Shown one piece after another: positions 1 to 64,000 of a stretch of DNA of 64,000 nt. Both the position numbers and the translations under genes were made by a program. How positions within the stretch are numbered: the stretch's first letter is position 1; the number at the start of each line of letters is the position of its first letter. The DNA is from Eledone cirrhosa (lineage: Eukaryota). The stretch lies in the NCBI GenBank assembly GCA_964016885.1, contig OZ024748.1, forward strand, positions 42,222,001 through 42,286,000. Direction: 5' to 3'. The notes under the pieces are model-generated. The model searched no databases. It had not been told where the DNA came from and worked only from the letters and a program-made list of their open reading frames with translations.

Positions 1-248
1 TATACATACATATACACACACATACATACAGACATGCATACACACATGTGCACTCACACATATACATACACACATACCTACGCGTACACACATCTATATC
101 TGTTTCTGTAACGAGTTAATAATATTTTTACTGTAAATAAATTTAATTAAGTATTTAACATGTCACAGTTCAACATATTTGACTGTTGATAGATTACTAA
201 ATTGTTCTGATGGTAGTTTGTGACTATACCGCACCTCCTGTTGTCTGG

Positions 249-287
<39 letters not shown>

Positions 288-289
288 AA

Positions 290-790
290 GACAATGGAAA
301 AAAACAAGAGAAAGACAAAACAGTCCCATCTCCTCAGTCAACCTCTGGGAATCACTATAGTTTCAGTTCATTAAGGTCAATACTATTCATTCCAGTGTAC
401 ATTGGGACATAACAAAACAGAGACAAGTTATGACTTTAGGTAAATGACACAAATATAGAGTGGAAGGGGTTAGAAAAAGGAGGAAAATATAGAGAAATAG
501 TAAAACAGAAGAGAATAAGGACTGTAGTCCAACTTGCAGACAAAGAAGGACACTGAGGTGGAGAATAGAGGAAAACAGGCCGAGCGGTGTGATGTCTATT
601 GTATGATAGTTTTTAAAAAAAGCCTGCATGACTAAGTCTTTAGAATATAAATTCAAAATGGGGAGTGTACAGGAGAAAGAAAATGGAAATAAAACAACAG
701 AAAGACAGACAGTCACACCTCAGTCAACCTCTGGAAATCATTATGGTTTTAGTTCATATAGGTTGATACTATTCATCCCAGTGTACAATG
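290..790. repeat. Dispersed repeat with ~100 bp direct repeats
   Basis: ~301-400 is repeated at ~692-787; the interior (~400-610) recurs inverted at ~49534-49762. Confidence 0.6.
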
Positions 791-1035
791 AATGGGGTTG
801 ACAAAACAGGCATATATATATAGGTTGGGTTGGGTTGGTATTTGTCTTATGTTATGTCCTAATATAATATATTATTTACGATAAAATAAAGTACCAGTAA
901 TGTACTGGGTAATTGCTGGCCTTGTGCCAAAAGTAGAAACAATTATTTATTTTATATTATATTGTTTATATTAGAAACAGGCTGTTTTAAGGAAAATGAA
1001 ATTATCTGAATGTGTCGTTTGTTTGGATTATTTAA

Positions 1036-1450
1036 ATATTATCCTTCTCTCTATTTCAGAGTCAACTCCCCATCATCATCACAGCTCTGGTGACAATATT
1101 GACCTCTCTATTTCAGAGTCAACTCCCCATCATCATCACAGCTCTGGTGACAATATTATCCTCTCTATTTCAGTCAACTCCCCATCATCATCACAGCTCT
1201 GGTGACAATATTATCCTCTCTATTTCAGTCAACTCCCCATCATCATCACAGCTCTGGTGACAATATTGACCTCTCTATTTCAGAGTCAACTCCCCATCAT
1301 CATCACAGCTCTGGTGACAATATTATCTTCTCTATTTCAGAGTCAACTCCCCATCATCATCACAGCTCTGGTGACAATATTATCCTCTCTATTTCAGAGT
1401 CAACTCCCCATCATCTGCATGGCTCTGTTCACTTTGGTGACAATATCCAG
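1036..1450 (+). repeat. 55-57 bp tandem repeat containing the ECD splice acceptor and exon start
   Basis: ctctctatttcag recurs ending at 1059, 1116, 1173, 1228, 1283, 1340 and 1397. Confidence 0.95.
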
Positions 1451-1515
1451 GATGAATGGTTTGTCGTTTACCTATTGTATCAGCTGACACAACATTTCTC
1501 GGGTCTAACCGCCAA
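1398..1515 (+). CDS. ECD: Ecdysoneless homologue, first exon in window
   Basis: ttttcag-type acceptor and AA|gtaagt donor; (E)STPHHLHGSVHFGDNIQDEWFVVYLLYQLTQHFSGLTAK matches the ECD FGDNIEDEWF motif. Confidence 0.9.
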
Positions 1516-1539
1516 GTAAGTTTATTATTATTATTATAA

Positions 1540-1757
1540 GGGCTGTGGATTGGCAGAATCGGTAGAGCGTCGGACACCATGCTTCGCGGCTTGGAGTGAT
1601 GTCCCTTTACAATCTGAGTTCAAATCCCGTCAAGGTTAGATTTGCCTTTCATCCTTACAGGGGTCGATAACATAAAGTACCAGTCACGCACTGGGGTCGA
1701 TTTAATCGACTTTCCCCCTCTCCAAAATTGCTGGCCTTGTGCCGAAAGGAGAAGCCA
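1540..1757 (+). mobile_element. tRNA-derived SINE family A (Nin/Deu-domain-like)
   Basis: A/B-box-like head (tggcagaatcgg, gagttcaaatcc) and core gcctttcatccttacggggtcgataaaataaagtaccag; many copies in the window. Confidence 0.8.
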
Positions 1758-2235
1758 TTATTAATATCATCATCATCATCATCATCATCCTCGTTTTACT
1801 AATTATTATTGTTGTAGACGGTGAGTGGTAGAACCACAAATGACAAAGGCTTAGAAGTCTATTTTTGCAGTAAGACATTGACTAAATATAAAGTATTACT
1901 GTCAAGATGGTGGTGGTGATGATGGTGGTGGTGGTGTCGGTAGTGGTGGTGTCGGTAGTGGTGGTGTCGGTGGTGGTGGTGCTGCCACCTTCCACCACCA
2001 CTGCCACCTCTTTATGTGTGTTCTACAATATATTGGTATAGTCTGAAAGACTAAATGCGTTGAAGAATCATACTTTGCTCATATGTTCCATATTTGGCAT
2101 AGTTGCTATAGATATGACCCTTTCATAATGCCAACCACTTTACAGAGTGTACAGGGTGCACTTTGTGGCTTGCTATATATATATATATAGATAGAGAGTT
2201 AGTTAGTTCCACAAACCTTGAACTATATATATAAT

Positions 2236-2720
2236 GGAGGCACATGGCTTAGTGGTTAGAGCATTGGCCTTGCAATCGAAAGGTTGTGAGTTCAATTCTC
2301 AGACCGGGTGATGTGTTGTTTCCTTGAGCAAGATACTTTATTTCACATTGCTCCAGTTTACTCAGCTGTAGAAATGAGATGATAGTGACTGGGGTCCCTA
2401 TCATTCCACTGCAAAGTAGTCGTGGAGGTGCCACGGCAAAAAAGCACCCAGCTAACACTGCAAAGTGGCCGTGTAGGCGCCACAGCAAAAAAGCACCCAG
2501 CCCACACTGCAAAGTGGTCGTGGAGGTGCCACGGCAAAAAAGCACCCAGCCCACACTGCAAAGAGGCCGTGCCGTGTAGGCGCCACGGCAAAAAAGCACC
2601 CAGAACTCACTGTAAATGAGGTTGGTGTTAGGAAGGGCATCCAGCTGTAGAAATCAAGCCAGAATCAGTTGCCGTCCCACCCTTGCAAGCAGGGAAAAAG
2701 TGGATGTAAAATGAAATGAA
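2236..2720 (+). mobile_element. tRNA-derived SINE family B (CORE-like) with RTE-type 3' tail
   Basis: tggcttagtggttagagc head, tccttgagcaag core, tail ttggtgttaggaagggcatccagc shared with RTE 3' ends; internal tandem repeats. Confidence 0.8.
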
Positions 2721-3469
2721 ATAAATATCTATATGTATCTTTTCCTGAACATGGAACCTCGTTCTTTCCCCAACTCTCACATACACACGCGCGCACACAC
2801 ACACACTTACACCTACACACATACACAAACACCACCTTCACCTCTCCCCGCTCGGACCCCCCCTCCCCTCCCTCTCCCAACTCCACCCGACACCACCCCT
2901 ACACGCCTCACACCCTTCCACCACTTGTTTATCTTTGTTTATTTTTATTTGTACCCCTTCCACCGTTCCCCCCCCCCTATTTTTTTTCTAAATGTCTCTC
3001 CACCACTCCCCCACACATCCTTGGAACTCTCTTCTTACCCACTTTTCTCCTGATGAAGGGCTTATGCCCGAAACGCCCCCCCCTTTCTCAAGAGCATGAA
3101 CCTAATAAACCTTTATTTGTACTTCCTCTCTGTTTTTGTTCCCGTCCAAGTTTTCACTATATATATATATATATATTACAAGGGCGGTGCCCCAGCATGG
3201 CCTCAGCCGGATGGCTGAAACAGGTAAAAGAGTATATATATATATATAATATAGTTCAAGGAGACAACAAACAGAGGTACAAAAAGTCTTATTAGTTTCA
3301 CGCTTTATATAGAAAAGGGGAAAGAAAGTTTGACATGTCGGGCTTGAGTTCTTCTTCAGGTGTACAAAATAGGGAGAAACATCAGTGGAGAGACAAAAAA
3401 AATCTAAAATGAAGATGGAAAATAGGACAACCATTATGTAGTCATGGTAACAAGCTGGAACGCCAAGTG

Positions 3470-4580
3470 GAGTGTGTGTGTTAGTGTCATTATATGTGTG
3501 TGTGTGTTAGTGTCATTATATGTGTGTGTGTTAGTGTCGTTATGTGTGTGTGTTAGTGTCGTTATATGTGTGTTAGTGTTATGTGTGTGTGTTAGTGTTG
3601 TTATATGTGTGTGTGTGTTAGTGTCATTATATGTGTGTGTTAGTGTCATTATATGTGTGTTAGTGTCATTATATGTGTGTTAGTGTCGTTATGTGTGTGT
3701 GTTAGTGTCGTTATGTGTGTGTGTTAGTGTCGTTATGTGTGTGTGTTAGTGTCGTTATGTGTGTGTGTTAGTGTCGTTATGTGTGTGTGTTAGTGTCGTT
3801 ATATGTGTGCGTTAGTGTTGTTATGTGTGCGTTAGTGTCGTTATGTGTGTGCATTAGTGTCGTTATGTGTGTGTTTTAGTGTTGTGTGTGTTAGTGTTAT
3901 GTGTGTGTGTGTGTTAGTGTCGTTATGTGTGTGTTAATGTCGTTATATGTGTGTGTGTTAGTCAGTATATGTGTGTGTGTTAGTGTCAGTATATGTGTGT
4001 GTGTGTTAGTGTCGTTGTGTGTGTGTTATTGTCGTTGTGTGTGTTAGTCAGTATATGTGTATGTGTTAGTGTCAGTATATATATATATATGTGTGTGTTA
4101 GTGTCAGTATATGTGTGTGTTACTGTCGTTTTATGTGTTAGTGTCAGTATATGTGTGTGTGTTAGTGTCGTTATGTGTGTGTGTTAGTGTCGTTAGATGT
4201 GTGTGTGTTAGTGTTATGTGTATGTGTTAGTGCCGTTATGTGTGTGTTAGTGTCAATATATGTGTGTGTGTTAGTCAGTATATGTGTGTGTTAGTGTCAG
4301 TATATGTGTGTGTGTTCGTGTCGTGTGTGTGTGTGTTAGTGTCGTTGTGTGTGTGTTAGTCAGTATATGTGTGTGTGTTAGTGTCAATATATGTGTATGT
4401 GTTAGTCAGTATATGTGTGTGTGTTAGTGTCAGTATATGTGTGTTAGTGTCGTTATGTGTGTGTTAATGTCAGTATATGTGTGTTAATGTCAGTATATGT
4501 GTGTTAGTGTCAGTATATGTGTGTTAGTGTCAGTACATGTGTGTGTGTTAGTGTCGTTATATGTGTGAGTGTATGTTTAA
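3470..4580. repeat. (TG)n-ttagtgtcgtta compound minisatellite
   Basis: Visible tandem units of about 20-25 bp. Confidence 0.95.
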
Positions 4581-4994
4581 ATGTGTGATTTTTACAGGTA
4601 TATTGTGTAAAGTAAGAAAGATAGTGTGTGTATGCATATACGCATGTGTTAGTGGTAGTAGACATGTATGTGTGAGTGAATGTAAGTTTGAATGTGTGTT
4701 GCAGTAATTATGTGTGTGTGTGTGTGTAAAGTATCGGTGAATTGAGTGAGAGAAAAGAATTTGTCAGTTGATGGATTATTTTTGCCAATATTTTCTGTGT
4801 GTTGATTGCTGTCAACTGGACAAAACAGATTAGTGTTATTTCATATAACCTATGACATGGAACCTAGCTTCCTGATTGATGTATTCTGCTATTTCTGGTA
4901 GCTTTTATTTTAAAAAAAGAGCCCAAAATATTTTCTGACATGTTATCCTACGATGTACAACTAAAACCTGTAGTCAAACATGTTTTAGGTTTTA

Positions 4995-5400
4995 TTAATC
5001 CTTTTCATAGCAAACTGTTTGAAACCATCCCACCCCTGGATCTATAATACTAAACTTTGTTTTAAACTGTTTATCATCATCATCATAACTCTTTAAAGTC
5101 CATTTTCTATACTAGCAGGGGTCTGACAAGTTGTCCGACTGTGAGACAAGTCAGATCAGGTGACCATGTCTTACTCATACAGAACTGTTGCTTGCTTTGC
5201 TTCTATGGCTGGATGTCCTTCCTAACACCAACCACTTTACAGTTTATATTTATTTAAAATTCTTCCATCATAAATTTATATGAGAACCTTAATGTTCTAA
5301 AGTTAGTTACTACACCAAATTCTTGATTATTTTACAAATTGATTTCACAATCATAGACAGTGGCTTTCATTAGAAATATGGTAATGAAAGGGTTAATGAC
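4995..5400. mobile_element. piggyBac-like MITE with a nested SINE/RTE tail fragment
   Basis: ttaatcctttt ... aaagggttaa termini; related to 24293-24590 and 42920-43139. Confidence 0.55.
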
Positions 5401-5865
5401 ATAGACAGTGTCTTTCATTAGAAATATGGTAATGAAAGGGTTAATGACATAGACAGTGTCTTTCATTAGAAATATGGTAATGAAAGGGTTAATGACATAG
5501 ACAGTGCCTTTCATTAGAAATATGGTAATGAAAGGGTTAATGACATAGACAGTGTCTTTCATTAGAAATATGGTAATGGAAGGGTTAATGACATAGACAG
5601 TGACTTTCATTAGAAATATGGTAATGAAAGGGTTAATGACATAGACAGTGACTTTCATTAGAAATATGGTAATGAAAGGGTTAATGACATAGACAGTGTC
5701 TTTCATTAGAAATATGGTAATGAAAGGGTTAATGACATAGACAGTGCCTTTCATTAGAAATATGGTAATGAAAGGGTTAATGACATAGACAGTGCCTTTC
5801 ATTAGAAATATGGTAATGAAAGGGTTAATGACATAGACAGTGTCTTTCATTAGAAATATGGTGAT
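5350..5865. repeat. 48 bp tandem repeat, about 10.5 copies
   Basis: Unit gacatagacagtgtctttcattagaaatatggtaatgaaagggttaat. Confidence 0.95.
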
Positions 5866-6113
5866 GTTTGGTGAGATTTATATCAAGATATTTATTTATA
5901 AATAATTGATTTTGATAAGTCCCAATAAGAGACGAAACGATCGTCAATCAATATTTAATGTTAAAACCTATTTGGTAATAGGTTTAGTGAATAATTTGCT
6001 TCATGTGTAATTATTATATTTAACACAATAGGATTTTGTACACATGTTTGTTTGAAAAATCTTTCAAAGAAGTATGAAACAGTCTTTTGTAGTGTTTATT
6101 ATAATAAATTAAA

Positions 6114-6300
6114 GGGCGGTGGATTGGCAGTATCGGTAGAGGGTCGGACGCTATGCTTTGCAGCATAGTTACGTCCCTTTACGGACTGATTTCAAATCCC
6201 GCCGAGGTTAACTTTGCCTTTCATCCTTACGTGGTCGATAAAATAAAGTACCAGTAATGCACTGGGTAATTGCTGGCCTTGTGCCAAAAGTAGAAACAAT
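6114..6300 (+). mobile_element. SINE family A
   Basis: Full-length match to other copies. Confidence 0.8.
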
Positions 6301-6429
6301 TATAATAAAGTATTGTATTTTGAGGTGTTTTAACTTCTCCACCTACCCCCTTCCAATTTTTATACTGTTTTTGTAGAAAATAATATATTTTCCATATATG
6401 TGTATATATATGTATATATATATATATAC

Positions 6430-6833
6430 CCTTCAATGCAAAGTTATGTTGGTGCCACAACATCCAGGCCGAAACAAACGAGATCGTGTAGGTGTCACGA
6501 CAAAAAACACACAGTCCACGCTGTAATGTGGCCGTGTAGGCAACACGGTAAAAACCTCCCAGTCCCACACTGTAAATGTGGTTGGTGTTAGGAAGGGCAT
6601 CCAGCTGTAGAAAACACGCCAGACAGTCCACGCTGTAATGTGGCCGTGTAGGCAACACGGTAAAAACCTCCCAGCCCCACACTGTAAATGTGGTTGGTGT
6701 TAGGAAGGGCATCCAGCTGTAGAAAACCCGCCAGACAGTCCTATGCGAGCAAGACAATCACTCTTGCCTCAAGTGGGAAAACCCCCGTCCAAACCCATCC
6801 AAGCATGGAACAGGGACGTTAAACGATGATGAT
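6430..6833 (+). mobile_element. RTE LINE 3' UTR fragment with internal duplication
   Basis: Matches 9215-9506 and 52910-53335; ends ggacgttaaacgatgatgat. Confidence 0.8.
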
Positions 6834-7107
6834 ATATATATATATATATATATATAGATATATAGATAGAAGTGGTTACACAACAGTTGGTTCACCATAC
6901 CGAGAACAATTGTTTCACCTTAGCGGATCCTCAGCTCGTAATGCTGTGTTCTACCACTATATATATATAAATGACTTCTACATGACTAGGACTGTTTCAT
7001 TCGTATAAAAGCATATATAGGAAAATGTATGACCCCGACGGCAGAGATCAAACCGTTTCGACAGCTATTTCTGGACTAAATTAGAATGTTATATATATAT
7101 ATATATG

Positions 7108-7140
<33 letters not shown>

Positions 7141-7895
7141 GAGAAGTATATAAAGGAGAACAAACCGTTAAAACATGTTTATTTAAAACAGCATATATAT
7201 ATATATAGCAGCTTTGAGTGGCATCGCATAAGCTGATTAGTTTGAGCCAGAAGTTAGTTATAATGATGATGATGTTGATGGTGATGATGTTACCACTACT
7301 ACAACTATCATCACCATTACCACGACCACCACTAACAACAACAACAACAACAAAACTAAATATTTAAGCTAGAAAGTAAAAAGAAAGAAACTCCACCCCC
7401 TAAAGAACAGCATCAAATGTTCAACAGTGATTCTTTAAAGCTGCTGTATTTAAAATGGCTGCTGTATTTAAAACAGTCTTCTTCTGTAGTGTGAAGAAGT
7501 TATTAATAACAGTATTGACTCTTACAAGATCAATAATAGCTTCAGATAACGACAGAGGTGTAAAAATAAGTAAAAATTTCTAGAAAATGCAGTGAAGATG
7601 GCTGACAGAATAAGAAGCTGTGATATTCTGTATGAGTAAGATTATATATATATATCTGTGTGTGTAATATGCATATTACATATATATATATATGTATATA
7701 TATATATGTATGTAATATGCAAATAAAGTTTGTACAGCTGTTGCTGTTTTAACAGCTAGTTCCAGATTCCTGGTACTTGCTGTTGAAACAGAAATCAGGC
7801 CCGACTGTTTATAATATAGTCACACTCTACTATCCCAAGTATTGAGTACTCTGTTGAATAATGGTCTAAATAGTTAAATACTGGGTTTAATCTTG

Positions 7896-8130
7896 ATGGC
7901 TTAGTGGTTAGATCATTGAGCTTACAATCGGGAGGTTGTAAGTTTGATTCTCAGGCCAGGTGATGCGTTGCGTTCTTGAGCAAAACTTTATTTCAAGTTG
8001 CTCCAGTTTACTCAGGTGTAGAAATGAGTTACGACGTCACTGGTGCCAAGCTGTATTCTGAGGCTTGTGCCTCGGAAGGGAAGTTTCTAGGTGCAAAACC
8101 ATGGTCATTTGTGACTGAAGGAGGCCTACG
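7896..8130 (+). mobile_element. SINE family B variant
   Basis: tRNA-like head and CORE-like body. Confidence 0.7.
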
Positions 8131-8374
8131 ATATATTTATATATATATTCAATACTGGAATTGAATAATCAAAACCGTAGCGGTATGTCACATATCAAAT
8201 CTCATATTTTGTCTGATGAAAACGTACTTAAACACCACTGTACCTTTGAAATATGTATAATAAAATATATATTTTGATTATGAGAATATTTTTCATTTAA
8301 CATTTTGAATAATATATGTATATATACAACCGGTACTGGCATTGATAAATATGCTGGGTCCGTCAACTCCTTAT

Positions 8375-8423
<49 letters not shown>

Positions 8424-8425
<2 letters not shown>

Positions 8426-9506
8426 CTAACTAAGAATATAGATTTTATATGTGGCCAGTGCTCTGGTGCAATAAGTAGCAGCAAATGCCCATACAATACT
8501 AGCTCATTCCATTGCCCAGATGGTTCTATAGAAATAGTGGACACCTTCCGTTACCTGTGTGACAAAATCAGCTGTGGTGGAGGGTGCTCTGAAAGTACAG
8601 TAGCTAGAGTCCGAACGGGATGGAAAAAGTTCAGAGAGCTTATACCACTATTGGCCGCTAAAGGTTTCTCTCTAAAAATGAAAGGCCGACTGTATGATGC
8701 CTGCATACGAACAGCAATGTTACATGGCAGTGAGACTTGGGCATTGTGTGCAGAGGATACGCAGACTGGAGAGGAACGAAGCTTGCATGCTCCATTGGAT
8801 GTGTAATAGTAATATATGTGAACGGCAAAGCATAAATGAACTAAGTGAGAAATTAGGAATAAGAGGGATCAGATGCTGTTTACTCGAGAGAAGACTACGT
8901 TGGTATGGTCACGTGATACGCATGAAAGACGACAGCTGTATAAAAAAGTGCAGGGCGATCAAAATAGACGGTAGCCACGGATTAGGCAGACCCAGAAAAA
9001 CCTGGGATGACTTGATAAAATCCAACCTCACACACTTACACCTCTCCAAGACAATGTCACTGGGCCGAGATCTTTGGCGATACGTAGTAATACAGAAGAC
9101 CCGTCTTGCCTAAGTACAAAGCGAAACCTACTGTCAGTAGGCACCTCTTAACCAAAATAACCCCCCCCCCCCATCCCACTACCCTTACCCCCCACCGCCA
9201 TCTACACAACCCCTTTCGATTGTAAAGCTATGTTGGTACCACAATGTCCAGTCCTAAATAAACGAGGTTGTGTAGCTGTCGCGACAAAAAAAAAAACACA
9301 GTCCACGCTGTAATGTGGCCATGTAGGTAACACGGTAAAAACCTCCCAGTCCACACTGTAAACGTGGTTGGTGTTAGGAAGGGCATCCAGCCATAGAAAA
9401 CCTGCCAGACAGTACTGACCAAGACAACCAATCTTGCCTCAAGTGGGACAATTCCCGTCCAGACCCTTGCTAGTGTGGAAGATGGACGTTAAGCGATGAT
9501 GATGAT
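8424..9506 (+). mobile_element. 5'-truncated, frameshifted RTE-clade LINE
   Basis: FRYL.DKIS, AMLHGSETW, RRLRWYGHVIRM, GRPRKTW motifs; (ATG)n tail. Confidence 0.9.
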
Positions 9507-10096
9507 ATATATTATAAAATGACAGGAGGCTGGACTGGTGTAATTCCTTAAAGATTTATTATACTATAAACATTTCAATGACGGGGTTCAGCATGAATCT
9601 GGTGAGATCATCAGGTATTACGGAATTTATCGAATAAAGAAATATAATAATAGACACAATCCAAGGGGCTCTAAAGTAGATAGAAATGTTTAAGACCTGA
9701 AGGCGGCCAAAATTAGCAGTTGCTTGGTAGATAGGTAGATAGATATCTATATATGTGTGTATAGCAACATAAAATGAGCCAGATATATTCTGTTATGACA
9801 TTGTATAGGCTGTGTTAATAGCTTTTCTCAGATGATTCTTTACAAGATTGGAAGAAGACTTGAGAGTTGTGAATGAGAATGCTGGTAACCATCTTGAGTG
9901 TTGCCAGAGTGTCTTATGTTATCTATGGAGGCGGGATGGTGTGTTATTACAATAACATGTATCACCCCCCCATCCTCCCACCTCAACAAATATTTTATTT
10001 CATTGTTGATGTTGTTGTTGGTCTTGTTGGTGGTGGTGGTGATGTTCGTTTGTTGTTGTTAGTAATGTTGATGGTGTTGATGCTGTTGATTGTGTT

Positions 10097-13000
10097 GGTG
10101 TAAGACCTAGAGAGTTGTTGTAAGACCTAGAGTTGTTGTTGTAAGACCTAGAGTTGTTGTTGTAAGACCTAGAGTTGTTGTTGTAAGACCTAGAGTTGTT
10201 GTTGTAAGACCTAGAGTTGTTGTTGTAAGACCTAGAGTTGTTGGTGTAAGACCTAGAGTTGTTGTTGTAAGACCTAGAGTTGTTGTTGTAAGACCTAGAG
10301 TTGTTGTTGTAAGACCTAGAGTTGTTGTTGTAAGACCTAGAGTTGTTGTTGTAAGACCTAGAGTTGTTGTTGTAAGACCTAGAGTTATTGTTGTAAGACC
10401 TAGAGTTATTGTTGTAAGACCTAGAGTTATTGTTGTAAGACCTAGAGTTATTGTTGTAAGACCTAGAGTTATTGTTGTAAGATCTAGAGTTGTTGTTGTA
10501 AGACCTAGTTATTGTTGTAAGACCTAGAGTTGTTGTTGTAAGACCTAGTTATTGTTGTAAGACCTAGAGTTATTGTTGTAAGACCTAGTTATTGTTGTAA
10601 GACCTAGAGTTGTTGTTGTAAGACCTAGAGTTGTTGTTGTAAGACCTAGAGTTGTTGTTGTAAGACCTAGAGTTGTTGTTGTAAGACCTAGAGTTGTTGT
10701 TGTAAGACCTAGAGTTGTTGTTGTAAGACCTAGAGTTGTTGTTGTAAGACCTAGAGTTGTTGTTGTAAGACCTAGAGTTGTTGTTGTAAGACCTAGAGTT
10801 GTTGTTGTAAGACCTAGAGTTGTTGTTGTAAGACCTAGAGTTGGTGTTGTAAGACCTAGAGTTGGTGTTGTAAGACCTAGAGTTGGTGTTGTAAGACCTA
10901 GAGTTGTTGTTGTAAGACCTAGAGTTGGTGTTGTAAGACCTAGAGTTGGTGTTGTAAGACCTAGAGTTGGTGTTGTAAGACCTAGAGTTGGTGTTGTAAT
11001 ACCTAGAGTTGTTGTTGTAAGACCTAGAGTTGTTGTTGTAAGACCTAGAGTTGTTGTTGTAAGACCTAGAGTTGTTGTTGTAAGACCTAGAGTTGTTGTT
11101 GTAAGACCTAGAGTTGTTGTTGTAAGACCTAGAGTTGTTGTTGTAAGACCTAGAGTTGTTGTTGTAAGACCTAGAGAGTTGTTGTAAGACCTAGAGAGTT
11201 GTTGTAAGACCTAGAGAGTTGTAAGACCTAGAGAGTTGTAAGACCTAGAGAGTTGTTGTAAGACCTAGAGTTGTTGTAAGACCTAGAGTTGTTGTAAGAC
11301 CTAGAGTTGTTGTAAGACCTAGAGTTGTTGTAAGACCTAGAGTTGTTGTAAGACCTAGAGTTGTTGTAAGACCTAGAGTTGTTGTAAGACCTAGAGTTGT
11401 TGTAAGACCTAGAGTTGTTGTAAGACCTAGAGTTGTTGTAAGACCTAGAGAGTTGTTGTAAGACCTAGAGAGTTGTTGTAAGACCTAGAGAGTTGTTGTA
11501 AGACCTAGAGAGTTGTTGTAAGACCTAGAGAGTTGTTGTAAGACCTAGAGAGTTGTTGTAAGACCTAGAGAGTTGTTGTAAGACCTAGAGAGTTGTTGTA
11601 AGACCTAGAGAGTTGTTGTAAGACCTAGAGTTGTTGTAAGACCTAGAGTTGTTGTAAGACCTAGAGTTGTTGTAAGACCTAGAGTTGTTGTAAGACCTAG
11701 AGTTGTTGTAAGACCTAGAGTTGTTGTAAGACCTAGAGTTGTTGTAAGACCTAGAGTTGTTGTAAGACCTAGAGTTGTTGTAAGACCTAGAGAGTTGTTG
11801 TAAGACCTAGAGAGTTGTTGTAAGACCTAGAGTTGTTGTAAGACCTAGAGTTGTTGTAAGACCTAGAGTTGTTGTAAGACCTAGAGTTGTTGTAAGACCT
11901 AGAGTTGTTGTAAGACCTAGAGAGTTGTTGTAAGACCTAGAGAGTTGTTGTAAGACCTAGAGAGTTGTTGTAAGACCTAGAGAGTTGTTGTAAGACCTAG
12001 AGAGTTGTTGTAAGACCTAGAGAGTTGTTGTAAGACCTAGAGAGTTGTTGTAAGACCTAGAGAGTTGTTGTAAGACCTAGAGAGTTGTTGTAAGACCTAG
12101 AGAGTTGTTGTAAGACCTAGAGAGTTGTTGTAAGACCTAGAGAGTTGTTGTAAGACCTAGAGAGTTGTTGTAAGACCTAGAGAGTTGTTGTAAGACCTAG
12201 AGAGTTGTTGTAAGACCTAGAGAGTTGTTGTAAGACCTAGAGAGTTGTTGTAAGACCTAGAGAGTTGTTGTAAGACCTAGAGAGTTGTTGTAAGACCTAG
12301 AGAGTTGTTGTAAGACCTAGAGAGTTGTTGTAAGACCTAGAGAGTTGTTGTAAGACCTAGAGAGTTGTTGTAAGACCTAGAGAGTTGTTGTAAGACCTAG
12401 AGAGTTGTTGTAAGACCTAGAGAGTTGTTGTAAGACCTAGAGTTGTTGTAAGACCTAGAGTTGTTGTAAGACCTAGAGTTGTTGTAAGACCTAGAGTTGT
12501 TGTAAGACCTAGAGAGTTGTTGTAAGACCTAGAGAGTTGTTGTAAGACCTAGAGTTGTTGTAAGACCTAGAGTTGTTGTAAGACCTAGAGTTGTTGTAAG
12601 ACCTAGAGTTGTTGTAAGACCTAGAGTTGTTGTAAGACCTAGAGTTGTTGTAAGACCTAGAGTTGTTGTAAGACCTAGAGTTGTTGTAAGACCTAGAGTT
12701 GTTGTAAGACCTAGAGTTGTTGTAAGACCTAGAGAGTTGTTGTAAGACCTAGTGTTGTTGTAAGACCTAGTGTTGTTGTAAGACCTAGTGTTGTTGTAAG
12801 ACCTAGAGTTGTTGTAAGACCTAGAGTTGTTGTAAGACCTAGAGTTGTTGTAAGACCTAGAGTTGTTGTAAGACCTAGAGTTGTTGTAAGACCTAGAGTT
12901 GTTGTAAGACCTAGAGTTGTTGTAAGACCTAGAGTTGTTGTAAGACCTAGAGTTGTTGTAAGACCTAGAGTTGTTGTAAGACCTAGAGTTGTTGTAAGAC

Positions 13001-16000
13001 CTAGAGTTGTTGTAAGACCTAGAGTTGTTGTAAGACCTAGAGTTGTTGTAAGACCTAGAGTTGTTGTAAGACCTAGAGTTGTTGTAAGACCTAGAGTTGT
13101 TGTAAGACCTAGAGTTGTTGTAAGACCTAGAGTTGTTGTAAGACCTAGAGTTGTTGTAAGACCTAGAGTTGTTGTAAGACCTAGAGTTGTTGTAAGACCT
13201 AGAGTTGTTGTAAGACCTAGAGTTGTTGTAAGACCTAGAGTTGTTGTAAGACCTAGAGAGTTGTTGTAAGACCTAGAGTTGTTGTAAGACCTAGAGTTGT
13301 TGTAAGACCTAGAGTTGTTGTAAGACCTAGAGTTGTTGTAAGACCTAGAGTTGTTGTAAGACCTAGAGTTGTTGTAAGACCTAGAGTTGTTGTAAGACCT
13401 AGAGAGTTGTTGTAAGACCTAGAGAGTTGTTGTAAGACCTAGAGAGTTGTTGTAAGACCTAGAGTTGTTGTAAGACCTAGAGAGTTGTTGTAAGACCTAG
13501 AGAGTTGTTGTAAGACCTAGAGAGTTGTTGTAAGACCTAGAGAGTTGTTGTAAGACCTAGAGAGTTGTTGTAAGACCTAGAGTTGTTGTAAGACCTAGAG
13601 AGTTGTTGTAAGACCTAGAGAGTTGTTGTAAGACCTAGAGAGTTGTTGTAAGACCTAGAGAGGTGTTGTAAGACCTAGAGAGGTGTTGTAAGACCTAGAG
13701 AGGTGTTGTAAGACCTAGAGAGGTGTTGTAAGACCTAGAGAGGTGTTGTAAGACCTAGAGAGGTGTTGTAAGACCTAGAGAGTTGTTGTAAGACCTAGAG
13801 AGTTGTTGTAAGACCTAGAGAGTTGTTGTAAGACCTAGAGAGTTGTTGTAAGACCTAGAGAGTTGTTGTAAGACCTAGAGAGTTGTTGTAAGACCTAGAG
13901 AGGTGTTGTAAGACCTAGAGAGGTGTTGTAAGACCTAGAGAGGTGTTGTAAGACCTAGAGAGGTGTTGTAAGACATAGAGAGGTGTTGTAAGACCTAGAG
14001 TTGTTGTAAGACCTAGAGTTGTTGTAAGACCTAGAGAGTTGTTGTAAGACCTAGAGTTGTTGTAAGACCTAGAGTTGTTGTAAGACCTAGAGAGTTGTTG
14101 TAAGACCTAGAGTTGTTGTAAGACCTAGAGTTGTTGTAAGACCTAGAGTTGTTGTAAGACCTAGAGTTGTTGTAAGACCTAGAGTTGTTGTAAGACCTAG
14201 AGAGTTGTTGTAAGACCTAGAGAGTTGTTGTAAGACCTAGAGAGTTGTTGTAAGACCTAGAGAGTTGTTGTAAGACCTAGAGAGTTGTTGTAAGACCTAG
14301 AGAGTTGTTGTAAGACCTAGAGTTGTTGTAAGACCTAGAGTTGTTGTAAGACCTAGAGTTGTTGTAAGACCTAGAGTTGTTGTAAGACCTAGAGTTGTTG
14401 TAAGACCTAGAGTTGTTGTAAGACCTAGAGTTGTTGTAAGACCTAGAGTTGTTGTAAGACCTAGAGTTGTTGTAAGACCTAGAGTTGTTGTAAGACCTAG
14501 AGTTGTTGTAAGACCTAGAGTTGTTGTAAGACCTAGAGTTGTTGTAAGACCTAGAGTTGTTGTAAGACCTAGAGTTGTTGTAAGACCTAGAGAGTTGTTG
14601 TAAGACCTAGAGTTGTTGTAAGACCTAGAGAGTTGTTGTAAGACCTAGAGTTGTTGTAAGACCTAGAGAGTTGTTGTAAGACCTAGAGTTGTTGTAAGAC
14701 CTAGAGTTGTTGTAAGACCTAGAGTTGTTGTAAGACCTAGAGTTGTTGTAAGACCTAGAGTTGTTGTAAGACCTAGAGTTGTTGTAAGACCTAGAGTTGT
14801 TGTAAGACCTAGAGTTGTTGTAAGACCTAGAGTTGTTGTAAGACCTAGAGTTGTTGTAAGACCTAGAGTTGTTGTAAGACCTAGAGTTGTTGTAAGACCT
14901 AGAGTTGTTGTAAGACCTAGAGTTGTTGTAAGACCTAGAGTTGTTGTAAGACCTAGAGAGTTGTTGTAAGACCTAGAGAGTTGTTGTAAGACCTAGAGAG
15001 TTGTTGTAAGACCTAGAGAGTTGTTGTAAGACCTAGAGAGTTGTTGTAAGACCTAGAGTTGTTGTAAGACCTAGAGAGTTGTTGTAAGACCTAGAGAGTT
15101 GTAAGACCTAGAGTTGTTGTAAGACCTAGAGTTGTTGTAAGACCTAGAGTTGTTGTAAGACCTAGAGTTGTTGTAAGACCTAGAGTTGTTGTAAGACCTA
15201 GAGAGTTGTTGTAAGACCTAGAGAGTTGTTGTAAGACCTAGAGAGTTGTTGTAAGACCTAGAGAGTTGTTGTAAGACCTAGAGAGTTGTTGTAAGACCTA
15301 GAGTTGTTGTAAGACCTAGAGTTGTCGTAAGACCTAGAGAGTTGTTGTAAGACCTAGAGAGTTGTTGTAAGACCTAGAGAGTTGTAAGACCTAGAGTTGT
15401 TGTAAGACCTAGAGTTGTTGTAAGACCTAGAGTTGTTGTAAGACCTAGAGTTGTTGTAAGACCTAGAGAGTTGTTGTAAGACCTAGAGAGTTGTTGTAAG
15501 ACCTAGAGAGTTGTTGTAAGACCTAGAGAGTTGTTGTAAGACCTAGAGAGTTGTTGTAAGACCTAGAGTTGTTGTAAGACCTAGAGAGTTGTTGTAAGAC
15601 CTAGAGAGTTGTTGTAAGACCTAGAGTTGTTGTAAGACCTAGAGTTGTTGTAAGACCTAGAGAGTTGTTGTAAGACCTAGAGAGTTGTTGTAAGACCTAG
15701 AGAGTTGTTGTAAGACCTAGAGAGTTGTTGTAAGACCTAGAGTTGTTGTAAGACCTAGAGTTGTTGTAAGACCTAGAGTTGTTGTAAGACCTAGAGAGTT
15801 GTTGTAAGACCTAGAGAGTTGTTGTAAGACCTAGAGAGGTGTTGTAAGACCTAGAGAGGTGTTGTAAGACCTAGAGTTGTTGTAAGACCTAGAGTTGTTG
15901 TAAGACCTAGAGTTGTTGTAAGACCTAGAGTTGTTGTAAGACCTAGAGAGTTGTTGTAAGACCTAGAGAGTTGTTGTAAGACCTAGAGAGTTGTTGTAAG

Positions 16001-16052
16001 ACCTAGAGAGTTGTTGTAAGACCTAGAGTTGTTGTAAGACCTAGAGTTGTTG
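10097..16052. repeat. 6 kb satellite of 18/20/21 bp units gtaagacctag(ag)agttgtt(gtt)
   Basis: About 300 highly homogeneous copies inside an ECD intron. Confidence 0.98.
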
Positions 16053-16503
16053 TTTACACAAGTTATTATTATTATTAATTGTAGAAGTAATTACTGTAAA
16101 TGTCCAACTTCTTACATTCTACAATAGATAGATATGTGTGTATATAGATGGGTGTGTGTGTAGGTCAGTGTATATATACACACTGTGTGTATGTCAGTGT
16201 ATATATATACACACTGTATGTGTACACATACACACTATATATAACGCATCTCCTCCAATACATTTGAAATCAATATTTGTTCTGCATATTATGGGGTCAG
16301 TTAGAGTTTGGGTGCTGTTGTATTGACTGGAATATGTATGTCTGTGTGTGTACATGTATACACACACAGACATACACAACTATTTGTGTGTATATATATA
16401 ATCATCATCACCATTTAACATCCATTTTACTATGGCAGCATATATACATATATATGGAACTAGCTGTTGAAATGGCAACAGCTCAGCCGTCGGACCCCAA
16501 CTC

Positions 16504-16535
<32 letters not shown>

Positions 16536-16544
16536 CATCATCAT

Positions 16545-16878
16545 TTCATTTTACGTCTGCTTTTCCCTGCTTGCAAGGGGGGGGGGGGGGGGGAACGGGA
16601 ACTGATTCTGGCTTGATTTCTCCAGCTGGATGCTCTTCCTAACACCAACCTCATTTACAGTGAGTGCTGGGTGCTTTTTTGCCGTGGCACCTCCACGACC
16701 ACTTTGCAGTGGAATGATAGGGACCCCAGTCCCTATCATCTCATTTCTACAGCTGAGTAAACTGGAACAATGTGAAATAAAGTCTCTTGCTCAAGGAAAC
16801 AACACATCACCAGGTCTGAGAATTGAACTCACAACCTTTCGATTGCAAAGCTCTAACCACTAAGCCATGTGCCTCCAT
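16545..16878 (-). mobile_element. SINE family B
   Basis: Near-identical inverted copy of 2236-2720. Confidence 0.85.
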
Positions 16879-16964
16879 CACATAAATATAAATGGAAAAG
16901 AATGAAATGAAATTTCATTTCTCACTCTTAGTACGGCTGATACCTAAATATAAGTATGAATACT

Positions 16965-17056
16965 TACATACATATATGTGTACAGACGTACAGTAGTATG
17001 TATATATATATACATACTACTGTACGTCTGTACACATATGTGTGTGTATATATATA

Positions 17057-17087
<31 letters not shown>

Positions 17088-17478
17088 ATATGTGTGTGTG
17101 TGTATGTGTGTGTGTGTGTATATATATATATGTGTGTGTATATATATGTGTGTGTATATATATATATATGTGTATGTGTGTGTGTATAAGTGTGTGTGTG
17201 TGTATGTATATATGTGCGTGTGTGTGTGTGTGTATATAAATGTGTGTATATATATGTGTGTATATATGTGTGTGTGTGTATATATGTGCGTACGTGTGTG
17301 TATATATGTGCGTACGTGTGTGTATATATGTGCGTACGTGTGTATGTGCGTGTGTGTGTGTATGTGCGTGTGTGTGTGTGTGTATATATATGTGTATGTG
17401 TGTGTGTATGTGTGTATATATATGTGTATGTGTGTGTGTATATATATGTGTATGTGTGTGTGTGTGTGTATATATATC
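16965..17478. repeat. (TG)n/(TA)n microsatellite field
   Basis: Directly visible. Confidence 0.95.
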
Positions 17479-18024
17479 AAAATGAAAATCCGAAGGCAAG
17501 GTAAAATTCCAATCATTTAATCACGACACGTTTCAATAAGAGATAGATCGATTGTGAAGCCATGATCGATTATCACTGATCTCACCAGGTGAAAATGAAT
17601 TGTCTTCAAATTCTTGATATGAGGGAGAAAATATAACGATGTTCTCTCACAGAATTCATTCCCTCATATGGAGACACACCACTCAGTCAGAGACATGGCG
17701 ACTGCTATTAGCTTTAGTTGAGGTCATAAAAGTTTTCAGATTTCTCTCGCTGCAAAAGACGCTGGACATCAATCAAATCCGTAGGGATACAGTCAGTCAC
17801 AGTTAAAGCGAGTGGGTACACACACACTCCACACCCACACACAGCGGCTCGAGGTCAAAGAAAAATATATACAGATATAGACACACATCAACACAGTATT
17901 AAACCTGGAGAGCCAGTGTGGGTGGGTACACACACACTTTCACCGAAGCGATGTCCGAGAAAAAACAAATATAAGAATGTACCAACACAGCACTCCCCGA
18001 AAGTTAGTTCACAAAGCGATTGTG

Positions 18025-18055
<31 letters not shown>

Positions 18056-18088
18056 ATGTGTGTGTGTGTGTGTATATATATATATGTG

Positions 18089-18127
<39 letters not shown>

Positions 18128-18610
18128 GGAGGCACATGGCTTAGTGGTTAGAGCATTGGCCTTGCAATCGAAAGGTTGTGAGTTCAATTCTCAGACCGGG
18201 TGATGTGTGTTTTCTAAATTTAAGACAGTAGGGAGAGGTGTGATATGGGGGAGAGTTAGCTGCTGTTTCTAGCAGGTTTATTCCGAGTTCCTAAAGGAAG
18301 TTTGTAAGGAAGGGGTTTAAGCGTATATAAGAGAAAGTTGCAGCATGTATGTAGCTTTATCGAATTTTAAGGGGAGTAGAAAGAGGAAATTAAATTGCAT
18401 TAGAGGGGTAAAGCATCATGTATTTAGTTTTATCGATTATTTCTGTAATTGTGGGTGAGTTGAAAAAAATAAATAGTCGTTGACCTAAGTTAAACCATTT
18501 ACAACATTCTTACAGACTTTGAGTCGAATCGGTTTGAAATTGTGCAAATGTATAAACATGGAACATGCACACACACACACACCACAACAATCTGCCTTTT
18601 ATAGATAATG

Positions 18611-18641
<31 letters not shown>

Positions 18642-19051
18642 TACATACGTGTGTATGTGTGTGTTTTCTCACTCTCCCAATATTGATCCTTAAGGAATTC
18701 TACCAATCAATTCAACCAATCAATTCAATACAACCATTGTAAACCATGGTCAGTAAACTCTGACCAATAACTTATTTACTGAAAACAATGAGAACCAGTA
18801 GCTTTGTTTGGTGGTGTGACTGTGGTGGTGGTGGTGACTGGTGGTGATGGGGACAATATCAGGATGTAGTAGCAGTAGAGGTGGTGGTAGCAGTAGTAGT
18901 AGAGGTGGTGGTAGTAGTAGTAGAGGTGGTAGTGTTAGTAGAAGTAGTAGAGGTGGTGGTAGTAGTAAAGGTGGTGGTAGCAGTAGTAGTAGTAGTCATA
19001 GTTAAAATTAATATATATTATATTGTGTTAGAAATGACTGTTTTGCCCTCC

Positions 19052-19241
19052 TTTAGTGGATTCCCAGTATCGGTAGAGGGTCGGACGCCTTGCTTTGATG
19101 CATAGAGTTACGGCCCTTGCCATTCTGAGTTCAAATCCCACCGAGGTTAACTTTGCCTTTCATCCTTACAGGGTCGATAAAATAAAGTACCAGTAATGTA
19201 CTGGGTAATTGCTGGCCTCGTGCCAAAAGTAGAAACAATTA
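19052..19241 (+). mobile_element. SINE family A
   Basis: Match to other copies. Confidence 0.8.
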
Positions 19242-19312
19242 TTTAATAAAACTTAACTCAGTGATAAATGTCTGATTTTTTTTTTTAATGGTTTCTGTAA
19301 TGTTTTTTCCAG

Positions 19313-19400
19313 AGTTAGTGACAATGATGAAGAGTTTCTTCTCATTGAGGCAGCCGATGTCCTTCCTGAATGGCTTAATCCTACCACTTCTGAGAACAGA
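19313..19400 (+). CDS. ECD: ECD exon
   Basis: ttttccag|A ... AGA|gtaaga; VSDNDEEFLLIEAADVLPEWLNPTTSENR matches the DNDGEFLLIEAA motif; phase fits the previous exon across a 17.8 kb intron. Confidence 0.93.
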
Positions 19401-19472
19401 GTAAGATATCTTTATATTTCTGAGAACTGAGTCTTTATATTACATTTGGTGGCTGTCATTTCTCATAAGAAG

Positions 19473-19700
19473 TTCTTCTTCTTCTCCTCCGACTCATACC
19501 TGAGAGGGTTATGGAAGTCAGAGTCCTCAAACGTTCCCTCCAGTGGGTCCTGTCAGAAACAACTGTCTCCAACTGATCCAGTTGGATTCCCATGAGAAAG
19601 ACCAGCCAAGCTCATGGATGTGATCCAACCATCTTGCTCGGGGTCTACCCCTGGGTCTCTTGCCGGTTGGTTTTGCCTGTAAAATCTGTCCAGTTATTTT
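19473..19700 (-). mobile_element. RTE-like LINE 3' fragment, second family, (GAA)n tail
   Basis: KPTGKRPRGRPRARWLD; a second copy at ~49943-50170. Confidence 0.75.
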
Positions 19701-19704
19701 TTCA

Positions 19705-19728
19705 GACACACAAACACAAACGCACGCA

Positions 19729-19760
<32 letters not shown>

Positions 19761-20190
19761 CACACACTCACACACTCACTCACTCACTCACTCACTCACT
19801 CACTCACTCACTCACTCACTCACTCACTCACTCACTCACAGATACTCACTCACTCACACACACACACACAGATACTCACTCACTCACACACACACACAGA
19901 TACTCACTCACTCACTCACACACACACAGATACTCACACACACAGATACTCACTCACTCACACACACACACAGATACTCACTCACTCACACACACACACA
20001 GATACTCACTCACTCACACACACACACAGATACTCGCTCACACACACACACAGATACTCACTCACTCACTCACACACAGATACTCACTCACTCACACACA
20101 CACACACACACACACACACAGATACTCACTCACACACACACACACACACACAGATACTCACACACACACAGATACATACACACACACACG
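19705..20190. repeat. (CA)n/(CACT)n/cagatact compound repeat
   Basis: Directly visible. Confidence 0.95.
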
Positions 20191-20267
20191 CTGTTGTTTC
20201 TAATGAGTATTCTAATAGTATCACACACAAATGGCTGACCATCTTCCTTATATTAACATTTTTTCAG

Positions 20268-20446
20268 ATATTGATTAAAGATGGTGAACTACATATAATA
20301 CCAATGCCAACAACCTCCAAAGATTTAGATTGGTTACCATTGTTTACACCAACTCTTAAAGAAGCAATTCAAGCCATACATCAGCATTCCAGTGAAACTA
20401 TTGCATCACCAGGAATACAGAAGGTCATAAAACAGCGACTAGAGTG
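20268..20446 (+). CDS. ECD: ECD exon
   Basis: ttttcag|ATA ... TG|gtaagt; ILIKDGELHIIPMP...IQKVIKQRLE. Confidence 0.9.
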
Positions 20447-20870
20447 GTAAGTTATTTTAACAGTGACTAGAATAGTTATTTTTAACAGTTTAACAGTGAT
20501 TAGAATAGTTATTTTTAACATCGACTAGAACAGTTATTTTTAACAGTTTAACAGTGATTAGAATAGTTATTTTTAACATCGACTAGAACAGTTATTTTTA
20601 ACAGTTTAACAGTGATTAGAATAGTTATTTTTAATAGTTTAACAGTGGCTGTAATAGTTATTTTTAATAGTTTAGCTGTTTAACAATGACTAGAATATTT
20701 ATTTTTAACAGTTTAACAAACTATAATAGTTATTTTTAACATTTTACAACAACTAGAATGGTTATTTTTAATAGTTTAGCAGTGACTATAATAGTTATTC
20801 TTAACAGTGACTAGAGTAGTTATTTTTAATAGTTTAACAGTGACTATAATAGTTATTTTTAATAGTTTAA
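20430..20870 (+). repeat. Degenerate tandem repeat beginning in the exon end/donor
   Basis: aacagcgactagagtggtaagttatttt followed by copies of aacagtgactagaatagttattttt. Confidence 0.85.
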
Positions 20871-21023
20871 GAGAGAGAGAGAGAGAGAGATCACTGTTAG
20901 CAGAGAACATTTTTGACAGATCTTCCTAGCAGTTGTGTGACAGACTGACTAAAAGGCTGTATATACTAGAATCTCGATTCCACATTTCCCAGAAATAAAT
21001 GAAATAATAATTTATCTTTGCAG

Positions 21024-21165
21024 TTACCCAGAGAAAATTACAAAAGACTTTCACTCCGCCTATTGTTATATTCCTGCTGGTTTAGCTGCAGCTTTAACAC
21101 AACGTCCGTCTCTTATAGCTGCTGGTGTTAATGCCTTTTATTACAGAACTCCTGAGGATTTGAAG
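21024..21165 (+). CDS. ECD: ECD exon
   Basis: tttgcag|T ... AAG|gtcagt; YPEKITKDFHSAYCYIPAGLAAALTQRPSLIAAGVNAFYYRTPEDLK. Confidence 0.92.
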
Positions 21166-21384
21166 GTCAGTCTAACCCTTTTTGTTACTGTATTACTAGT
21201 TAAGGGCCAGTTTAACCCCTTTTGTTACTGTATTATCAGTGAAGGGAGAGTCTAACTCGTTTTGTTACTGTATTACTAGTGTCTTGGGATATTTAGGTTT
21301 TTAGCATAAGATCTGGGAGATTATCAGAATACTGGGCTAATCTGTTCAGTTACTTATTGATGTTTTTTCGGGGTTATTTTTCAG

Positions 21385-21435
21385 GCTTGTCGCTCCTTCC
21401 GTTATTTTCGTCCAGGAACAAGAGTGATGACTCTG
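21385..21435 (+). CDS. ECD: ECD exon
   Basis: ttttcag|GCT ... CTG|gtaagt; ACRSFRYFRPGTRVMTL. Confidence 0.88.
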
Positions 21436-21615
21436 GTAAGTTATATTTTCTCTATTTTCTGGTATAATGTCCATTTTCCCTGTTATCCCTGATTCACAAA
21501 TGTTGATCTGTTGTCCATGAAGAACTAGGGTTGACCTCCTCGAGATATTTGGAAAAAAAATCTAAAATTTTGGGTGCAAAAAATGAGTCAACTTTTAAAG
21601 GAATTTATGTGGTAA

Positions 21616-21995
<380 letters not shown>

Positions 21996-22079
21996 TATTT
22001 ATTTCTTCTGCACAAAATTATTTTTTACTTCAAAACAATTACTGTACATTCTAATGTATAAGTTGATTTTATCTTCTAG

Positions 22080-22217
22080 GCTCATGGTTTTGAAATCCTT
22101 TGTTCCAAGTGTAGAAATCCTAACCTTCAAAATGGAGAAAATAATGCCAACAAGAACATACCTGATGTTAGATTGGAGCGGTTTATATCAACGCTCACTG
22201 ATAAAGGATACTTTAAG
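22080..22217 (+). CDS. ECD: ECD exon
   Basis: ttctag|GCT ... AAG|gtgagt; AHGFEILCSK...FISTLTDKGYFK. Confidence 0.92.
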
Positions 22218-22785
22218 GTGAGTTGACATATTCTTGCTTAACAGGATTCAGCGAACATTTTACTTGAAAATGGCTTTCAGTCTCTTATTTCCACCATTTT
22301 AATACCTACCCACCAAACACCAACCATGTCTGGTTCATTAAACAAACCACCCATTAAACAAATCACCCCTTAAATAAACCACCCATTAAATAAACCACCA
22401 ATTAAACAAACCACCCATTAAATAAACCACAAATTACCCCTCCCCCCCACACAAACCACCCATTAAACAAACTGCCCATTTTAAAAGGTTCCTGTTTAAA
22501 TTTAAATCTTCAAACATAATTATATATTAGAATAATGGAGTGGTCACACACACATACAGTGGTCACACACACATCTAAAGTGGTCACACTGTTGTCAGAC
22601 ATCTACTTTTGTCACACACATCTACTGTGGTCACACAAACCATGTTTGGAATGATCAGACCCTGAGTTAAACAACAACCTCCTGGCTATCTTTGAGGAGG
22701 GAACAAAAGCCCTACAATTAAGTTTTGATATTTCTACTAAACTATTTCCTTTCATCTTGTAATTTTATTGTTTTTATGTTTTCAG

Positions 22786-22871
22786 GGAGAACTTGAAGGG
22801 TCACTGCTCTACAATGAGAATTTGGAGAAAGCAAAACAATATTTCAAAGACAATCTTGATCACACTCCCTG
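22786..22871 (+). CDS. ECD: ECD exon
   Basis: ttttcag|GGA ... TG|gtaatt; GELEGSLLYNENLEKAKQYFKDNLDHTP. Confidence 0.9.
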
Positions 22872-22889
22872 GTAATTCTATTTTAACAC

Positions 22890-23830
22890 TACCATTTACA
22901 TTACTCTATATATACTATTGTATTCTCATGGTAAAGGCTTTACCTCGCATAATATCTCACATAACATTCACATTACTCTATATATACTATTGTATTTTCA
23001 CAGTAAAGGCTTTACCTCACATAATATCTCACATAATATTTACATTACTCTATATTTACTATTGTATTTTCACAGTAAAGGCTTTACCTCACATAACATT
23101 TACATTACTCTATATATACTATTGTATTTTTACAGTAAAGGCTTTACCTCACATAATATCTCACATAACATTCACATTACTCTATATATACTATTGTATT
23201 TTCACAGTAAAGGCTTTACCTCACATAATATCTCGCATAACATTTACATTACTCTATATTTACTATTCTATTTTCACAGTAAAGGCTTTACCTCACATAT
23301 CTCACATAATATTTACATTACTCTATATATACTATTGTATTTTCATAGTAAAGGCTTTACCTCACATAATATTCACATAACATTTACATTACTCTATATA
23401 TACTATTGTATTTTCACAGTAAAGGCTTTACCTCACATAATATCTCGCATAACATTTACATTACTCTATATATACTATTGTATTTTCACAGTAAAGGCTT
23501 TACCTCAAATAATATCTCACATAACATTTACATTACTCTATATATACTATTGTATTTTCACAGTAAAGGCTTTACCTCACATAATATCTCACATAACATT
23601 TACATTACTCTATATATACTATTGTATTTTCACAGTAAAGGCTTTACCTCAAATAATATCTCACATAACATTTACATTACTCTATATATACTATTGTATT
23701 TTCACAGTAAAGGCTTTACCTCACATAATATCGCACATATCGGAACTGAGATTTTGATATTTACTTTGAGAACAATATCTTAACATCAGTATGAGTGGCC
23801 GGTTACAGCTGGTTTGAACAGAAAGAGGTG
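22890..23830 (+). repeat. ~70 bp tandem repeat amplified inside a MITE
   Basis: The unit tttacattactctatatatactattgtattttcacagtaaaggctttacctcacataa is the body of the element at 43961-44167 and 63951-64000. Confidence 0.9.
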
Positions 23831-23836
23831 CTATTA

Positions 23837-24112
23837 TGCTGTTATTATGTCTTATACAGTACCACATGGTGTTATGTCTTACATGTTATGTCTTATACAG
23901 TACCACATGGTGTTGTGTTACATGTTATGTCTTATACAGTACACATGGTGTTATGTCTTACATGTTATGTCTTATACAGTACCACATGGTGTTATGTGTT
24001 ACATGTTATGTCCTATACAGTACCACATGGTGTTATGTGTTACATGTTATGTCTTATACAGTACCACATGGTGTTATGTGTTACAACATGTTATGTCTTA
24101 TACAGTGACACA
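23837..24112 (+). repeat. ~40 bp tandem repeat containing the ECD splice acceptor
   Basis: gttatgtcttatacag recurs about 7 times; the last copy is the true acceptor. Confidence 0.92.
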
Positions 24113-24209
24113 GAACAGTTGGGGCAAACAATGCTAGATTTAATTCACCAGACTCCTTACAGTATTGAGGAACTGCGGCTCCAAGAAGCGATACTCTCAC
24201 CAGAAGATG
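24106..24209 (+). CDS. ECD: ECD exon
   Basis: tatacag|T ... G|gtaaaa; DTEQLGQTMLDLIHQTPYSIEELRLQEAILSPED; phases fit both neighbours. Confidence 0.85.
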
Positions 24210-24665
24210 GTAAAAGAATTCTTTTATATTTGACATTTTAAAAACTTCATTGATCCTCTTTATTGTTGTAATCCTTTATGGGGACATTGCAATTAAACCC
24301 TTTTGTGATATTTCCAATAAAATACATTCTATCTCAATTAATGAATAATTTTGGGAGATTTATTAAAATTATTATTTCATTACTAAGATAACTTAACATG
24401 TGGTTCTTATATAAAATTATGTTGGAATATTTTAATATAAATAGTAACTCTGTAAAATGGGTGGGTTTTTTTTCATAAAACCAGGGCAGAGCTAGTGTGA
24501 AAAGGGTCAAATAAGAACACTTTAAAATGGGTGTTTTTTGTTTCGCAGAACCAGAGACATTTTTGGCTGGGTTGGTATCTAAAGAGTTAATGTTATTAAT
24601 ATCTTCATAAATAATTGACATATTCCACATTTGTGCATTTATAACATGTAATTTTGTATCAGTAA

Positions 24666-26577
24666 GTTAGTACACAAAAGTTGACACTTTAATATAAGGT
24701 CTATCTTTTATAGATGACTCTTAGCTGTTAGTCCACAAGAAGTTGACACTTTAATATAAGGTCTATCTTTTATAGATGACTCTTGGCTGTGTTAGTCCAC
24801 AAGAAGTTGACAGTTTAATATAAGGTCTATCTTTTATAGATTACTCTTGGCTGTGTTAGTCCACAAGAAGTTGACAGTTTAATATAAGGTCTATCTTTTA
24901 TAGATGACTCTTAGCTGTGTTAATCCACAAGAAGTTGACACTTTAATATAAGGTCTATCTTTTATAGTTGACTCTTAGCTGTGTTAGTCCACAAGGAGTT
25001 GACATTTTAATATAAGGTCTATCTTTTATAGATGACTCTTGGCTGTGTTAGTCCACAAGGAGTTGACACTTTAGTATAAGGTCTCTTTTATAGTTGACAC
25101 TTTAATATAAGGTCTAGCTTTTATAGATGACTCTTAGCTGTGTTAGTCCACAAGAAGTTGACACTTTAATATAAGGTCTATCTTTTATAGATGACTCTTA
25201 GCTGTGTTAGTCCACAAGAAGTTGACACTTTAATATAAGGTCTATCTTTTATAGTTGACTCTTAGCTGTGTTAGTCCACAAGGAGTTGACACTTTAGTAT
25301 AAGGTCTATCTTTTATAGATGACTCTTGGCTGTGTTAGTCCACAAGAAGTTGACAGTTTAATATAAGGTCTATCTTTTATAGATTACTGTTGGCTGTGTT
25401 AGTCCACAAGGAGTTGACACTTTAGTATAAGGTCTCTTTTATAGTTGACACTTTAATATAAGGTCTAGCTTTTATAGATGACTCTTAGCTTTGTTAGTCC
25501 ACAAGAAGTTGACACTTTAATATAAGGTCTATCTTTTATAGATGACACTTTAATATAAGGTCTATCTTTTATAGTTGACTCTTAGCTGTGTTAGTCCACA
25601 AGGAGTTGACACTTTAATATAAGGTCTATCTTTTATAGTTGACTCTTAGCTGTGTTAGTCCACAAGGAGTTGACACTTTAGTATAAGGTCTATCTTTTAT
25701 AGTTGACTCTTAGCTGTGTTAGTCCACAAGGAGTTGACATTTTAGTATAAGGTCTATCTTTTATAGATGACTCTTAGCTGTGTTAGTCCACAAGGAGTTG
25801 ACACTTTAGTATAAGGTCTCTTTTATAGTTGACACTTTAATATAAGGTCTAGCTTTTATAGATGACTCTTAGCTTTGTTAGTCCACAAGAAGTTGACACT
25901 TTAATATAAGGTCTATCTTTTATAGATGACACTTTAATATAAGGTCTATCTTTTATAGTTGACTCTTAGCTGTGTTAGTCCACAAGGAGTTGACACTTTA
26001 ATATAAGGTCTATCTTTTATAGTTGACTCTTAGCTGTGTTAGTCCACAAGGAGTTGACACTTTAGTATAAGGTCTATCTTTTATAGTTGACTCTTAGCTG
26101 TGTTAGTCCACAAGGAGTTGACATTTTAGTATAAGGTCTATCTTTTATAGATGACTCTTGGCTGTGTTAGTCCACAAGGAGTTGACACTTTAGTATAAGG
26201 TCTAGCTTTTATAGATGACTCTTAGCTTTGTTAGTCCACAAGAAGTTGACACTTTAATATAAGGTCTATCTTTTATAGATGACTCTTGGCTGTGTTAGTC
26301 CACAAGAAGTTGACAGTTTAATATAAGGTCTATCTTTTATAGATGACTCTTGGCTGTGTTAGTCCACAAGAAGTTGACAGTTTAATATAAGGTCTATCTT
26401 TTATAGATGACTCTTGGCTGTGTTAGTCCACAAGAAGTTGACAGTTTAATATAAGGTCTATCTTTTATAGATGACTCTTGGCTGTGTTAGTCCACAAGAA
26501 GTTGACAGTTTAATATAAGGTCTATCTTTTATTGTACAGATGACTCTTGGTTGTATGTTAGTCCACAAGAAGTTGAT
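24666..26577 (+). repeat. 64 bp tandem repeat containing the ECD acceptor and exon start, about 30 copies
   Basis: Unit tttaatataaggtctatcttttatag|atgactcttggctgtgttagtccacaagaagttgacag versus exon ATGACTCTTGGTTGTATGTTAGTCCACAAGAAGTTGA. Confidence 0.96.
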
Positions 26578-26708
26578 GCTATGATTTTGAAAGCTGGTGG
26601 TAAAGATCCCTCGAAATGTGAAAAGTCTTTTGATGTAAATCAAGTATCAAACAGTATGAGATCTTTCGTGGAAACAATCTCAGACTATGAAGGAGCAGAA
26701 TTTCCAAA
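26540..26708 (+). CDS. ECD: ECD exon
   Basis: ttgtacag|AT ... AA|gtaagt; DDSWLYVSPQEVDAMIL...MRSFVETISDYEGAEFP. Confidence 0.92.
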
Positions 26709-26879
26709 GTAAGTAATTTTTATCTGCTACTGTATATTGGCTGTGACCTGGAGAAGAGATGGGCTCCAACAGATTAAAAATATGCCCTAGAAACGACATA
26801 TGTCAATACACCACCCCTACGACTCCCTTAGCAGTTACGGGACCATAAATATTGACAGCATTTGTTTTGGTTCTCTACA

Positions 26880-27517
26880 TTTCTGAGTTCAATTCCCACC
26901 AAGGTCAACTTTGTCGTTCATCCTTCTGGAGTCGATAAAATAAAGTATGAGTTGTCCCGCTGTGAGAAAGTCAGATCAGATGACCGTGTCTTGCTCATAC
27001 AGAACTGGTTTTGGCTTGGTTTTTATTGCTGGATGCCTCATGCCAACCACTTTATAGTGTGTACTGGGTACTTTTTACCACGTCACCAGCACAACCACAT
27101 TACAGTGTGGACTGGGTACTTTTTGCCATGTCACCAGCACAACCACATTACAGTGTGGACTGGGTACTTTTTACCATGTCACCAGCACAACCACATTACA
27201 GTGTGGACTGGGTACTTTTTACCATGTCACCAGCACAACCACATTAGTGTGGACTGGGTACTTTTTACCATGTCACCAGCACAACCACATTACAGTGTGG
27301 ACTGGGTACTTTTTACCATGTCACCAGCACAACCACATTACAGTGTGGACTGGGTACTTTTTTCCATGTCACCAGCACAACCACATTAGTGTGGACTGTT
27401 TACTTTTTACCATGTCACCAGCACAACCACATTACAGTGTGGACTGGGTACTTTTTACCATGTCACCAGCACAACCACATAACAGTGTGGAAAGTAGACA
27501 TAAAACGATGATGATGA
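26880..27517. repeat. SINE A fragment plus RTE/SINE tail containing a 48 bp tandem array
   Basis: Unit actgggtactttttaccatgtcaccagcacaaccacattacagtgtgg, about 9 copies at 27055-27490. Confidence 0.85.
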
Positions 27518-27540
27518 GAAATTATTGTCTTATTTTACAG

Positions 27541-27608
27541 AGAATGTTTGGAAGATGATATCAACTTTGATTCCACTGGATTTATTCACGCCATGAATAA
27601 AACATTTG
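27541..27608 (+). CDS. ECD: ECD exon
   Basis: ttttacag|A ... G|gtaagt; ECLEDDINFDSTGFIHAMNKTF. Confidence 0.88.
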
Positions 27609-28159
27609 GTAAGTTTGATTTATTGATTTATTCTGTTTAGGGAAATCACAAATTTGTGTAGGAGTGGAGGGGAAGAGTTGTTTCAATTAACACCAGTACA
27701 TGACTGGTACTGATACTTATTAATCTCGTTAAACTAATTAAACTGTGGCCATGCATTTCCCTTACTGCCTTAACACTTAATGTCCTGTACCACACGAAAC
27801 CACATTAGCTAGACATTCTTGAAAAGTACAAAACAACTCCATGACTGCATCAACATTAAAATTAAAATTCATTTCTGTAATACTGCAAATTTTCACAACC
27901 TGTCCACTAGTAAAGATACTATTAACATTTGAATTAACAAACCTCATTAGCAATACATTCTTGAAAAGTAGAAAACAACACTATGACTGCATCACATTAA
28001 AGATTAAAGTCTTCAGTTTAATACAACAAATTTTCACAACGATCTGTCTACAAGTGAAGATACTATAAATATTTGAATTAATAAACCACATGAAGCCACA
28101 TTAGCAAGACATTCTTGAAATGTATAAAACTGCATTACGACTGCATCTCATTGTAAATT

Positions 28160-28348
28160 GGCGGTGGATTGGCAGTATCGGTAGAGAGTCGGACGCCATG
28201 CATTGACGCATAGTTACGGCCCTTGCCATTCTGAGTTCAAATCCTGCCGAGGTTAACTTTGCCATTCATCCTTACGGGTTCGATAAAATAAAGTACCAGT
28301 AATACACTGGGGTAATTGCTGGCCTTGTGCCTAAAGTAGAAACAATTA
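28160..28348 (+). mobile_element. SINE family A
   Basis: Full-length copy inserted within a degenerate tandem duplication. Confidence 0.8.
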
Positions 28349-28511
28349 TAAATTAAAGTCTTTAAATATTCTAGATGCTCATAATGATCCATCTACTAGT
28401 AAAGATACTATAAATATTTGAATTAACAAACCTGTTTATAAATCATATTTCTGTTAAATTATTAGAGGATGTTGAGAATTAATAAGATTTTCATTTGTGT
28501 TATTTTGGTAG

Positions 28512-28693
28512 AATTTGAAGAAAGCTGTTCTGATAGCAGCTCAGAAATGGATGAATATGATTGGAACTCTTCAGATGAAGACACTTCTAGAACCAGCTCC
28601 AATTCCAGAAGTGAAATAAAAGGTTACATTAAAGCAATGGATCAGGAATTATCAAAGACAACATTAGGCAAAAGTTTTGAATATTCAAATAAA
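28512..28693 (+). CDS. ECD: ECD exon (acidic region)
   Basis: ttggtag|AA ... AAA|gtaagt; EFEESCSDSSSEMDEY...YIKAMDQELSKTTLGKSF. Confidence 0.88.
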
Positions 28694-28857
28694 GTAAGTT
28701 TCCTGTAAAACAATAATCACCATATGTGTGATAGTGTATATGATAGACTGGTGTCTTGTCCAGGGGGAGTATTCTACTCTCAGTCGCTTAACACCATGGA
28801 AACCGGGATAAGCACCGGCCTGATGAGCTTTCAGTCTTCAGACAAACTTTAGAGATA

Positions 28858-30455
28858 TGATACTAGCTAGTCAAGCTTGTACTGTATGGTAGTAAGCTAT
28901 GGGTACTAGCTAGTCAAGCTTGTACTGTATGGTAGTAAGCTATGGGTACTAGCTAGTCAAGCTTGTACTGTATGGTAGTAAGCTATGGGTACTAGCTAGT
29001 CAAGCTTGTACTGTATGGTAGTAAGCTATTGATACTAGCTAGTCAAGCTTGTACTGTATGGTAGTAAGCTATGGGTACTAGCTAGTCAAGCTTGTACTGT
29101 ATGGTAGTAAGCTATGGGTACTAGCTAGTCAAGCTTGTACTGTATGGTAGTAAGCTATGGGTACTAGCTAGTCAAGCTTGTACTGTATGGTAGTAAGCTA
29201 TGGGTACTAGCTAGTCAAGCTTGTACTGTATGGTAGTAAGCTATGGGTACTAGCTAGTCAAGCTTGTACTGTATGGTAGTAAGCTATGGGTACTAGCTAG
29301 TCAAGCTTGTACTGTATGGTAGTAAGCTATGGGTAATAGCTAGTCAAGCTTGTACTGTATGGTAGTAAGCTATGGGTACTAGCTAGTCAAGCTTGTACTG
29401 TATGGTAGTAAGCTATGGGTACTAGCTAGTCAAGCTTGTACTGTATGATAGTAAGCTATGGGTACCTGCTAGTCAAGCTTGTACTGTATGGTAGTAAGCT
29501 ATTGATACTAGCTCGTCAAGCTTGTACTGTATGGTAGTAAGCTATTGACATTAGCTAGTCAAGCTTGTACTGTATGGTAGTAAGCTATTGATATTAGCTA
29601 GTCAAGCTTGTACTGTATGGTAGTAAGCTATTGATATTAGCTAGTCAAGCTTGTACTGTATGGTAGTAAGCTATGGGTACTAGCTAGTCAAGCTTGTACT
29701 GTATGGTAGTAAGCTATGGGTACTAGCTAGTCAAGCTTGTACTGTATGGTAGTAAGCTATTGATACTAGCTAGTCAAGCTTGTACTGTATGGTAGTAAGC
29801 TATGGGTACTAGCTAGTCAAGCTTGTACTGTATGGTAGTAAGCTATGGGTACTAGCTAGTCAAGCTTGTACTGTATGGTAGTAAGCTATGGGTACTAGCT
29901 AGTCAAGCTTGTACTGTATGGTAGTAAGCTATGGGTACCTGCTAGTCAAGCTTGTACTGTATGGTAGTAAGCTATTGATACTAGCTCGTCAAGCTTGTAC
30001 TGTATGGTAGTAAGCTATTGACATTAGCTAGTCAAGCTTGTACTGTATGGTAGTAAGCTATTGATATTAGCTAGTCAAGCTTGTACTGTATGGTAGTAAG
30101 CTATTGATATTAGCTAGTCAAGCTTGTACTGTATGGTAGTAAGCTATGGGTACTAGCTAGTCAAGCTTGTACTGTATGGTAGTAAGCTATGGGTACTAGC
30201 TAGTCAAGCTTGTACTGTATGGTAGTAAGCTATTGATACTAGCTAGTCAAGCTTGTACTGTTTGGTAGTAAGCTATTGATACCAGCTAATCAAGCTTGTA
30301 CTGTTTGGTAGTAAGCTATTGATACCAGCTAATCAAGCTTGTACTGTTTGGTAGTAAGCTATTGATACCAGCTAATCAAGCTTGTACTGTATGGTAGTAA
30401 GCTATGGGTACTAGCTCGTCAAGCTTGTACTGTAGGGTAGTGAGCTATTGATACA
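28858..30455. repeat. 43 bp tandem repeat, about 37 copies
   Basis: Unit tactagctagtcaagcttgtactgtatggtagtaagctatggg. Confidence 0.97.
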
Positions 30456-30674
30456 AATTGTGAGTAATAGTCTGTTTGATTCTACCAACTGATAGCTGTT
30501 AGAAAGGTTTGGTCCTTCTGTCAACATTTATACACAGTTAACCTGTATTGTACGAAACTGCTTGAAACCCACTGCTATTATAATAAATAGCTGTTTGTTT
30601 TGATCTAAGAATCTTCTAGAATTATGTAGATATTTTTGGATGAAATTCTAACGAAACACTGATATATTTTACAG

Positions 30675-31022
30675 AGAAGCAAACCACCACGGCCACCTCC
30701 TCCTCAAAAGTTTTCGCAGACTTCACCAAAGAAAAGCATCGCCCCAGAACGATCTCCACCACCATCAAAGGTAGAAGAAGTCCCTCCAGTACAGTCTGTG
30801 CCTCTTAATGGGTCCAACCAATCACCTGATGACATAGATGATGAAGATGAAGGATTTAGGCCTGTTAATATAGATGTCAATGTTGTGAAGAACCTTCTAG
30901 CTTCCCACAATATTAACCCAGGTCAGCCTGGACCAGCTACTAATATATTGTCTTCAATGGGGGTAGATCTTCACCAAGGCAAAAAGAAAGAGATGTGTAT
31001 GAATCGAGCTGGAAGCAAGTAA
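30675..31022 (+). CDS. ECD: ECD terminal coding exon
   Basis: tttacag|AGA; Pro-rich linker then FRPVNIDVNVVKNLLASHNINPGQPGPATNILSSMG; TAA at 31020-31022 followed by AATAAA. Confidence 0.9.
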   Translation, partial: RSKPPRPPPPQKFSQTSPKKSIAPERSPPPSKVEEVPPVQSVPLNGSNQSPDDIDDEDEGFRPVNIDVNVVKNLLASHNINPGQPGPATNILSSMGVDLHQGKKKEMCMNRAGSK

Positions 31023-31092
31023 AATTAATAAAAATATGTGCCCCTATATATATATATATATACATATACATATAAATATATATGTATATAAA

Positions 31093-31136
<44 letters not shown>

Positions 31137-31173
31137 TGTGTCTGTGTGTATATAAATATATATGAATAGGTAT

Positions 31174-31206
<33 letters not shown>

Positions 31207-31779
31207 CATATATACATATACAAATTAGCCGAAACCAACAAGCTTGTGGTCAATCCTCTACTTCAACTAATAATATATACACACACGCACACGCACACGC
31301 ATGCACGTCTAACTGAACAACCACCACCCACCCTACGGCCACCCCACCCTACCACCACCACCCACTGAATGACCACCACTCACCCTACAACCACCACTTA
31401 CCCTACAATCGCCCCCACCCACCCTACCACCACCACCACCACCCACAACCCTCCCCACCCTATGACCACCACTAATATTAGACATGTCTGATCTAGAATC
31501 TCCCCAGTTCTAGATATTGCTGTATATTTACTGCTCCACATTACTTCCATATCCTCATCTTTCTTTTTTTGTTTCTTTGTTTTCTTTTTCTTTTCACATT
31601 ATTTACATTCTACAATAATAATTGTTTCTACTTTTGGCACAAGGCCAGCAATTACCCCAGTGCATTACTGGTACTTTATTTTATCGACCCCGCAATACCA
31701 AATATATAAACATTCTGCATTTATAATTTTCTAACTTTTCAAAGTTGTATGATTTTTTTTGTTGCCCACATTTTGTATG

Positions 31780-32375
31780 GACTTAAGTAAAAGTGAGACA
31801 TCTGCCCGCTAACTTAAGTAAAAGTGAGACACCTACCCTCTAACTTAAGTGAGACACCTACCCCCTAACTTAAGTGAGACACCTACCCCCTAACTTAAGT
31901 GAGACATCTGTCCCCTAACTTAAGTGAGACATCTGTCCCCTAACTTAAGTGAGACATCTGTCCCCTAACTTAAGTGAGACATATACCTCCTAACTTAAGT
32001 GAGGCATCTACCCCCTAACTTAAGTAAATGTGAGACACCTGCCCCCTAACTTAAGTAAAAGTAAGACATTTACCCCCTAACTTAAGTGAGACACCTGCCC
32101 CCTAACTTAAGTAAAAGTGAGACATCTGCCCCCTATCTTAAGTGAGACACCTGTCCCCTAACTTAAATGAGACATTTACCCCCCCTAACTTAAGTAAAAG
32201 TGAGACACCTGCCCCCTAATTTAAGTGAGACATTTACCCCCTAATTTAAGTGAGACATTTACCCCCTAATTTAAGTGAGACATCTACCCCCTAATTTAAG
32301 TGAGACATCTGCCCCCTAACTTAAGTGAGACATCTGCCCCCTAACTTAAGTAAAAGTGAGACATCTACCCCCTAT
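31780..32375. repeat. 25/31 bp minisatellite
   Basis: Unit ctaacttaagt(aaaagt)gagacatctgcccc. Confidence 0.93.
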
Positions 32376-32464
32376 TGGGTATTTTGGGCATCAATTTGTT
32401 TTAATACTAACCCACCTATAACAAAGTGTTCCTATTTGAATTATAATCTGCTTGTAAAATGGTA

Positions 32465-33205
32465 TAATAAAATTATAGTTAGTTAATACTAACATATATT
32501 AAATTACTGATATTAAAACTATAGTTAGTTAACACTAACATAATATATACCAATATATTAAATTACTATAATACTATAGTTAGTTAATACTAACATAATA
32601 TATACCAATAAATATATTGTAAATTACTTATATCAAAACTATAGTTAGTTAACTAACATAATATATACCAATATATTATAAATTACTATAAAAATATAGT
32701 TAGTTAACACTAACATAATATATACCAATATATTAAATTACTATAATACTATAGTTAGTTAACTAACATAATATATATACCAATATATTGTAAATTACTA
32801 TAATACTATAGTTAGTTAACACTAACATGTAGGTAACACGGTAAAAACCTCCCAGTCCACACTGTAAACATGATTGGTGTTAGGAAGGGCATCCAGCCGT
32901 AGAAAATCTGCCAGACAGTTCCATACGAGCGAGACGACCAATCTTGCCTCAAGTGGGACAATTCCCGTCTAAACCCATGCTAGCGTGGAAGATAGACGTT
33001 AAACGATGATGATGAGGATACCAATATATTATAAATTACTTATATCAAAACTATAGTTAGTTAACTAACATAATATATTGTAAATTACTATAATACTATA
33101 GTTAGTTAACACTAACATAATATATACCAATATATTAAATTACTATAATACTATAGTTAGTTAATACTAACATAATATATATACCAATATATTAAATTAC
33201 TGATA
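32465..33205. repeat. AT-rich ~57-60 bp minisatellite interrupted by an RTE 3' tail (32828-33017)
   Basis: Units of ctatagttagttaa..ctaacataatatataccaat on both sides of the insert. Confidence 0.85.
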
Positions 33206-34824
33206 TTTTACTGATTTCCCACCAAACCCTTGAAATATCAATTATTCCTGGAATTTCATTGGTACCTAAAACCTTTAATGAAAGCATGGTAAACACTACC
33301 AAGTCACACTCAATTGTGAGTGATGGTTGTAGAGGTTTTTTTAGATTGGGCTCTTAAATGTTGTGTGTCTCTAGATGTAGTACTGGGGATTGTATACAGA
33401 CCACGAATGGTTGACATCCTGTAGGGACAGACCATCTGAGACTTTCTCAGAACATGGTTATTCCTTATTAGAAAAATGAAGAAAAGTTCCAAAGATTTTA
33501 ATTCCATTTACAAGAGATTCTAAAATAAATGATGTTAAAGTTAGAATATTTTATATTTCTACAAAAAAACCATCAGAAGCATTTCTTTCCTAAAACTCAT
33601 TTCATCATTTTACCATTTTTTATTATTTTTCTTACATAAAATTATTAATTATTTATATTCATCCTTCTTCATTGGTTTCAAACCTTTGAACTATTTACCA
33701 TTCCATTATTTTAATTTTGATTAAAATTTTAATAAAATTCTGGTCAAATTTACTTAACGAACAAATTCCACCAAATTACAGATTTTTAATTTAATTATTT
33801 AATTTTAATTAATTCTTACTTGGAAAGTAATTAATTCATTAGTGCAAACAACCCAATAAACTTGTTAAATACTAGTTTTATAGACTTTATAGTGGATGTT
33901 ACTGTGAATTAATTGAAGGATCTTTGAACAAGATGGTTAATTGGCAGAGTCAGTAGCATATTGGATTCAATGCCACAGTATTTGTTCCATTTCTATATGT
34001 TTTGAGTTCAAATCCTGCTCTGGTCAACTTTGCCTTCCATAATGCCATCCCATATATGGAAGATTGGCAGAATTGGTCATGAGACAGACAAGATATTTTT
34101 GTGGTATAAGATATATCCTTGTGTATTCTGAGTTCAAATTCTGGAAGATGGTGGTACTTCTGTCAGTAGTTACAACTGACAGACAGTATTAGCTATGGGG
34201 AGATAGATGGAAAGTTTTCTTGGTCCAATCCGATCTGACGATCAGCTCTTTTTTTTATTTTTTAAATGAAACTAATAGGAGATAAATTCAAAATTTCCTG
34301 TTTTCATGTAAAATTTTTTTATCAATTTTACTATTCTAACATTTGTGCAAATGTATATATGTTTATATATATATGTTTATATATATATATTTTATATATA
34401 TATATTGTATATATGTTTATATATATTTTCCTTTACACTATATCGGGTTATTTCAAAGACAAAAATAACTCCTCCTCCTCCCCCTCCTCCTCTTTATTAC
34501 AGTAACTATCTTTACAAGCTTCACCTTCACTTGGTACATTATAAAGACTTTTGTGATTATATATATATTAAAAAAAGGAATTTATTTATTTTCTACACTA
34601 GAAAGAAGTCTTGGAAGACTTTAGTAAAAGTGCTTGTTGCCAAATTAATTGCTATGCTATATTAATCAGCTTCTTATTGATCTTTTATTGATTTTTCACT
34701 TGAAAATCAATACTGTGTGATAATATTTACCAACACTACCAACACCTGTTTTCTTTTAAGAAAAGTTTCCTCTAAGTTTGCTTGATGTTTTCTTGAGGGT
34801 TTTGTTGACATTTTTTAATTGTGT

Positions 34825-35598
34825 GTAAGAGGAAGCATGGACAGTCTAGGAACTTCCTGGATCGTAAGAGGAAGCATGGACAGTGACAGACAATCTAGGA
34901 ACTTCCTGGATCGTAAGAGGAAGCATGGACAGTGACAGACAATCTAGGAATTTTCTGGATCGTAAGAAGCATGGACAGTGACGGACAATCTAGGAGTTTC
35001 CTGGATCGTAAGAGGAAGCATGGACAGTGACGGACAATCTAGGAATTTTCCGGATCGTAAGAGGAAGCATGGACAGTGACGGACAATCTAGGAGTTTTCC
35101 GGATCGTAAGAGGAAGCATGGACAGTGACGGACAATCTAGGAGTTTCCTGGATCGTAAGAGGAAGCATGGACAGTGACGGACAATCTAGGAATTTTCTGG
35201 ATCATAAGAGGGAGCATGGACAGTAACGGACAATCTAGGAATTTTCTGGATCATAAGAGGGAGCATGGACAGTAACGGACAATCTAGGAATTTTCTGGAT
35301 CATAAGAGGGAGCATGGACAGTAACGGACAATCTAGGAATTTTCTGGATCATAAGAGGGAGCATGGACAGTAATGGACAATCTAGGAGTTTCCTGGATCG
35401 TAAGAGGAAGCATGGACAGTGACGGACAATCTAGGAATTTTCTGGATCATAAGAGGGAGCATGGACAGTAACGGACAATCTAGGAGTTTCCTGGATCGTA
35501 AGAGGAAGCATGGACAGTGACGGACAATCTTGTAGTTTCCTGGATCGTAAGAGGAAGCATGGACAGTGACGGACAATCTAGGAGTTTCCTGGATCATA
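34825..35598. repeat. 49 bp tandem repeat, about 16 copies
   Basis: Unit gtaagaggaagcatggacagtgacggacaatctaggagtttcctggatc. Confidence 0.96.
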
Positions 35599-36436
35599 AT
35601 TTTAGTCCCTGATTGAAGGGTAGTATGAATTTAAAGCTGACTCTCTCGTGTAGTTACTTGGAATATATATAGGGCTGACAAGGCTGAAGCCTAGGAGCCC
35701 GTTAAATTTCTTTTTCTTGTTTCAGTGGGGTGAAAGATGTTAGTGCCAAAAAGGAGCCTAAAATACTTGATACCTAGGGCCCCAGTCAAGGGTTACTAAA
35801 TGCCTAGGGACTCAGTCATACAGCCATGAGTATATACCAATGCCAGGAGTGTTCTATTTACTAAGGCAGCTGCAAATGAAGTTTGATAACCTTTCAAAGG
35901 GACAGTGTCATATTGTGATAGGATCTTTTTATAAAAGAATTATTTAGAATAACAGTCTTTCCATAAGGTTTGATTGAGGGTTACATTTTAAATTGCCCTC
36001 CATCTTTTAAAATAGCCTTTATTACATAATCCTCCCTTTTTTTTCAAAGACCTGCTTTTCAGGAAACTGTCAGTTAGGTGCTGTTGTAGACAAGTAGAAA
36101 TTAAAATATGAAAGATGTTTGTTTTCTCTTTGGTGCCTGCCGTATATTTTTGTATCTGAATTTCTATTGTTAAATTGTAAAATATAACAAAATTAAACAC
36201 CTTTTCTTTCAAACAATATTTGAGATTTTTTAATTTATTTATTATTATTATTATTATTTTTTTTTTTTTTTGCTGTTAAAAATCATAAATATGTCCTCTG
36301 TATGGCCTCTTTCTTTTGCAGCTCAATTTTTATATTTTGGTTTGTAGTTTTAGAGTTTTTGTAAAAAAAAAATAAAGAAATAAAATATATAAATAAAAAT
36401 GAATTGTGAGATTTTATAAAATATTCTTTCAGGGTT

Positions 36437-36695
36437 GTTACATGTTTGGTAAAATGACTTGATCTGAGACTTTGTACATGTCTGACAGGTGACTTGATCT
36501 GAGACTGTGTTGTACATGTCTAGTAAGTGACTTGATCTGACACTGTGTTGTACATGTCTGACAGGTGACTTGATCAAAGACTGTTGTACATGTATTGCAG
36601 ATGACTTGATCTGAGACTGTGTTGTAAATGTCTGGCAGGTGACTTGATCTGAGACTGTTGTACATGTCTGGCAAGTGACTTCATCTCAGACTGTG
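36437..36695. repeat. ~38 bp tandem repeat
   Basis: Unit gtgacttgatctgagactgtgttgtacatgtctgacag. Confidence 0.9.
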
Positions 36696-38422
36696 AGTTG
36701 AAACTAAAACAGTTGCTGTGCAGAAGTGTAGTTTTAGTCATTTAAAACATCACACAAAAACTTACTTTATATTTATCATTTATTTCTTAGTTATCAAGAA
36801 TTAAAATTTCCTGTTTTTAAATGACTAAAACGACTAGGACATCTATTTCAATGAGTAAAACAATTCTTTAAATGGCTAAAACAACTCTACATTATTAAAA
36901 TGACTCTTTAAACAGCAAAAACAGCTCTTTAAATGGTTAAAACAACTCTTTAAATGAACAAAACGAGTAAAAGGACTTTTTAAATGAATAATACAACTAT
37001 TTAAATGAGTAAAACCACACTAAATGACTAAAACAACACTTTAAATGGCTAAAACAATTGTAGTAATTGTTGAATATTCTTTATATTTTAGAAACTTCAC
37101 TCAATTTAGAGTTAGTGTACAGGATTTCAATATTAACACTTTCTATTCTCTCTCTCTCTAATTTAAAAGTATTAATTCTATACTTTATATCTATTTCACA
37201 GTTGCTTATTTTATATAGTACAATATATTACCTCCGATATATCATATACAAACTATTATACACTAGTATAATATAGTATATAGTACAATATATTACCTTG
37301 TAGCTATATAATATATACTAACTATTATATAGTATATAGTACAATATATTACCTCGTACTATATATTATATACTAATTACTATTATACACTAGTATAATA
37401 TATTAGCTCAAACAATATATCATATACCAACATGACCACCTTACAGTGTTGACTGGGTGCTTTTTATCATGTCACCAACACAACCACTTTACAGTGTTGT
37501 CTGTTCGATTGAGGAGGTAGATCTAGGGACATGGGTGAAGGGTGGGGTATTAGGGCATGGGGGGAAATATAAATATATTTTAGTATCTAAATACTTTAAC
37601 AAAACAAAAAAATATTTCGACTTTTATTTATATTTTTTTAATTAATAAACAATATTTTTTATTTTAGATTTCTTTATTTTATCTGTTATTCTCCGTTTAT
37701 GACACACACACACATCATCATCATCATCATCGTTTAACGTCCATATTCCATGCTTGCATGGGTTTTGGACATATATATATATAATACACACGCATATATA
37801 TAATACACACACGCACATATATAATACACACACGCACACACACATCATCATCATCATTTTACGTCCGCAGTTCCCTGCTTGCAAGGGTGGGACGGGTCTT
37901 ATTCAGCACAGTATCTCTCCACTTGTCACGGTCCAACAACATATATATAATACACACACACATATATAATACACACACACATATATATAATACACACACG
38001 CACATATATAAAACATACACACACACACATATATATAATACACACACGCACATATATAAAATACACATACATACACACACATATATAATACATACACACA
38101 CACACATATATATAATACATACACATATATAAAGGACATTATTTCACATTCTGTAAAAGGAGAAAACAACAACAAAAACACATAATAAATCAGGTATGTC
38201 CTGTCTGTCATCATCATCATCATTACTACCACCACCACCATCATCATTACTACCACCATCAGCAGTAGCTGTAACATCCCCTTCATCAGCAGCAGCAGTA
38301 CTAACATCATCATCATCATCATAGTCAACATAATATAACATGGTTTCTTTGCTTAAACAGTTAAATTTGTTTTAAAGCAACAAGGAGAAGCAGATTGTCT
38401 TCTTTTCATTCTTCGTTATCAT

Positions 38423-38608
38423 TAATTGTTTCTACTTTAGGCACAAGGCCAGCAATTACCCAGTGCATTACTGGTACTTTATTTTATCGACCCCGTAAGG
38501 ATGAAAGGCAAAGTCAACCTCGGCGGGATTTGAACTCAGATCGTAAAGGGACGTAACTATGCTGGAAAGCATGGCGTCCGACCCTCTACCGATTCTGCCA
38601 ATCTACTA
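38423..38608 (-). mobile_element. SINE family A
   Basis: Reverse complement of the family sequence. Confidence 0.8.
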
Positions 38609-38609
38609 C

Positions 38610-39290
38610 GTGTGGGCTGGGTGCTTTTTTGCCGTGGCACCTCCACGACCACCTTGCAGTGGGAGGGTGTGAGGGCATAGTGTCTATATGCTTCAGCTTG
38701 TACCCATGGGAGGTCGGGTACTCTGTATTACTGCGTGACGCCAGAAGTCACGGTCGTGTGTCATCGCCTTTGAGGTGTAATTGGGTAAGGTTGGCTTTTA
38801 TCACCTCATCCCAGGTCTTCTTGGGTCTCCCCACTGGCCAGAATTCTCTTACCTCTTTCTGTTCAAACTGGCCATAATTCTCTCACCTCTTTCTGTTCAA
38901 ACTAGCCATATCTGGCCAGAATTCTCTCCTCTTTCTGTTCAAACTGGCCATATCTGGCCAGAATTCTCTCACCTCTTTCTATTCAAACTGGCCAGAATTC
39001 TCTCCTCTTTCTGTTCAAACTAGCCATATCTGGCCAGAATTCTCTCACCTCTTTCTATTCAAACTGGCCAGAATTCTCTCACCTCTTTCTGTTCAAACTG
39101 GCTGTAACTGGCCAAAATTCTCTCACCTCTTTCTGTTCAAACTGGCCATATCTGGCCAGAACTCTATCACTTCTTTCTGTTCAAACTAGTTGTATCTGGC
39201 CAGAATTCTTTCTGTTCAAACTAGTTGTATCTGGCCAGAATTCTCTCACCTCTTTCTGTTCAAACCGGTTGTAACCAGCCACTAATACTG
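38610..39290. repeat. RTE 3' fragment (- strand) fused to a MITE-derived minisatellite
   Basis: Reverse complement reads GRPKKTWDEVIKANLTQLHL; then ctggccagaattctctcacctctttctgttcaaa repeats. Confidence 0.75.
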
Positions 39291-39370
39291 ATGTTAAGGT
39301 ATTGTTCTCAACATAAATATCATCAAAATTGCAATAGTATATATAAAGGGTTAATAGTATATATCAAGAG

Positions 39371-39657
39371 TTAATCCTTTAGCATTTAAACTGGCTGTAT
39401 CTAGCCAGAATTCTCTCACCTCTTTCTATGCAAACTGGCTGTAACTGTCTGCTCATACTGATGTTAAGGTAGTGTTTTCAAAATAAATAATACTAAAATC
39501 TCAGATTCAATGTTATGTGAGGTAAAACCTTTACTGTGAAAATACAATAGCATATATAGAGTAATGTAAATGTTATGTGAGGTATTTATGTGAGGTAGAG
39601 CCTTTACTGTGAAAATACAATAGCATATATAGAGTAATGTAAATACTAAAGGGTTAA
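39371..39657. mobile_element. piggyBac-like MITE
   Basis: ttaa-tcctttagcattta ... taaatactaaaggg-ttaa. Confidence 0.7.
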
Positions 39658-39762
39658 AAGACAGCAAAAAACGTTGCCATCAGGCACCTCAAGGAATTAA
39701 ACCTCATATCTCCTAGACACTGGCTTCTCTACACATGAACATATCATCTTTTAGATTTATTA

Positions 39763-40403
39763 TTAGCTAGCAGTAAAGCTCGGGGTCGCTCAGTAGCTGT
39801 GTTAAAGTTACAATGTTAAGTTTCTTTTTTGGCTTAAAGTCTGTCTGCACGCCTAACGAAATTTACAGATACATATATTTTAAATAAACTTATATAATTT
39901 TTGCTTTTTTTTACGAAATATTTGCTTGTTTTATGTAGTCTTTAAATAGACTTGTTTTCAAGTAAAAATATTGTTTTAAAAGGCTTTTAAATGGAAATGA
40001 AGCAAAACGGAAGCTTAGTGTTCGAACTGATGAATTTTGCAGGTCAAAATTTTGCTGGCTCGACAACTGTTCGTGTATTGTGTTAATGTCATTTTAAACG
40101 CTGAGAAAGCCAGCGTAATTTTTTTAATTTTTGCACGCAGAAAATGTAAACAGAACGTAAGACGCTCAATGTAAACAGAACAAAGGGAAATAACTCGTCA
40201 CTTACGCTCAAAAATCGATACATTAGATTCGATTTCGTCACATAGGGTGGGTCAATTTGAAATATATTTTTCCGATGTCTTCGCTAGGGCTCAATGTACA
40301 AGTATAGCAATTTCGGTGCAATTCCGTCAGAGATTCTAAGAGGAGATGTGTGCCAAAAATCGATAGACAGACAGACAACCACAGCTTTATATATATAGAT
40401 AGA
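39763..40403 (-). mobile_element. Non-autonomous Helitron-like element
   Basis: On the - strand it starts TCTATCTATATATATAAAG followed by (GTCT)n, and ends with a GC-rich imperfect palindrome then CTAG/CTAA. Confidence 0.65.
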
Positions 40404-40514
40404 TTATACAGAAATCTCTTGGTCACCACATCCTTCTAAGATTTTAACAGGAGCCATCTTTTCTTCTGTCAGTTTTTGTTTTATCCATTCAAGGGATGTA
40501 TCAATATTATTTAT
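40404..40514 (-). CDS. TRPM-family channel, probable terminal coding exon
   Basis: tactttcag|ATA; INNIDTSLEWIKQKLTEEKMAPVKILEGCGDQEISV then TAA; phase 0 fits. Confidence 0.7.
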   Translation of the reverse strand: MNNIDTSLEWIKQKLTEEKMAPVKILEGCGDQEISV

Positions 40515-40610
40515 CTGAAAGTAAACAGTAGTATGTTATTTAGTATCTAGTGTACATGTGTTGGCAAATTTATGTTTAGTATACATGTGAGAAAATATTT
40601 ATGAATATAT

Positions 40611-40797
40611 AATTGTTTCTACTTTAGGCACAAGGCCAGCAATTACCCAGTACATTACTGGTACTTTATTTTATCGACCCCGTAAGGATGAAAGGCAAAG
40701 TTAACCTTGGCGGGATTTGAACTCAGACTGTAAAGGGATGTAACTGTGCTAGAAAGCATGGCGTCCAACCCTCTACCGATACTGCCAATTTACGCCG
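40611..40797 (-). mobile_element. SINE family A
   Basis: Full-length copy in the last TRPM intron. Confidence 0.8.
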
Positions 40798-40873
40798 TTA
40801 TTTATGAATATATAATGACTGGATATAATTAATGGAAGATTTTATGCTAAATTAAATTTAATAAATTACAAAC

Positions 40874-41030
40874 CTTTTTTTCAATATTTTGTAGTTTCTG
40901 TCTTGAAATACTGACATCTTTAGAAATGTCCATTGTAGGTTTTGGGGAGGAAATTTTCTGTGAATTTTCATTTTTAGAATATTGCATTTGGTGTTGTAAT
41001 TCTTCTAGTTTCAATGTTAACTGATCAATT
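40874..41030 (-). CDS. TRPM-family channel exon (coiled coil)
   Basis: ttgtag|A ... AAG|gtttgt; IDQLTLKLEELQHQMQ...QKLQNIEKK. Confidence 0.8.
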
Positions 41031-41167
41031 CTACAATGGTAAAAATAAATCTCTGAAGAAGGGATTTTTAAGTCCCAAAATATTAGGACAAAAGAAAAGA
41101 CAATAATAATAAATATCAGGAAACACAAACTTTGTCATTTCCTTCATTTCACATTGTTGTAGCCTTC

Positions 41168-41447
41168 TTAACCCTTTAGCATTTAAACTGGTTGTATCTG
41201 ACCAGAATTCTCTCACCTCTTTCTGTTCAAACCAGCCATAACTAGCTGCTCATATTTATGTTAAGGTATTGTTCTCAAACTATATCATATCAAAATCTTG
41301 TAGCTTTGATATTATGTGAGATAAAGCCTTTAACAAGAAAATACAATAGTATAAATAGAGTATGTAAATGTGTATGTGAGATATTATATGAGGTAAAGCC
41401 TTTAACAAGAAAATACAATAGTATATATAGAATAATGTAAATGTTAA
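41168..41447. mobile_element. piggyBac-like MITE
   Basis: ttaaccctttagcatttaaactgg start; same body as 39371-39657. Confidence 0.65.
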
Positions 41448-42051
41448 ACGTATCATTTTCAACATTATATACAAGGATTACTATATTTGTTGAAACAAGT
41501 ACTAGACTTTCAAAAATAAATACTAGAGTTGACATGAGTGAGTGAATTTCTTCAAGGAGTTCATTCCCTTTATGGCCACAGTCGAGAAACTGAAACCAGT
41601 ATAAGAATAAATTCTGGAACTTTACCAGAGACAAAATTATCAACTATAAATATGGGCATGTCACCAAGTAAGGGCACTATAAGGCATTGTCCACCAGGGC
41701 TCTTAATTTTTAATGGTGCACCTTCATATTTAGTGGTAAGAAATGCTCAGGAGAGCTAGACAGCAGAAGGTCTTCAAAGATGAAGCCCCCCCCCCCCCCC
41801 CTCACTCCCTCCCCACGAACCCCCACTCAAGCAAGTGTTTCAGCCCTTCAGGAATTAAGGACCAAAACACTTGCTTGAGGTGGATGGGGAGGGATTTCTT
41901 CTCTGAAGACCTTCCGCTGTCCAGCTCTCAGACTTAGAAAATAGAGTTTATAAAGAAACATCCTAAAATAGATCCTTTTAATTACAGTGCTCACCTGAAA
42001 TATTGTGAAACCTAGCAAAGCCAGGTGACACAACCAGGTATATATACCTAC

Positions 42052-42184
42052 CTATTTGAAGATGATACCACTTTCTCATACATGCTATTGCTGTCAATTT
42101 TCTCTTTCTTTGATAAATAGCAGTCAGCCATTTCATCCTCCCAGTGAATTAAACGTTTCTCCTCATTAAAGTCAAATTTTTTTC
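42052..42184 (-). CDS. TRPM-family channel exon (rib helix)
   Basis: ttccacag|GA ... AG|gtaggt; RKKFDFNEEKRLIHWEDEMADCYLSKKEKIDSNSMYEKVVSSSNR. Confidence 0.85.
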
Positions 42185-42310
42185 CTGTGGAAGAAAAAAT
42201 ATATTGAAAATTATATTATAAAGTCAAAATTAGAATTTGGTTTTTTGTTCTAAAATAGCAGATACGTAAATGTATTCAGGAGTTTTATATTGAATACTAC
42301 AACTAATAAT

Positions 42311-42499
42311 AATTGCTTCTACTTTTGGCACAAGGCCAGCAATTACCCCAGGGCATTACTGGTGCTTTATTTTATCGACCACGTAAGGATGAAAGGCAAA
42401 GTTAACCTCGGTGGGATTTGAACTCAGAATGTCAGAATGTCAACTAAATATGCAAAGCATGTTGTTCGGCACTCTCCCTATTCTGCCAATCCACCGCCC
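42311..42499 (-). mobile_element. SINE family A
   Basis: Match to other copies. Confidence 0.8.
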
Positions 42500-42919
42500 T
42501 AAAAATAAATAATATTTGACTCTTTGCAGGCAAACAGCCGCATTACGCTGTGTTTTTTAGTTGACCATCATCATCCTTTTGTTCTAGTGGTGATACAGGG
42601 TGACAGAAAGAGACACACAATGTTGACAAAGAGCAATAACCCAGAAACAACATTGTCAATTGCTCCTCTGTGTCAACTCTAGATAAAAGTAGGTAATACC
42701 TTTAAGATAATGTTACACTACCAAGGACTCACTGGAGCAACGTCAAATAAAGTGTCTTGCTGAAGGACACAACACATCACCTGGTCTGGGAATCGAACTC
42801 ACAACTTCACAATTGCAAGTCCAGTGCTCTAACCACTAAGCCAAGTTAGGTATTACTGCTCTAGTAATATGTGGAGTTGAAAAACACCCACCCTACCATA
42901 CAACAACTGTGGCAACAGG

Positions 42920-43139
42920 TTAACCCTTTAATGACCACTTTTCTAATGAAATACACTCTATTTTGATTAATTAATTAATAATTTTGAAGGATTTATTAAA
43001 ATTATTAATTATTTCATTAGTAAAATAGTAATTTAACATAAGGTTCTTATATAAAATTATGTTGGAAGCTTTTAATTTAAATTGGAAACCTTTAAAATGG
43101 GTGACTTTATTTTATAGAACCAGAGCTGGCTTTGTCTAG
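42920..43139. mobile_element. piggyBac-like MITE, second family
   Basis: ttaa-ccctttt ... aaaggg-ttaa. Confidence 0.7.
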
Positions 43140-43211
43140 GTTGGTAACTAAAGGGTTAAAGACAAAAATAACAACAAAAACAACAACAAAAAAACAAAAA
43201 ATGCTACTTGC

Positions 43212-43402
43212 TGAAGCCAGACTTTCTGTGGTATGGTAGATTAAATTTTTTTTTGAATAGATACTGACAAAGGAGATAGATGTTATTGAAGATAATGAGT
43301 GGAGGTGGCAAAGGAGGTCGTGTGTAATACTCAAAAATGAGGCTATATCTTTGGAAATGCCAGTGAAGATCAGTATTTTCCTGTACATTCTGGAAGGTGT
43401 AA
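43212..43402 (-). CDS. TRPM-family channel exon (TRP box)
   Basis: [37 protein letters not shown]...HRKSGF; the frame-compatible donor is GC (A|gcaagt). Confidence 0.88.
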
Positions 43403-43447
43403 CTGTTTGAATATATATATACAAGTATAAATTAAACATACACACAA

Positions 43448-43488
<41 letters not shown>

Positions 43489-43960
43489 AAAGGCAGACAA
43501 AAATAACAAAGCAAATGATAAAGTACAATGAAGAAATATATTATCAGTTTTATGCTTGATATTGTAGGAAAATAGTCTTAATGTTTCGGACGTTAGTCCT
43601 TCATCAGAAAATAGAATGAGGAATTAAAGAAAAAATAAAAAGGTTGAGGAGACGGCCAGGGCAGAAACATAAACCAATTTTTTAGAGAAAAATAACAGGT
43701 TCATTTATGTTACCATCTCTAGGAAATACATATATATCCATATATATATATATTATATTATATATATATAATATATATGCAACTCAGCACCAGTGACGTT
43801 GCAACTCATTTCTATAGCTGAGTAAATTGGAGCAATGTGAAATAAAGTGTCTTGCTCAAGGACACAACACATCACCCAGTCTGGGAATCAAAGTCACAAC
43901 CTCTCACTTGCAAGCCACTATCCCATGTGCCTTCATGACTTAACAGTAATAATATTTGTT

Positions 43961-44167
43961 TTAACCCTTTACCATGTACATTCCTCTATTGTATTTTCTT
44001 GGTAAACACTTTATTTCACTTTATATCGCATCTACGAGATTTTGATATTATCTATTTTGAGAACAATACCTTAACATAAGTATGAGTGGCCGGTTACAGC
44101 TGGTTTGAACAGGAAGAGCTGAGAGAATTCTGGCCTGATACGGCCAGTTTAAATGCTAAAGGGTTAA
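43961..44167. mobile_element. piggyBac-like MITE
   Basis: ttaa-cccttt ... tgctaaaggg-ttaa. Confidence 0.72.
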
Positions 44168-44466
44168 ACAATGTAGTCCTTTATAGACTTTGTTTGAATA
44201 AAAGATAATGTTTTTTATCATAGATCAGCTTGATGTCAGGGCTGACCTGAGGCCCAGAAACACCAACTACAACAACAACAATAGCAACAATCTATATTCT
44301 GGCAACAATTATGTGAAAATTAGTGAGATATAATTAGAAACTAATCAATTGCACAGTGAGAGAATTGTGGCCGAATACGGCTGGTTTAAATGCTAAAGGG
44401 TTAAATGACTTAACAGTAATAAAACGTAAAAGAAATTCACTCCCATGTAAACAGGAAGATTCTTAC

Positions 44467-44599
44467 CTGAACATAGCAATAAGTAGATTAAGAAGCAAAA
44501 TATTTGTTAATAGAATATATAAACCCAACAAAACTGGAACAATATAGGAACCAATCTTTGAGGGACATCTGTGTGTGGTTTTATTACAATTGGGAGTAC
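44467..44599 (-). CDS. TRPM-family channel exon (outer pore and S6)
   Basis: STPNCNKTTHRCPSKIGSYIVPVLLGLYILLTNILLLNLLIAMFS; tttcag and gtaaga boundaries. Confidence 0.93.
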
Positions 44600-44741
44600 C
44601 TGAAATTAAAAATATATACAAATAAATGAAGGTAAAACACCTTCTTTCACTCTTTATTTGTCTATTTCACATTGTCGTGGCTTTCAAACTTCAAACAATC
44701 AAATATTTCAGCAATTATAATAATCTATTAGAAACCATTTA

Positions 44742-45145
44742 TGGCCCTTTACAGTCTGAGTTCAAATCCCGTTAAGGTTAACTTTGCCTTTCATTCTTAC
44801 GGGGTCGATAACATAAAGTACCAGTAATGCACTGGATAATTGCTGGCCTTGTGCCAAAAGTAGAAACAATTATTATTATTATTATGGCGGTGGATTGGCA
44901 GTATCGGTAGAGGATCGGACACCATGCTTTGACGCATAGAGTTACGGCCCTTGCCATTCTGAGTTCAAATCGCGCCGAGGTTAACTTTGCCTTTCATCCT
45001 TACGGGGTCGATAAAATAAAGTACCAGTAATGCAATGGGTGGTGTCAAAAGTAGAAACAATTATTATCATTATTAGGGCGGTGGATTGGCAGATTCGGTA
45101 GAGAGAGCATCGGACAATATGCTTCACGACATAGAGTTACGATTC
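44742..45145 (+). mobile_element. Tandem cluster of SINE family A copies
   Basis: 3' half, full copy and 5' half in series. Confidence 0.8.
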
Positions 45146-45373
45146 CCTCTTTCATAATCAGCCTATGAACTTTTCAGCCCTCAGTTGAAGTTAATGCATG
45201 CAAGATTTCACAGCTCTAACATCACTTCTTCATAATCAGTCTATGAACTATGTTACACAAAAACACTTCAAACAGAAAATATATGTTTTTAAAATGAAAG
45301 AGAAAGAAAGTTTTGCTTAGAAATGGTAGATTGAATTGAAACGAGGAATATGAAATATTTGAAATTTATTTAC

Positions 45374-45548
45374 TTTCATATTCTTCCAGAAATAGTTCAC
45401 CATACATCTGGAAATATGCTTTTTTGAATACTCCTTTAAACAGGTCATAAGACATTGGTGTACTTGGGAAGAGGATTGCCTGAGAAGCTATACCATACGC
45501 TACCATGAACACTAACAGAATCACAAAAAAATATCCAAGGTCTCGCAT
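45374..45548 (-). CDS. TRPM-family channel exon (S5 and pore helix)
   Basis: MRDLGYFFVILLVFMVAYGIASQAILFP...YFQMYGELFLEEYE. Confidence 0.93.
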
Positions 45549-46412
45549 CTGAAGATAAATAATTTATTGTCAAACAGAGAGAATCAAGCCTTTATTATGT
45601 CAATATAATTGATACATATCAAAATTGATTTATTATTGATACATAATTGATATATTATAATATTGATTACTAGTTGGTATAGTAAGCCACATCGGACACT
45701 GGAATAGTTCCTTTATTTTCCTCGGGAGAAGAGATATTAATCTCGAAATATCAGGACATGTAAATAAATTAAGGTAAAAAAACACTCCTGTTTCTTACGA
45801 TTTAATTATTTTCTGTCGAAACCTGCATTGTCGTGGCTTTCAAACTTCAAACTCATTATATAATGCTTTCCTCCTCATCATCATCATCGTTTAATATTCA
45901 TCTTCCATGCTAGCATGGATAGGACTTTGTGGTATTCATTCTGGCTTTCTGCACTCCGAGTTTAAAACCCGTCGAGGTCAACTTCATATTTCATCCTTTT
46001 GACGTTGATAAAAATGTTTTGGTCTAAGTGCCCCACCCTAGATCTACCTTTCCAATCCCCACCCACCTCTCCCTCCCACTCTAGCCCTCAGTCCACACTG
46101 TAAAGTGGTTGTTTTGGTGTCACAACAAAAAGTACCCAGTCCACACTATAAAGTGATCGTTTTGGTGTCACAACAAAATGCACCCAGTGCACTCTGTAAA
46201 TGTGGTTGGCCTTAGGAAGGGCATCAAGCCACAGAAACCAAGCCAGAACTAGTTCTTAGTAAGACAGACTTATCTGATTAAGATTGTCTCATAATGGAAT
46301 AACTTGTTTAACCCATGCTAGAGTGGGAAAATGATGATGATGATGATGATTTTTATTAAAAAGAAACTGTTCTACAGCTCTTAACCAATATACTGATAAA
46401 GCTACAACTTAC

Positions 46413-46658
46413 CATTTTTTTAATCATCACAAGCTTTGGACCAAGTTCTTGGTGAATGGAAAACATATGAAGAAGACGGAAGTAAAAGGAAATTAGATTA
46501 AAACTTAGCACGACTCTGGCAGCATCAGCTAAACCCGCATAGCGAAGAATGGTTCCAATAACAAACAAGGTGATTGTTATCACATCAACTATGTTCCAGG
46601 TGTCGGAGATGTAATTGACAAATTTTTTCCAAAGTGTCGGAGAACTTTTTGTTAACAT
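46413..46658 (-). CDS. TRPM-family channel exon (S3-S4 and S4-S5 linker)
   Basis: MLTKSSPTLWKKFVNYISDTWNIVD...FRLLHMFSIHQELGPKLVMIKKM; ag and gtaagt boundaries. Confidence 0.93.
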
Positions 46659-47032
46659 CTGAAATATATGTATTATATAGATGTATAGGGTGTATATATT
46701 ACATATATATATATCATTTCCAAGGGTCTGGGTGAATATTTCATTTATTTTGTTTGACCCGTTTAGCTTGCCTCGTTTTTTTGGCTTAGGTGGTTGATAG
46801 CTTCTTAACCACCGTCTCAGTTTGTATGACCTTTATAACCTATCTTTATTGCTCTGGTCTCTTTTGGTCCATGGAGCGTTTGCCAGCATGACTCAGATAT
46901 TGCGTTTCGCTTATATCTACCCGCCGAAATACGATTCTCGCTGAATTTATATTTGTATATATATATTATATATTATATATATATATATTATATATATATA
47001 ATATATATATTATATATATATTATATATATAT

Positions 47033-47097
<65 letters not shown>

Positions 47098-47101
<4 letters not shown>

Positions 47102-47211
47102 AACCAGTAAGACCCCCGACGGCTGAGCTCAAGCCGTTTCGACGGCTAATTCTCTGAGAATTAGCCGTCGAAACGGCTTGAGCTCAGCCGTCGGGGTCTT
47201 ACTGGTTCCTA
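47098..47211. repeat. Near-perfect palindrome (~56 bp arms, 1 nt centre)
   Basis: ggaaccagtaagacccccgacgg...aattctc-t-gagaatt...ccgtcggggtcttactggttcc. Confidence 0.95.
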
Positions 47212-47288
47212 TTACCCACTCTACTACCCTAAATATTGAGTACTTTGGTGCGTTATGGTCCACCTGGTTCCTTACCACATTTCCTTCG

Positions 47289-47333
<45 letters not shown>

Positions 47334-47789
47334 TTAACAAATAGTTAAATGCAGTCCACTTAGGTGAAGTCCAGTTATGGTATTCCAGGTAGTGGATGAT
47401 ATTAACGCTTGGCTTGGTTTGACTCAACAAGGCGTTTTCATAGTGATGCTGCGGGTATGTGATGCTGCGGGTATGCCGTAATGCCTATAATCAGGGTCTC
47501 CTTAAATAATTTATTGATAGCATTGTTGTAATTGTTGTTATTGTTCTAATTGAATGCCATTACTACTCCATATAGTAGCCTGTATTTTCTTTTCTTTTCT
47601 TGCCTGTGTATTTTCTTCATTCTCGCATGCTCCGAAGATCTGACTGGTCATAATTCTGTATTGGCGATCGAGTGACGCAAAATTAAGCGAATAGCGATCT
47701 CTAGACATACCAGTTCAGTGAAACAAATGTAAGCTATGTGATTAAAAACTTTTTTGTATAGCAAACCATGTAAACCTTCTTTCCTGATT

Positions 47790-47825
<36 letters not shown>

Positions 47826-48142
47826 ATATATATATATAAATTATCGAGAATCGTATTTCAGCCTATGAAATAACGAAAAACAACCTCCGAGATGTGTGGC
47901 AAGCGCTCAATGATTCAGATGAACCAGAGCTTCAACATACGTTAAAGGCCAAACACACTGAGACGATGGTTAAACAATCATCCGCACAGCCAAAAAAACG
48001 ACCAAGTAATTCGGGTCAAACAAATAAAAATATATGTGATATATATATTATATATATGTAGAGGTTATATTTAATTTGTTGGGATACAACAAGCAAAATA
48101 TTTTTATAACTGATATAAAGCACTCAACACATTATTGGAGTA

Positions 48143-48469
48143 AATATACAATATATTAACAAATGGAAACTATATTTATAAAACCATATTTATTTCATTA
48201 TACATATTTCAAGGGCCACCAAGGCAAACTATGGTGCACTTTCATCAGATAAAATATAATATAGGTTAATTTTATAAATAAATATTGAATGGTTACATTT
48301 TTTCAGGGTATGTCAATATATATTTATTTATTTATTTATAAAACTTACCTATATTATATTTTATCTGATGAAAGTGCACCATAGTTTGCCTTGGTGGCCC
48401 TTGAAATATGTATAATGAAATAAATATTGTTTTATAAATATAGTTTCCATTTGTTAATATATTGTATAT
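48143..48469. repeat. Inverted repeat (~120 bp arms, ~80 bp spacer)
   Basis: 48143-48265 is the reverse complement of 48347-48469. Confidence 0.92.
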
Positions 48470-48715
48470 ATTATATATATATTATATATTATATATATTA
48501 TATATTATATATATATATATATTATCTATTATATATTATATATATATTATATTTACCTTTCATCCTTACGGGGTCGATAAAATAAAGTACCAGTAATACA
48601 CTGGGATAATTGCTGGCCTTGTGCCAAAAGTAGAAACAATTATCTATATATATATTATATATATATATTATATATATATATATATTATATATATTATATA
48701 TATATATATATTAGT

Positions 48716-48850
48716 GAAGGCGTGTGGCTGAGTGGTTAGAGAATTGTATTCGCAATCGTAAGGTTGTGAGTTCGATTCCTGGACCAGGCGGTGCGTTATG
48801 TCCTTGAACAAGACACTTTATTTCACGTTGCTCCTTCTACCTGGAGTTGC
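48716..48850 (+). mobile_element. SINE family B, 5' part
   Basis: tRNA-like head and CORE-like body. Confidence 0.7.
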
Positions 48851-48953
48851 GACCGATAGATAGTATTAGCAATTGGAAAGACCAACGGAAACATTGTTCC
48901 CTCGGTCCGATTTGACAAAAAAGTCGATCGTTCCTTTATATATATATATTATA

Positions 48954-48999
<46 letters not shown>

Positions 49000-49072
49000 A
49001 TATATATATATATATTATATATATATATATATTATATATATTATATATATTATATATATCATATATATATAT

Positions 49073-49360
49073 AAGGCCAGATGGCATGACCATCTTCCCG
49101 TTCCACGGTGGCAAACCGCTCGTCTGGGATGCCACTTGCACCAACACTTTCTGCAGCCGCAACCTGGTGCAGTCTGCGACTGACCCAGGTTCTGCTGCAC
49201 GTCGGGCTAGGGGGCCAAACTCCTCAAATACTGGTCGCTCTCCAACAGGTTTGCAGTTGTACCCCTGGCAGTGGAGACTTCTGGTGTCCTCGGCCCCAGG
49301 GCTACCTCCTTACTCACCACCATAGGCGCTGAGCTGGCCAGCCACAGGAGTGAGCCCCGT
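49073..49360 (+). mobile_element. Fragment of an RLE-type (CRE-like) non-LTR retrotransposon
   Basis: RPDGMTIFPFHGGKPLVWDATCTNTF and, after a frameshift, PLAVETSG; restriction-like endonuclease motif. Confidence 0.75.
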
Positions 49361-50879
49361 ATTCTGTCTGCCGGGGCTGTGGGTGGGCCCCATTGCGTAC
49401 CGTTGTAGTTGTTGTAGAGACCCTTCTAATTAAATACAAATTCTGAATTATTGGACATTTTTCAGGGGTCTACTTCCATTTTTAAAGTATTACTGACATC
49501 ACATCTATTGAGAGAAATATATATATATATATATAACTATCATACAATAGACATCACACCGCCCGGTCTGTTTTCCTCTATTCTCCCTTCTTACCTTTTC
49601 TATGCCTCCTTTGTCTGCAAGTTGGACTACAGTCCTTACTTTCTCCTGTTTTACTATTTCTCCCCTTTCTATATTTTTCTCCTCTGTCTAACCCCTTCCA
49701 CACTCTTTATTTGTGTCATTTACCTAAAGCCATAACTAGTCTCTGTTTTGTTGTGTCCCAATATTCAGATGTATACGTGATGCTGTCTCTTCCTTCTTTT
49801 TTACAATATTGACACTTCGTCTGATAAGTAATACCTTAAGGTACCCACATCATGGAGTGCTTATGTCTGATTACGCCACAGTCAGTCAATTGCTTCATCA
49901 ACCAGCACTGATTCCTTGGAATAGTGTGTATATATATATATTTCTTCTTCATCTTCTCCCACTTATTACTGAGAGGACCTTGTCAGCAGGTCCTGTGAGA
50001 AACAACCATCTCCAACTAATCTGACTGGAATCCAAAGTGAGACCAGCCAAGCTCATGGATGTTATCCAACCATCTTGCTCAGGGTCTACCCCTGGGTCTC
50101 CTGCCAGTTGGTTTTGTCCATAAAATCTCTCCAGTGATTCTTTCCTGAGACATTCTAACCACATCTCCATAGTATTGGAAATTCACTCCAGTGAGAACCA
50201 ATGATTAGCTATCATCTCTCTCTCTCTCTCTCTCTCGCCCCCTTTCTCTCTCACCAAATGGATACTTCAAGTTTTTTAGTTTCCGGTCTTCAGATGATAA
50301 TGAGAAAATAGGATATATAAAAGTAAAAAAACTTTAGTTAAAAATTTCAGAAGGTAAATGCATGGTGAAAGATAACTAAAATGTGTCAGGGAAATATTTT
50401 AGGAATATAAAATATAAAAACACTATATTGAAATTGTTCAATATAGGTGGTGAAAGTGAGAGAGTAGTGAGTGGTGTAAGAGAGTGATGGATGTAATGAA
50501 AAATGGTCTTATGGAGAGGGAGTGAGGGCTAGCACCGTAGAGAGGGTGATGTAAGTATTTATAGGGTATAAATTGATCCGATGCTATCTCATATATAGCT
50601 GCTGAGATAGGGGAAAGAAGTACATTAATAAGGGTTCTAATGAGGTTGAATACAGAAAAAAGACTAAAGACATCCATTATTGTGTGGGCAGTATGGTGCA
50701 GTGAATGGGTGAGACTGAAGAATTAGAGTGAGAATTAAAACAGTGGGGTGTTGCAGATGGTGACACATTAGAGAAATATTAGACAGGAGACCGAAATGTA
50801 GATATACTTCCCAGCTTCAAACACTCCCATCTATTTTAACATTTATTTTTCCTTGCTTGTGGGAAAGAACTGGTCTTCT

Positions 50880-51935
50880 CCAGTACTGTGTCTTACCAAA
50901 CTTCCTTTCTCATTTTTTTGTGATGTCATCTTCAGCACTTTGTCCTAAGTTATCTTAGGTCTTCCTCATCCACGAGTTCCAACCCCTAGGAGTACTCTAC
51001 ACTGCTTTATACAATTGTCAAGTGTTCCAGCCCCTAGGAGTACTCTACACTGCTTTATACAATTGTCAAGAGTTCCAGCCCCTAGGAGTACCCTAAACTT
51101 CTTTATACAATTGTCAAGGGTTCCTGCCCCTAGGAATACCCTAAACTTCCTTACACAATTGTCAAGGGTTCCAGCCCCTAGGAGTACCCTAAACTTCCTT
51201 ATACAATTGTCAAGGGGTCCAGCCCCTAGGAGTACCCTACACTTCTTCATACAATTATCAAGTGTTCCAGCCCCTAGGAGTACTCTACACTGCTTTATAC
51301 AATTGTCAAGTGTTCCAGCCCCTAGGAGTACCCTACACTTCTTCATACAATTATCAAGTGTTCCAGCCCCTAGGAGTACTCTACACTGCTTTATACAATT
51401 GTCAAGTGTTCCAGCCCCTAGGAGTACTCTACACTGCTTTATACAATTGTCAAGTGTTCCAGCCCCTAGGAGTACTCTACACTGCTTTATACAATTGTCA
51501 AGTGTTCCAGCCCCTAGGAGTACCCTAAACTTCCTTACACAATTGTCAAGGGTTCCAGCCCCTAGGAGTACCCTAAACTTCCTTACACAATTGTCAAGAG
51601 GTCCAGCCCCTAGGAGTACCCTACACTGCTTTATACAATTGTCAAGAGTTCCAGCCCCTAGGAGTACCCTAAACTTCTTTATACAATTGTCAAGGGTTCC
51701 TGCCCCTAGGAATACCCTAAACTTCCTTACACAATTGTCAAGGGGTCCAGCCCCTAGGAGTACCCTAAACTTTCTTATACAATTGTCAAGGGTTCCAGCC
51801 CCTAGGAGTACCCTACACTGCTTTATACAATTGTCAAGGGGTCCAGCCCCTAGGAGTACCCTAAACTTCCTTATACAATTGTCAAGGGGTCCTGCCCCTA
51901 GGAGTACCCTACACTTCTTTATACAATTGTCAAGT
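50880..51935 (-). repeat. 48 bp tandem repeat, about 20 copies, continuous with an RTE remnant
   Basis: The unit encodes LDNCIKKCRVLLGAGT and runs into G*GRPKIT*DKV. Confidence 0.93.
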
Positions 51936-52752
51936 CTACTGAAATACTTCCCAGGTAAGTGTAGATCAACAAAAGTGAAAATTCTTCTCATCCCTCAAAA
52001 AATTCAAAACAAAAATCAATCAACTTGAAAACATTGAATTAGATTTTATCTATTAAATAACAAAATAAGATTGAGACACCACACCGACAGTCCCCTATAG
52101 ACACCACACTGACAGTCCCCTATAGACACCACACTGAGAGTCTCCTATAGACATAACCACAGAGATCCATTTGTTGACGAAATCATATATATATATATAT
52201 ATGGTGTAAACCATATCTAATATTCTAACATCTTGATAGATAACATCACAAAATCAGACAAACACTATAGCCATCAACTATAATACCTTAACTCCCTTGG
52301 CGCTGTGGGTGATAGAAGTCACCGATAGAGTAATTTCCCCTTAGTACATAATACAGTGTCAAGGGAGGCAATTCATAACAAAATTCAGCCTCGTAAAGGT
52401 TATAGAAACAAAAGAACTAGCCTTCCAACTAAAAGAAGTCTGCAAGGAATGTTTTGCCATACACAGAGCCTATATTACCTCTAATAACCATAAGTTCAAT
52501 TTTTCTCCAACTCACGGAGCAGGTTAACAAATAGCGCCCTCATTATGAATAAGCAAAGTAGAACTGATTAGCAAAGTGGAACTGTAGTATTGGAGTTATT
52601 AAGGTTATTACGTGATTCTATAGTATAGAAAAATATAAAACTTTGCAGATTTAACCAATATTATACAGAGGAATTTTATGTTTGGGAAAAGTCAAAATGG
52701 CTTTTTACCAATATATATATATATATATATTGTCCAATATATATATATATAT

Positions 52753-53335
52753 TGTCCAAGACAATGTCACTGGACCGAGACCTTTGGCGGTACTCAGTAA
52801 TAGAGAAGACCCGCCTTACCTAAATACAAAGTAAAAACCTACTACAGTCAGTAGGCATCTCTATCAAAACACACCCCCGTCCCACCACCTCCACCCCATC
52901 CACACCACCCCTTTCAATGTAAAGTTATGTTGGTCCCACAACATCCAGGCCGAAACAAATGAGATCGTGTAGGTGTCACGACAAAAATAAAACACACAGT
53001 CCACGCTGTAAATGTGGCCGTGTAGGCAACACGGTAAAAACCTCCCAGCCCCACACTGTAAATGTGGTTGGTGTTAAGAAGGGTATCCAGCTGTAGAAAA
53101 CCCGCCAGACAGTCCACACTGTAATGTGGCCGTGTAGGCAACACGGTAAAAACCTCCCAGCCCCACACTGTAAATGTGGTTGGTGTTAGGAAGGGCATCC
53201 AACTGTAGAAAACCCGTCAGACAGTCCTATGCGAGCAAGACAACCACTCTTGCCTCAAGTGGGAAAACCCCCGTCCAAACCCATGCAAGCGTGGAACACG
53301 GATGCTAAACCTGATGATGATGATGATGATGATGA
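52753..53335 (+). mobile_element. RTE LINE 3' end
   Basis: SKTMSLDRDLWRYSVIEKTRL, 3' UTR and (ATG)n tail. Confidence 0.88.
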
Positions 53336-53427
53336 TATATATATCTTGGAAGAGACATTTTAGCCATTAAAAAACAAACAAACCCAAACCGAAAGAGTTT
53401 GTTTAATTCATTTTACAATTATATATA

Positions 53428-54825
53428 TCATCATCATCATCATCATCATCAACGTTTAACGTCCGTGTTCCACGCTTGCATGGGTTTGGACGGGGGTAGT
53501 CCCACTTGAGGCAAGAGTGATTGTCTTGCTCGCATAGGACTGTCTGGCAGGTTTTCTACAGTTGGATGCCCTTCCTAACACCAACCACATTTACAGTGTG
53601 GGTCTGGGAGGTTTTTACCGTGTTGCCTACACGGCCACATTACAGCGTGGACTGTGTGTTTTTTTGTCGTGACACCTACACGATCTCATTTGTTTCGGCC
53701 TGGATGGCGCGGCACCAACATAACTTTACATAGGACGGGGTGGTGTGGATGGGTGGGGGTGGTGGCGGGACGGGGTGTATTTTGTTAGAGATGCCTACTG
53801 GCAAGGCGGGTCTTCTCTGTTACTGAGTACCGCCAAAGGTCTCGGTCCAGTGACATTGTCTTGGAGAGGTGTAAGTGTGTGAGGTCGGAGTTTATCAGCT
53901 CGTCCCAGGTTTTTCTAGGTCTGCCTATTCCGTGGCTACCGTCTATCTTTATTGCCCTGCACTTTGTTATACAGCTATCGACTTTCATGCGCATCACGTG
54001 TCCATACCAACGTAGCCTTCTCTCGAGTAAACAGCATCTGATCCCTCTTATCTCTAATTTTTTCCTTAGTTCGTTTATGCTTTGCCGTTCACGTATATTA
54101 CTGTTACACATCCAGCGGAGCATGCAAGCTTCGTTCCTCTCTAGTCTGCGTATATCCTCTGCACACAATGCCCAGGTCTCACTGCCATGCAACATTGCTG
54201 TTCGTATGCAGGCATCGTACAACCTGCCTTTCATTTTTAGGGAGAACCCTTTAGCAGCTAATAGTGGTATAAGCTCTCTGAACTTTTTCCAACCAGTTCT
54301 GACTCTAGCTACAGTACTTTCAGAGCACCCTCCCCCACTGCTGATTTTATCGCCCAGGTAACGGAAGCTGTCCACTATTTCTATAGAACCCTCTGCGCAA
54401 TTGAAAGAGCTAGTATTTTGTGGGCACTTGCTGCTACTTATTGCACCAGAACACCGGCCACATGTAAAATCTATGTTCTTAGTTAGCTTACCTGTGATCC
54501 CACTACATCTTTTATGCACCCATACTTTGCATTTAGGACATAAAATGGAGTTTCTACCTACGCCTTTCCTACACACCGAGCACGACCATTTCCCAGAAGG
54601 GACCGCCGCCTTGTTTTCTTTCCTACAAACTAGAACTTTGGTCTTAGCCAGGTTAATTTTAAGTCCTTTTGACTCTAGGCCGTGCTTCCATGTTTGGAAT
54701 TTCTTCTCTAGCTCGACCATTGATTCCGCTATGAGTGTCAGGTCGTCTGCGTATAGGAGTTCCCATGGGCAGCCTGTCTTGAACTCCTCTGTTATAGCCT
54801 GAAGGGCAATAATAAATAGTAGGGG
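53428..54825 (-). mobile_element. 5'-truncated RTE-clade LINE with an open RT C-terminal frame
   Basis: PWELLYADDL, a Cys-rich insert, FRYLG, LRWYGHVMRM, GRPRKTW; (ATG)n tail. Confidence 0.93.
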
Positions 54826-55459
54826 TATATATATATAAATATATATTTCGTTTCTGAATTAAAATTAAACCAAAATTAAAACCAAAATTAAAACCAAAAT
54901 TAAAACCAAAATTAAATAGAAAATATGAGTGGAACAGCAACATCACAACTTACAATTAAGGACAAAATGAAAACACACACAGGACAAAATGAAAACACAC
55001 ACACACATAGAACAAACAACTTACAATTAAGGACAAAATGAAAACACACACAGGACAAAATGAAAACACACACACACATAGAACAAACAACCAACCAACA
55101 ATAAATAAATAAATAAATAAACAAATAGATAAATGAACACAAACACACACAGACACCCGGATGTGGCGCATGCGCAAACTGAGCACACAACACACACACA
55201 GAAACAAAATGGCGTAGGATAGAAGAAAGGAAAGGCACAGAAACAAAGGAAAGGAATCCCCAGTCACTGAAGAGGTCACAGAGTGTGTGACGAAAGGACT
55301 ATGACTATATATAAACAACTATCTGGTTGTGGAACCAACCAACCAACCAGAAATTTATAAGTTTGTAAATTTGTAAATTTATAAATATATAATAAATTGA
55401 AGTGAAAGCAACTGTGCGTGTGTTTCTTATTGGCAACATGACCCTCCCAAAGTATAACA

Positions 55460-55502
<43 letters not shown>

Positions 55503-56167
55503 ATATATATGTATATATATAATGTATATATGTGTATATATATAATATATACATGTGTATGCTAATTATCCAATAATCATTTAGGATAGTGCCAGGCTTC
55601 TCAAGAATCATAACTTACCGAACTTCTGATGCAAATCTGTAAAAAATTAATAAAAAATCAATTTTTTAAGATCACTGAATTGATAAATTAATTGCTGTTA
55701 GTTAAAGCATTGAAGTCGTGCAATCTTCGTTAGGCAGCAAGATGCAGAAAGTCAGTAGGAAGCCGTCATGCTCAGTGCAGTATATATTAGTTTTAAAGGA
55801 AGGAAAATTATTTAAAAAAAAAAATGGACACCAAAAAAAAAAAAAAAAAAAAAGAAGAGAAAACCCCAGATAAAAATGATTTCCCTAAAATAAGGTTTAA
55901 CTATGGATTAGTATTAAGGTTGAGGACTGGAGTTCCACAAGGCTTAAGATAGCCAAGAAACGCTGTATGTCAATATGGCGCCCTCTACGGCTCTATCAGG
56001 AGTACGGGGCCATAGTATTAAGGTTAATATTAATTTCTACTTTAGGAACAAGGTCAGTAAATTTGGAAGAAGGACAAAATGTTGTTGTTGTGACAGCTCA
56101 CACCTATACAGGTTTAGCTGGCCTCCTCCAAGGTATATCTCGTTGGAGGTGTCTTGGGTGATTTAAT

Positions 56168-56335
56168 GATAGGGACCCCAGTCCTATCATCTCATTTCTA
56201 CAGCTGAGTAAACTGGAACAACGTGAAATAAAGTGTTTTGCTCAAGGAAACAACACATCACCCGGTCCGAGAATTGAACTCACAACCTTTCGATTGCAAG
56301 CCCAATGCTCTAACCACTAAGCCATGCGCCTTCAC
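56168..56335 (-). mobile_element. SINE family B
   Basis: Match to 16715-16878. Confidence 0.8.
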
Positions 56336-56629
56336 AAAAATGACTTTGCATACAGTTCTCCTTTTACAGGCTGCCATGGAAAAGATAGTTTTTTTTTTAC
56401 TATAATCCTTCACAATGGCCTCACTAACCTGACTAGTGCCTTCTAAATAATGGACCATTCCATTCCATTCCTAAGAACTTTTTATTCTCTTCTTTGTAAA
56501 TAGTCTATCATATTTTTTTTCTTTTATGCACCTTTTTTATATTTTAAATTTATTCACAGCTAGTGAAATAAATAAGGAAAAAGAAGTTGATTAAATCAAC
56601 CCCAGTACTTGTGGTCGTCGTCAAGACAC

Positions 56630-57000
56630 CTCTGCTGTCACTATGAAACCCTTGGTGTTGCTGTCGAGACCCTTGGTGTGTTGCTGTTGACCTCTGGTGT
56701 TGCTGTTGACCTCTGGTGTTGCTGTTGACCTCTGGTGTCACTGTTGACCTCTGGTGTTGATCATCGGGGTAGAGACCTCTGGTGACTTCAATCCCAAAAC
56801 TGCCATTTTCCTCCACAAAATTAGGCGGAGGGCATCCCACCTGCGGAATGATCCCCCGTGGGGTAGAGTGGCTGATGTAGTGAGTGTTGCTGGTTGTCCT
56901 GCGTGGCAATACATCCGCTCTTTTGTCTACAGGGCACAGCTGAGGTATACTATCTTGGGGTTTAAGGACTGCCACTCTCTCCCTTACTTTTCCTAGTGAA
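56630..57000 (+). mobile_element. CRE-like LINE 3' remnant preceded by a 19 bp tandem repeat
   Basis: IIGVETSGDFNPKTAIFLHKIRRRASHLRNDP resembles 49260-49360; tgttgctgttgacctctgg repeats. Confidence 0.55.
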
Positions 57001-57062
57001 GTGGACGCTAATATATTTTTTAACTTAAAATTCTACAGTTATCGATGAGAACAAACCATTAT

Positions 57063-57855
57063 GTTGGTAGATTGGCAGTATCGGTAGAGGGTCGGACGCC
57101 ATGCTTTGACGCATAGAGTTACGGCCCTTGCCATTCTGAGTTCAAATCCCGCCGAGGTTATCTTTGCCTTTCATCCTTACGGGGTCGATAAAATAAAGTA
57201 CCAGTAATGTACTAGGTATTTGTTGGCCTTGTGCCAAAAGTAGAAACAATTATGTAAATTAAAAAATATACAAGGGAGACAACCTCAATATTCAAAGGTA
57301 AGTGTCTATAATGTTGAAGTTACCTCCCATGTCCTTTCCTTTAAAAATATTATCAGTAATCATTTGGAACAGATTAGCAACATACTTTGTAGTATTTGTT
57401 CTGAGTTCAAATCCTGCTGAGGTTAACTTTGCCTTTCTTCTTCCCGGGGTTGATATAATATAGTACCAGTCACATACTTGGGTCAATATAATCGTCTTTC
57501 CCTTCTTTAAAAAAAAAAAGATTACTGGTCTTGTGCCACAAATGTTAGAAAGAGTTATTATTGGTAGAGCATCGGACACCCTGCTTTGCGGTATAAAGTA
57601 ACGACCTTTCAAGTTCCGAGTTCAAATCCCACCTAGGTTAGCTTTGCCTTTCATTCTTATCGAGGTCGATAAAATAAAGTGCCAGTAATGCACTGGGGTC
57701 GATTTAATCAACTTTCCCCTCCCCCAAAATTGCTGGCCTTGTGCCTATATAAGAAACCATTGAGGTTAACTTTGCCTTTCATCCTTACGGGGTCGATAAA
57801 ATACCAGTAATGCACTGGGTAATTGCTGGCCTTTTACCAAAAGTAGAAACAATTA
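57063..57855 (+). mobile_element. Cluster of about 4 SINE family A copies and fragments
   Basis: Repeated core gcctttcatcc...gtcgataaaataaagtaccag. Confidence 0.8.
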
Positions 57856-58050
57856 TTATTGTGTATTGTGGTGTTTGTGTTTAAGAGCTGAGCCATTTCT
57901 ACAACATGTAACTATGACCTTGTGATAACCTTTTGTTGTGTCCCTGTCTGCCATATTATATCGATTCTCCCAACACAGAAAGTTAGAAAACCTTATATCT
58001 ATGCTGTAAAACCTCTCCATCAACCCTATTACTATCACCATCCTCACAAA

Positions 58051-58094
<44 letters not shown>

Positions 58095-58772
58095 ACATCA
58101 TTATTATGTTTTTGGTTAATTTTCGTCAGTTGCTGTCCACAACATCAACAACAACAGCAATGATAACAACAACTACAACATATGTCCGTGCAGACATCAA
58201 TGATACGATGCAACATGCAAACAAAATGCTGCTCAATGTGATTAAGTATAAAAAAGAAGAAAGAGAGAAATGAGAAAAAGAAATAATAAAATACCAGAGA
58301 ATCTCGGACAATATTGGAGAATATCTACTACTGGCACTAATTTCATTCATAAGTTATATGTATATATGAAACTGGGACCTCCATAGTGTCAGCAAATACA
58401 TGTTTATGAATAACAGCCGGAAGATAAGATGTTAATAAAAAGGGAAATAGAAAGACAAAGATGTGAATCTAAGATGAGTCAGTTTTAAGAGATGGAAATA
58501 TAATGAAGATCAACAATGAAGGAGTAATTTCAAGCAAGAGATACAGAGATAAAGAACTGTATATATAAATAATAAAAAGATTATATATATATATATATAA
58601 CAAATTCTAGGATGGATTTATAGTTTCAAGCAAGAAGCAGAAAAATAAAGAAGTATATATATATATATAGTAATAATAATAAATGTGAAGACTAAAATCC
58701 GAAGAGGACTCGATAAGGATAAATATATATCAAATATATAAGCACCCTAGAACAAATATTTATTAAAATAAC

Positions 58773-58865
58773 AGATTAAAGTTTAAGCAAAGAATCGCTG
58801 CTTTCACCCTTAAAGGGATCTTCTGAAAGAGTGAAAGCAGCGATTCTTTGCTTAAACTTTAATCT
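58773..58865. repeat. Hairpin with 35 bp perfect arms
   Basis: agattaaagtttaagcaaagaatcgctgctttcac and its reverse complement. Confidence 0.92.
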
Positions 58866-58866
58866 A

Positions 58867-58936
<70 letters not shown>

Positions 58937-59164
58937 TTACAAATATAAATTAGCGAGAATCGTTTTCAGCTCAGGAATTAACGAAAATCAACGATATATA
59001 TATATCTATGTTACAAAGATTATTGAAGATATAGAAGTTTTAGAAGGGAAGCAAAGGATTAAGTTGAGGAAAAAAAAACATGCAGTGTTGCTTTTGTTAT
59101 GTATGTATGTATATCACTAAACCATGAAATCACCACCTAAATCTTATGTATGTATATATGTGTG

Positions 59165-60645
59165 TAAAAACAAAACCTGTCAAAGGGCAAAGGAGCTCTT
59201 AAGAGTCAATGGCCATCCAAAATCACGGGGAGAGATGACCCCTTAGCCTTTGTCAAGGCAGAATTCTAGGAGAAGGAAAACTCTGATATAACACCTGCAA
59301 CCCTGATGGTATCCAATGATGTTGACTTGTTCTTCTTTTTGGTAAATATCATCTTGGTTAAGAGAGTGGGACTGGCTTTGTGCAGTGCCTTTGCTCACTA
59401 TAAAAGCTTCACGGCACAGGCATTGCTTTATATCTGGAGATCTCTCTGCACTTGTTGTCACATGGTACCATGGGCCCAGCACTATGTGTCAATAATTGTC
59501 ACAAGTGTAGTGTTTGTACCAGAGTTTTCAAGTCGCTGGCTGGACTAAAAAGTCACACTCGTTCAGCGCATCAGTAGGGGTTCTCCTACATGGATATAAA
59601 GTAGTGGACGTACTCGAAAACGAGTTGGCAGCCACCACGTATGTATGTATGTATATATGTATGTATGTATATATGTATGTATGTATGTATGTGTGTCAGG
59701 TCACCAGTTGGTGCTACTGGTAACATGTATTCCAGTACAACCTGTCCCATGGTCGGGTCGTTGGCGACTAAACTGGCAACCCCACCAAGGTTTCTTAGTG
59801 AGGAGGGTGACTTTGGACATCCTGCAGGACTAAAAACAAAACCTGTCAAAGGGCAAAGGAGCTCTTAAGAGTCAATGGCCATCCAAAATCACCAGGAGAG
59901 ATGACCCCTTAGCCTTTGTCAAGGCAGAATTCTAGGAGAAGGAAATCTCTGATGGTATCCAATGATGTTGACTTGTTCTTCTTTTTGGTAAATATCATCT
60001 TGGTTAAGAGAGTGGGACTGGCTTTGTGCAGTGCCTTTGCTCACTATAAAAGCTTCACGGCACAGCATTGCTTTATATCTGGAGATCTCTCTGCACTTGG
60101 CGAAACATGGTACCATGGGCCCAGCGCTATGTGTCAATAATTGTCACAAGTGTAGTGTTTGTGCCAGAGTTTTCAAGTCGCTGGCTGGACTAAAAAGTCA
60201 CACTCGTTCAGCGCATCGGTAGGGGTACTCCTACATGGATATAAAGTAGTGGACGTACTCGAAAACGAGTTGGCAGCCACCATGTATGTATGTATGTATG
60301 GATGGATGTATGTACAAGGCAGAGGAACTCAGGAGTGTCAACGGCCATCCGATAAAGTATTTCTGTGGAGTGAGGGACTCCTAGTCTTCATTAAGACATC
60401 TCTCTAGGAGAAGGTCACTCTCATATAAAACCTGCGACTTTGTTTGTATCCAATGATGTAGACGAGTTCTACTTTTGGGGTAAATACATTCCATGATCAG
60501 AGAGTGGGAATTGGCCCCGTGCAAAGTCCTTCCACACTTAAAAAAGCTTCAAGCACAGGCATTGCTTGATATGTGATGCATGATATTGCTGGCCATAGGC
60601 ATGTCCCTAGCAGGACTAAAAAGCCACATCCGTGATGCACATGCT
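59165..60645 (+). mobile_element. Tandem copies of a short non-autonomous RTE-like retroelement with a C2H2 remnant and (TGTA)n tail
   Basis: 59165-59640 matches 59831-60282; CSVCARVFKSLAGLKSHTRSAH; diverged third copy at 60315-60645. Confidence 0.65.
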
Positions 60646-60689
60646 TAAATATCAAGGGATGGCATTACTTGAAATTGAGTTGTAGTCAT

Positions 60690-61720
<1,031 letters not shown>

Positions 61721-61722
<2 letters not shown>

Positions 61723-62120
61723 ATGAGGACAATCCCAAAGTAAGGTCCCCTTCCGATATTGCAACTTCTCCGTTAAAATCCTGTGGATGGTGCTTCGGGA
61801 AACCTCAGGAACCAAAATGCAGAGAGCATCCAGAGTGATCCGCCGATCTGTACACATGTTTTCCTCGGAAGGAGACCTTACTTTTGGGATTGCCCTCGTA
61901 TATAATAACTGTGTGAAATTCGCACTTGGCTGCGGTAGCGTTCAAGGGGAGCCATTCTCAACGGCTGCCAAGCCAAGACTGAGCATCCCAGCAAAGCGCG
62001 CGCATGCTTGTTTGGGAGTGAAGGAAGCACCAATCACAACAGTGTTGCCAACAGCCGTACAAACTGTCTCTCTGCGTCCCCATCGCTTTGGAGTCCTTAC
62101 TTTTGGGATTACCCTCGTAT
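61721..62120. mobile_element. mariner-like MITE(s)
   Basis: tatgaggacaatcccaaagtaagg left end; ccttacttttgggatt(g/a)ccctcgta right ends at ~61900 and ~62119. Confidence 0.7.
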
Positions 62121-62199
62121 TTCATTTTTACTCACACAAAGATATACTTTCACACACACACACACAGATACCCCTGTACCACATGTTTATAATATCAAA

Positions 62200-62950
62200 G
62201 ACACACACACACACATTGACACACACACACACACATTGACACACACACACACATTGACACACACACACACACATTGACACACACACACACATTGACATAC
62301 ACACGCAATGGCACACACATTAACACACACACACACACACATTGACACACACACACACACATTGACACACACACACACACATTGACACACACACACACAC
62401 ATTGACATACACACACACATTGACATACACACGCAATGGCACACATACATTAACACACACACACACATTGACACACACACATTGACACACACACAAATTG
62501 ACATACACACACACACATTGACACACACACACACATTGACACACACACACACACACGACACACACACATACACACACATATACATACACATTGACACACA
62601 CACAAACACACTCACACACACTGACACACACTGACACACATTGACACACACACATTGACCCACATACACACACACACTTACACACACTGACACACACACG
62701 CTCACATTGACACACACACACGCATTGACACACACACACACAATTACATACACACACACTTACACACACTGACACACACACACACATTGACACACACCCA
62801 CACACATATTGACACACACACACAGATTGACACACATACACATTGACACACACACACATTGATACGCACGCACACACATTCACACACGACACACATTCAC
62901 ACACATGACACACACACACACACACCCACACATACACACACACACACATA
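62200..62950. repeat. (CA)n-ttga compound repeat
   Basis: Directly visible. Confidence 0.95.
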
Positions 62951-63022
62951 CAGCTGTACCACATGTTTACAATATCAAAGACAAGAGCGGTTCTCCTGAA
63001 ATATTGTCAGTGCCATATATAC

Positions 63023-63151
63023 CTGGTGTATTTCTTCTGTAAATATGGCAAATATCCAGAAGAAAAGAAGCCATTCCAGAGGTGAAATCTGTGACTTCAG
63101 TTCTACAAGAACTACGTAGCTATAGATACCCAGGAATATTATGTAAAATAT
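63023..63151 (-). CDS. TRPM-family cation channel exon (S1-S2)
   Basis: tttcag|ATA ... CAG|gtatat on the - strand; IFYIIFLGIYSYVVLVELKSQISPLEWLLFFWIFAIFTEEIHQ. Confidence 0.9.
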
Positions 63152-63214
63152 CTGAAATGGTAACAGAATTTTGAAGAAATTAGTCAAAATAGATTTCTCA
63201 CCAACCTCATTAGT

Positions 63215-63500
63215 GTTTGTTGAACCACACAATAAACTTTCCCAGTACATGCTGTAAAGTATTTGGTGATAAGAAGGGCATCTAGCCATAGAAATCTTAC
63301 CAAACAAAGGACTGGGAGAACCCTTTAGTTATGTCAAGGATATGACGGCCTCCCTAATGTTGGTGAACCACACAATAAACTTTCCCAGTACATGCTATAA
63401 AGTATTTGGTGATAAGAAGGGCATCTAGCCATAGAAATCTTGCCAAACAAAAGCTTGGGAGGATCCTTTAGTTATGTCAAGGACATGACAACCCCTCCTG
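63215..63500. repeat. ~142 bp tandem duplication
   Basis: tgaaccacacaataaactttcccagtacatgc... occurs twice. Confidence 0.9.
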
Positions 63501-64000
63501 TGTACTCGGTGGAACATGAGACCATACATAAGTGAGACAATAGATCCCTGGCCTTTCTTGGAGATCAGTAACTCCACTTCAGTACTGACTTGGTCTATGA
63601 GGCCCTCTCCAAACCTTGCTAACAGGGAAAGCGGACGTTAAAATCTCCATACTGACATGGATTCTCTTGGTTATCCTTCCTAATGCCAACCACTTTACAG
63701 TGTATTTTATTGTGGCACCAACACTAGGGAGGTTGCCATACATGTGTGTATGACAATGTCAGAGTATACTCATGTTAAACAGTGGTGAGATAATTTGAAG
63801 CTTTTCACATCAAATGTTAACGTAGGTATTCGATAAACAAATACCAGACAGAGGATAGAGTGGGGTTAAAAATCACATCAAGGCAGTGCCCCAGCATGGT
63901 CAAAGTGTCCAGTGATTGAAACCAGTAAAAGAGTAATGGAAGAAAAGAATCTAACCCTTTAGCATTTACATTACTCTATATATACTATTGTATTTTCACA

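What the first reader, a model, noticed from the sequence alone, without database searches (positions are those of the whole stretch)
1036..26577. Recurrent minisatellites built from the ECD gene's own splice junctions
Seen: at least five or six junctions of one gene are the terminal unit of a tandem array. These are the acceptors at 1397, 24105 and 26539, the donors at 20446 and 21165, and a two-copy echo at 19400. The extra copies always extend into the intron, leaving one intact exon edge. The units are unrelated to each other, so the events are independent. Inference: either a junction-biased amplification process (for example splicing or R-loop-coupled slippage) or a tolerated layer of decoy splice sites tuned by copy number. 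The genome is repeat-rich, so chance overlap filtered by selection is the null model.
Basis: partly seen in the sequence, partly recalled or inferred. Interest (0 to 1): 0.85.

Follow-up and report, generated by a model that had tools for sequence, protein, structure and literature searches.

The report
Splice-junction "mirage" repeats in octopus ECD
In an octopus ecdysoneless (ECD) gene, five exon edges have been copied in tandem into the neighbouring introns, a repeat type already known as "mirages" from lancelets; such copies are rarer than chance in a genome-wide sample, so these are likely harmless survivors in a repeat-dense stretch.

Summary
The observation mostly holds. In this octopod ECD gene, 5 of 26 splice junctions (acceptors 1398, 26540; donors 19400, 20446, 21165) lie in the terminal unit of a tandem duplication; the array at acceptor 24106 only abuts its exon. 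This is the known "mirage" type (lancelet genes, human F7 intron 7); this scan noted it before on other DNA. The polarity (copies only in the intron) follows from the geometry of duplication. ECD introns hold about five times the sample's array density, which predicts 1.3 to 3.4 junction hits; ECD is a mild, post hoc outlier. Donor copies have lost their consensus. One spliced contig uses the exon-proximal acceptor at 1398 and skips six intact decoys. By-product: array ends lie 2.3-fold more densely within 100 nt of exons (95% interval 1.5 to 3.3), cause unknown.

The parts
1398..31022 (+). ECD (ecdysoneless, SGT1 family) coding exons 2-14: 1398-1515, 19313-19400, 20268-20446, 21024-21165, 21385-21435, 21640-21768, 22080-22217, 22786-22871, 24106-24209, 26540-26708, 27541-27608, 28512-28693, 30675-31022. 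Exon 1 lies upstream of the window (L002 about 1126-1324)
   Evidence: the joints on both sides of exon 1398-1515 are confirmed by contig X4
1047..1415 (+). Acceptor mirage: 57/55-nt unit (about 17-20 nt intron end plus exon start with a 9-nt deletion), six intact AG decoys at 1060, 1117, 1174, 1229, 1284, 1341; only the last two are in frame and stop-free
   Evidence: a unit-to-unit joint is present in contigs of runs X1-X3
19384..19441 (+). Two-copy 30-nt echo of donor 19400; the copy lacks 7 nt of the donor consensus
   Evidence: (score 32)
20430..20870 (+). Donor mirage at 20446, 25-58-nt compound units, about 13 copies, none with the GTAAG donor (best copy scores 4.7 against 11.9 for the real site)
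21157..21281 (+). Donor mirage at 21165, 40-nt unit, 3 copies; both extra copies read GG in place of GT
   Evidence: (score 35)
23845..24106 (+). 41-nt array ending at acceptor 24106; six upstream AG copies, almost no exon sequence (abuts the junction)
   Evidence: (score 32)
24666..26576 (+). Acceptor mirage at 26540, 64-nt unit with about 36 exon bases, 28 copies; the copies keep AG but score below the real site (6.4 or less against 8.5)
40455..64000 (-). Neighbouring TRPM-like channel gene (continues about 130 kb beyond the window), used as internal control: 0 of 48 junctions duplicated at the strict threshold, 1 at the lenient one

Best explanation
Five ECD exon edges sit in tandem duplications that likely began as ordinary slippage or end-joining events in a minisatellite-dense region and likely persist because splicing still picks the copy next to the exon. 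Shown: the arrays and their anatomy, a local array density about five times the genome sample, depletion of junction-spanning duplications genome-wide, dead donor copies, and use of the exon-proximal acceptor at 1398 in one contig. Inferred: seeds form at short microhomologies and grow by unequal exchange; selection removes roughly half to 85% of seeds that cross a junction; exon definition favours the proximal acceptor and nonsense-mediated decay would clear most decoy products; ECD is the upper tail of this process.
For: Genome sample: 6 of 538 junctions against 13.1-21.3 expected; TRF 2 against 5.9, or 13.9 at the near-exon density. TRPM: 0 of 48 against about 4.4 (P 0.010). Arrays per kb of unique intron: ECD 2.31, TRPM 0.82, sample about 0.45. 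At ECD's local rate 2.8 strict or about 3.4 lenient hits are expected without selection. Five other ECD arrays stop 22-226 nt short of a junction. Contig X4 joins exon 1 to 1398 and 1515 to 19313; its remaining 1719 nt fit the 1684 nt of canonical downstream exons plus a short tail. Five database ECD proteins from three Octopus species show no insertion at these junctions. The 1398 seed has a 5-nt microhomology (chance 0.7%). The same structure is reported as silent in lancelets (PMC3087553, PMC3902484, passages) and human F7 (PMC1557585, abstract).
Against: ECD escapes the depletion: 3 of 26 against 2 of 179 junctions in equally array-dense loci (Fisher P 0.015). Five real cases against about 1.5 expected with depletion gives P 0.019, and against the plain genome rate P is about 1e-5. 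The first decoy at 1060 scores higher than the used acceptor (13.9 against 12.6) and at 24106 four of six copies outscore the real site, so site strength alone does not explain the choice. Microhomology is only 2 nt at 19400 and 21165; at 20446 the 5-nt value used the first unit's end, and the far end matches 4 of 5. The depletion may be partly mutational (exons are GC-richer). The 2.3-fold pile-up of array ends near exons is not explained by uniform seeding.
Confidence: 0.7

Rival explanations
1. Formation is biased towards exon edges: transcription- or splicing-coupled lesions (R-loops, paused polymerase, chromatin borders) seed duplications near junctions, selection then removes most that cross the junction, and ECD shows the raw bias.
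For: Array ends are 2.3-fold denser 6-100 nt from exons than 200-1200 nt away (37 in 34.4 kb against 110 in 235.5 kb; cluster bootstrap 1.5-3.3; the same with dispersed repeats kept). The excess stays 2.2-fold after GC matching and lies on both sides (26 donor, 22 acceptor). ECD has five cases.
Against: Junction-spanning cases are depleted, not enriched. The pile-up could also come from deletion of spacer DNA between arrays and constrained exon flanks, or from older DNA near exons. No data on expression or R-loops.
Confidence: 0.18
2. The copies are a functional decoy layer: ECD, a U5 snRNP assembly factor, would lower or tune its own output when splicing fidelity changes, with copy number as the dial.
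For: ECD delivers Prp8 to U5 snRNP and its loss lowers splicing fidelity (PMC7897482, abstract). Acceptor copies keep AG; most would give frameshifts or stops (4 of 6 at 1398, 4 of 6 at 24106, all scored copies at 26540).
Against: All donor copies are degraded. The one spliced contig laid uses the proximal acceptor. No inserted-repeat isoform among five database ECD proteins. Frame-breaking is what random unit lengths give.
Confidence: 0.07
3. The arrays are assembly artefacts.
For: Only part was checked against sequencing runs, and X1-X3 are one sample that may be the assembly's source. No laid piece spans the whole 1398 array.
Against: An 87-nt contig crossing a unit-to-unit joint of the 1398 array is in all three runs X1-X3. 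These runs hold 94% of the sampled words of 20200-22890, which includes two donor arrays. The units carry many private substitutions and indels (81-96% matches).
Confidence: 0.03

Closest known systems
Lancelet 'mirage' minisatellites (Adh3, globins BflGb6/BflGb9, troponin C, PGBD5); PMC3087553 and PMC3902484, passages read
   Same: Tandem repeats whose unit spans an exon-intron boundary, on either side; unit lengths 10-160 bp; many but not all copies keep AG/GT; no reported effect on splicing; mechanism called unclear.
   Different: Here in a cephalopod (my ten paper searches found no cephalopod case). Five junctions in one gene with up to 28 copies. Length polymorphism and somatic instability were not tested here. 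A genome-wide rate against a null is given here; the passages read give none.
Human F7 intron 7 37-bp VNTR; PMC1557585, abstract and section list read
   Same: The first unit spans the exon-intron boundary; the extra splice sites lie in the intron and stay silent.
   Different: F7 pseudo-donors are identical to the real one and usable when it is lost; the ECD donor copies are degraded, and the intact ECD decoys are acceptors, where a 5'-to-3' scan would pick the wrong copy.
Intron gain by tandem genomic duplication (Rogers model, as cited in PMC3087553; PMC4974935, search listing only)
   Same: Tandem duplication of a segment that holds splice signals.
   Different: No new intron or exon: exon structure and protein match other Octopus ECDs at these junctions.

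Membership tests
Mirage minisatellite | Tandem unit spans an exon-intron boundary | tested here: met
   Five junctions; 24106 only abuts
Mirage minisatellite | Minisatellite-sized unit (10-160 bp in the reported cases) | tested here: met
   Units of 25-64 nt
Mirage minisatellite | Many but not all copies keep AG/GT signals | tested here: met
   Acceptor copies keep AG, donor copies have lost the consensus
Mirage minisatellite | Normal mRNA is still made | tested here: met
   Direct at 1398 from one contig; for the other junctions only contig length and protein homology; rare isoforms are not visible in contigs
Mirage minisatellite | Copy-number instability between haplotypes or cells | not testable with these tools
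   No laid piece spans the array; the three DNA-like runs are one sample
Regulated decoy or poison splice sites | Measurable, regulated use of the decoy site | tested here: inconclusive
   None seen in the single spliced contig; no raw reads were listed
Regulated decoy or poison splice sites | Conservation across species | not testable with these tools
   No other cephalopod genome could be read; only proteins
Junction-targeted amplification process | Enrichment of arrays across junctions over intron background | tested here: not met
   6 of 538 against 13.1-21.3 expected; TRF 2 against 5.9

The most novel reading that the evidence does not exclude
Octopod minisatellites are born preferentially at exon edges (2.3-fold excess within 100 nt) by a transcription- or splicing-coupled process; selection removes up to about 85% of those that cross a junction; and ECD, a U5 snRNP assembly factor, keeps its acceptor copies as a fidelity-sensing, decay-coupled autoregulatory layer. 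The birth-bias part alone has a probability of about 0.25; the full reading with function is less likely.
Probability: 0.07. Interest if true: 0.75.

Novelty: new member of a known kind. Interest (0 to 1): 0.27.

Why it matters
As it stands this is a cephalopod example of a known oddity. It adds two useful things. First, a measured rate: junction-spanning duplications occur at about 1% of conserved junctions and are depleted against intron background, which argues against a targeting mechanism for mirages. Second, the 1398 array is a natural test of 3' splice-site choice: six near-identical upstream acceptors, one with a higher motif score and the native upstream intron, are passed over for the exon-proximal one, the acceptor-side counterpart of the F7 donor experiment. 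The excess of array ends next to exons is unexplained and would matter for repeat mutagenesis if a whole-genome count confirms it.

Tried and rejected
An ungapped duplication detector found only 1 of 26 ECD junctions, because the copies carry indels at the splice site; it was replaced by a gapped one. A first shuffle control gave 1.5% false positives because it shuffled microsatellite blocks; limited to clean intron blocks the rate is 0.09% at threshold 36 and 0.3% at 32. The TRPM 'hit' at 79604 was a mis-called donor; the motif-based call is 79646, 20 nt from the array, so that intron's two sites were dropped, leaving 48 of 50. The Pfam scan of single exons returned an error and gave no result. 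The run search listed no holder on record as RNA; X4 is taken as spliced RNA only because its contig joins exons. Places without contig cover are not evidence, and contig depth was not used as copy number. 'Donor copies are always dead' fails as a general rule: the donor copies at L187, L037, L030 and L282 keep GT. AT-richness does not explain the near-exon excess, and masking dispersed repeats does not change it. Paper searches: searches listed nothing on cephalopod junction repeats; one search listed the two lancelet papers; two searches listed nothing; one search covered ECD function. The original Adh3 mirage paper was not seen. No supplements were read; the alignments in PMC3087553's additional files could bear on the comparison of unit anatomy. 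No earlier notes exist for this genome.
Full report
Setting. The window is G000:C8:42222001-42286000 in a 3.0-Gb assembly. One exon is 90% identical to Octopus sinensis ecdysoneless, so the animal is an octopod. A spliced alignment of that protein to the window and its neighbouring stretches gives 14 coding exons and 26 junctions, all GT-AG. A TRPM-like gene runs on the minus strand from about 130 kb beyond the window to 40455.

Observation. Five junctions lie in the terminal unit of a tandem duplication: acceptor 1398 (57-nt unit, 6.5 copies), donor 19400 (30-nt, two copies), donor 20446 (compound units to 20870), donor 21165 (40-nt, three copies) and acceptor 26540 (64-nt, 28 copies). The 41-nt array before acceptor 24106 holds one sure exon base and abuts the junction. 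The units are unrelated because each comes from its own exon edge. That the extra copies lie in the intron is no sign of a mechanism: a tandem duplication across a junction always leaves one copy continuous with the exon, and if splicing uses that copy the others are intronic by definition (inference from geometry).

Reality. An 87-nt contig that crosses a unit-to-unit joint of the 1398 array is present in three runs of one sample. These runs hold 94% of the sampled words of 20200-22890. The arrays before 24106 and 26540 were not checked against runs.

Splice signals. A motif model trained on this genome (64 of 65 calls agreed with the spliced alignment, and the exception was probably the alignment's error; 56 of 58 adjacent exon pairs were phase-consistent) shows that the copies at all three donors are degraded, while acceptor copies keep AG. 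At 1398 the six decoys score 10.1-13.9 against 12.6 for the real site; four would shift the frame and two would add 19 or 38 stop-free codons. One 1997-nt contig of run X4 joins exon 1 to 1398 and 1515 to 19313; its remaining 1719 nt fit the 1684 nt of canonical exons down to the stop. Contigs drop rare forms, so this shows the main path only. Five database ECD proteins from three Octopus species have no insertion at these junctions.

Enrichment test. Seven Pfam searches of the genome listed 444 matches. I entered 332 of them, leaving out long intronless matches and those outside fetched DNA; 329 mapped to loci. Of 658 exon sides, 548 got a confident splice-site call, and 538 remained after removing near-identical paralogues and sites near locus ends; they fall in 165 clusters on 30 contigs. 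Among the 110 uncalled sides, three scored 32 or more and none looked like a junction copy by eye. The null is the chance that an intron position has a duplicate on the side away from the exon, given none towards it. At threshold 36, 6 of 538 junctions are duplicated against 21.3 expected from all intron DNA (P 1.5e-4) or 13.1 without dispersed repeats (P 0.048). At threshold 32 it is 10 against 25.1 (P 0.001) or 16.5 (P 0.13); at 44, 3 against 17.3 or 10.6 (P 0.012). TRF gives 2 against 5.9 (P 0.064). False positives on clean shuffled intron are 0.09% at 36. Junction-spanning duplications thus exist across the genome at about 1% of conserved junctions, for example a 17-copy 82-nt donor array in an aldehyde dehydrogenase gene (L187), and are fewer than intron background. 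The sample is limited to conserved enzyme and motor families.

Why ECD. Its unique intron DNA holds 2.31 arrays per kb against 0.82 in TRPM and about 0.45 in the sample. At the local rate, 3 of 26 strict hits is what chance gives (P 0.27-0.55); 6 of 26 lenient hits gives P 0.02-0.12; TRF gives 3 against 1.25 (P 0.13). TRPM, equally dense near its exons by the gapped detector, has 0 of 48 (P 0.010 for depletion). Against this reading, ECD lacks the depletion seen in other dense loci (3 of 26 against 2 of 179, P 0.015), and five cases against about 1.5 expected with depletion gives P 0.019. Since the gene was chosen for standing out in a 3-Gb genome, I read it as the tail of the distribution, but only a whole-genome count can settle that.

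By-product. TRF array ends are 2.3-fold denser 6-100 nt from an exon than 200-1200 nt away (cluster bootstrap 1.5-3.3; 2.3 with dispersed repeats kept). The excess is 2.2-fold after GC matching and lies on both donor and acceptor sides. The gapped detector shows the same peak at 40-100 nt. At the near-exon density about 14 junction-spanning arrays would be expected against 2 seen. The cause is open: biased birth near exons, loss of spacer DNA, or older DNA beside exons.

Mechanism. Most likely each array began as one duplication of 25-65 nt by slippage or end-joining. The 1398 seed has a 5-nt microhomology (chance 0.7%), 19400 and 21165 have 2 nt, and 20446 matches 4 of 5 at the far end. Growth by unequal exchange is inferred from the mosaic units. 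Survival needs splicing to keep the exon-proximal site. For donors this fits the first-come rule shown for human F7 (PMC1557585, abstract), aided here by decay of the copies. For acceptors, exon definition (118-nt exon against up to 456 nt) and decay of frameshifted products are the likely reasons (established knowledge, not tested here).

Known relatives. Earlier notes of this scan on other genomes gave the name 'mirage' and the F7 lead. I checked them in PMC3087553 and PMC3902484 (passages holding the word) and PMC1557585 (abstract and section list). The testable defining features are met, so this is a new member of that kind; my searches found no cephalopod report. ECD's role in U5 snRNP assembly (PMC7897482, abstract) makes autoregulation thinkable, but nothing here supports it.

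Verdict. Real, known in kind, not enriched at junctions genome-wide, likely silent. Interest 0.27, mainly for the measured depletion, the near-exon excess and the natural acceptor-choice test at 1398.

Noticed in passing
538 junctions in loci L021-L318: Minisatellite ends pile up 6-100 nt inside introns, 2.3-fold over 200-1200 nt, on both donor and acceptor sides and after GC matching. Unexplained.
   Followed up: partly
L187:153-1541 (G000:C18, aldehyde dehydrogenase gene, minus strand): A 17-copy, 98%-identical 82-nt array copying about 41 exon bases plus an intact donor: a cleaner donor mirage than any in ECD.
   Followed up: partly
L037, L030, L201 (myosins), L068 (kinesin), L282 (kinase): Older two- or three-copy junction duplications; the donor copies at L037, L030 and L282 keep GT.
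   Followed up: partly
window 10094-16046: A 6-kb satellite of 18-21-nt units (310 copies, 97% matches) with strong strand skew inside ECD intron 2.
   Followed up: no
window 55619-55636, minus strand: An 18-nt stretch between a strong acceptor-like and a strong donor-like motif in a phase-0 TRPM intron: candidate in-frame microexon, read by eye.
   Followed up: no
window 50976-51941, minus strand: A 48-nt, 20-copy array in the same TRPM intron ends about 4 nt from an acceptor-like motif followed by a stop codon; no matching protein segment was found.
   Followed up: no
window 48144-48469, 53106-53658, 58756-58882, about 47100-47210: Long near-perfect inverted repeats (141 nt at 98%, 205 nt at 95%, 56 nt at 91%) and a palindrome read by eye, several next to (TA)n runs.
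   Followed up: no
window about 8450-9100 and 53860-54800: Two related, opposite-strand stretches that look by eye like LINE retrotransposon remnants; label from recall, not tested.
   Followed up: no
window 22893-23739 and 39520-39640, 41308-41444, 43960-44160: The 72-nt unit of the array behind ECD donor 22871 resembles dispersed single copies near TRPM exons, so this array likely grew from a dispersed repeat (read by eye).
   Followed up: no

Follow-up and report, generated by a model that had tools for sequence, protein, structure and literature searches.

The ECD gene of the octopod Eledone cirrhosa carries a tandem array of splice acceptors in front of its exon E2. Here, we argue from comparative sequence analysis that this array is probably a neutral product of slippage, a junction minisatellite ("mirage") that supplies decoy acceptors, and that splicing would take place mainly at the last acceptor, at position 1397 of the window (the whole stretch of 64,000 nt that was analysed).

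The ECD gene and the anatomy of its acceptor array

Past 1397, the sequence matches the Pfam family SGT1 (PF07093) with 57.5 bits against a cut-off of 30 (E 1e-15), and the protein search matches in this part are ECD of Octopus sinensis and of Argonauta hians. Judged by these matches the gene is octopod ECD/SGT1 (ecdysoneless), the identity that an earlier sequence-only reading had given it. ECD acts in U5 snRNP assembly (PMC12751037; PMC7897482, PMC3983036) and its loss is described as lethal in flies and mammals (PMC12751037). A tblastn search with octopod ECD proteins places 13 exons between 1398 and 31022, which, with GT-AG ends fixed, form a single open frame of 600 codons free of frameshifts, identical to O. 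sinensis ECD at 534 of 599 aligned residues (89%); the first ~66 codons fall outside the window, on its upstream side. In both octopod orthologues GD is followed directly by ESTPHHL with no insert (GD|ESTP), and therefore the intron before E2 is a phase-1 intron and 1397 is the acceptor that gives the orthologous protein.

1389..1397, + strand: terminal acceptor, which restores the orthologous protein (phase-1 intron)
1398..1515, + strand: E2, the true ECD exon and the first in the window (118 nt), with a strong donor CAA|GTAAGT and then a 17.8-kb intron
19313-19400, 20268-20446, 21024-21165, 21385-21435, + strand: ECD exons E3-E6
21640-21768, 22080-22217, 22786-22871, 24106-24209, + strand: ECD exons E7-E10
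26540-26708, 27541-27608, 28512-28693, 30675-31022, + strand: ECD exons E11-E14

An 18-20-nt satellite of ~6 kb (10094-16046) makes up one third of the intron after E2.

The acceptor motif CTATTTCAG is found seven times on the + strand of the 64-kb window, each time within the array, and is absent both from the - strand and from the + strand outside the array; local composition predicts 0.004 copies per 415 nt. Its copies end at 1059, 1116, 1173, 1228, 1283, 1340 and 1397, confirming the seven acceptors with spacings of 57, 57, 55, 55, 57 and 57 that the sequence-only reading had listed. Run on the window, TRF reports 1047-1415 with a period of 57, 6.5 copies and 96% matches.

1035..1441, + strand: junction minisatellite ("mirage"), with AATAT-cut units starting at 1035, 1095, 1152, 1207, 1262 and 1319
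1035..1059, + strand: native intron end, with the longest pyrimidine tract, a 68-nt AG-free zone and an acceptor AG (1058-1059) that now stands before a pseudo-exon
1152..1261, + strand: two 55-nt units that lack one AG of CAGAG, by which the acceptors 1059-1228 are out of frame
1275..1283, + strand: decoy acceptor, in frame and without a stop, which would add 38 aa
1332..1340, + strand: decoy acceptor, in frame and without a stop, which would add 19 aa
1371..1376, + strand: GTGACA of the last unit; copies of this latent donor follow 1089, 1146, 1201, 1256, 1313 and 1370

Cut at AATAT, the units measure 60, 57, 55, 55, 57 and 57 nt, and each combines 22-25 nt of intron end with exon start; the terminal unit (1376-1441, 66 nt) continues into the true exon. 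The microhomology between intron and exon at which the units had been said to close is real, and its exact extent is the 5 nt AATAT (native intron 1035-1039, exon 1442-1446). Compared with the present-day exon start, all units have in common a 9-nt deletion and four substitutions, and these substitutions lengthen a CAT run that is the source of HHHH. Further variants are common to several units, namely TGACC in two non-adjacent units and the missing AG in two adjacent ones; the first unit has 3 extra nt, and the inner units are 96% alike. Since the deletion, the substitutions and the further variants are shared in this way, a single duplication must have drifted within the intron and been amplified later. 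The same pattern of sharing, between non-adjacent units too, makes it scarcely credible that the junction was falsely expanded in assembly, as does the run of ECD codons without a frameshift, even though the sequence represents a single haplotype and the missing AG sits in a dinucleotide repeat that is prone to read errors.

The acceptor that precedes the true exon is one of the copies; the intron has its native end at 1059, where the AG-free zone spans 68 nt compared with 32 nt at every other array acceptor, 1397 included. A latent donor CTG|GTGACA recurs in every unit 28-30 nt past its acceptor. The GTGACA at 1371..1376 also appears to be the best-placed branch-point-like TnAy for 1397 (A at -24), and we infer that the exon-derived GTGAC, with its A at -24, is the likeliest branch site of all acceptors except 1059.

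How might such an array have come about? In a first step, slippage or microhomology-mediated repair may have acted between the AATAT of the exon and that of the intron end, a breakpoint that can be read directly in the DNA, and would have duplicated ~69 nt across the acceptor. The upstream copy, now intronic, then drifted, as its deletion, substitutions and longer CAT run attest, and was afterwards multiplied, through slippage or unequal exchange, into units that have variants in common, as the terminal copy stayed coding. Finally, E2, which lies between long introns, may be recognised by cross-exon definition from the donor at 1516 and from exon-internal enhancers. Exon definition would favour the nearest acceptor with a complete exon, which is 1397, as the decoys precede just 38 nt of damaged exon. 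In vitro, duplicated splice sites with a truncated exon were reportedly passed over, and the site that had the full exon was used (Reed and Maniatis, in 1986). Several points speak against the neutral reading: 1397 is a weak acceptor and is without the native branch region, the two closest decoys keep the frame and would give exons of an ordinary size, and in human ABCA7 a splice-site VNTR sees some use of its next unit (PMC5954066).

As to its structure, the E2 array is a mirage, a known kind of element in a new, cephalopod lineage. It consists of head-to-tail units of intron end plus exon start, of 55-60 nt (reported range 10-160), in 6 extra copies, with CAG retained as a cryptic acceptor site in 6/6 extra units and with homogenised inner units from which the boundary copies are excluded. 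Mirages have been described in amphioxus Adh3, the globins BflGb6 and BflGb9, troponin C and PGBD5 (PMC3087553, PMC3902484), as minisatellite-like duplications of an intron's 3' end together with the 5' portion of an exon, with units of 10-160 nt that keep AG/GT (PMC3087553), with homogenised inner units, excluded boundaries and regular splicing by RT-PCR (PMC3087553, PMC3902484). The array described for amphioxus BflGb6 has exactly the same layout as that at E2, with 6 and 3 units, and the likeness to the published mirages extends to AG/GT in many units, a divergent boundary copy and the presence of both acceptor and donor forms. The ECD arrays differ in their host, an octopod mollusc, whereas mirages are treated as a cephalochordate feature in PMC3087553 and PMC3902484; they differ also in being five at one gene, and in that two of the E2 decoys keep the frame and give a His-rich reading. 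Searches of an open-access library gave no relevant report of mirages in cephalopods.

Decoy acceptors, reading frames and a possible His-rich loop

Joining each AG between 900 and 1400 to the 13-exon ECD model shows that four of 23 (1397, 1340, 1283 and 1196) are open to the natural stop, and that 19 run into a premature one. In this model 1340 and 1283 would add 19 and 38 aa, as the sequence-only reading had predicted for these two stop-free acceptors, giving exons of an ordinary size (175 and 232 nt), and a weak CACAG at 1196 would add 67 aa. The four acceptors farther upstream (1059, 1116, 1173 and 1228; 4/6 decoys), which had been read as out of frame, indeed lead to premature stops, and the loss of one AG of CAGAG in the two 55-nt units was correctly given as the reason. 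The second AGs of CAGAG at 1061 and 1118 are in frame by length, yet they run into a stop. As two of the six units are 55 nt, frame is not maintained across the array. The two decoys closest to the exon are exactly the two array acceptors in frame, a pattern consistent with selection against nonsense products, should the decoys be used.

The claim that the array adds His-rich units to ECD finds no support in this analysis, in which most E2 decoys yield nonsense and the other junction arrays of the gene are predicted to be likewise mostly or wholly nonsense. The His run itself is a by-product of the CAT repeat within the copied exon start. It seems unlikely that 1340 and 1283 are used substantially to make ECD isoforms with one or two His-rich units of 19 aa in a hairpin loop of the N-terminal domain. 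Such isoforms would be consistent with the open frames of both acceptors and with their near-identity to 1397. A weight matrix scores the seven acceptors, from 1059 to 1397, at 4.4, 2.3, 2.9, 2.9, 2.3, 4.7 and 2.9 bits, which places 1340 slightly above 1397 (4.7 vs 2.9); this matrix was trained on only 10 other ECD acceptors and is crude, as two ordinary intronic AGs, at 974 and 980, score higher than every array site. By these scores 1397 is among the weakest of the 13 ECD acceptors and no better than its decoys (2.3-4.7), in keeping with the earlier remark that the choice of acceptor cannot be read from the acceptor sequences.

The site of insertion likewise lends some plausibility to His-rich isoforms. 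In the AlphaFold2 model of O. sinensis ECD it lies at the surface, in the loop that separates strands 61-63 and 72-78 (mean pLDDT 72.6, local about 89-93), where small length changes are tolerated. A search of solved structures by sequence yielded no ECD entry, and its single match, to a 70-aa STI1 domain, is outside the region. However, an alignment to orthologues, suggested earlier as a check, reveals the insert in none of 44 named ECD orthologues; the loop at this point has 11 residues in 29/44, 10-14 in 42/44 and 14 at most. Three protein searches agree with this. The translated stretch 1283-1516 gave two matches among 2422 candidate longer proteins, both on the true exon only, the same stretch gave none among 390 candidates of 42-137 aa, and the best 120 of 1066 matches to full-length O. 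sinensis ECD include none at the identity expected for Eledone's own ECD. That no protein with the His insert appears in them argues weakly against the isoforms, this species' own ECD being absent from the candidates. Frame is broken in a third of the units, open in-frame decoys arise at E10 without any His content and give the open frame nothing special, and the amphioxus precedent is spliced normally. On the neutral reading, leakage to 1340 or 1283 would be minor and would lengthen the loop in a way that is probably tolerated and serves no selected function, and nonsense-mediated decay would remove the products of leakage to 1059-1228; use of 1340 at trace level is compatible with it.

Could the decoys instead regulate the amount of ECD? 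In this alternative, which we consider quite improbable, use of the decoys 1059-1228 or skipping of E2 sends pre-mRNA to nonsense-mediated decay, and alleles of the array tune the ECD level. It would draw on the native tract and longest AG-free zone that 1059 retains, and on the breaking of the frame by 4/6 decoys and by skipping of E2 (118 mod 3 = 1). It would draw as well on the human ABCA7 VNTR, the length of which is described to alter skipping of the next exon (PMC5954066), and on the role reported for ECD as a U5 snRNP assembly factor (PMC12751037). However, the array is young and lineage-specific. Autoregulatory poison events are usually deeply conserved, and this counts against a dosage role.

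Very improbable, in our view, is the birth of an intron, in which 1059 (or 1116 or 1283) and the latent donor CTG|GTGACA would define a 30-nt micro-exon of 10 additional aa and a new intron that ends at 1397. A model of this kind is drawn for mirages (PMC3087553, Figure 7). Micro-exons of 30 nt from 1059, 1116 and 1283 indeed keep the frame, and the introns that remain would measure 308, 251 and 84 nt, but the latent donor scores 5.3 bits compared with 7.7-13.5 bits for the 12 real ECD donors. Exons of 30 nt with weak sites are seldom included, which counts against this alternative too. RNA folding of 1000-1530 is not taken to be a mechanism (z = -1.77, with 4/100 shuffles as good, as expected for a repeat).

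The exon copy of the junction also bears a change of its own. The residues Cys-Thr of O. sinensis are replaced in E2 by Ser-Val, and the Val stands at a position where Thr (T77 in O. sinensis) is present in 43/43 aligned orthologues, setting Eledone apart from the ECD/SGT1 family at an otherwise invariant residue. Among the 117 columns in which O. sinensis shares its residue with at least 90% of orthologues, Eledone departs at three.

1427..1429, + strand: Thr77->Val, in E2
21148-21150: Asp237->Thr
30915-30917: Gln634->Asn

The Val codon begins at the breakpoint of the 9-nt deletion of the unit, and the bases before it are common to the unit; the other two changes are outside any copied segment. 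Possibly the Ser-Val change reached the exon by sequence exchange from the array, or it is an earlier substitution.

Other minisatellites in the ECD gene

With arrays filtered for a period of at least 15, at least 2.5 copies and no likeness to microsatellites, the window contains 31 minisatellite arrays of every origin. Alignment of splice junctions with their neighbouring introns detects clear duplicates at 5/25 ECD splice sites (scores 29-73; shuffled maxima 22-24) and one further, marginal case (20 vs 19 for shuffled sequence); in the neighbouring ion-channel gene, 0/13 splice sites have junction-derived arrays. Beside E2, the clear cases are as follows.

20440..20870, + strand: donor-derived array after E4, with copies that lack the GTGGT core; 33/33 GTs give stops
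21161..21281, + strand: donor-derived array at E5, 40 nt x 3, in which neither extra copy has GT at the donor position
23845..24105, + strand: array of acceptors before E10 that consists mostly of intron sequence, 41 nt x 6.4
24666..26576, + strand: array of acceptor and exon start before E11, 64-nt unit, 1.9 kb

The two E5 copies probably owe their loss of GT to a single inherited event, which hence was not counted as selection. Among the six decoy CAGs of the E10 array, two are in frame and open and four give nonsense. At E11 all 31 decoy acceptors (TTTTATAG) give stops, and the true acceptor differs (TTGTACAG) and, unlike 1397 at E2, outscores its decoys (8.4 vs 4.6-5.5 bits); this array starts with an older, degenerate copy near 24650-24690. 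Because loss of ECD is lethal and the decoys are mostly or wholly nonsense, the terminal acceptor must win over near-identical decoys at least at E10 and E11, and this favours the neutral reading of the E2 array.

Two other arrays, of 72 nt after E9 and of 48 nt before E12, were rejected as junction-derived, with alignment scores within the shuffled range. The 72-nt array (x 12, 22893-23739) begins 21 nt past the E9 donor and has an acceptor-like TTTTCACAG in each unit; its source is a dispersed element rather than the junction, and the window has related copies near 39500-39640, 41308-41444, 43960 and 63950.

Are minisatellites targeted to splice junctions? Leaving out the E2 array itself, and under a uniform null, 3/14 arrays of the ECD span (strict) or 4/14 (inclusive) are at a junction vs 0.93 expected (P 0.060 and 0.011), and in both genes together 3-4/30 vs 1.04 expected (P 0.083 and 0.019). 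The signal fades in the compact part (P 0.22 and 0.064) and under a within-intron null (P 0.38 and 0.14), and we do not regard targeting as established. A more far-reaching view would see in junction minisatellites a class of mutation that recurs across this octopod genome, and in the ECD array a live, length-variable splice rheostat, in which the order of 57- and 55-nt units apportions the pre-mRNA of a U5 snRNP assembly factor to normal protein, His-loop isoforms or decay, and from which exchange with the exon replaced the invariant Thr; we hold this view to be improbable.

Related systems, significance and the neighbouring sequence

On the donor side, the human ABCA7 intron-18 VNTR contains a splice donor, and a transcript one unit longer is described as made at some level (PMC5954066). 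It resembles the E2 array in being a tandem unit with a real splice dinucleotide, and array length affects splicing there. It differs in its 25-nt GC-rich unit that starts at GT, with no exon part in the description given in that report, and in its out-of-frame products. That introns can be gained when splice-site-like sequence is duplicated in tandem has been proposed before (Rogers 1989; Zhuo 2007; Gao and Lynch 2009; cited in PMC3087553), and the ECD unit, with its AG and latent GT, could likewise define a new intron or micro-exon. In contrast to that model, the ECD duplication spans an existing acceptor, its latent donor is weak and there is no sign of a new intron.

If the array is an ordinary mirage, such structures extend from amphioxus to a cephalopod, and gene predictors may add false His-rich inserts at ECD E2. 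With seven near-identical acceptors at E2 and >30 at E11, a single essential gene offers a natural experiment in which the choice of the spliceosome among duplicated 3' splice sites, and the seeding of introns, can be probed. If the in-frame decoys are used, minisatellite turnover would feed directly into variation of a protein loop in a core splicing factor.

Convergent with ECD, the minus strand of 40850-63151 holds the seven final exons of a gene for an ion channel (Pfam Ion_trans), which we take to be TRPM-like. Its frame closes only with a GC donor CA|GCAAGT (43208-43212, minus strand) or, alternatively, with one base too many in a seven-A run of the next exon (42177-42184, minus strand), which would be an assembly error. 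A 48-nt x 20 array in the long intron of this gene (50976-51934) has open frames of 359 and 342 codons on its two strands and is bracketed on the + strand by AG and GTAAGT; its open frames are probably due to chance in a 16-codon unit. By eye, long frames at 8384-9110 and 53789-54799 resemble remnants of reverse transcriptase (LINE).

Follow-up and report, generated by a model that had tools for sequence, protein, structure and literature searches.

The window analysed here is a 64,000-nucleotide stretch of the 3.0-Gb genome of Eledone cirrhosa, and the contig that carries it measures 60.6 Mb. On its plus strand, at 1398..31022, lie 13 coding exons that join into one open frame; the first coding exon of the same gene lies about 20 kb upstream of the exon that starts at 1398. 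Matches to the Pfam family SGT1 (PF07093) fall in order in eight of the ten exons scanned, seven of them above the curated cut-off. The protein totals 666 residues and is 89% identical to ecdysoneless (ECD) of Octopus sinensis; across full-length Octopus ECD proteins the identity is 88-89%, and with Argonauta it is 83%. By these matches, the host gene is ecdysoneless (ECD) of an octopod, a gene described as encoding an assembly factor of the U5 snRNP (PMC7897482). In the compact part of ECD, seven tandem arrays fill about half of its 11 introns.

The array of main interest lies at the border of an intron and an exon. The exon upstream of it, 24106..24209 in the gene model, ends in phase 1 at a donor between 24209 and 24210, and its end matches the loose 5' end of a spliced contig. 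The 169-nt exon downstream, 26540..26708, opens with DDSWLY, scores E 3.2e-10 against SGT1, and is covered by a contig over 26539-26708; it is 91% identical to the 'protein ecdysoneless homolog' of O. sinensis and 84% identical to that of Argonauta hians. At 24666..26576 (plus strand) sits a minisatellite of mostly 64-bp units (TRF period 64, about 30 units, 17 unit types). In each unit, the last ~27 nt of the intron are joined to a copy of the exon's initial ~37 nt; in full units the exon-start part is 2 nt short and the intron-end part 5 nt short. The array carries 31 copies of the acceptor TTTTATAG, 26 of them followed by a 62-69-nt unit whose opening 33-35 nt replicate the first 37 nt of the exon, and five by a truncated unit of 33 nt. 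Against the exon start, all 26 full units are missing 2 nt, and the first is missing 4. The alignment of the exon's first 37 nt to the upstream intron scores 58, against a maximum of 25 in 1500 null trials. The preliminary description, which had recognized about 30 decoy acceptors in 64-bp units built on the exon start and full decoys lacking 2 nt, is borne out on these points. The native intron end, with the acceptor in use, occupies 26509..26539; it exceeds the decoy form by 5 nt (that description, too, called it longer) and reads CTATCTTTTATTGTACAG, with four T and not the five given there.

The interior of the array bears marks of turnover. An exact higher-order duplication occupies 25393..26159, with 383 identical bases at an offset of 384. 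Along the array the unit types run ABCDEFGHHIBJ GKLMINO GKLMINP KBBBQ, and this order together with the 384-base repeat is the pattern that recent unequal exchange or slippage would leave; on instability of length between alleles or cells, the duplication bears at most indirectly. Units adjoining the exon are among those closest to it, with one substitution against up to four in mid-array. A genome search with the last unit plus the exon, in which one candidate region was scored, returned at least 26 matches, all at the ECD locus.

Other identities for the array were considered and rejected. A dispersed element does not fit the genome matches, all of which fall at the ECD locus in the one candidate region scored. 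An assembly artefact does not fit the depth in a DNA-like run, where summed contig depth is 151-354 over the array and 7.8 over the unique exon; this ratio is not a copy number, and the run is possibly the assembly's own sample. A coding repeat on either strand does not fit a longest open stretch of 38 residues in six frames. Intronic polyadenylation on the sense strand is rejected by the lack of AATAAA or ATTAAA on the array's plus strand. The minus strand of the array holds ATTAAA 23 times and AATAAA once.

Read in the phase set by the upstream exon, every decoy (31/31) runs into a stop no more than five codons past the split codon, which upholds the preliminary report of early stops. Of the two readings that it gave, DDSWLC-stop holds exactly for only eight of the 31 copies, and DDS-stop is found in eight as well; the others are VDS-stop (8), VDTLI-stop (3), DDTLI-stop (2), DYSWLC-stop (1), and DYCWLC-stop (1). 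Every phase closes inside one unit, after at most 15, 5, and 13 codons. Units shuffled in 20,000 trials meet a stop within one unit in 79% of cases and within three copies in 99.9%. Among the other intronic YAG sites of ECD (n = 975), 76% meet a stop within 21 codons and 36% within five; the decoys stop earlier than this average, in a comparison weakened by the fact that the 31 copies are not independent. As inherited copies, the 31 stops trace back to some three events, namely the 2-nt loss, a single TGG-to-TAG change (present in 16 of the 26 full units), and the short unit. Neither the 2-nt loss nor the TGG-to-TAG change is needed for a stop, because an unaltered duplicate would already read ...EVDSLI-stop, using a TAA in the native intron tail. 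The stops show no design; their frequency is that of chance, and none of the three frames stays open. The array itself is far beyond chance, and the stops in it are not.

On paper, from the gene model, use of a decoy would place a stop upstream of three exon junctions, and the earlier view of decoy-spliced RNA as a decay substrate is correct to that extent. Upon this view the preliminary description built its proposal of a copy-number-dependent poison switch or U2AF sink. As a selected switch, the array would sense the fidelity of 3' splice-site choice and route ECD mRNA to nonsense-mediated decay, thereby exerting feedback, with copy number as the tuner, on a U5 snRNP assembly factor. Such assembly factors belong to a gene class in which unproductive splicing is common, and the universal early stops, three junctions downstream of them, and the spread of the TGG-to-TAG change through the full units are what such a switch would use. 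The role of the host in splicing (PMC7897482) points the same way; the main text of that source has 0 matches for 'autoregul', 'poison exon', or 'nonsense-mediated'. Against the switch stand the stops themselves, which are at chance level, lie in all frames, and pre-exist in the native intron tail. Poison exons are typically conserved in sequence, whereas this array turns over fast. A stop upstream of a later junction, present on paper and at chance level, is the only feature of a poison exon that the array has, and it is the trivial one.

Splice-site strength offers little to tell the decoys from the true site. On crude matrices, built from 12 of ECD's own sites each in place of a standard scorer, the true acceptor at 26540 scores 8.7, and 13 true acceptors span 1.9 to 13.2. 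The decoys score 9.3 (16 copies), 8.0 (8), 5.9 (3), and 5.8 (4). Decoys at 5.8-9.3 are not clearly weaker than a true site at 8.7, contrary to a hint in the preliminary description, and the longer native acceptor is not clearly stronger. Since the decoys score like the true site, the choice between them likely rests on nearness to the exon's donor. Paired with the donor at 26708, the true acceptor gives an exon of 169 nt, and the last decoys would give exons of 238, 302, 366 nt, and more.

The units also contain a weak donor-like site, AAG/GTCTAT, which had been reported as a feature of each unit. It occurs 25 times exactly and in seven variants; it is inherited, not made by the array, because the native intron end has it too. 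Its score of 2.3 falls below the 4.5-11.3 of 12 true donors and is reached by 17% of background GT sites. With an acceptor and a GT 49 nt later in each unit, one could imagine that the copies bind acceptor factors as a U2AF sink, are cut stepwise by recursive splicing, or enter as 49-nt exons through AAG/GTCTAT. We regard this family of ideas as extremely improbable. The GT site, which a sizeable share of background sites equals, carries T at +4, a position that is A in 12 of 12 true donors; none of CAGGT, TAGGT, GTAAG, or GTGAG occurs inside the array, and on this motif search recursive splicing is rejected. The 15 nt from the internal GT to the next AG are below a workable intron size, and cassettes would have to contend with the 38-residue limit on open stretches in the six frames. 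As a sink, 31 weak sites would be negligible against the acceptor pool of the cell.

Transcript evidence comes from eight runs, all in the form of contigs and none on record as RNA. Run X5 is from the same species, and X1 and X2 are from a relative. We take X5 as RNA-like only because its contig is spliced, and it may share the assembly's study; the relative, which differs at 13 of 170 letters, is known from contigs in which the intron is not seen. The read comparison covered 26455-26830 and 1265-1538, with one or two units each. In X5, a contig of 1997 nt (depth 46.5, no mismatch) has donor 24209 precisely spliced to acceptor 26540; it covers 26539-26708, preceded by the last part of the upstream exon and followed by the first part of the next one. 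Two contigs of the relative (X1, X2) show the same junctions. At the array junctions, six octopod ECD proteins of full or nearly full length run colinear, with no insertion; a seventh entry, a fragment of 68 residues, is uninformative for junctions.

In the stretch 26455-26830, no X5 contig links a decoy to the upstream exon. A single X5 contig lies on a decoy; it consists of 94 nt of array sequence at depth 5.5 and continues into the array, where its words are present 4-11 times. This amounts to about one read-equivalent per copy and fits unspliced background. Among the loose ends listed, none falls at a decoy acceptor, and the depth table allows only the 94-nt contig there. The junction check proposed in the preliminary description, from donor 24209 into the array, returns 26540 and no decoy junction, for contigs and hence for the main product; the alternative offered in that description, an array simply passed over by exon definition, agrees with these results. 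Rare forms are lost from contigs, and a product of decoy splicing would be thinned further by decay, so the evidence concerns the main product and not exclusive use. Regular splicing is observed for the main transcript, and a low-level leak is compatible with the contig data.

ECD provides internal controls in the form of sister arrays. The first, at 1047..1415 (plus strand; TRF, 57 bp x 6.5), spans the acceptor of the exon at 1398-1515. Its decoys at 1284 and 1341, the two nearest to the exon at 1398, are in frame and free of stops, and the nearest differs from the true acceptor at one base in the 17 upstream. The match of the 1997-nt X5 contig begins here at the true acceptor (1397), with the upstream exon before it, and this array is bypassed. 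Over 1265-1538, the in-frame decoys gave no X5 contig; X3 and X4 have no contig there and are uninformative. The second sister array, at 23845..24106 (plus strand; TRF, 41 bp x 6.4), holds six acceptor copies of the exon at 24106; of these decoys, those at 23860 and 23980 keep the frame and contain no stop. An internal offset of 1035 in the X5 contig equals the exact summed length of the nine exons between, which means that no decoy was used at any array over that span. The four stop-free, in-frame decoys would only add residues and so would not trigger nonsense-mediated decay, yet they are absent from the X5 contig. The spliceosome passes over good decoys with or without stops, and no other observation weighs as heavily against a poison design or in favor of the innermost site being chosen.

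With stop-free decoys in the sister arrays and no decoy inclusion seen in contigs, the selected poison switch is very unlikely, and the preliminary proposal of a copy-number-dependent switch or U2AF sink finds no support in chance-level stops, a contig that uses 26540, and bypassed stop-free sister decoys. A related idea, to which we give as little credence, would make the array a fast-evolving fidelity sensor: looser 3' splice-site choice would bring the nearest decoys into use, ECD mRNA would decay, and allele length would set the gain. The decoy junction is absent from the X5 contigs, which miss minor forms, and contigs are uninformative on such a sensor because its predicted product is rare and degraded. 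If true, it would be a case of unproductive-splicing control drawn from a hypermutable minisatellite, not from an ultraconserved exon.

A leaky, non-adaptive array is an unlikely alternative of greater weight. The nearest decoys, with exons of 238 and 302 nt, would see slight use, increasing with copy number, and long alleles would lose some ECD mRNA to decay, at a mild cost. Decoys that score like the true acceptor, and exons of ordinary size from the last two of them, would allow this, and two human loci lend it weight. In intron 7 of human F7, the first unit of a 37-bp VNTR spans the exon-intron boundary, and the pseudo-sites are identical, functional, and silent, coming into use once the authentic site is removed (PMC1557585). 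The length of a VNTR in intron 18 of human ABCA7 tracks exon skipping and lower expression (review PMC6660495), which makes this intronic VNTR beside exons a model for copy-number effects on splicing. The parallels have limits. The site adjoining the exon wins in F7 (PMC1557585), as it does in the ECD transcript found; the F7 repeat is on the donor side and was tested in 50 constructs, whereas that of ECD is on the acceptor side and is known from sequence and contigs. For ABCA7 a length effect was measured, and the unit is not described as a copied acceptor in the available part of that review; for ECD no length effect is shown. Against a leak, no contig joins the upstream exon to a decoy, the one X5 contig on a decoy continues into the array, and X5 has no contig on the in-frame decoys of the 57-bp array. 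Added copies would also lie ever further from the donor, and copy number should matter little past the first two or three.

We favor a simpler account, to which we assign a probability of about 0.8: the array is a tandem repeat of the ECD intron end and exon start, likely derived from one local duplication across the acceptor, followed by ordinary minisatellite turnover; the transcript found takes only the innermost acceptor; and the array is probably near-neutral. A duplication of ~70 bp across the acceptor would have put a spare copy in the intron, with the reading frame intact as long as the inner site was used. Losses of 2 nt and 5 nt in an early copy could then have spread to all units, and slippage or unequal exchange would have raised the number to 31. 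Pairing with a donor across the exon favors the nearest acceptor, and cross-exon pairing with the donor at 26708 would pick the site that yields the 169-nt exon; the weak internal GTCTAT site would be unable to define a 49-nt pseudo-exon. Any rare decoy product would presumably be cleared by nonsense-mediated decay as a by-product, not as regulation. A search for papers on duplicated splice sites with proximity and exon definition for acceptors found none. The points against a neutral reading are the early stops, a host that is a U5 assembly factor, the ABCA7 length effect, the array contig in X5, RNA evidence in the form of contigs, and matrices of 12 sites.

Arrays of this kind have been described in other animals. 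In the amphioxus globin BflGb6, tandem duplications of an intron's 3' end together with the 5' portion of the exon that follows are called 'mirages', a name given after Adh3; AG and GT are kept, and splicing is regular (PMC3087553). PGBD5 has the same type of mirage in amphioxus, with Adh and troponin C cited alongside (PMC3902484), so that the cases named in these sources are the globins BflGb6 and BflGb9, Adh3, troponin C, and PGBD5 (PMC3087553, PMC3902484). Like the amphioxus mirages, the ECD array is a tandem minisatellite that spans an exon-intron boundary of its host and keeps the splice signals (PMC3087553), and splicing of the main transcript is undisturbed here too (junction 24209-26540). 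Of five features of a mirage, among them instability of length between alleles or cells, four are found in ECD, namely tandem repetition, span of the boundary, splice signals, and regular splicing. The differences from BflGb6 are of number and lineage: 31 copies against 3-6, and an octopod, not a cephalochordate.

The second counterpart is the 'exon stuttering' of avian dot chromosomes (Hron et al. 2026), described for 236 chicken introns (PMC12954441). There the exon part measures 20-187 bp (median 36), copies number 1-44, and the span has a median of 1,751 bp (PMC12954441); the ECD array, with about 35 bp, 26 copies, and 1.9 kb, lies within these ranges. In both, an exon edge and the splice site on it have expanded locally into the adjacent intron, neighboring introns are full of unrelated local repeats, and the origin is strictly local, which in ECD is seen in the at least 26 genome matches, all at the locus. 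A further mark of exon stuttering is wide variation in length within a species (PMC12954441). Unlike exon stuttering, the ECD array lies in AT-rich DNA (about 32% GC; 0.32 at 24001-26000) on a 60.6-Mb contig and not on a GC-rich dot chromosome, a setting that is an association of exon stuttering, not strictly part of its definition. Its authors report the phenomenon only from birds and from GC-rich genes of the gerbil (PMC12954441). The ECD array belongs to this known kind, the amphioxus mirage and the bird exon stutter, with a human parallel too, and is likely tolerated clutter, not an off switch; PMC3087553, PMC3902484, and PMC1557585 are precedents with intact splicing. A search of the literature on octopus, minisatellite, intron, and splice site together found only a general review, which is weak evidence that the octopod case may be unreported.

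ECD also holds arrays on the donor side. One, at 20450..20870 (plus strand), copies the end of the exon at 20268-20446; its alignment score is 25, a null score of 24 is reached in 0.4% of alignments, and no copy has a strong donor motif. Another, of 40 bp x 3 at 21161..21281 (plus strand), starts in the last 5 nt of the exon at 21024-21165, and its copies lack GT. The strong donor motif is lost in the copies of all three donor-side duplications (19401-19450, 20447-20870, and 21166-21281), and YAG is kept in the copies of all three acceptor-side arrays (1047-1415, 23845-24106, and 24666-26576). This asymmetry, in small numbers, is a hint that this animal purges surplus donors and tolerates surplus acceptors.

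On its own, the ECD array matters little; it is one more minisatellite at a splice boundary. Its value lies in the setting. With three acceptor arrays (one bearing stops, two with stop-free decoys) and two donor arrays, all ignored by the main transcript, ECD, an essential gene, is a natural experiment. It offers a compact test of how a mollusc spliceosome settles on the innermost among many equivalent acceptors, and in it site choice can be told apart from decay. Hosted by a U5 assembly factor and provided with stop-free controls, the array is neat as a test case but unsurprising. The occurrence of the exon-stuttering pattern in an AT-rich, large, chromosome-scale contig also speaks against a link to GC-rich dot chromosomes (PMC12954441).

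Arrays were counted for enrichment at splice sites with period >=15, copies >=2.5, score >=100, and a complexity filter. In the whole ECD gene, 5 of 18 arrays touch a splice site against 0.87 expected (Poisson P 0.002; about 0.01 without the focal array); in the compact part, 4 of 7 do so against 1.9 expected (P 0.12). We do not claim that splice sites seed arrays, because the enrichment depends on two introns of great length and ECD was a post hoc choice. A screen for 24-mers that straddle junctions found one of 25 boundaries, that of the 57-bp array; it missed the focal array through its deletions, and its background is swamped by repeats.

Further repeats lie in the ECD introns and beyond. 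A 5.9-kb satellite at 10094-16046, in an intron of 17.8 kb, has a unit of 18-20 bp in ~310 copies that are 97% alike, with a strong G skew. An array at 27044-27491 (48 bp x 9.4) ends 50 nt before an exon edge, and another at 28861-30448 (43 bp x 37) starts 168 nt after one. A 72-bp array at 22893-23739 begins 22 nt after the donor at 22871 and resembles, by eye, a dispersed element with further copies at 39512-39645 (minus strand), 41308-41444 (minus strand), and 43960-44150; by eye, some arrays appear to grow out of mobile-element sequence instead of exon edges. Elsewhere in the window, 8480-9110 (plus strand) and 53760-54810 (minus strand) look by eye like candidate 3' fragments of LINE-type retroelements, and 44400-45560 and 55590-55650 (minus strand), whose edges resemble donors and acceptors to the eye, are possible exons of a second, minus-strand gene.
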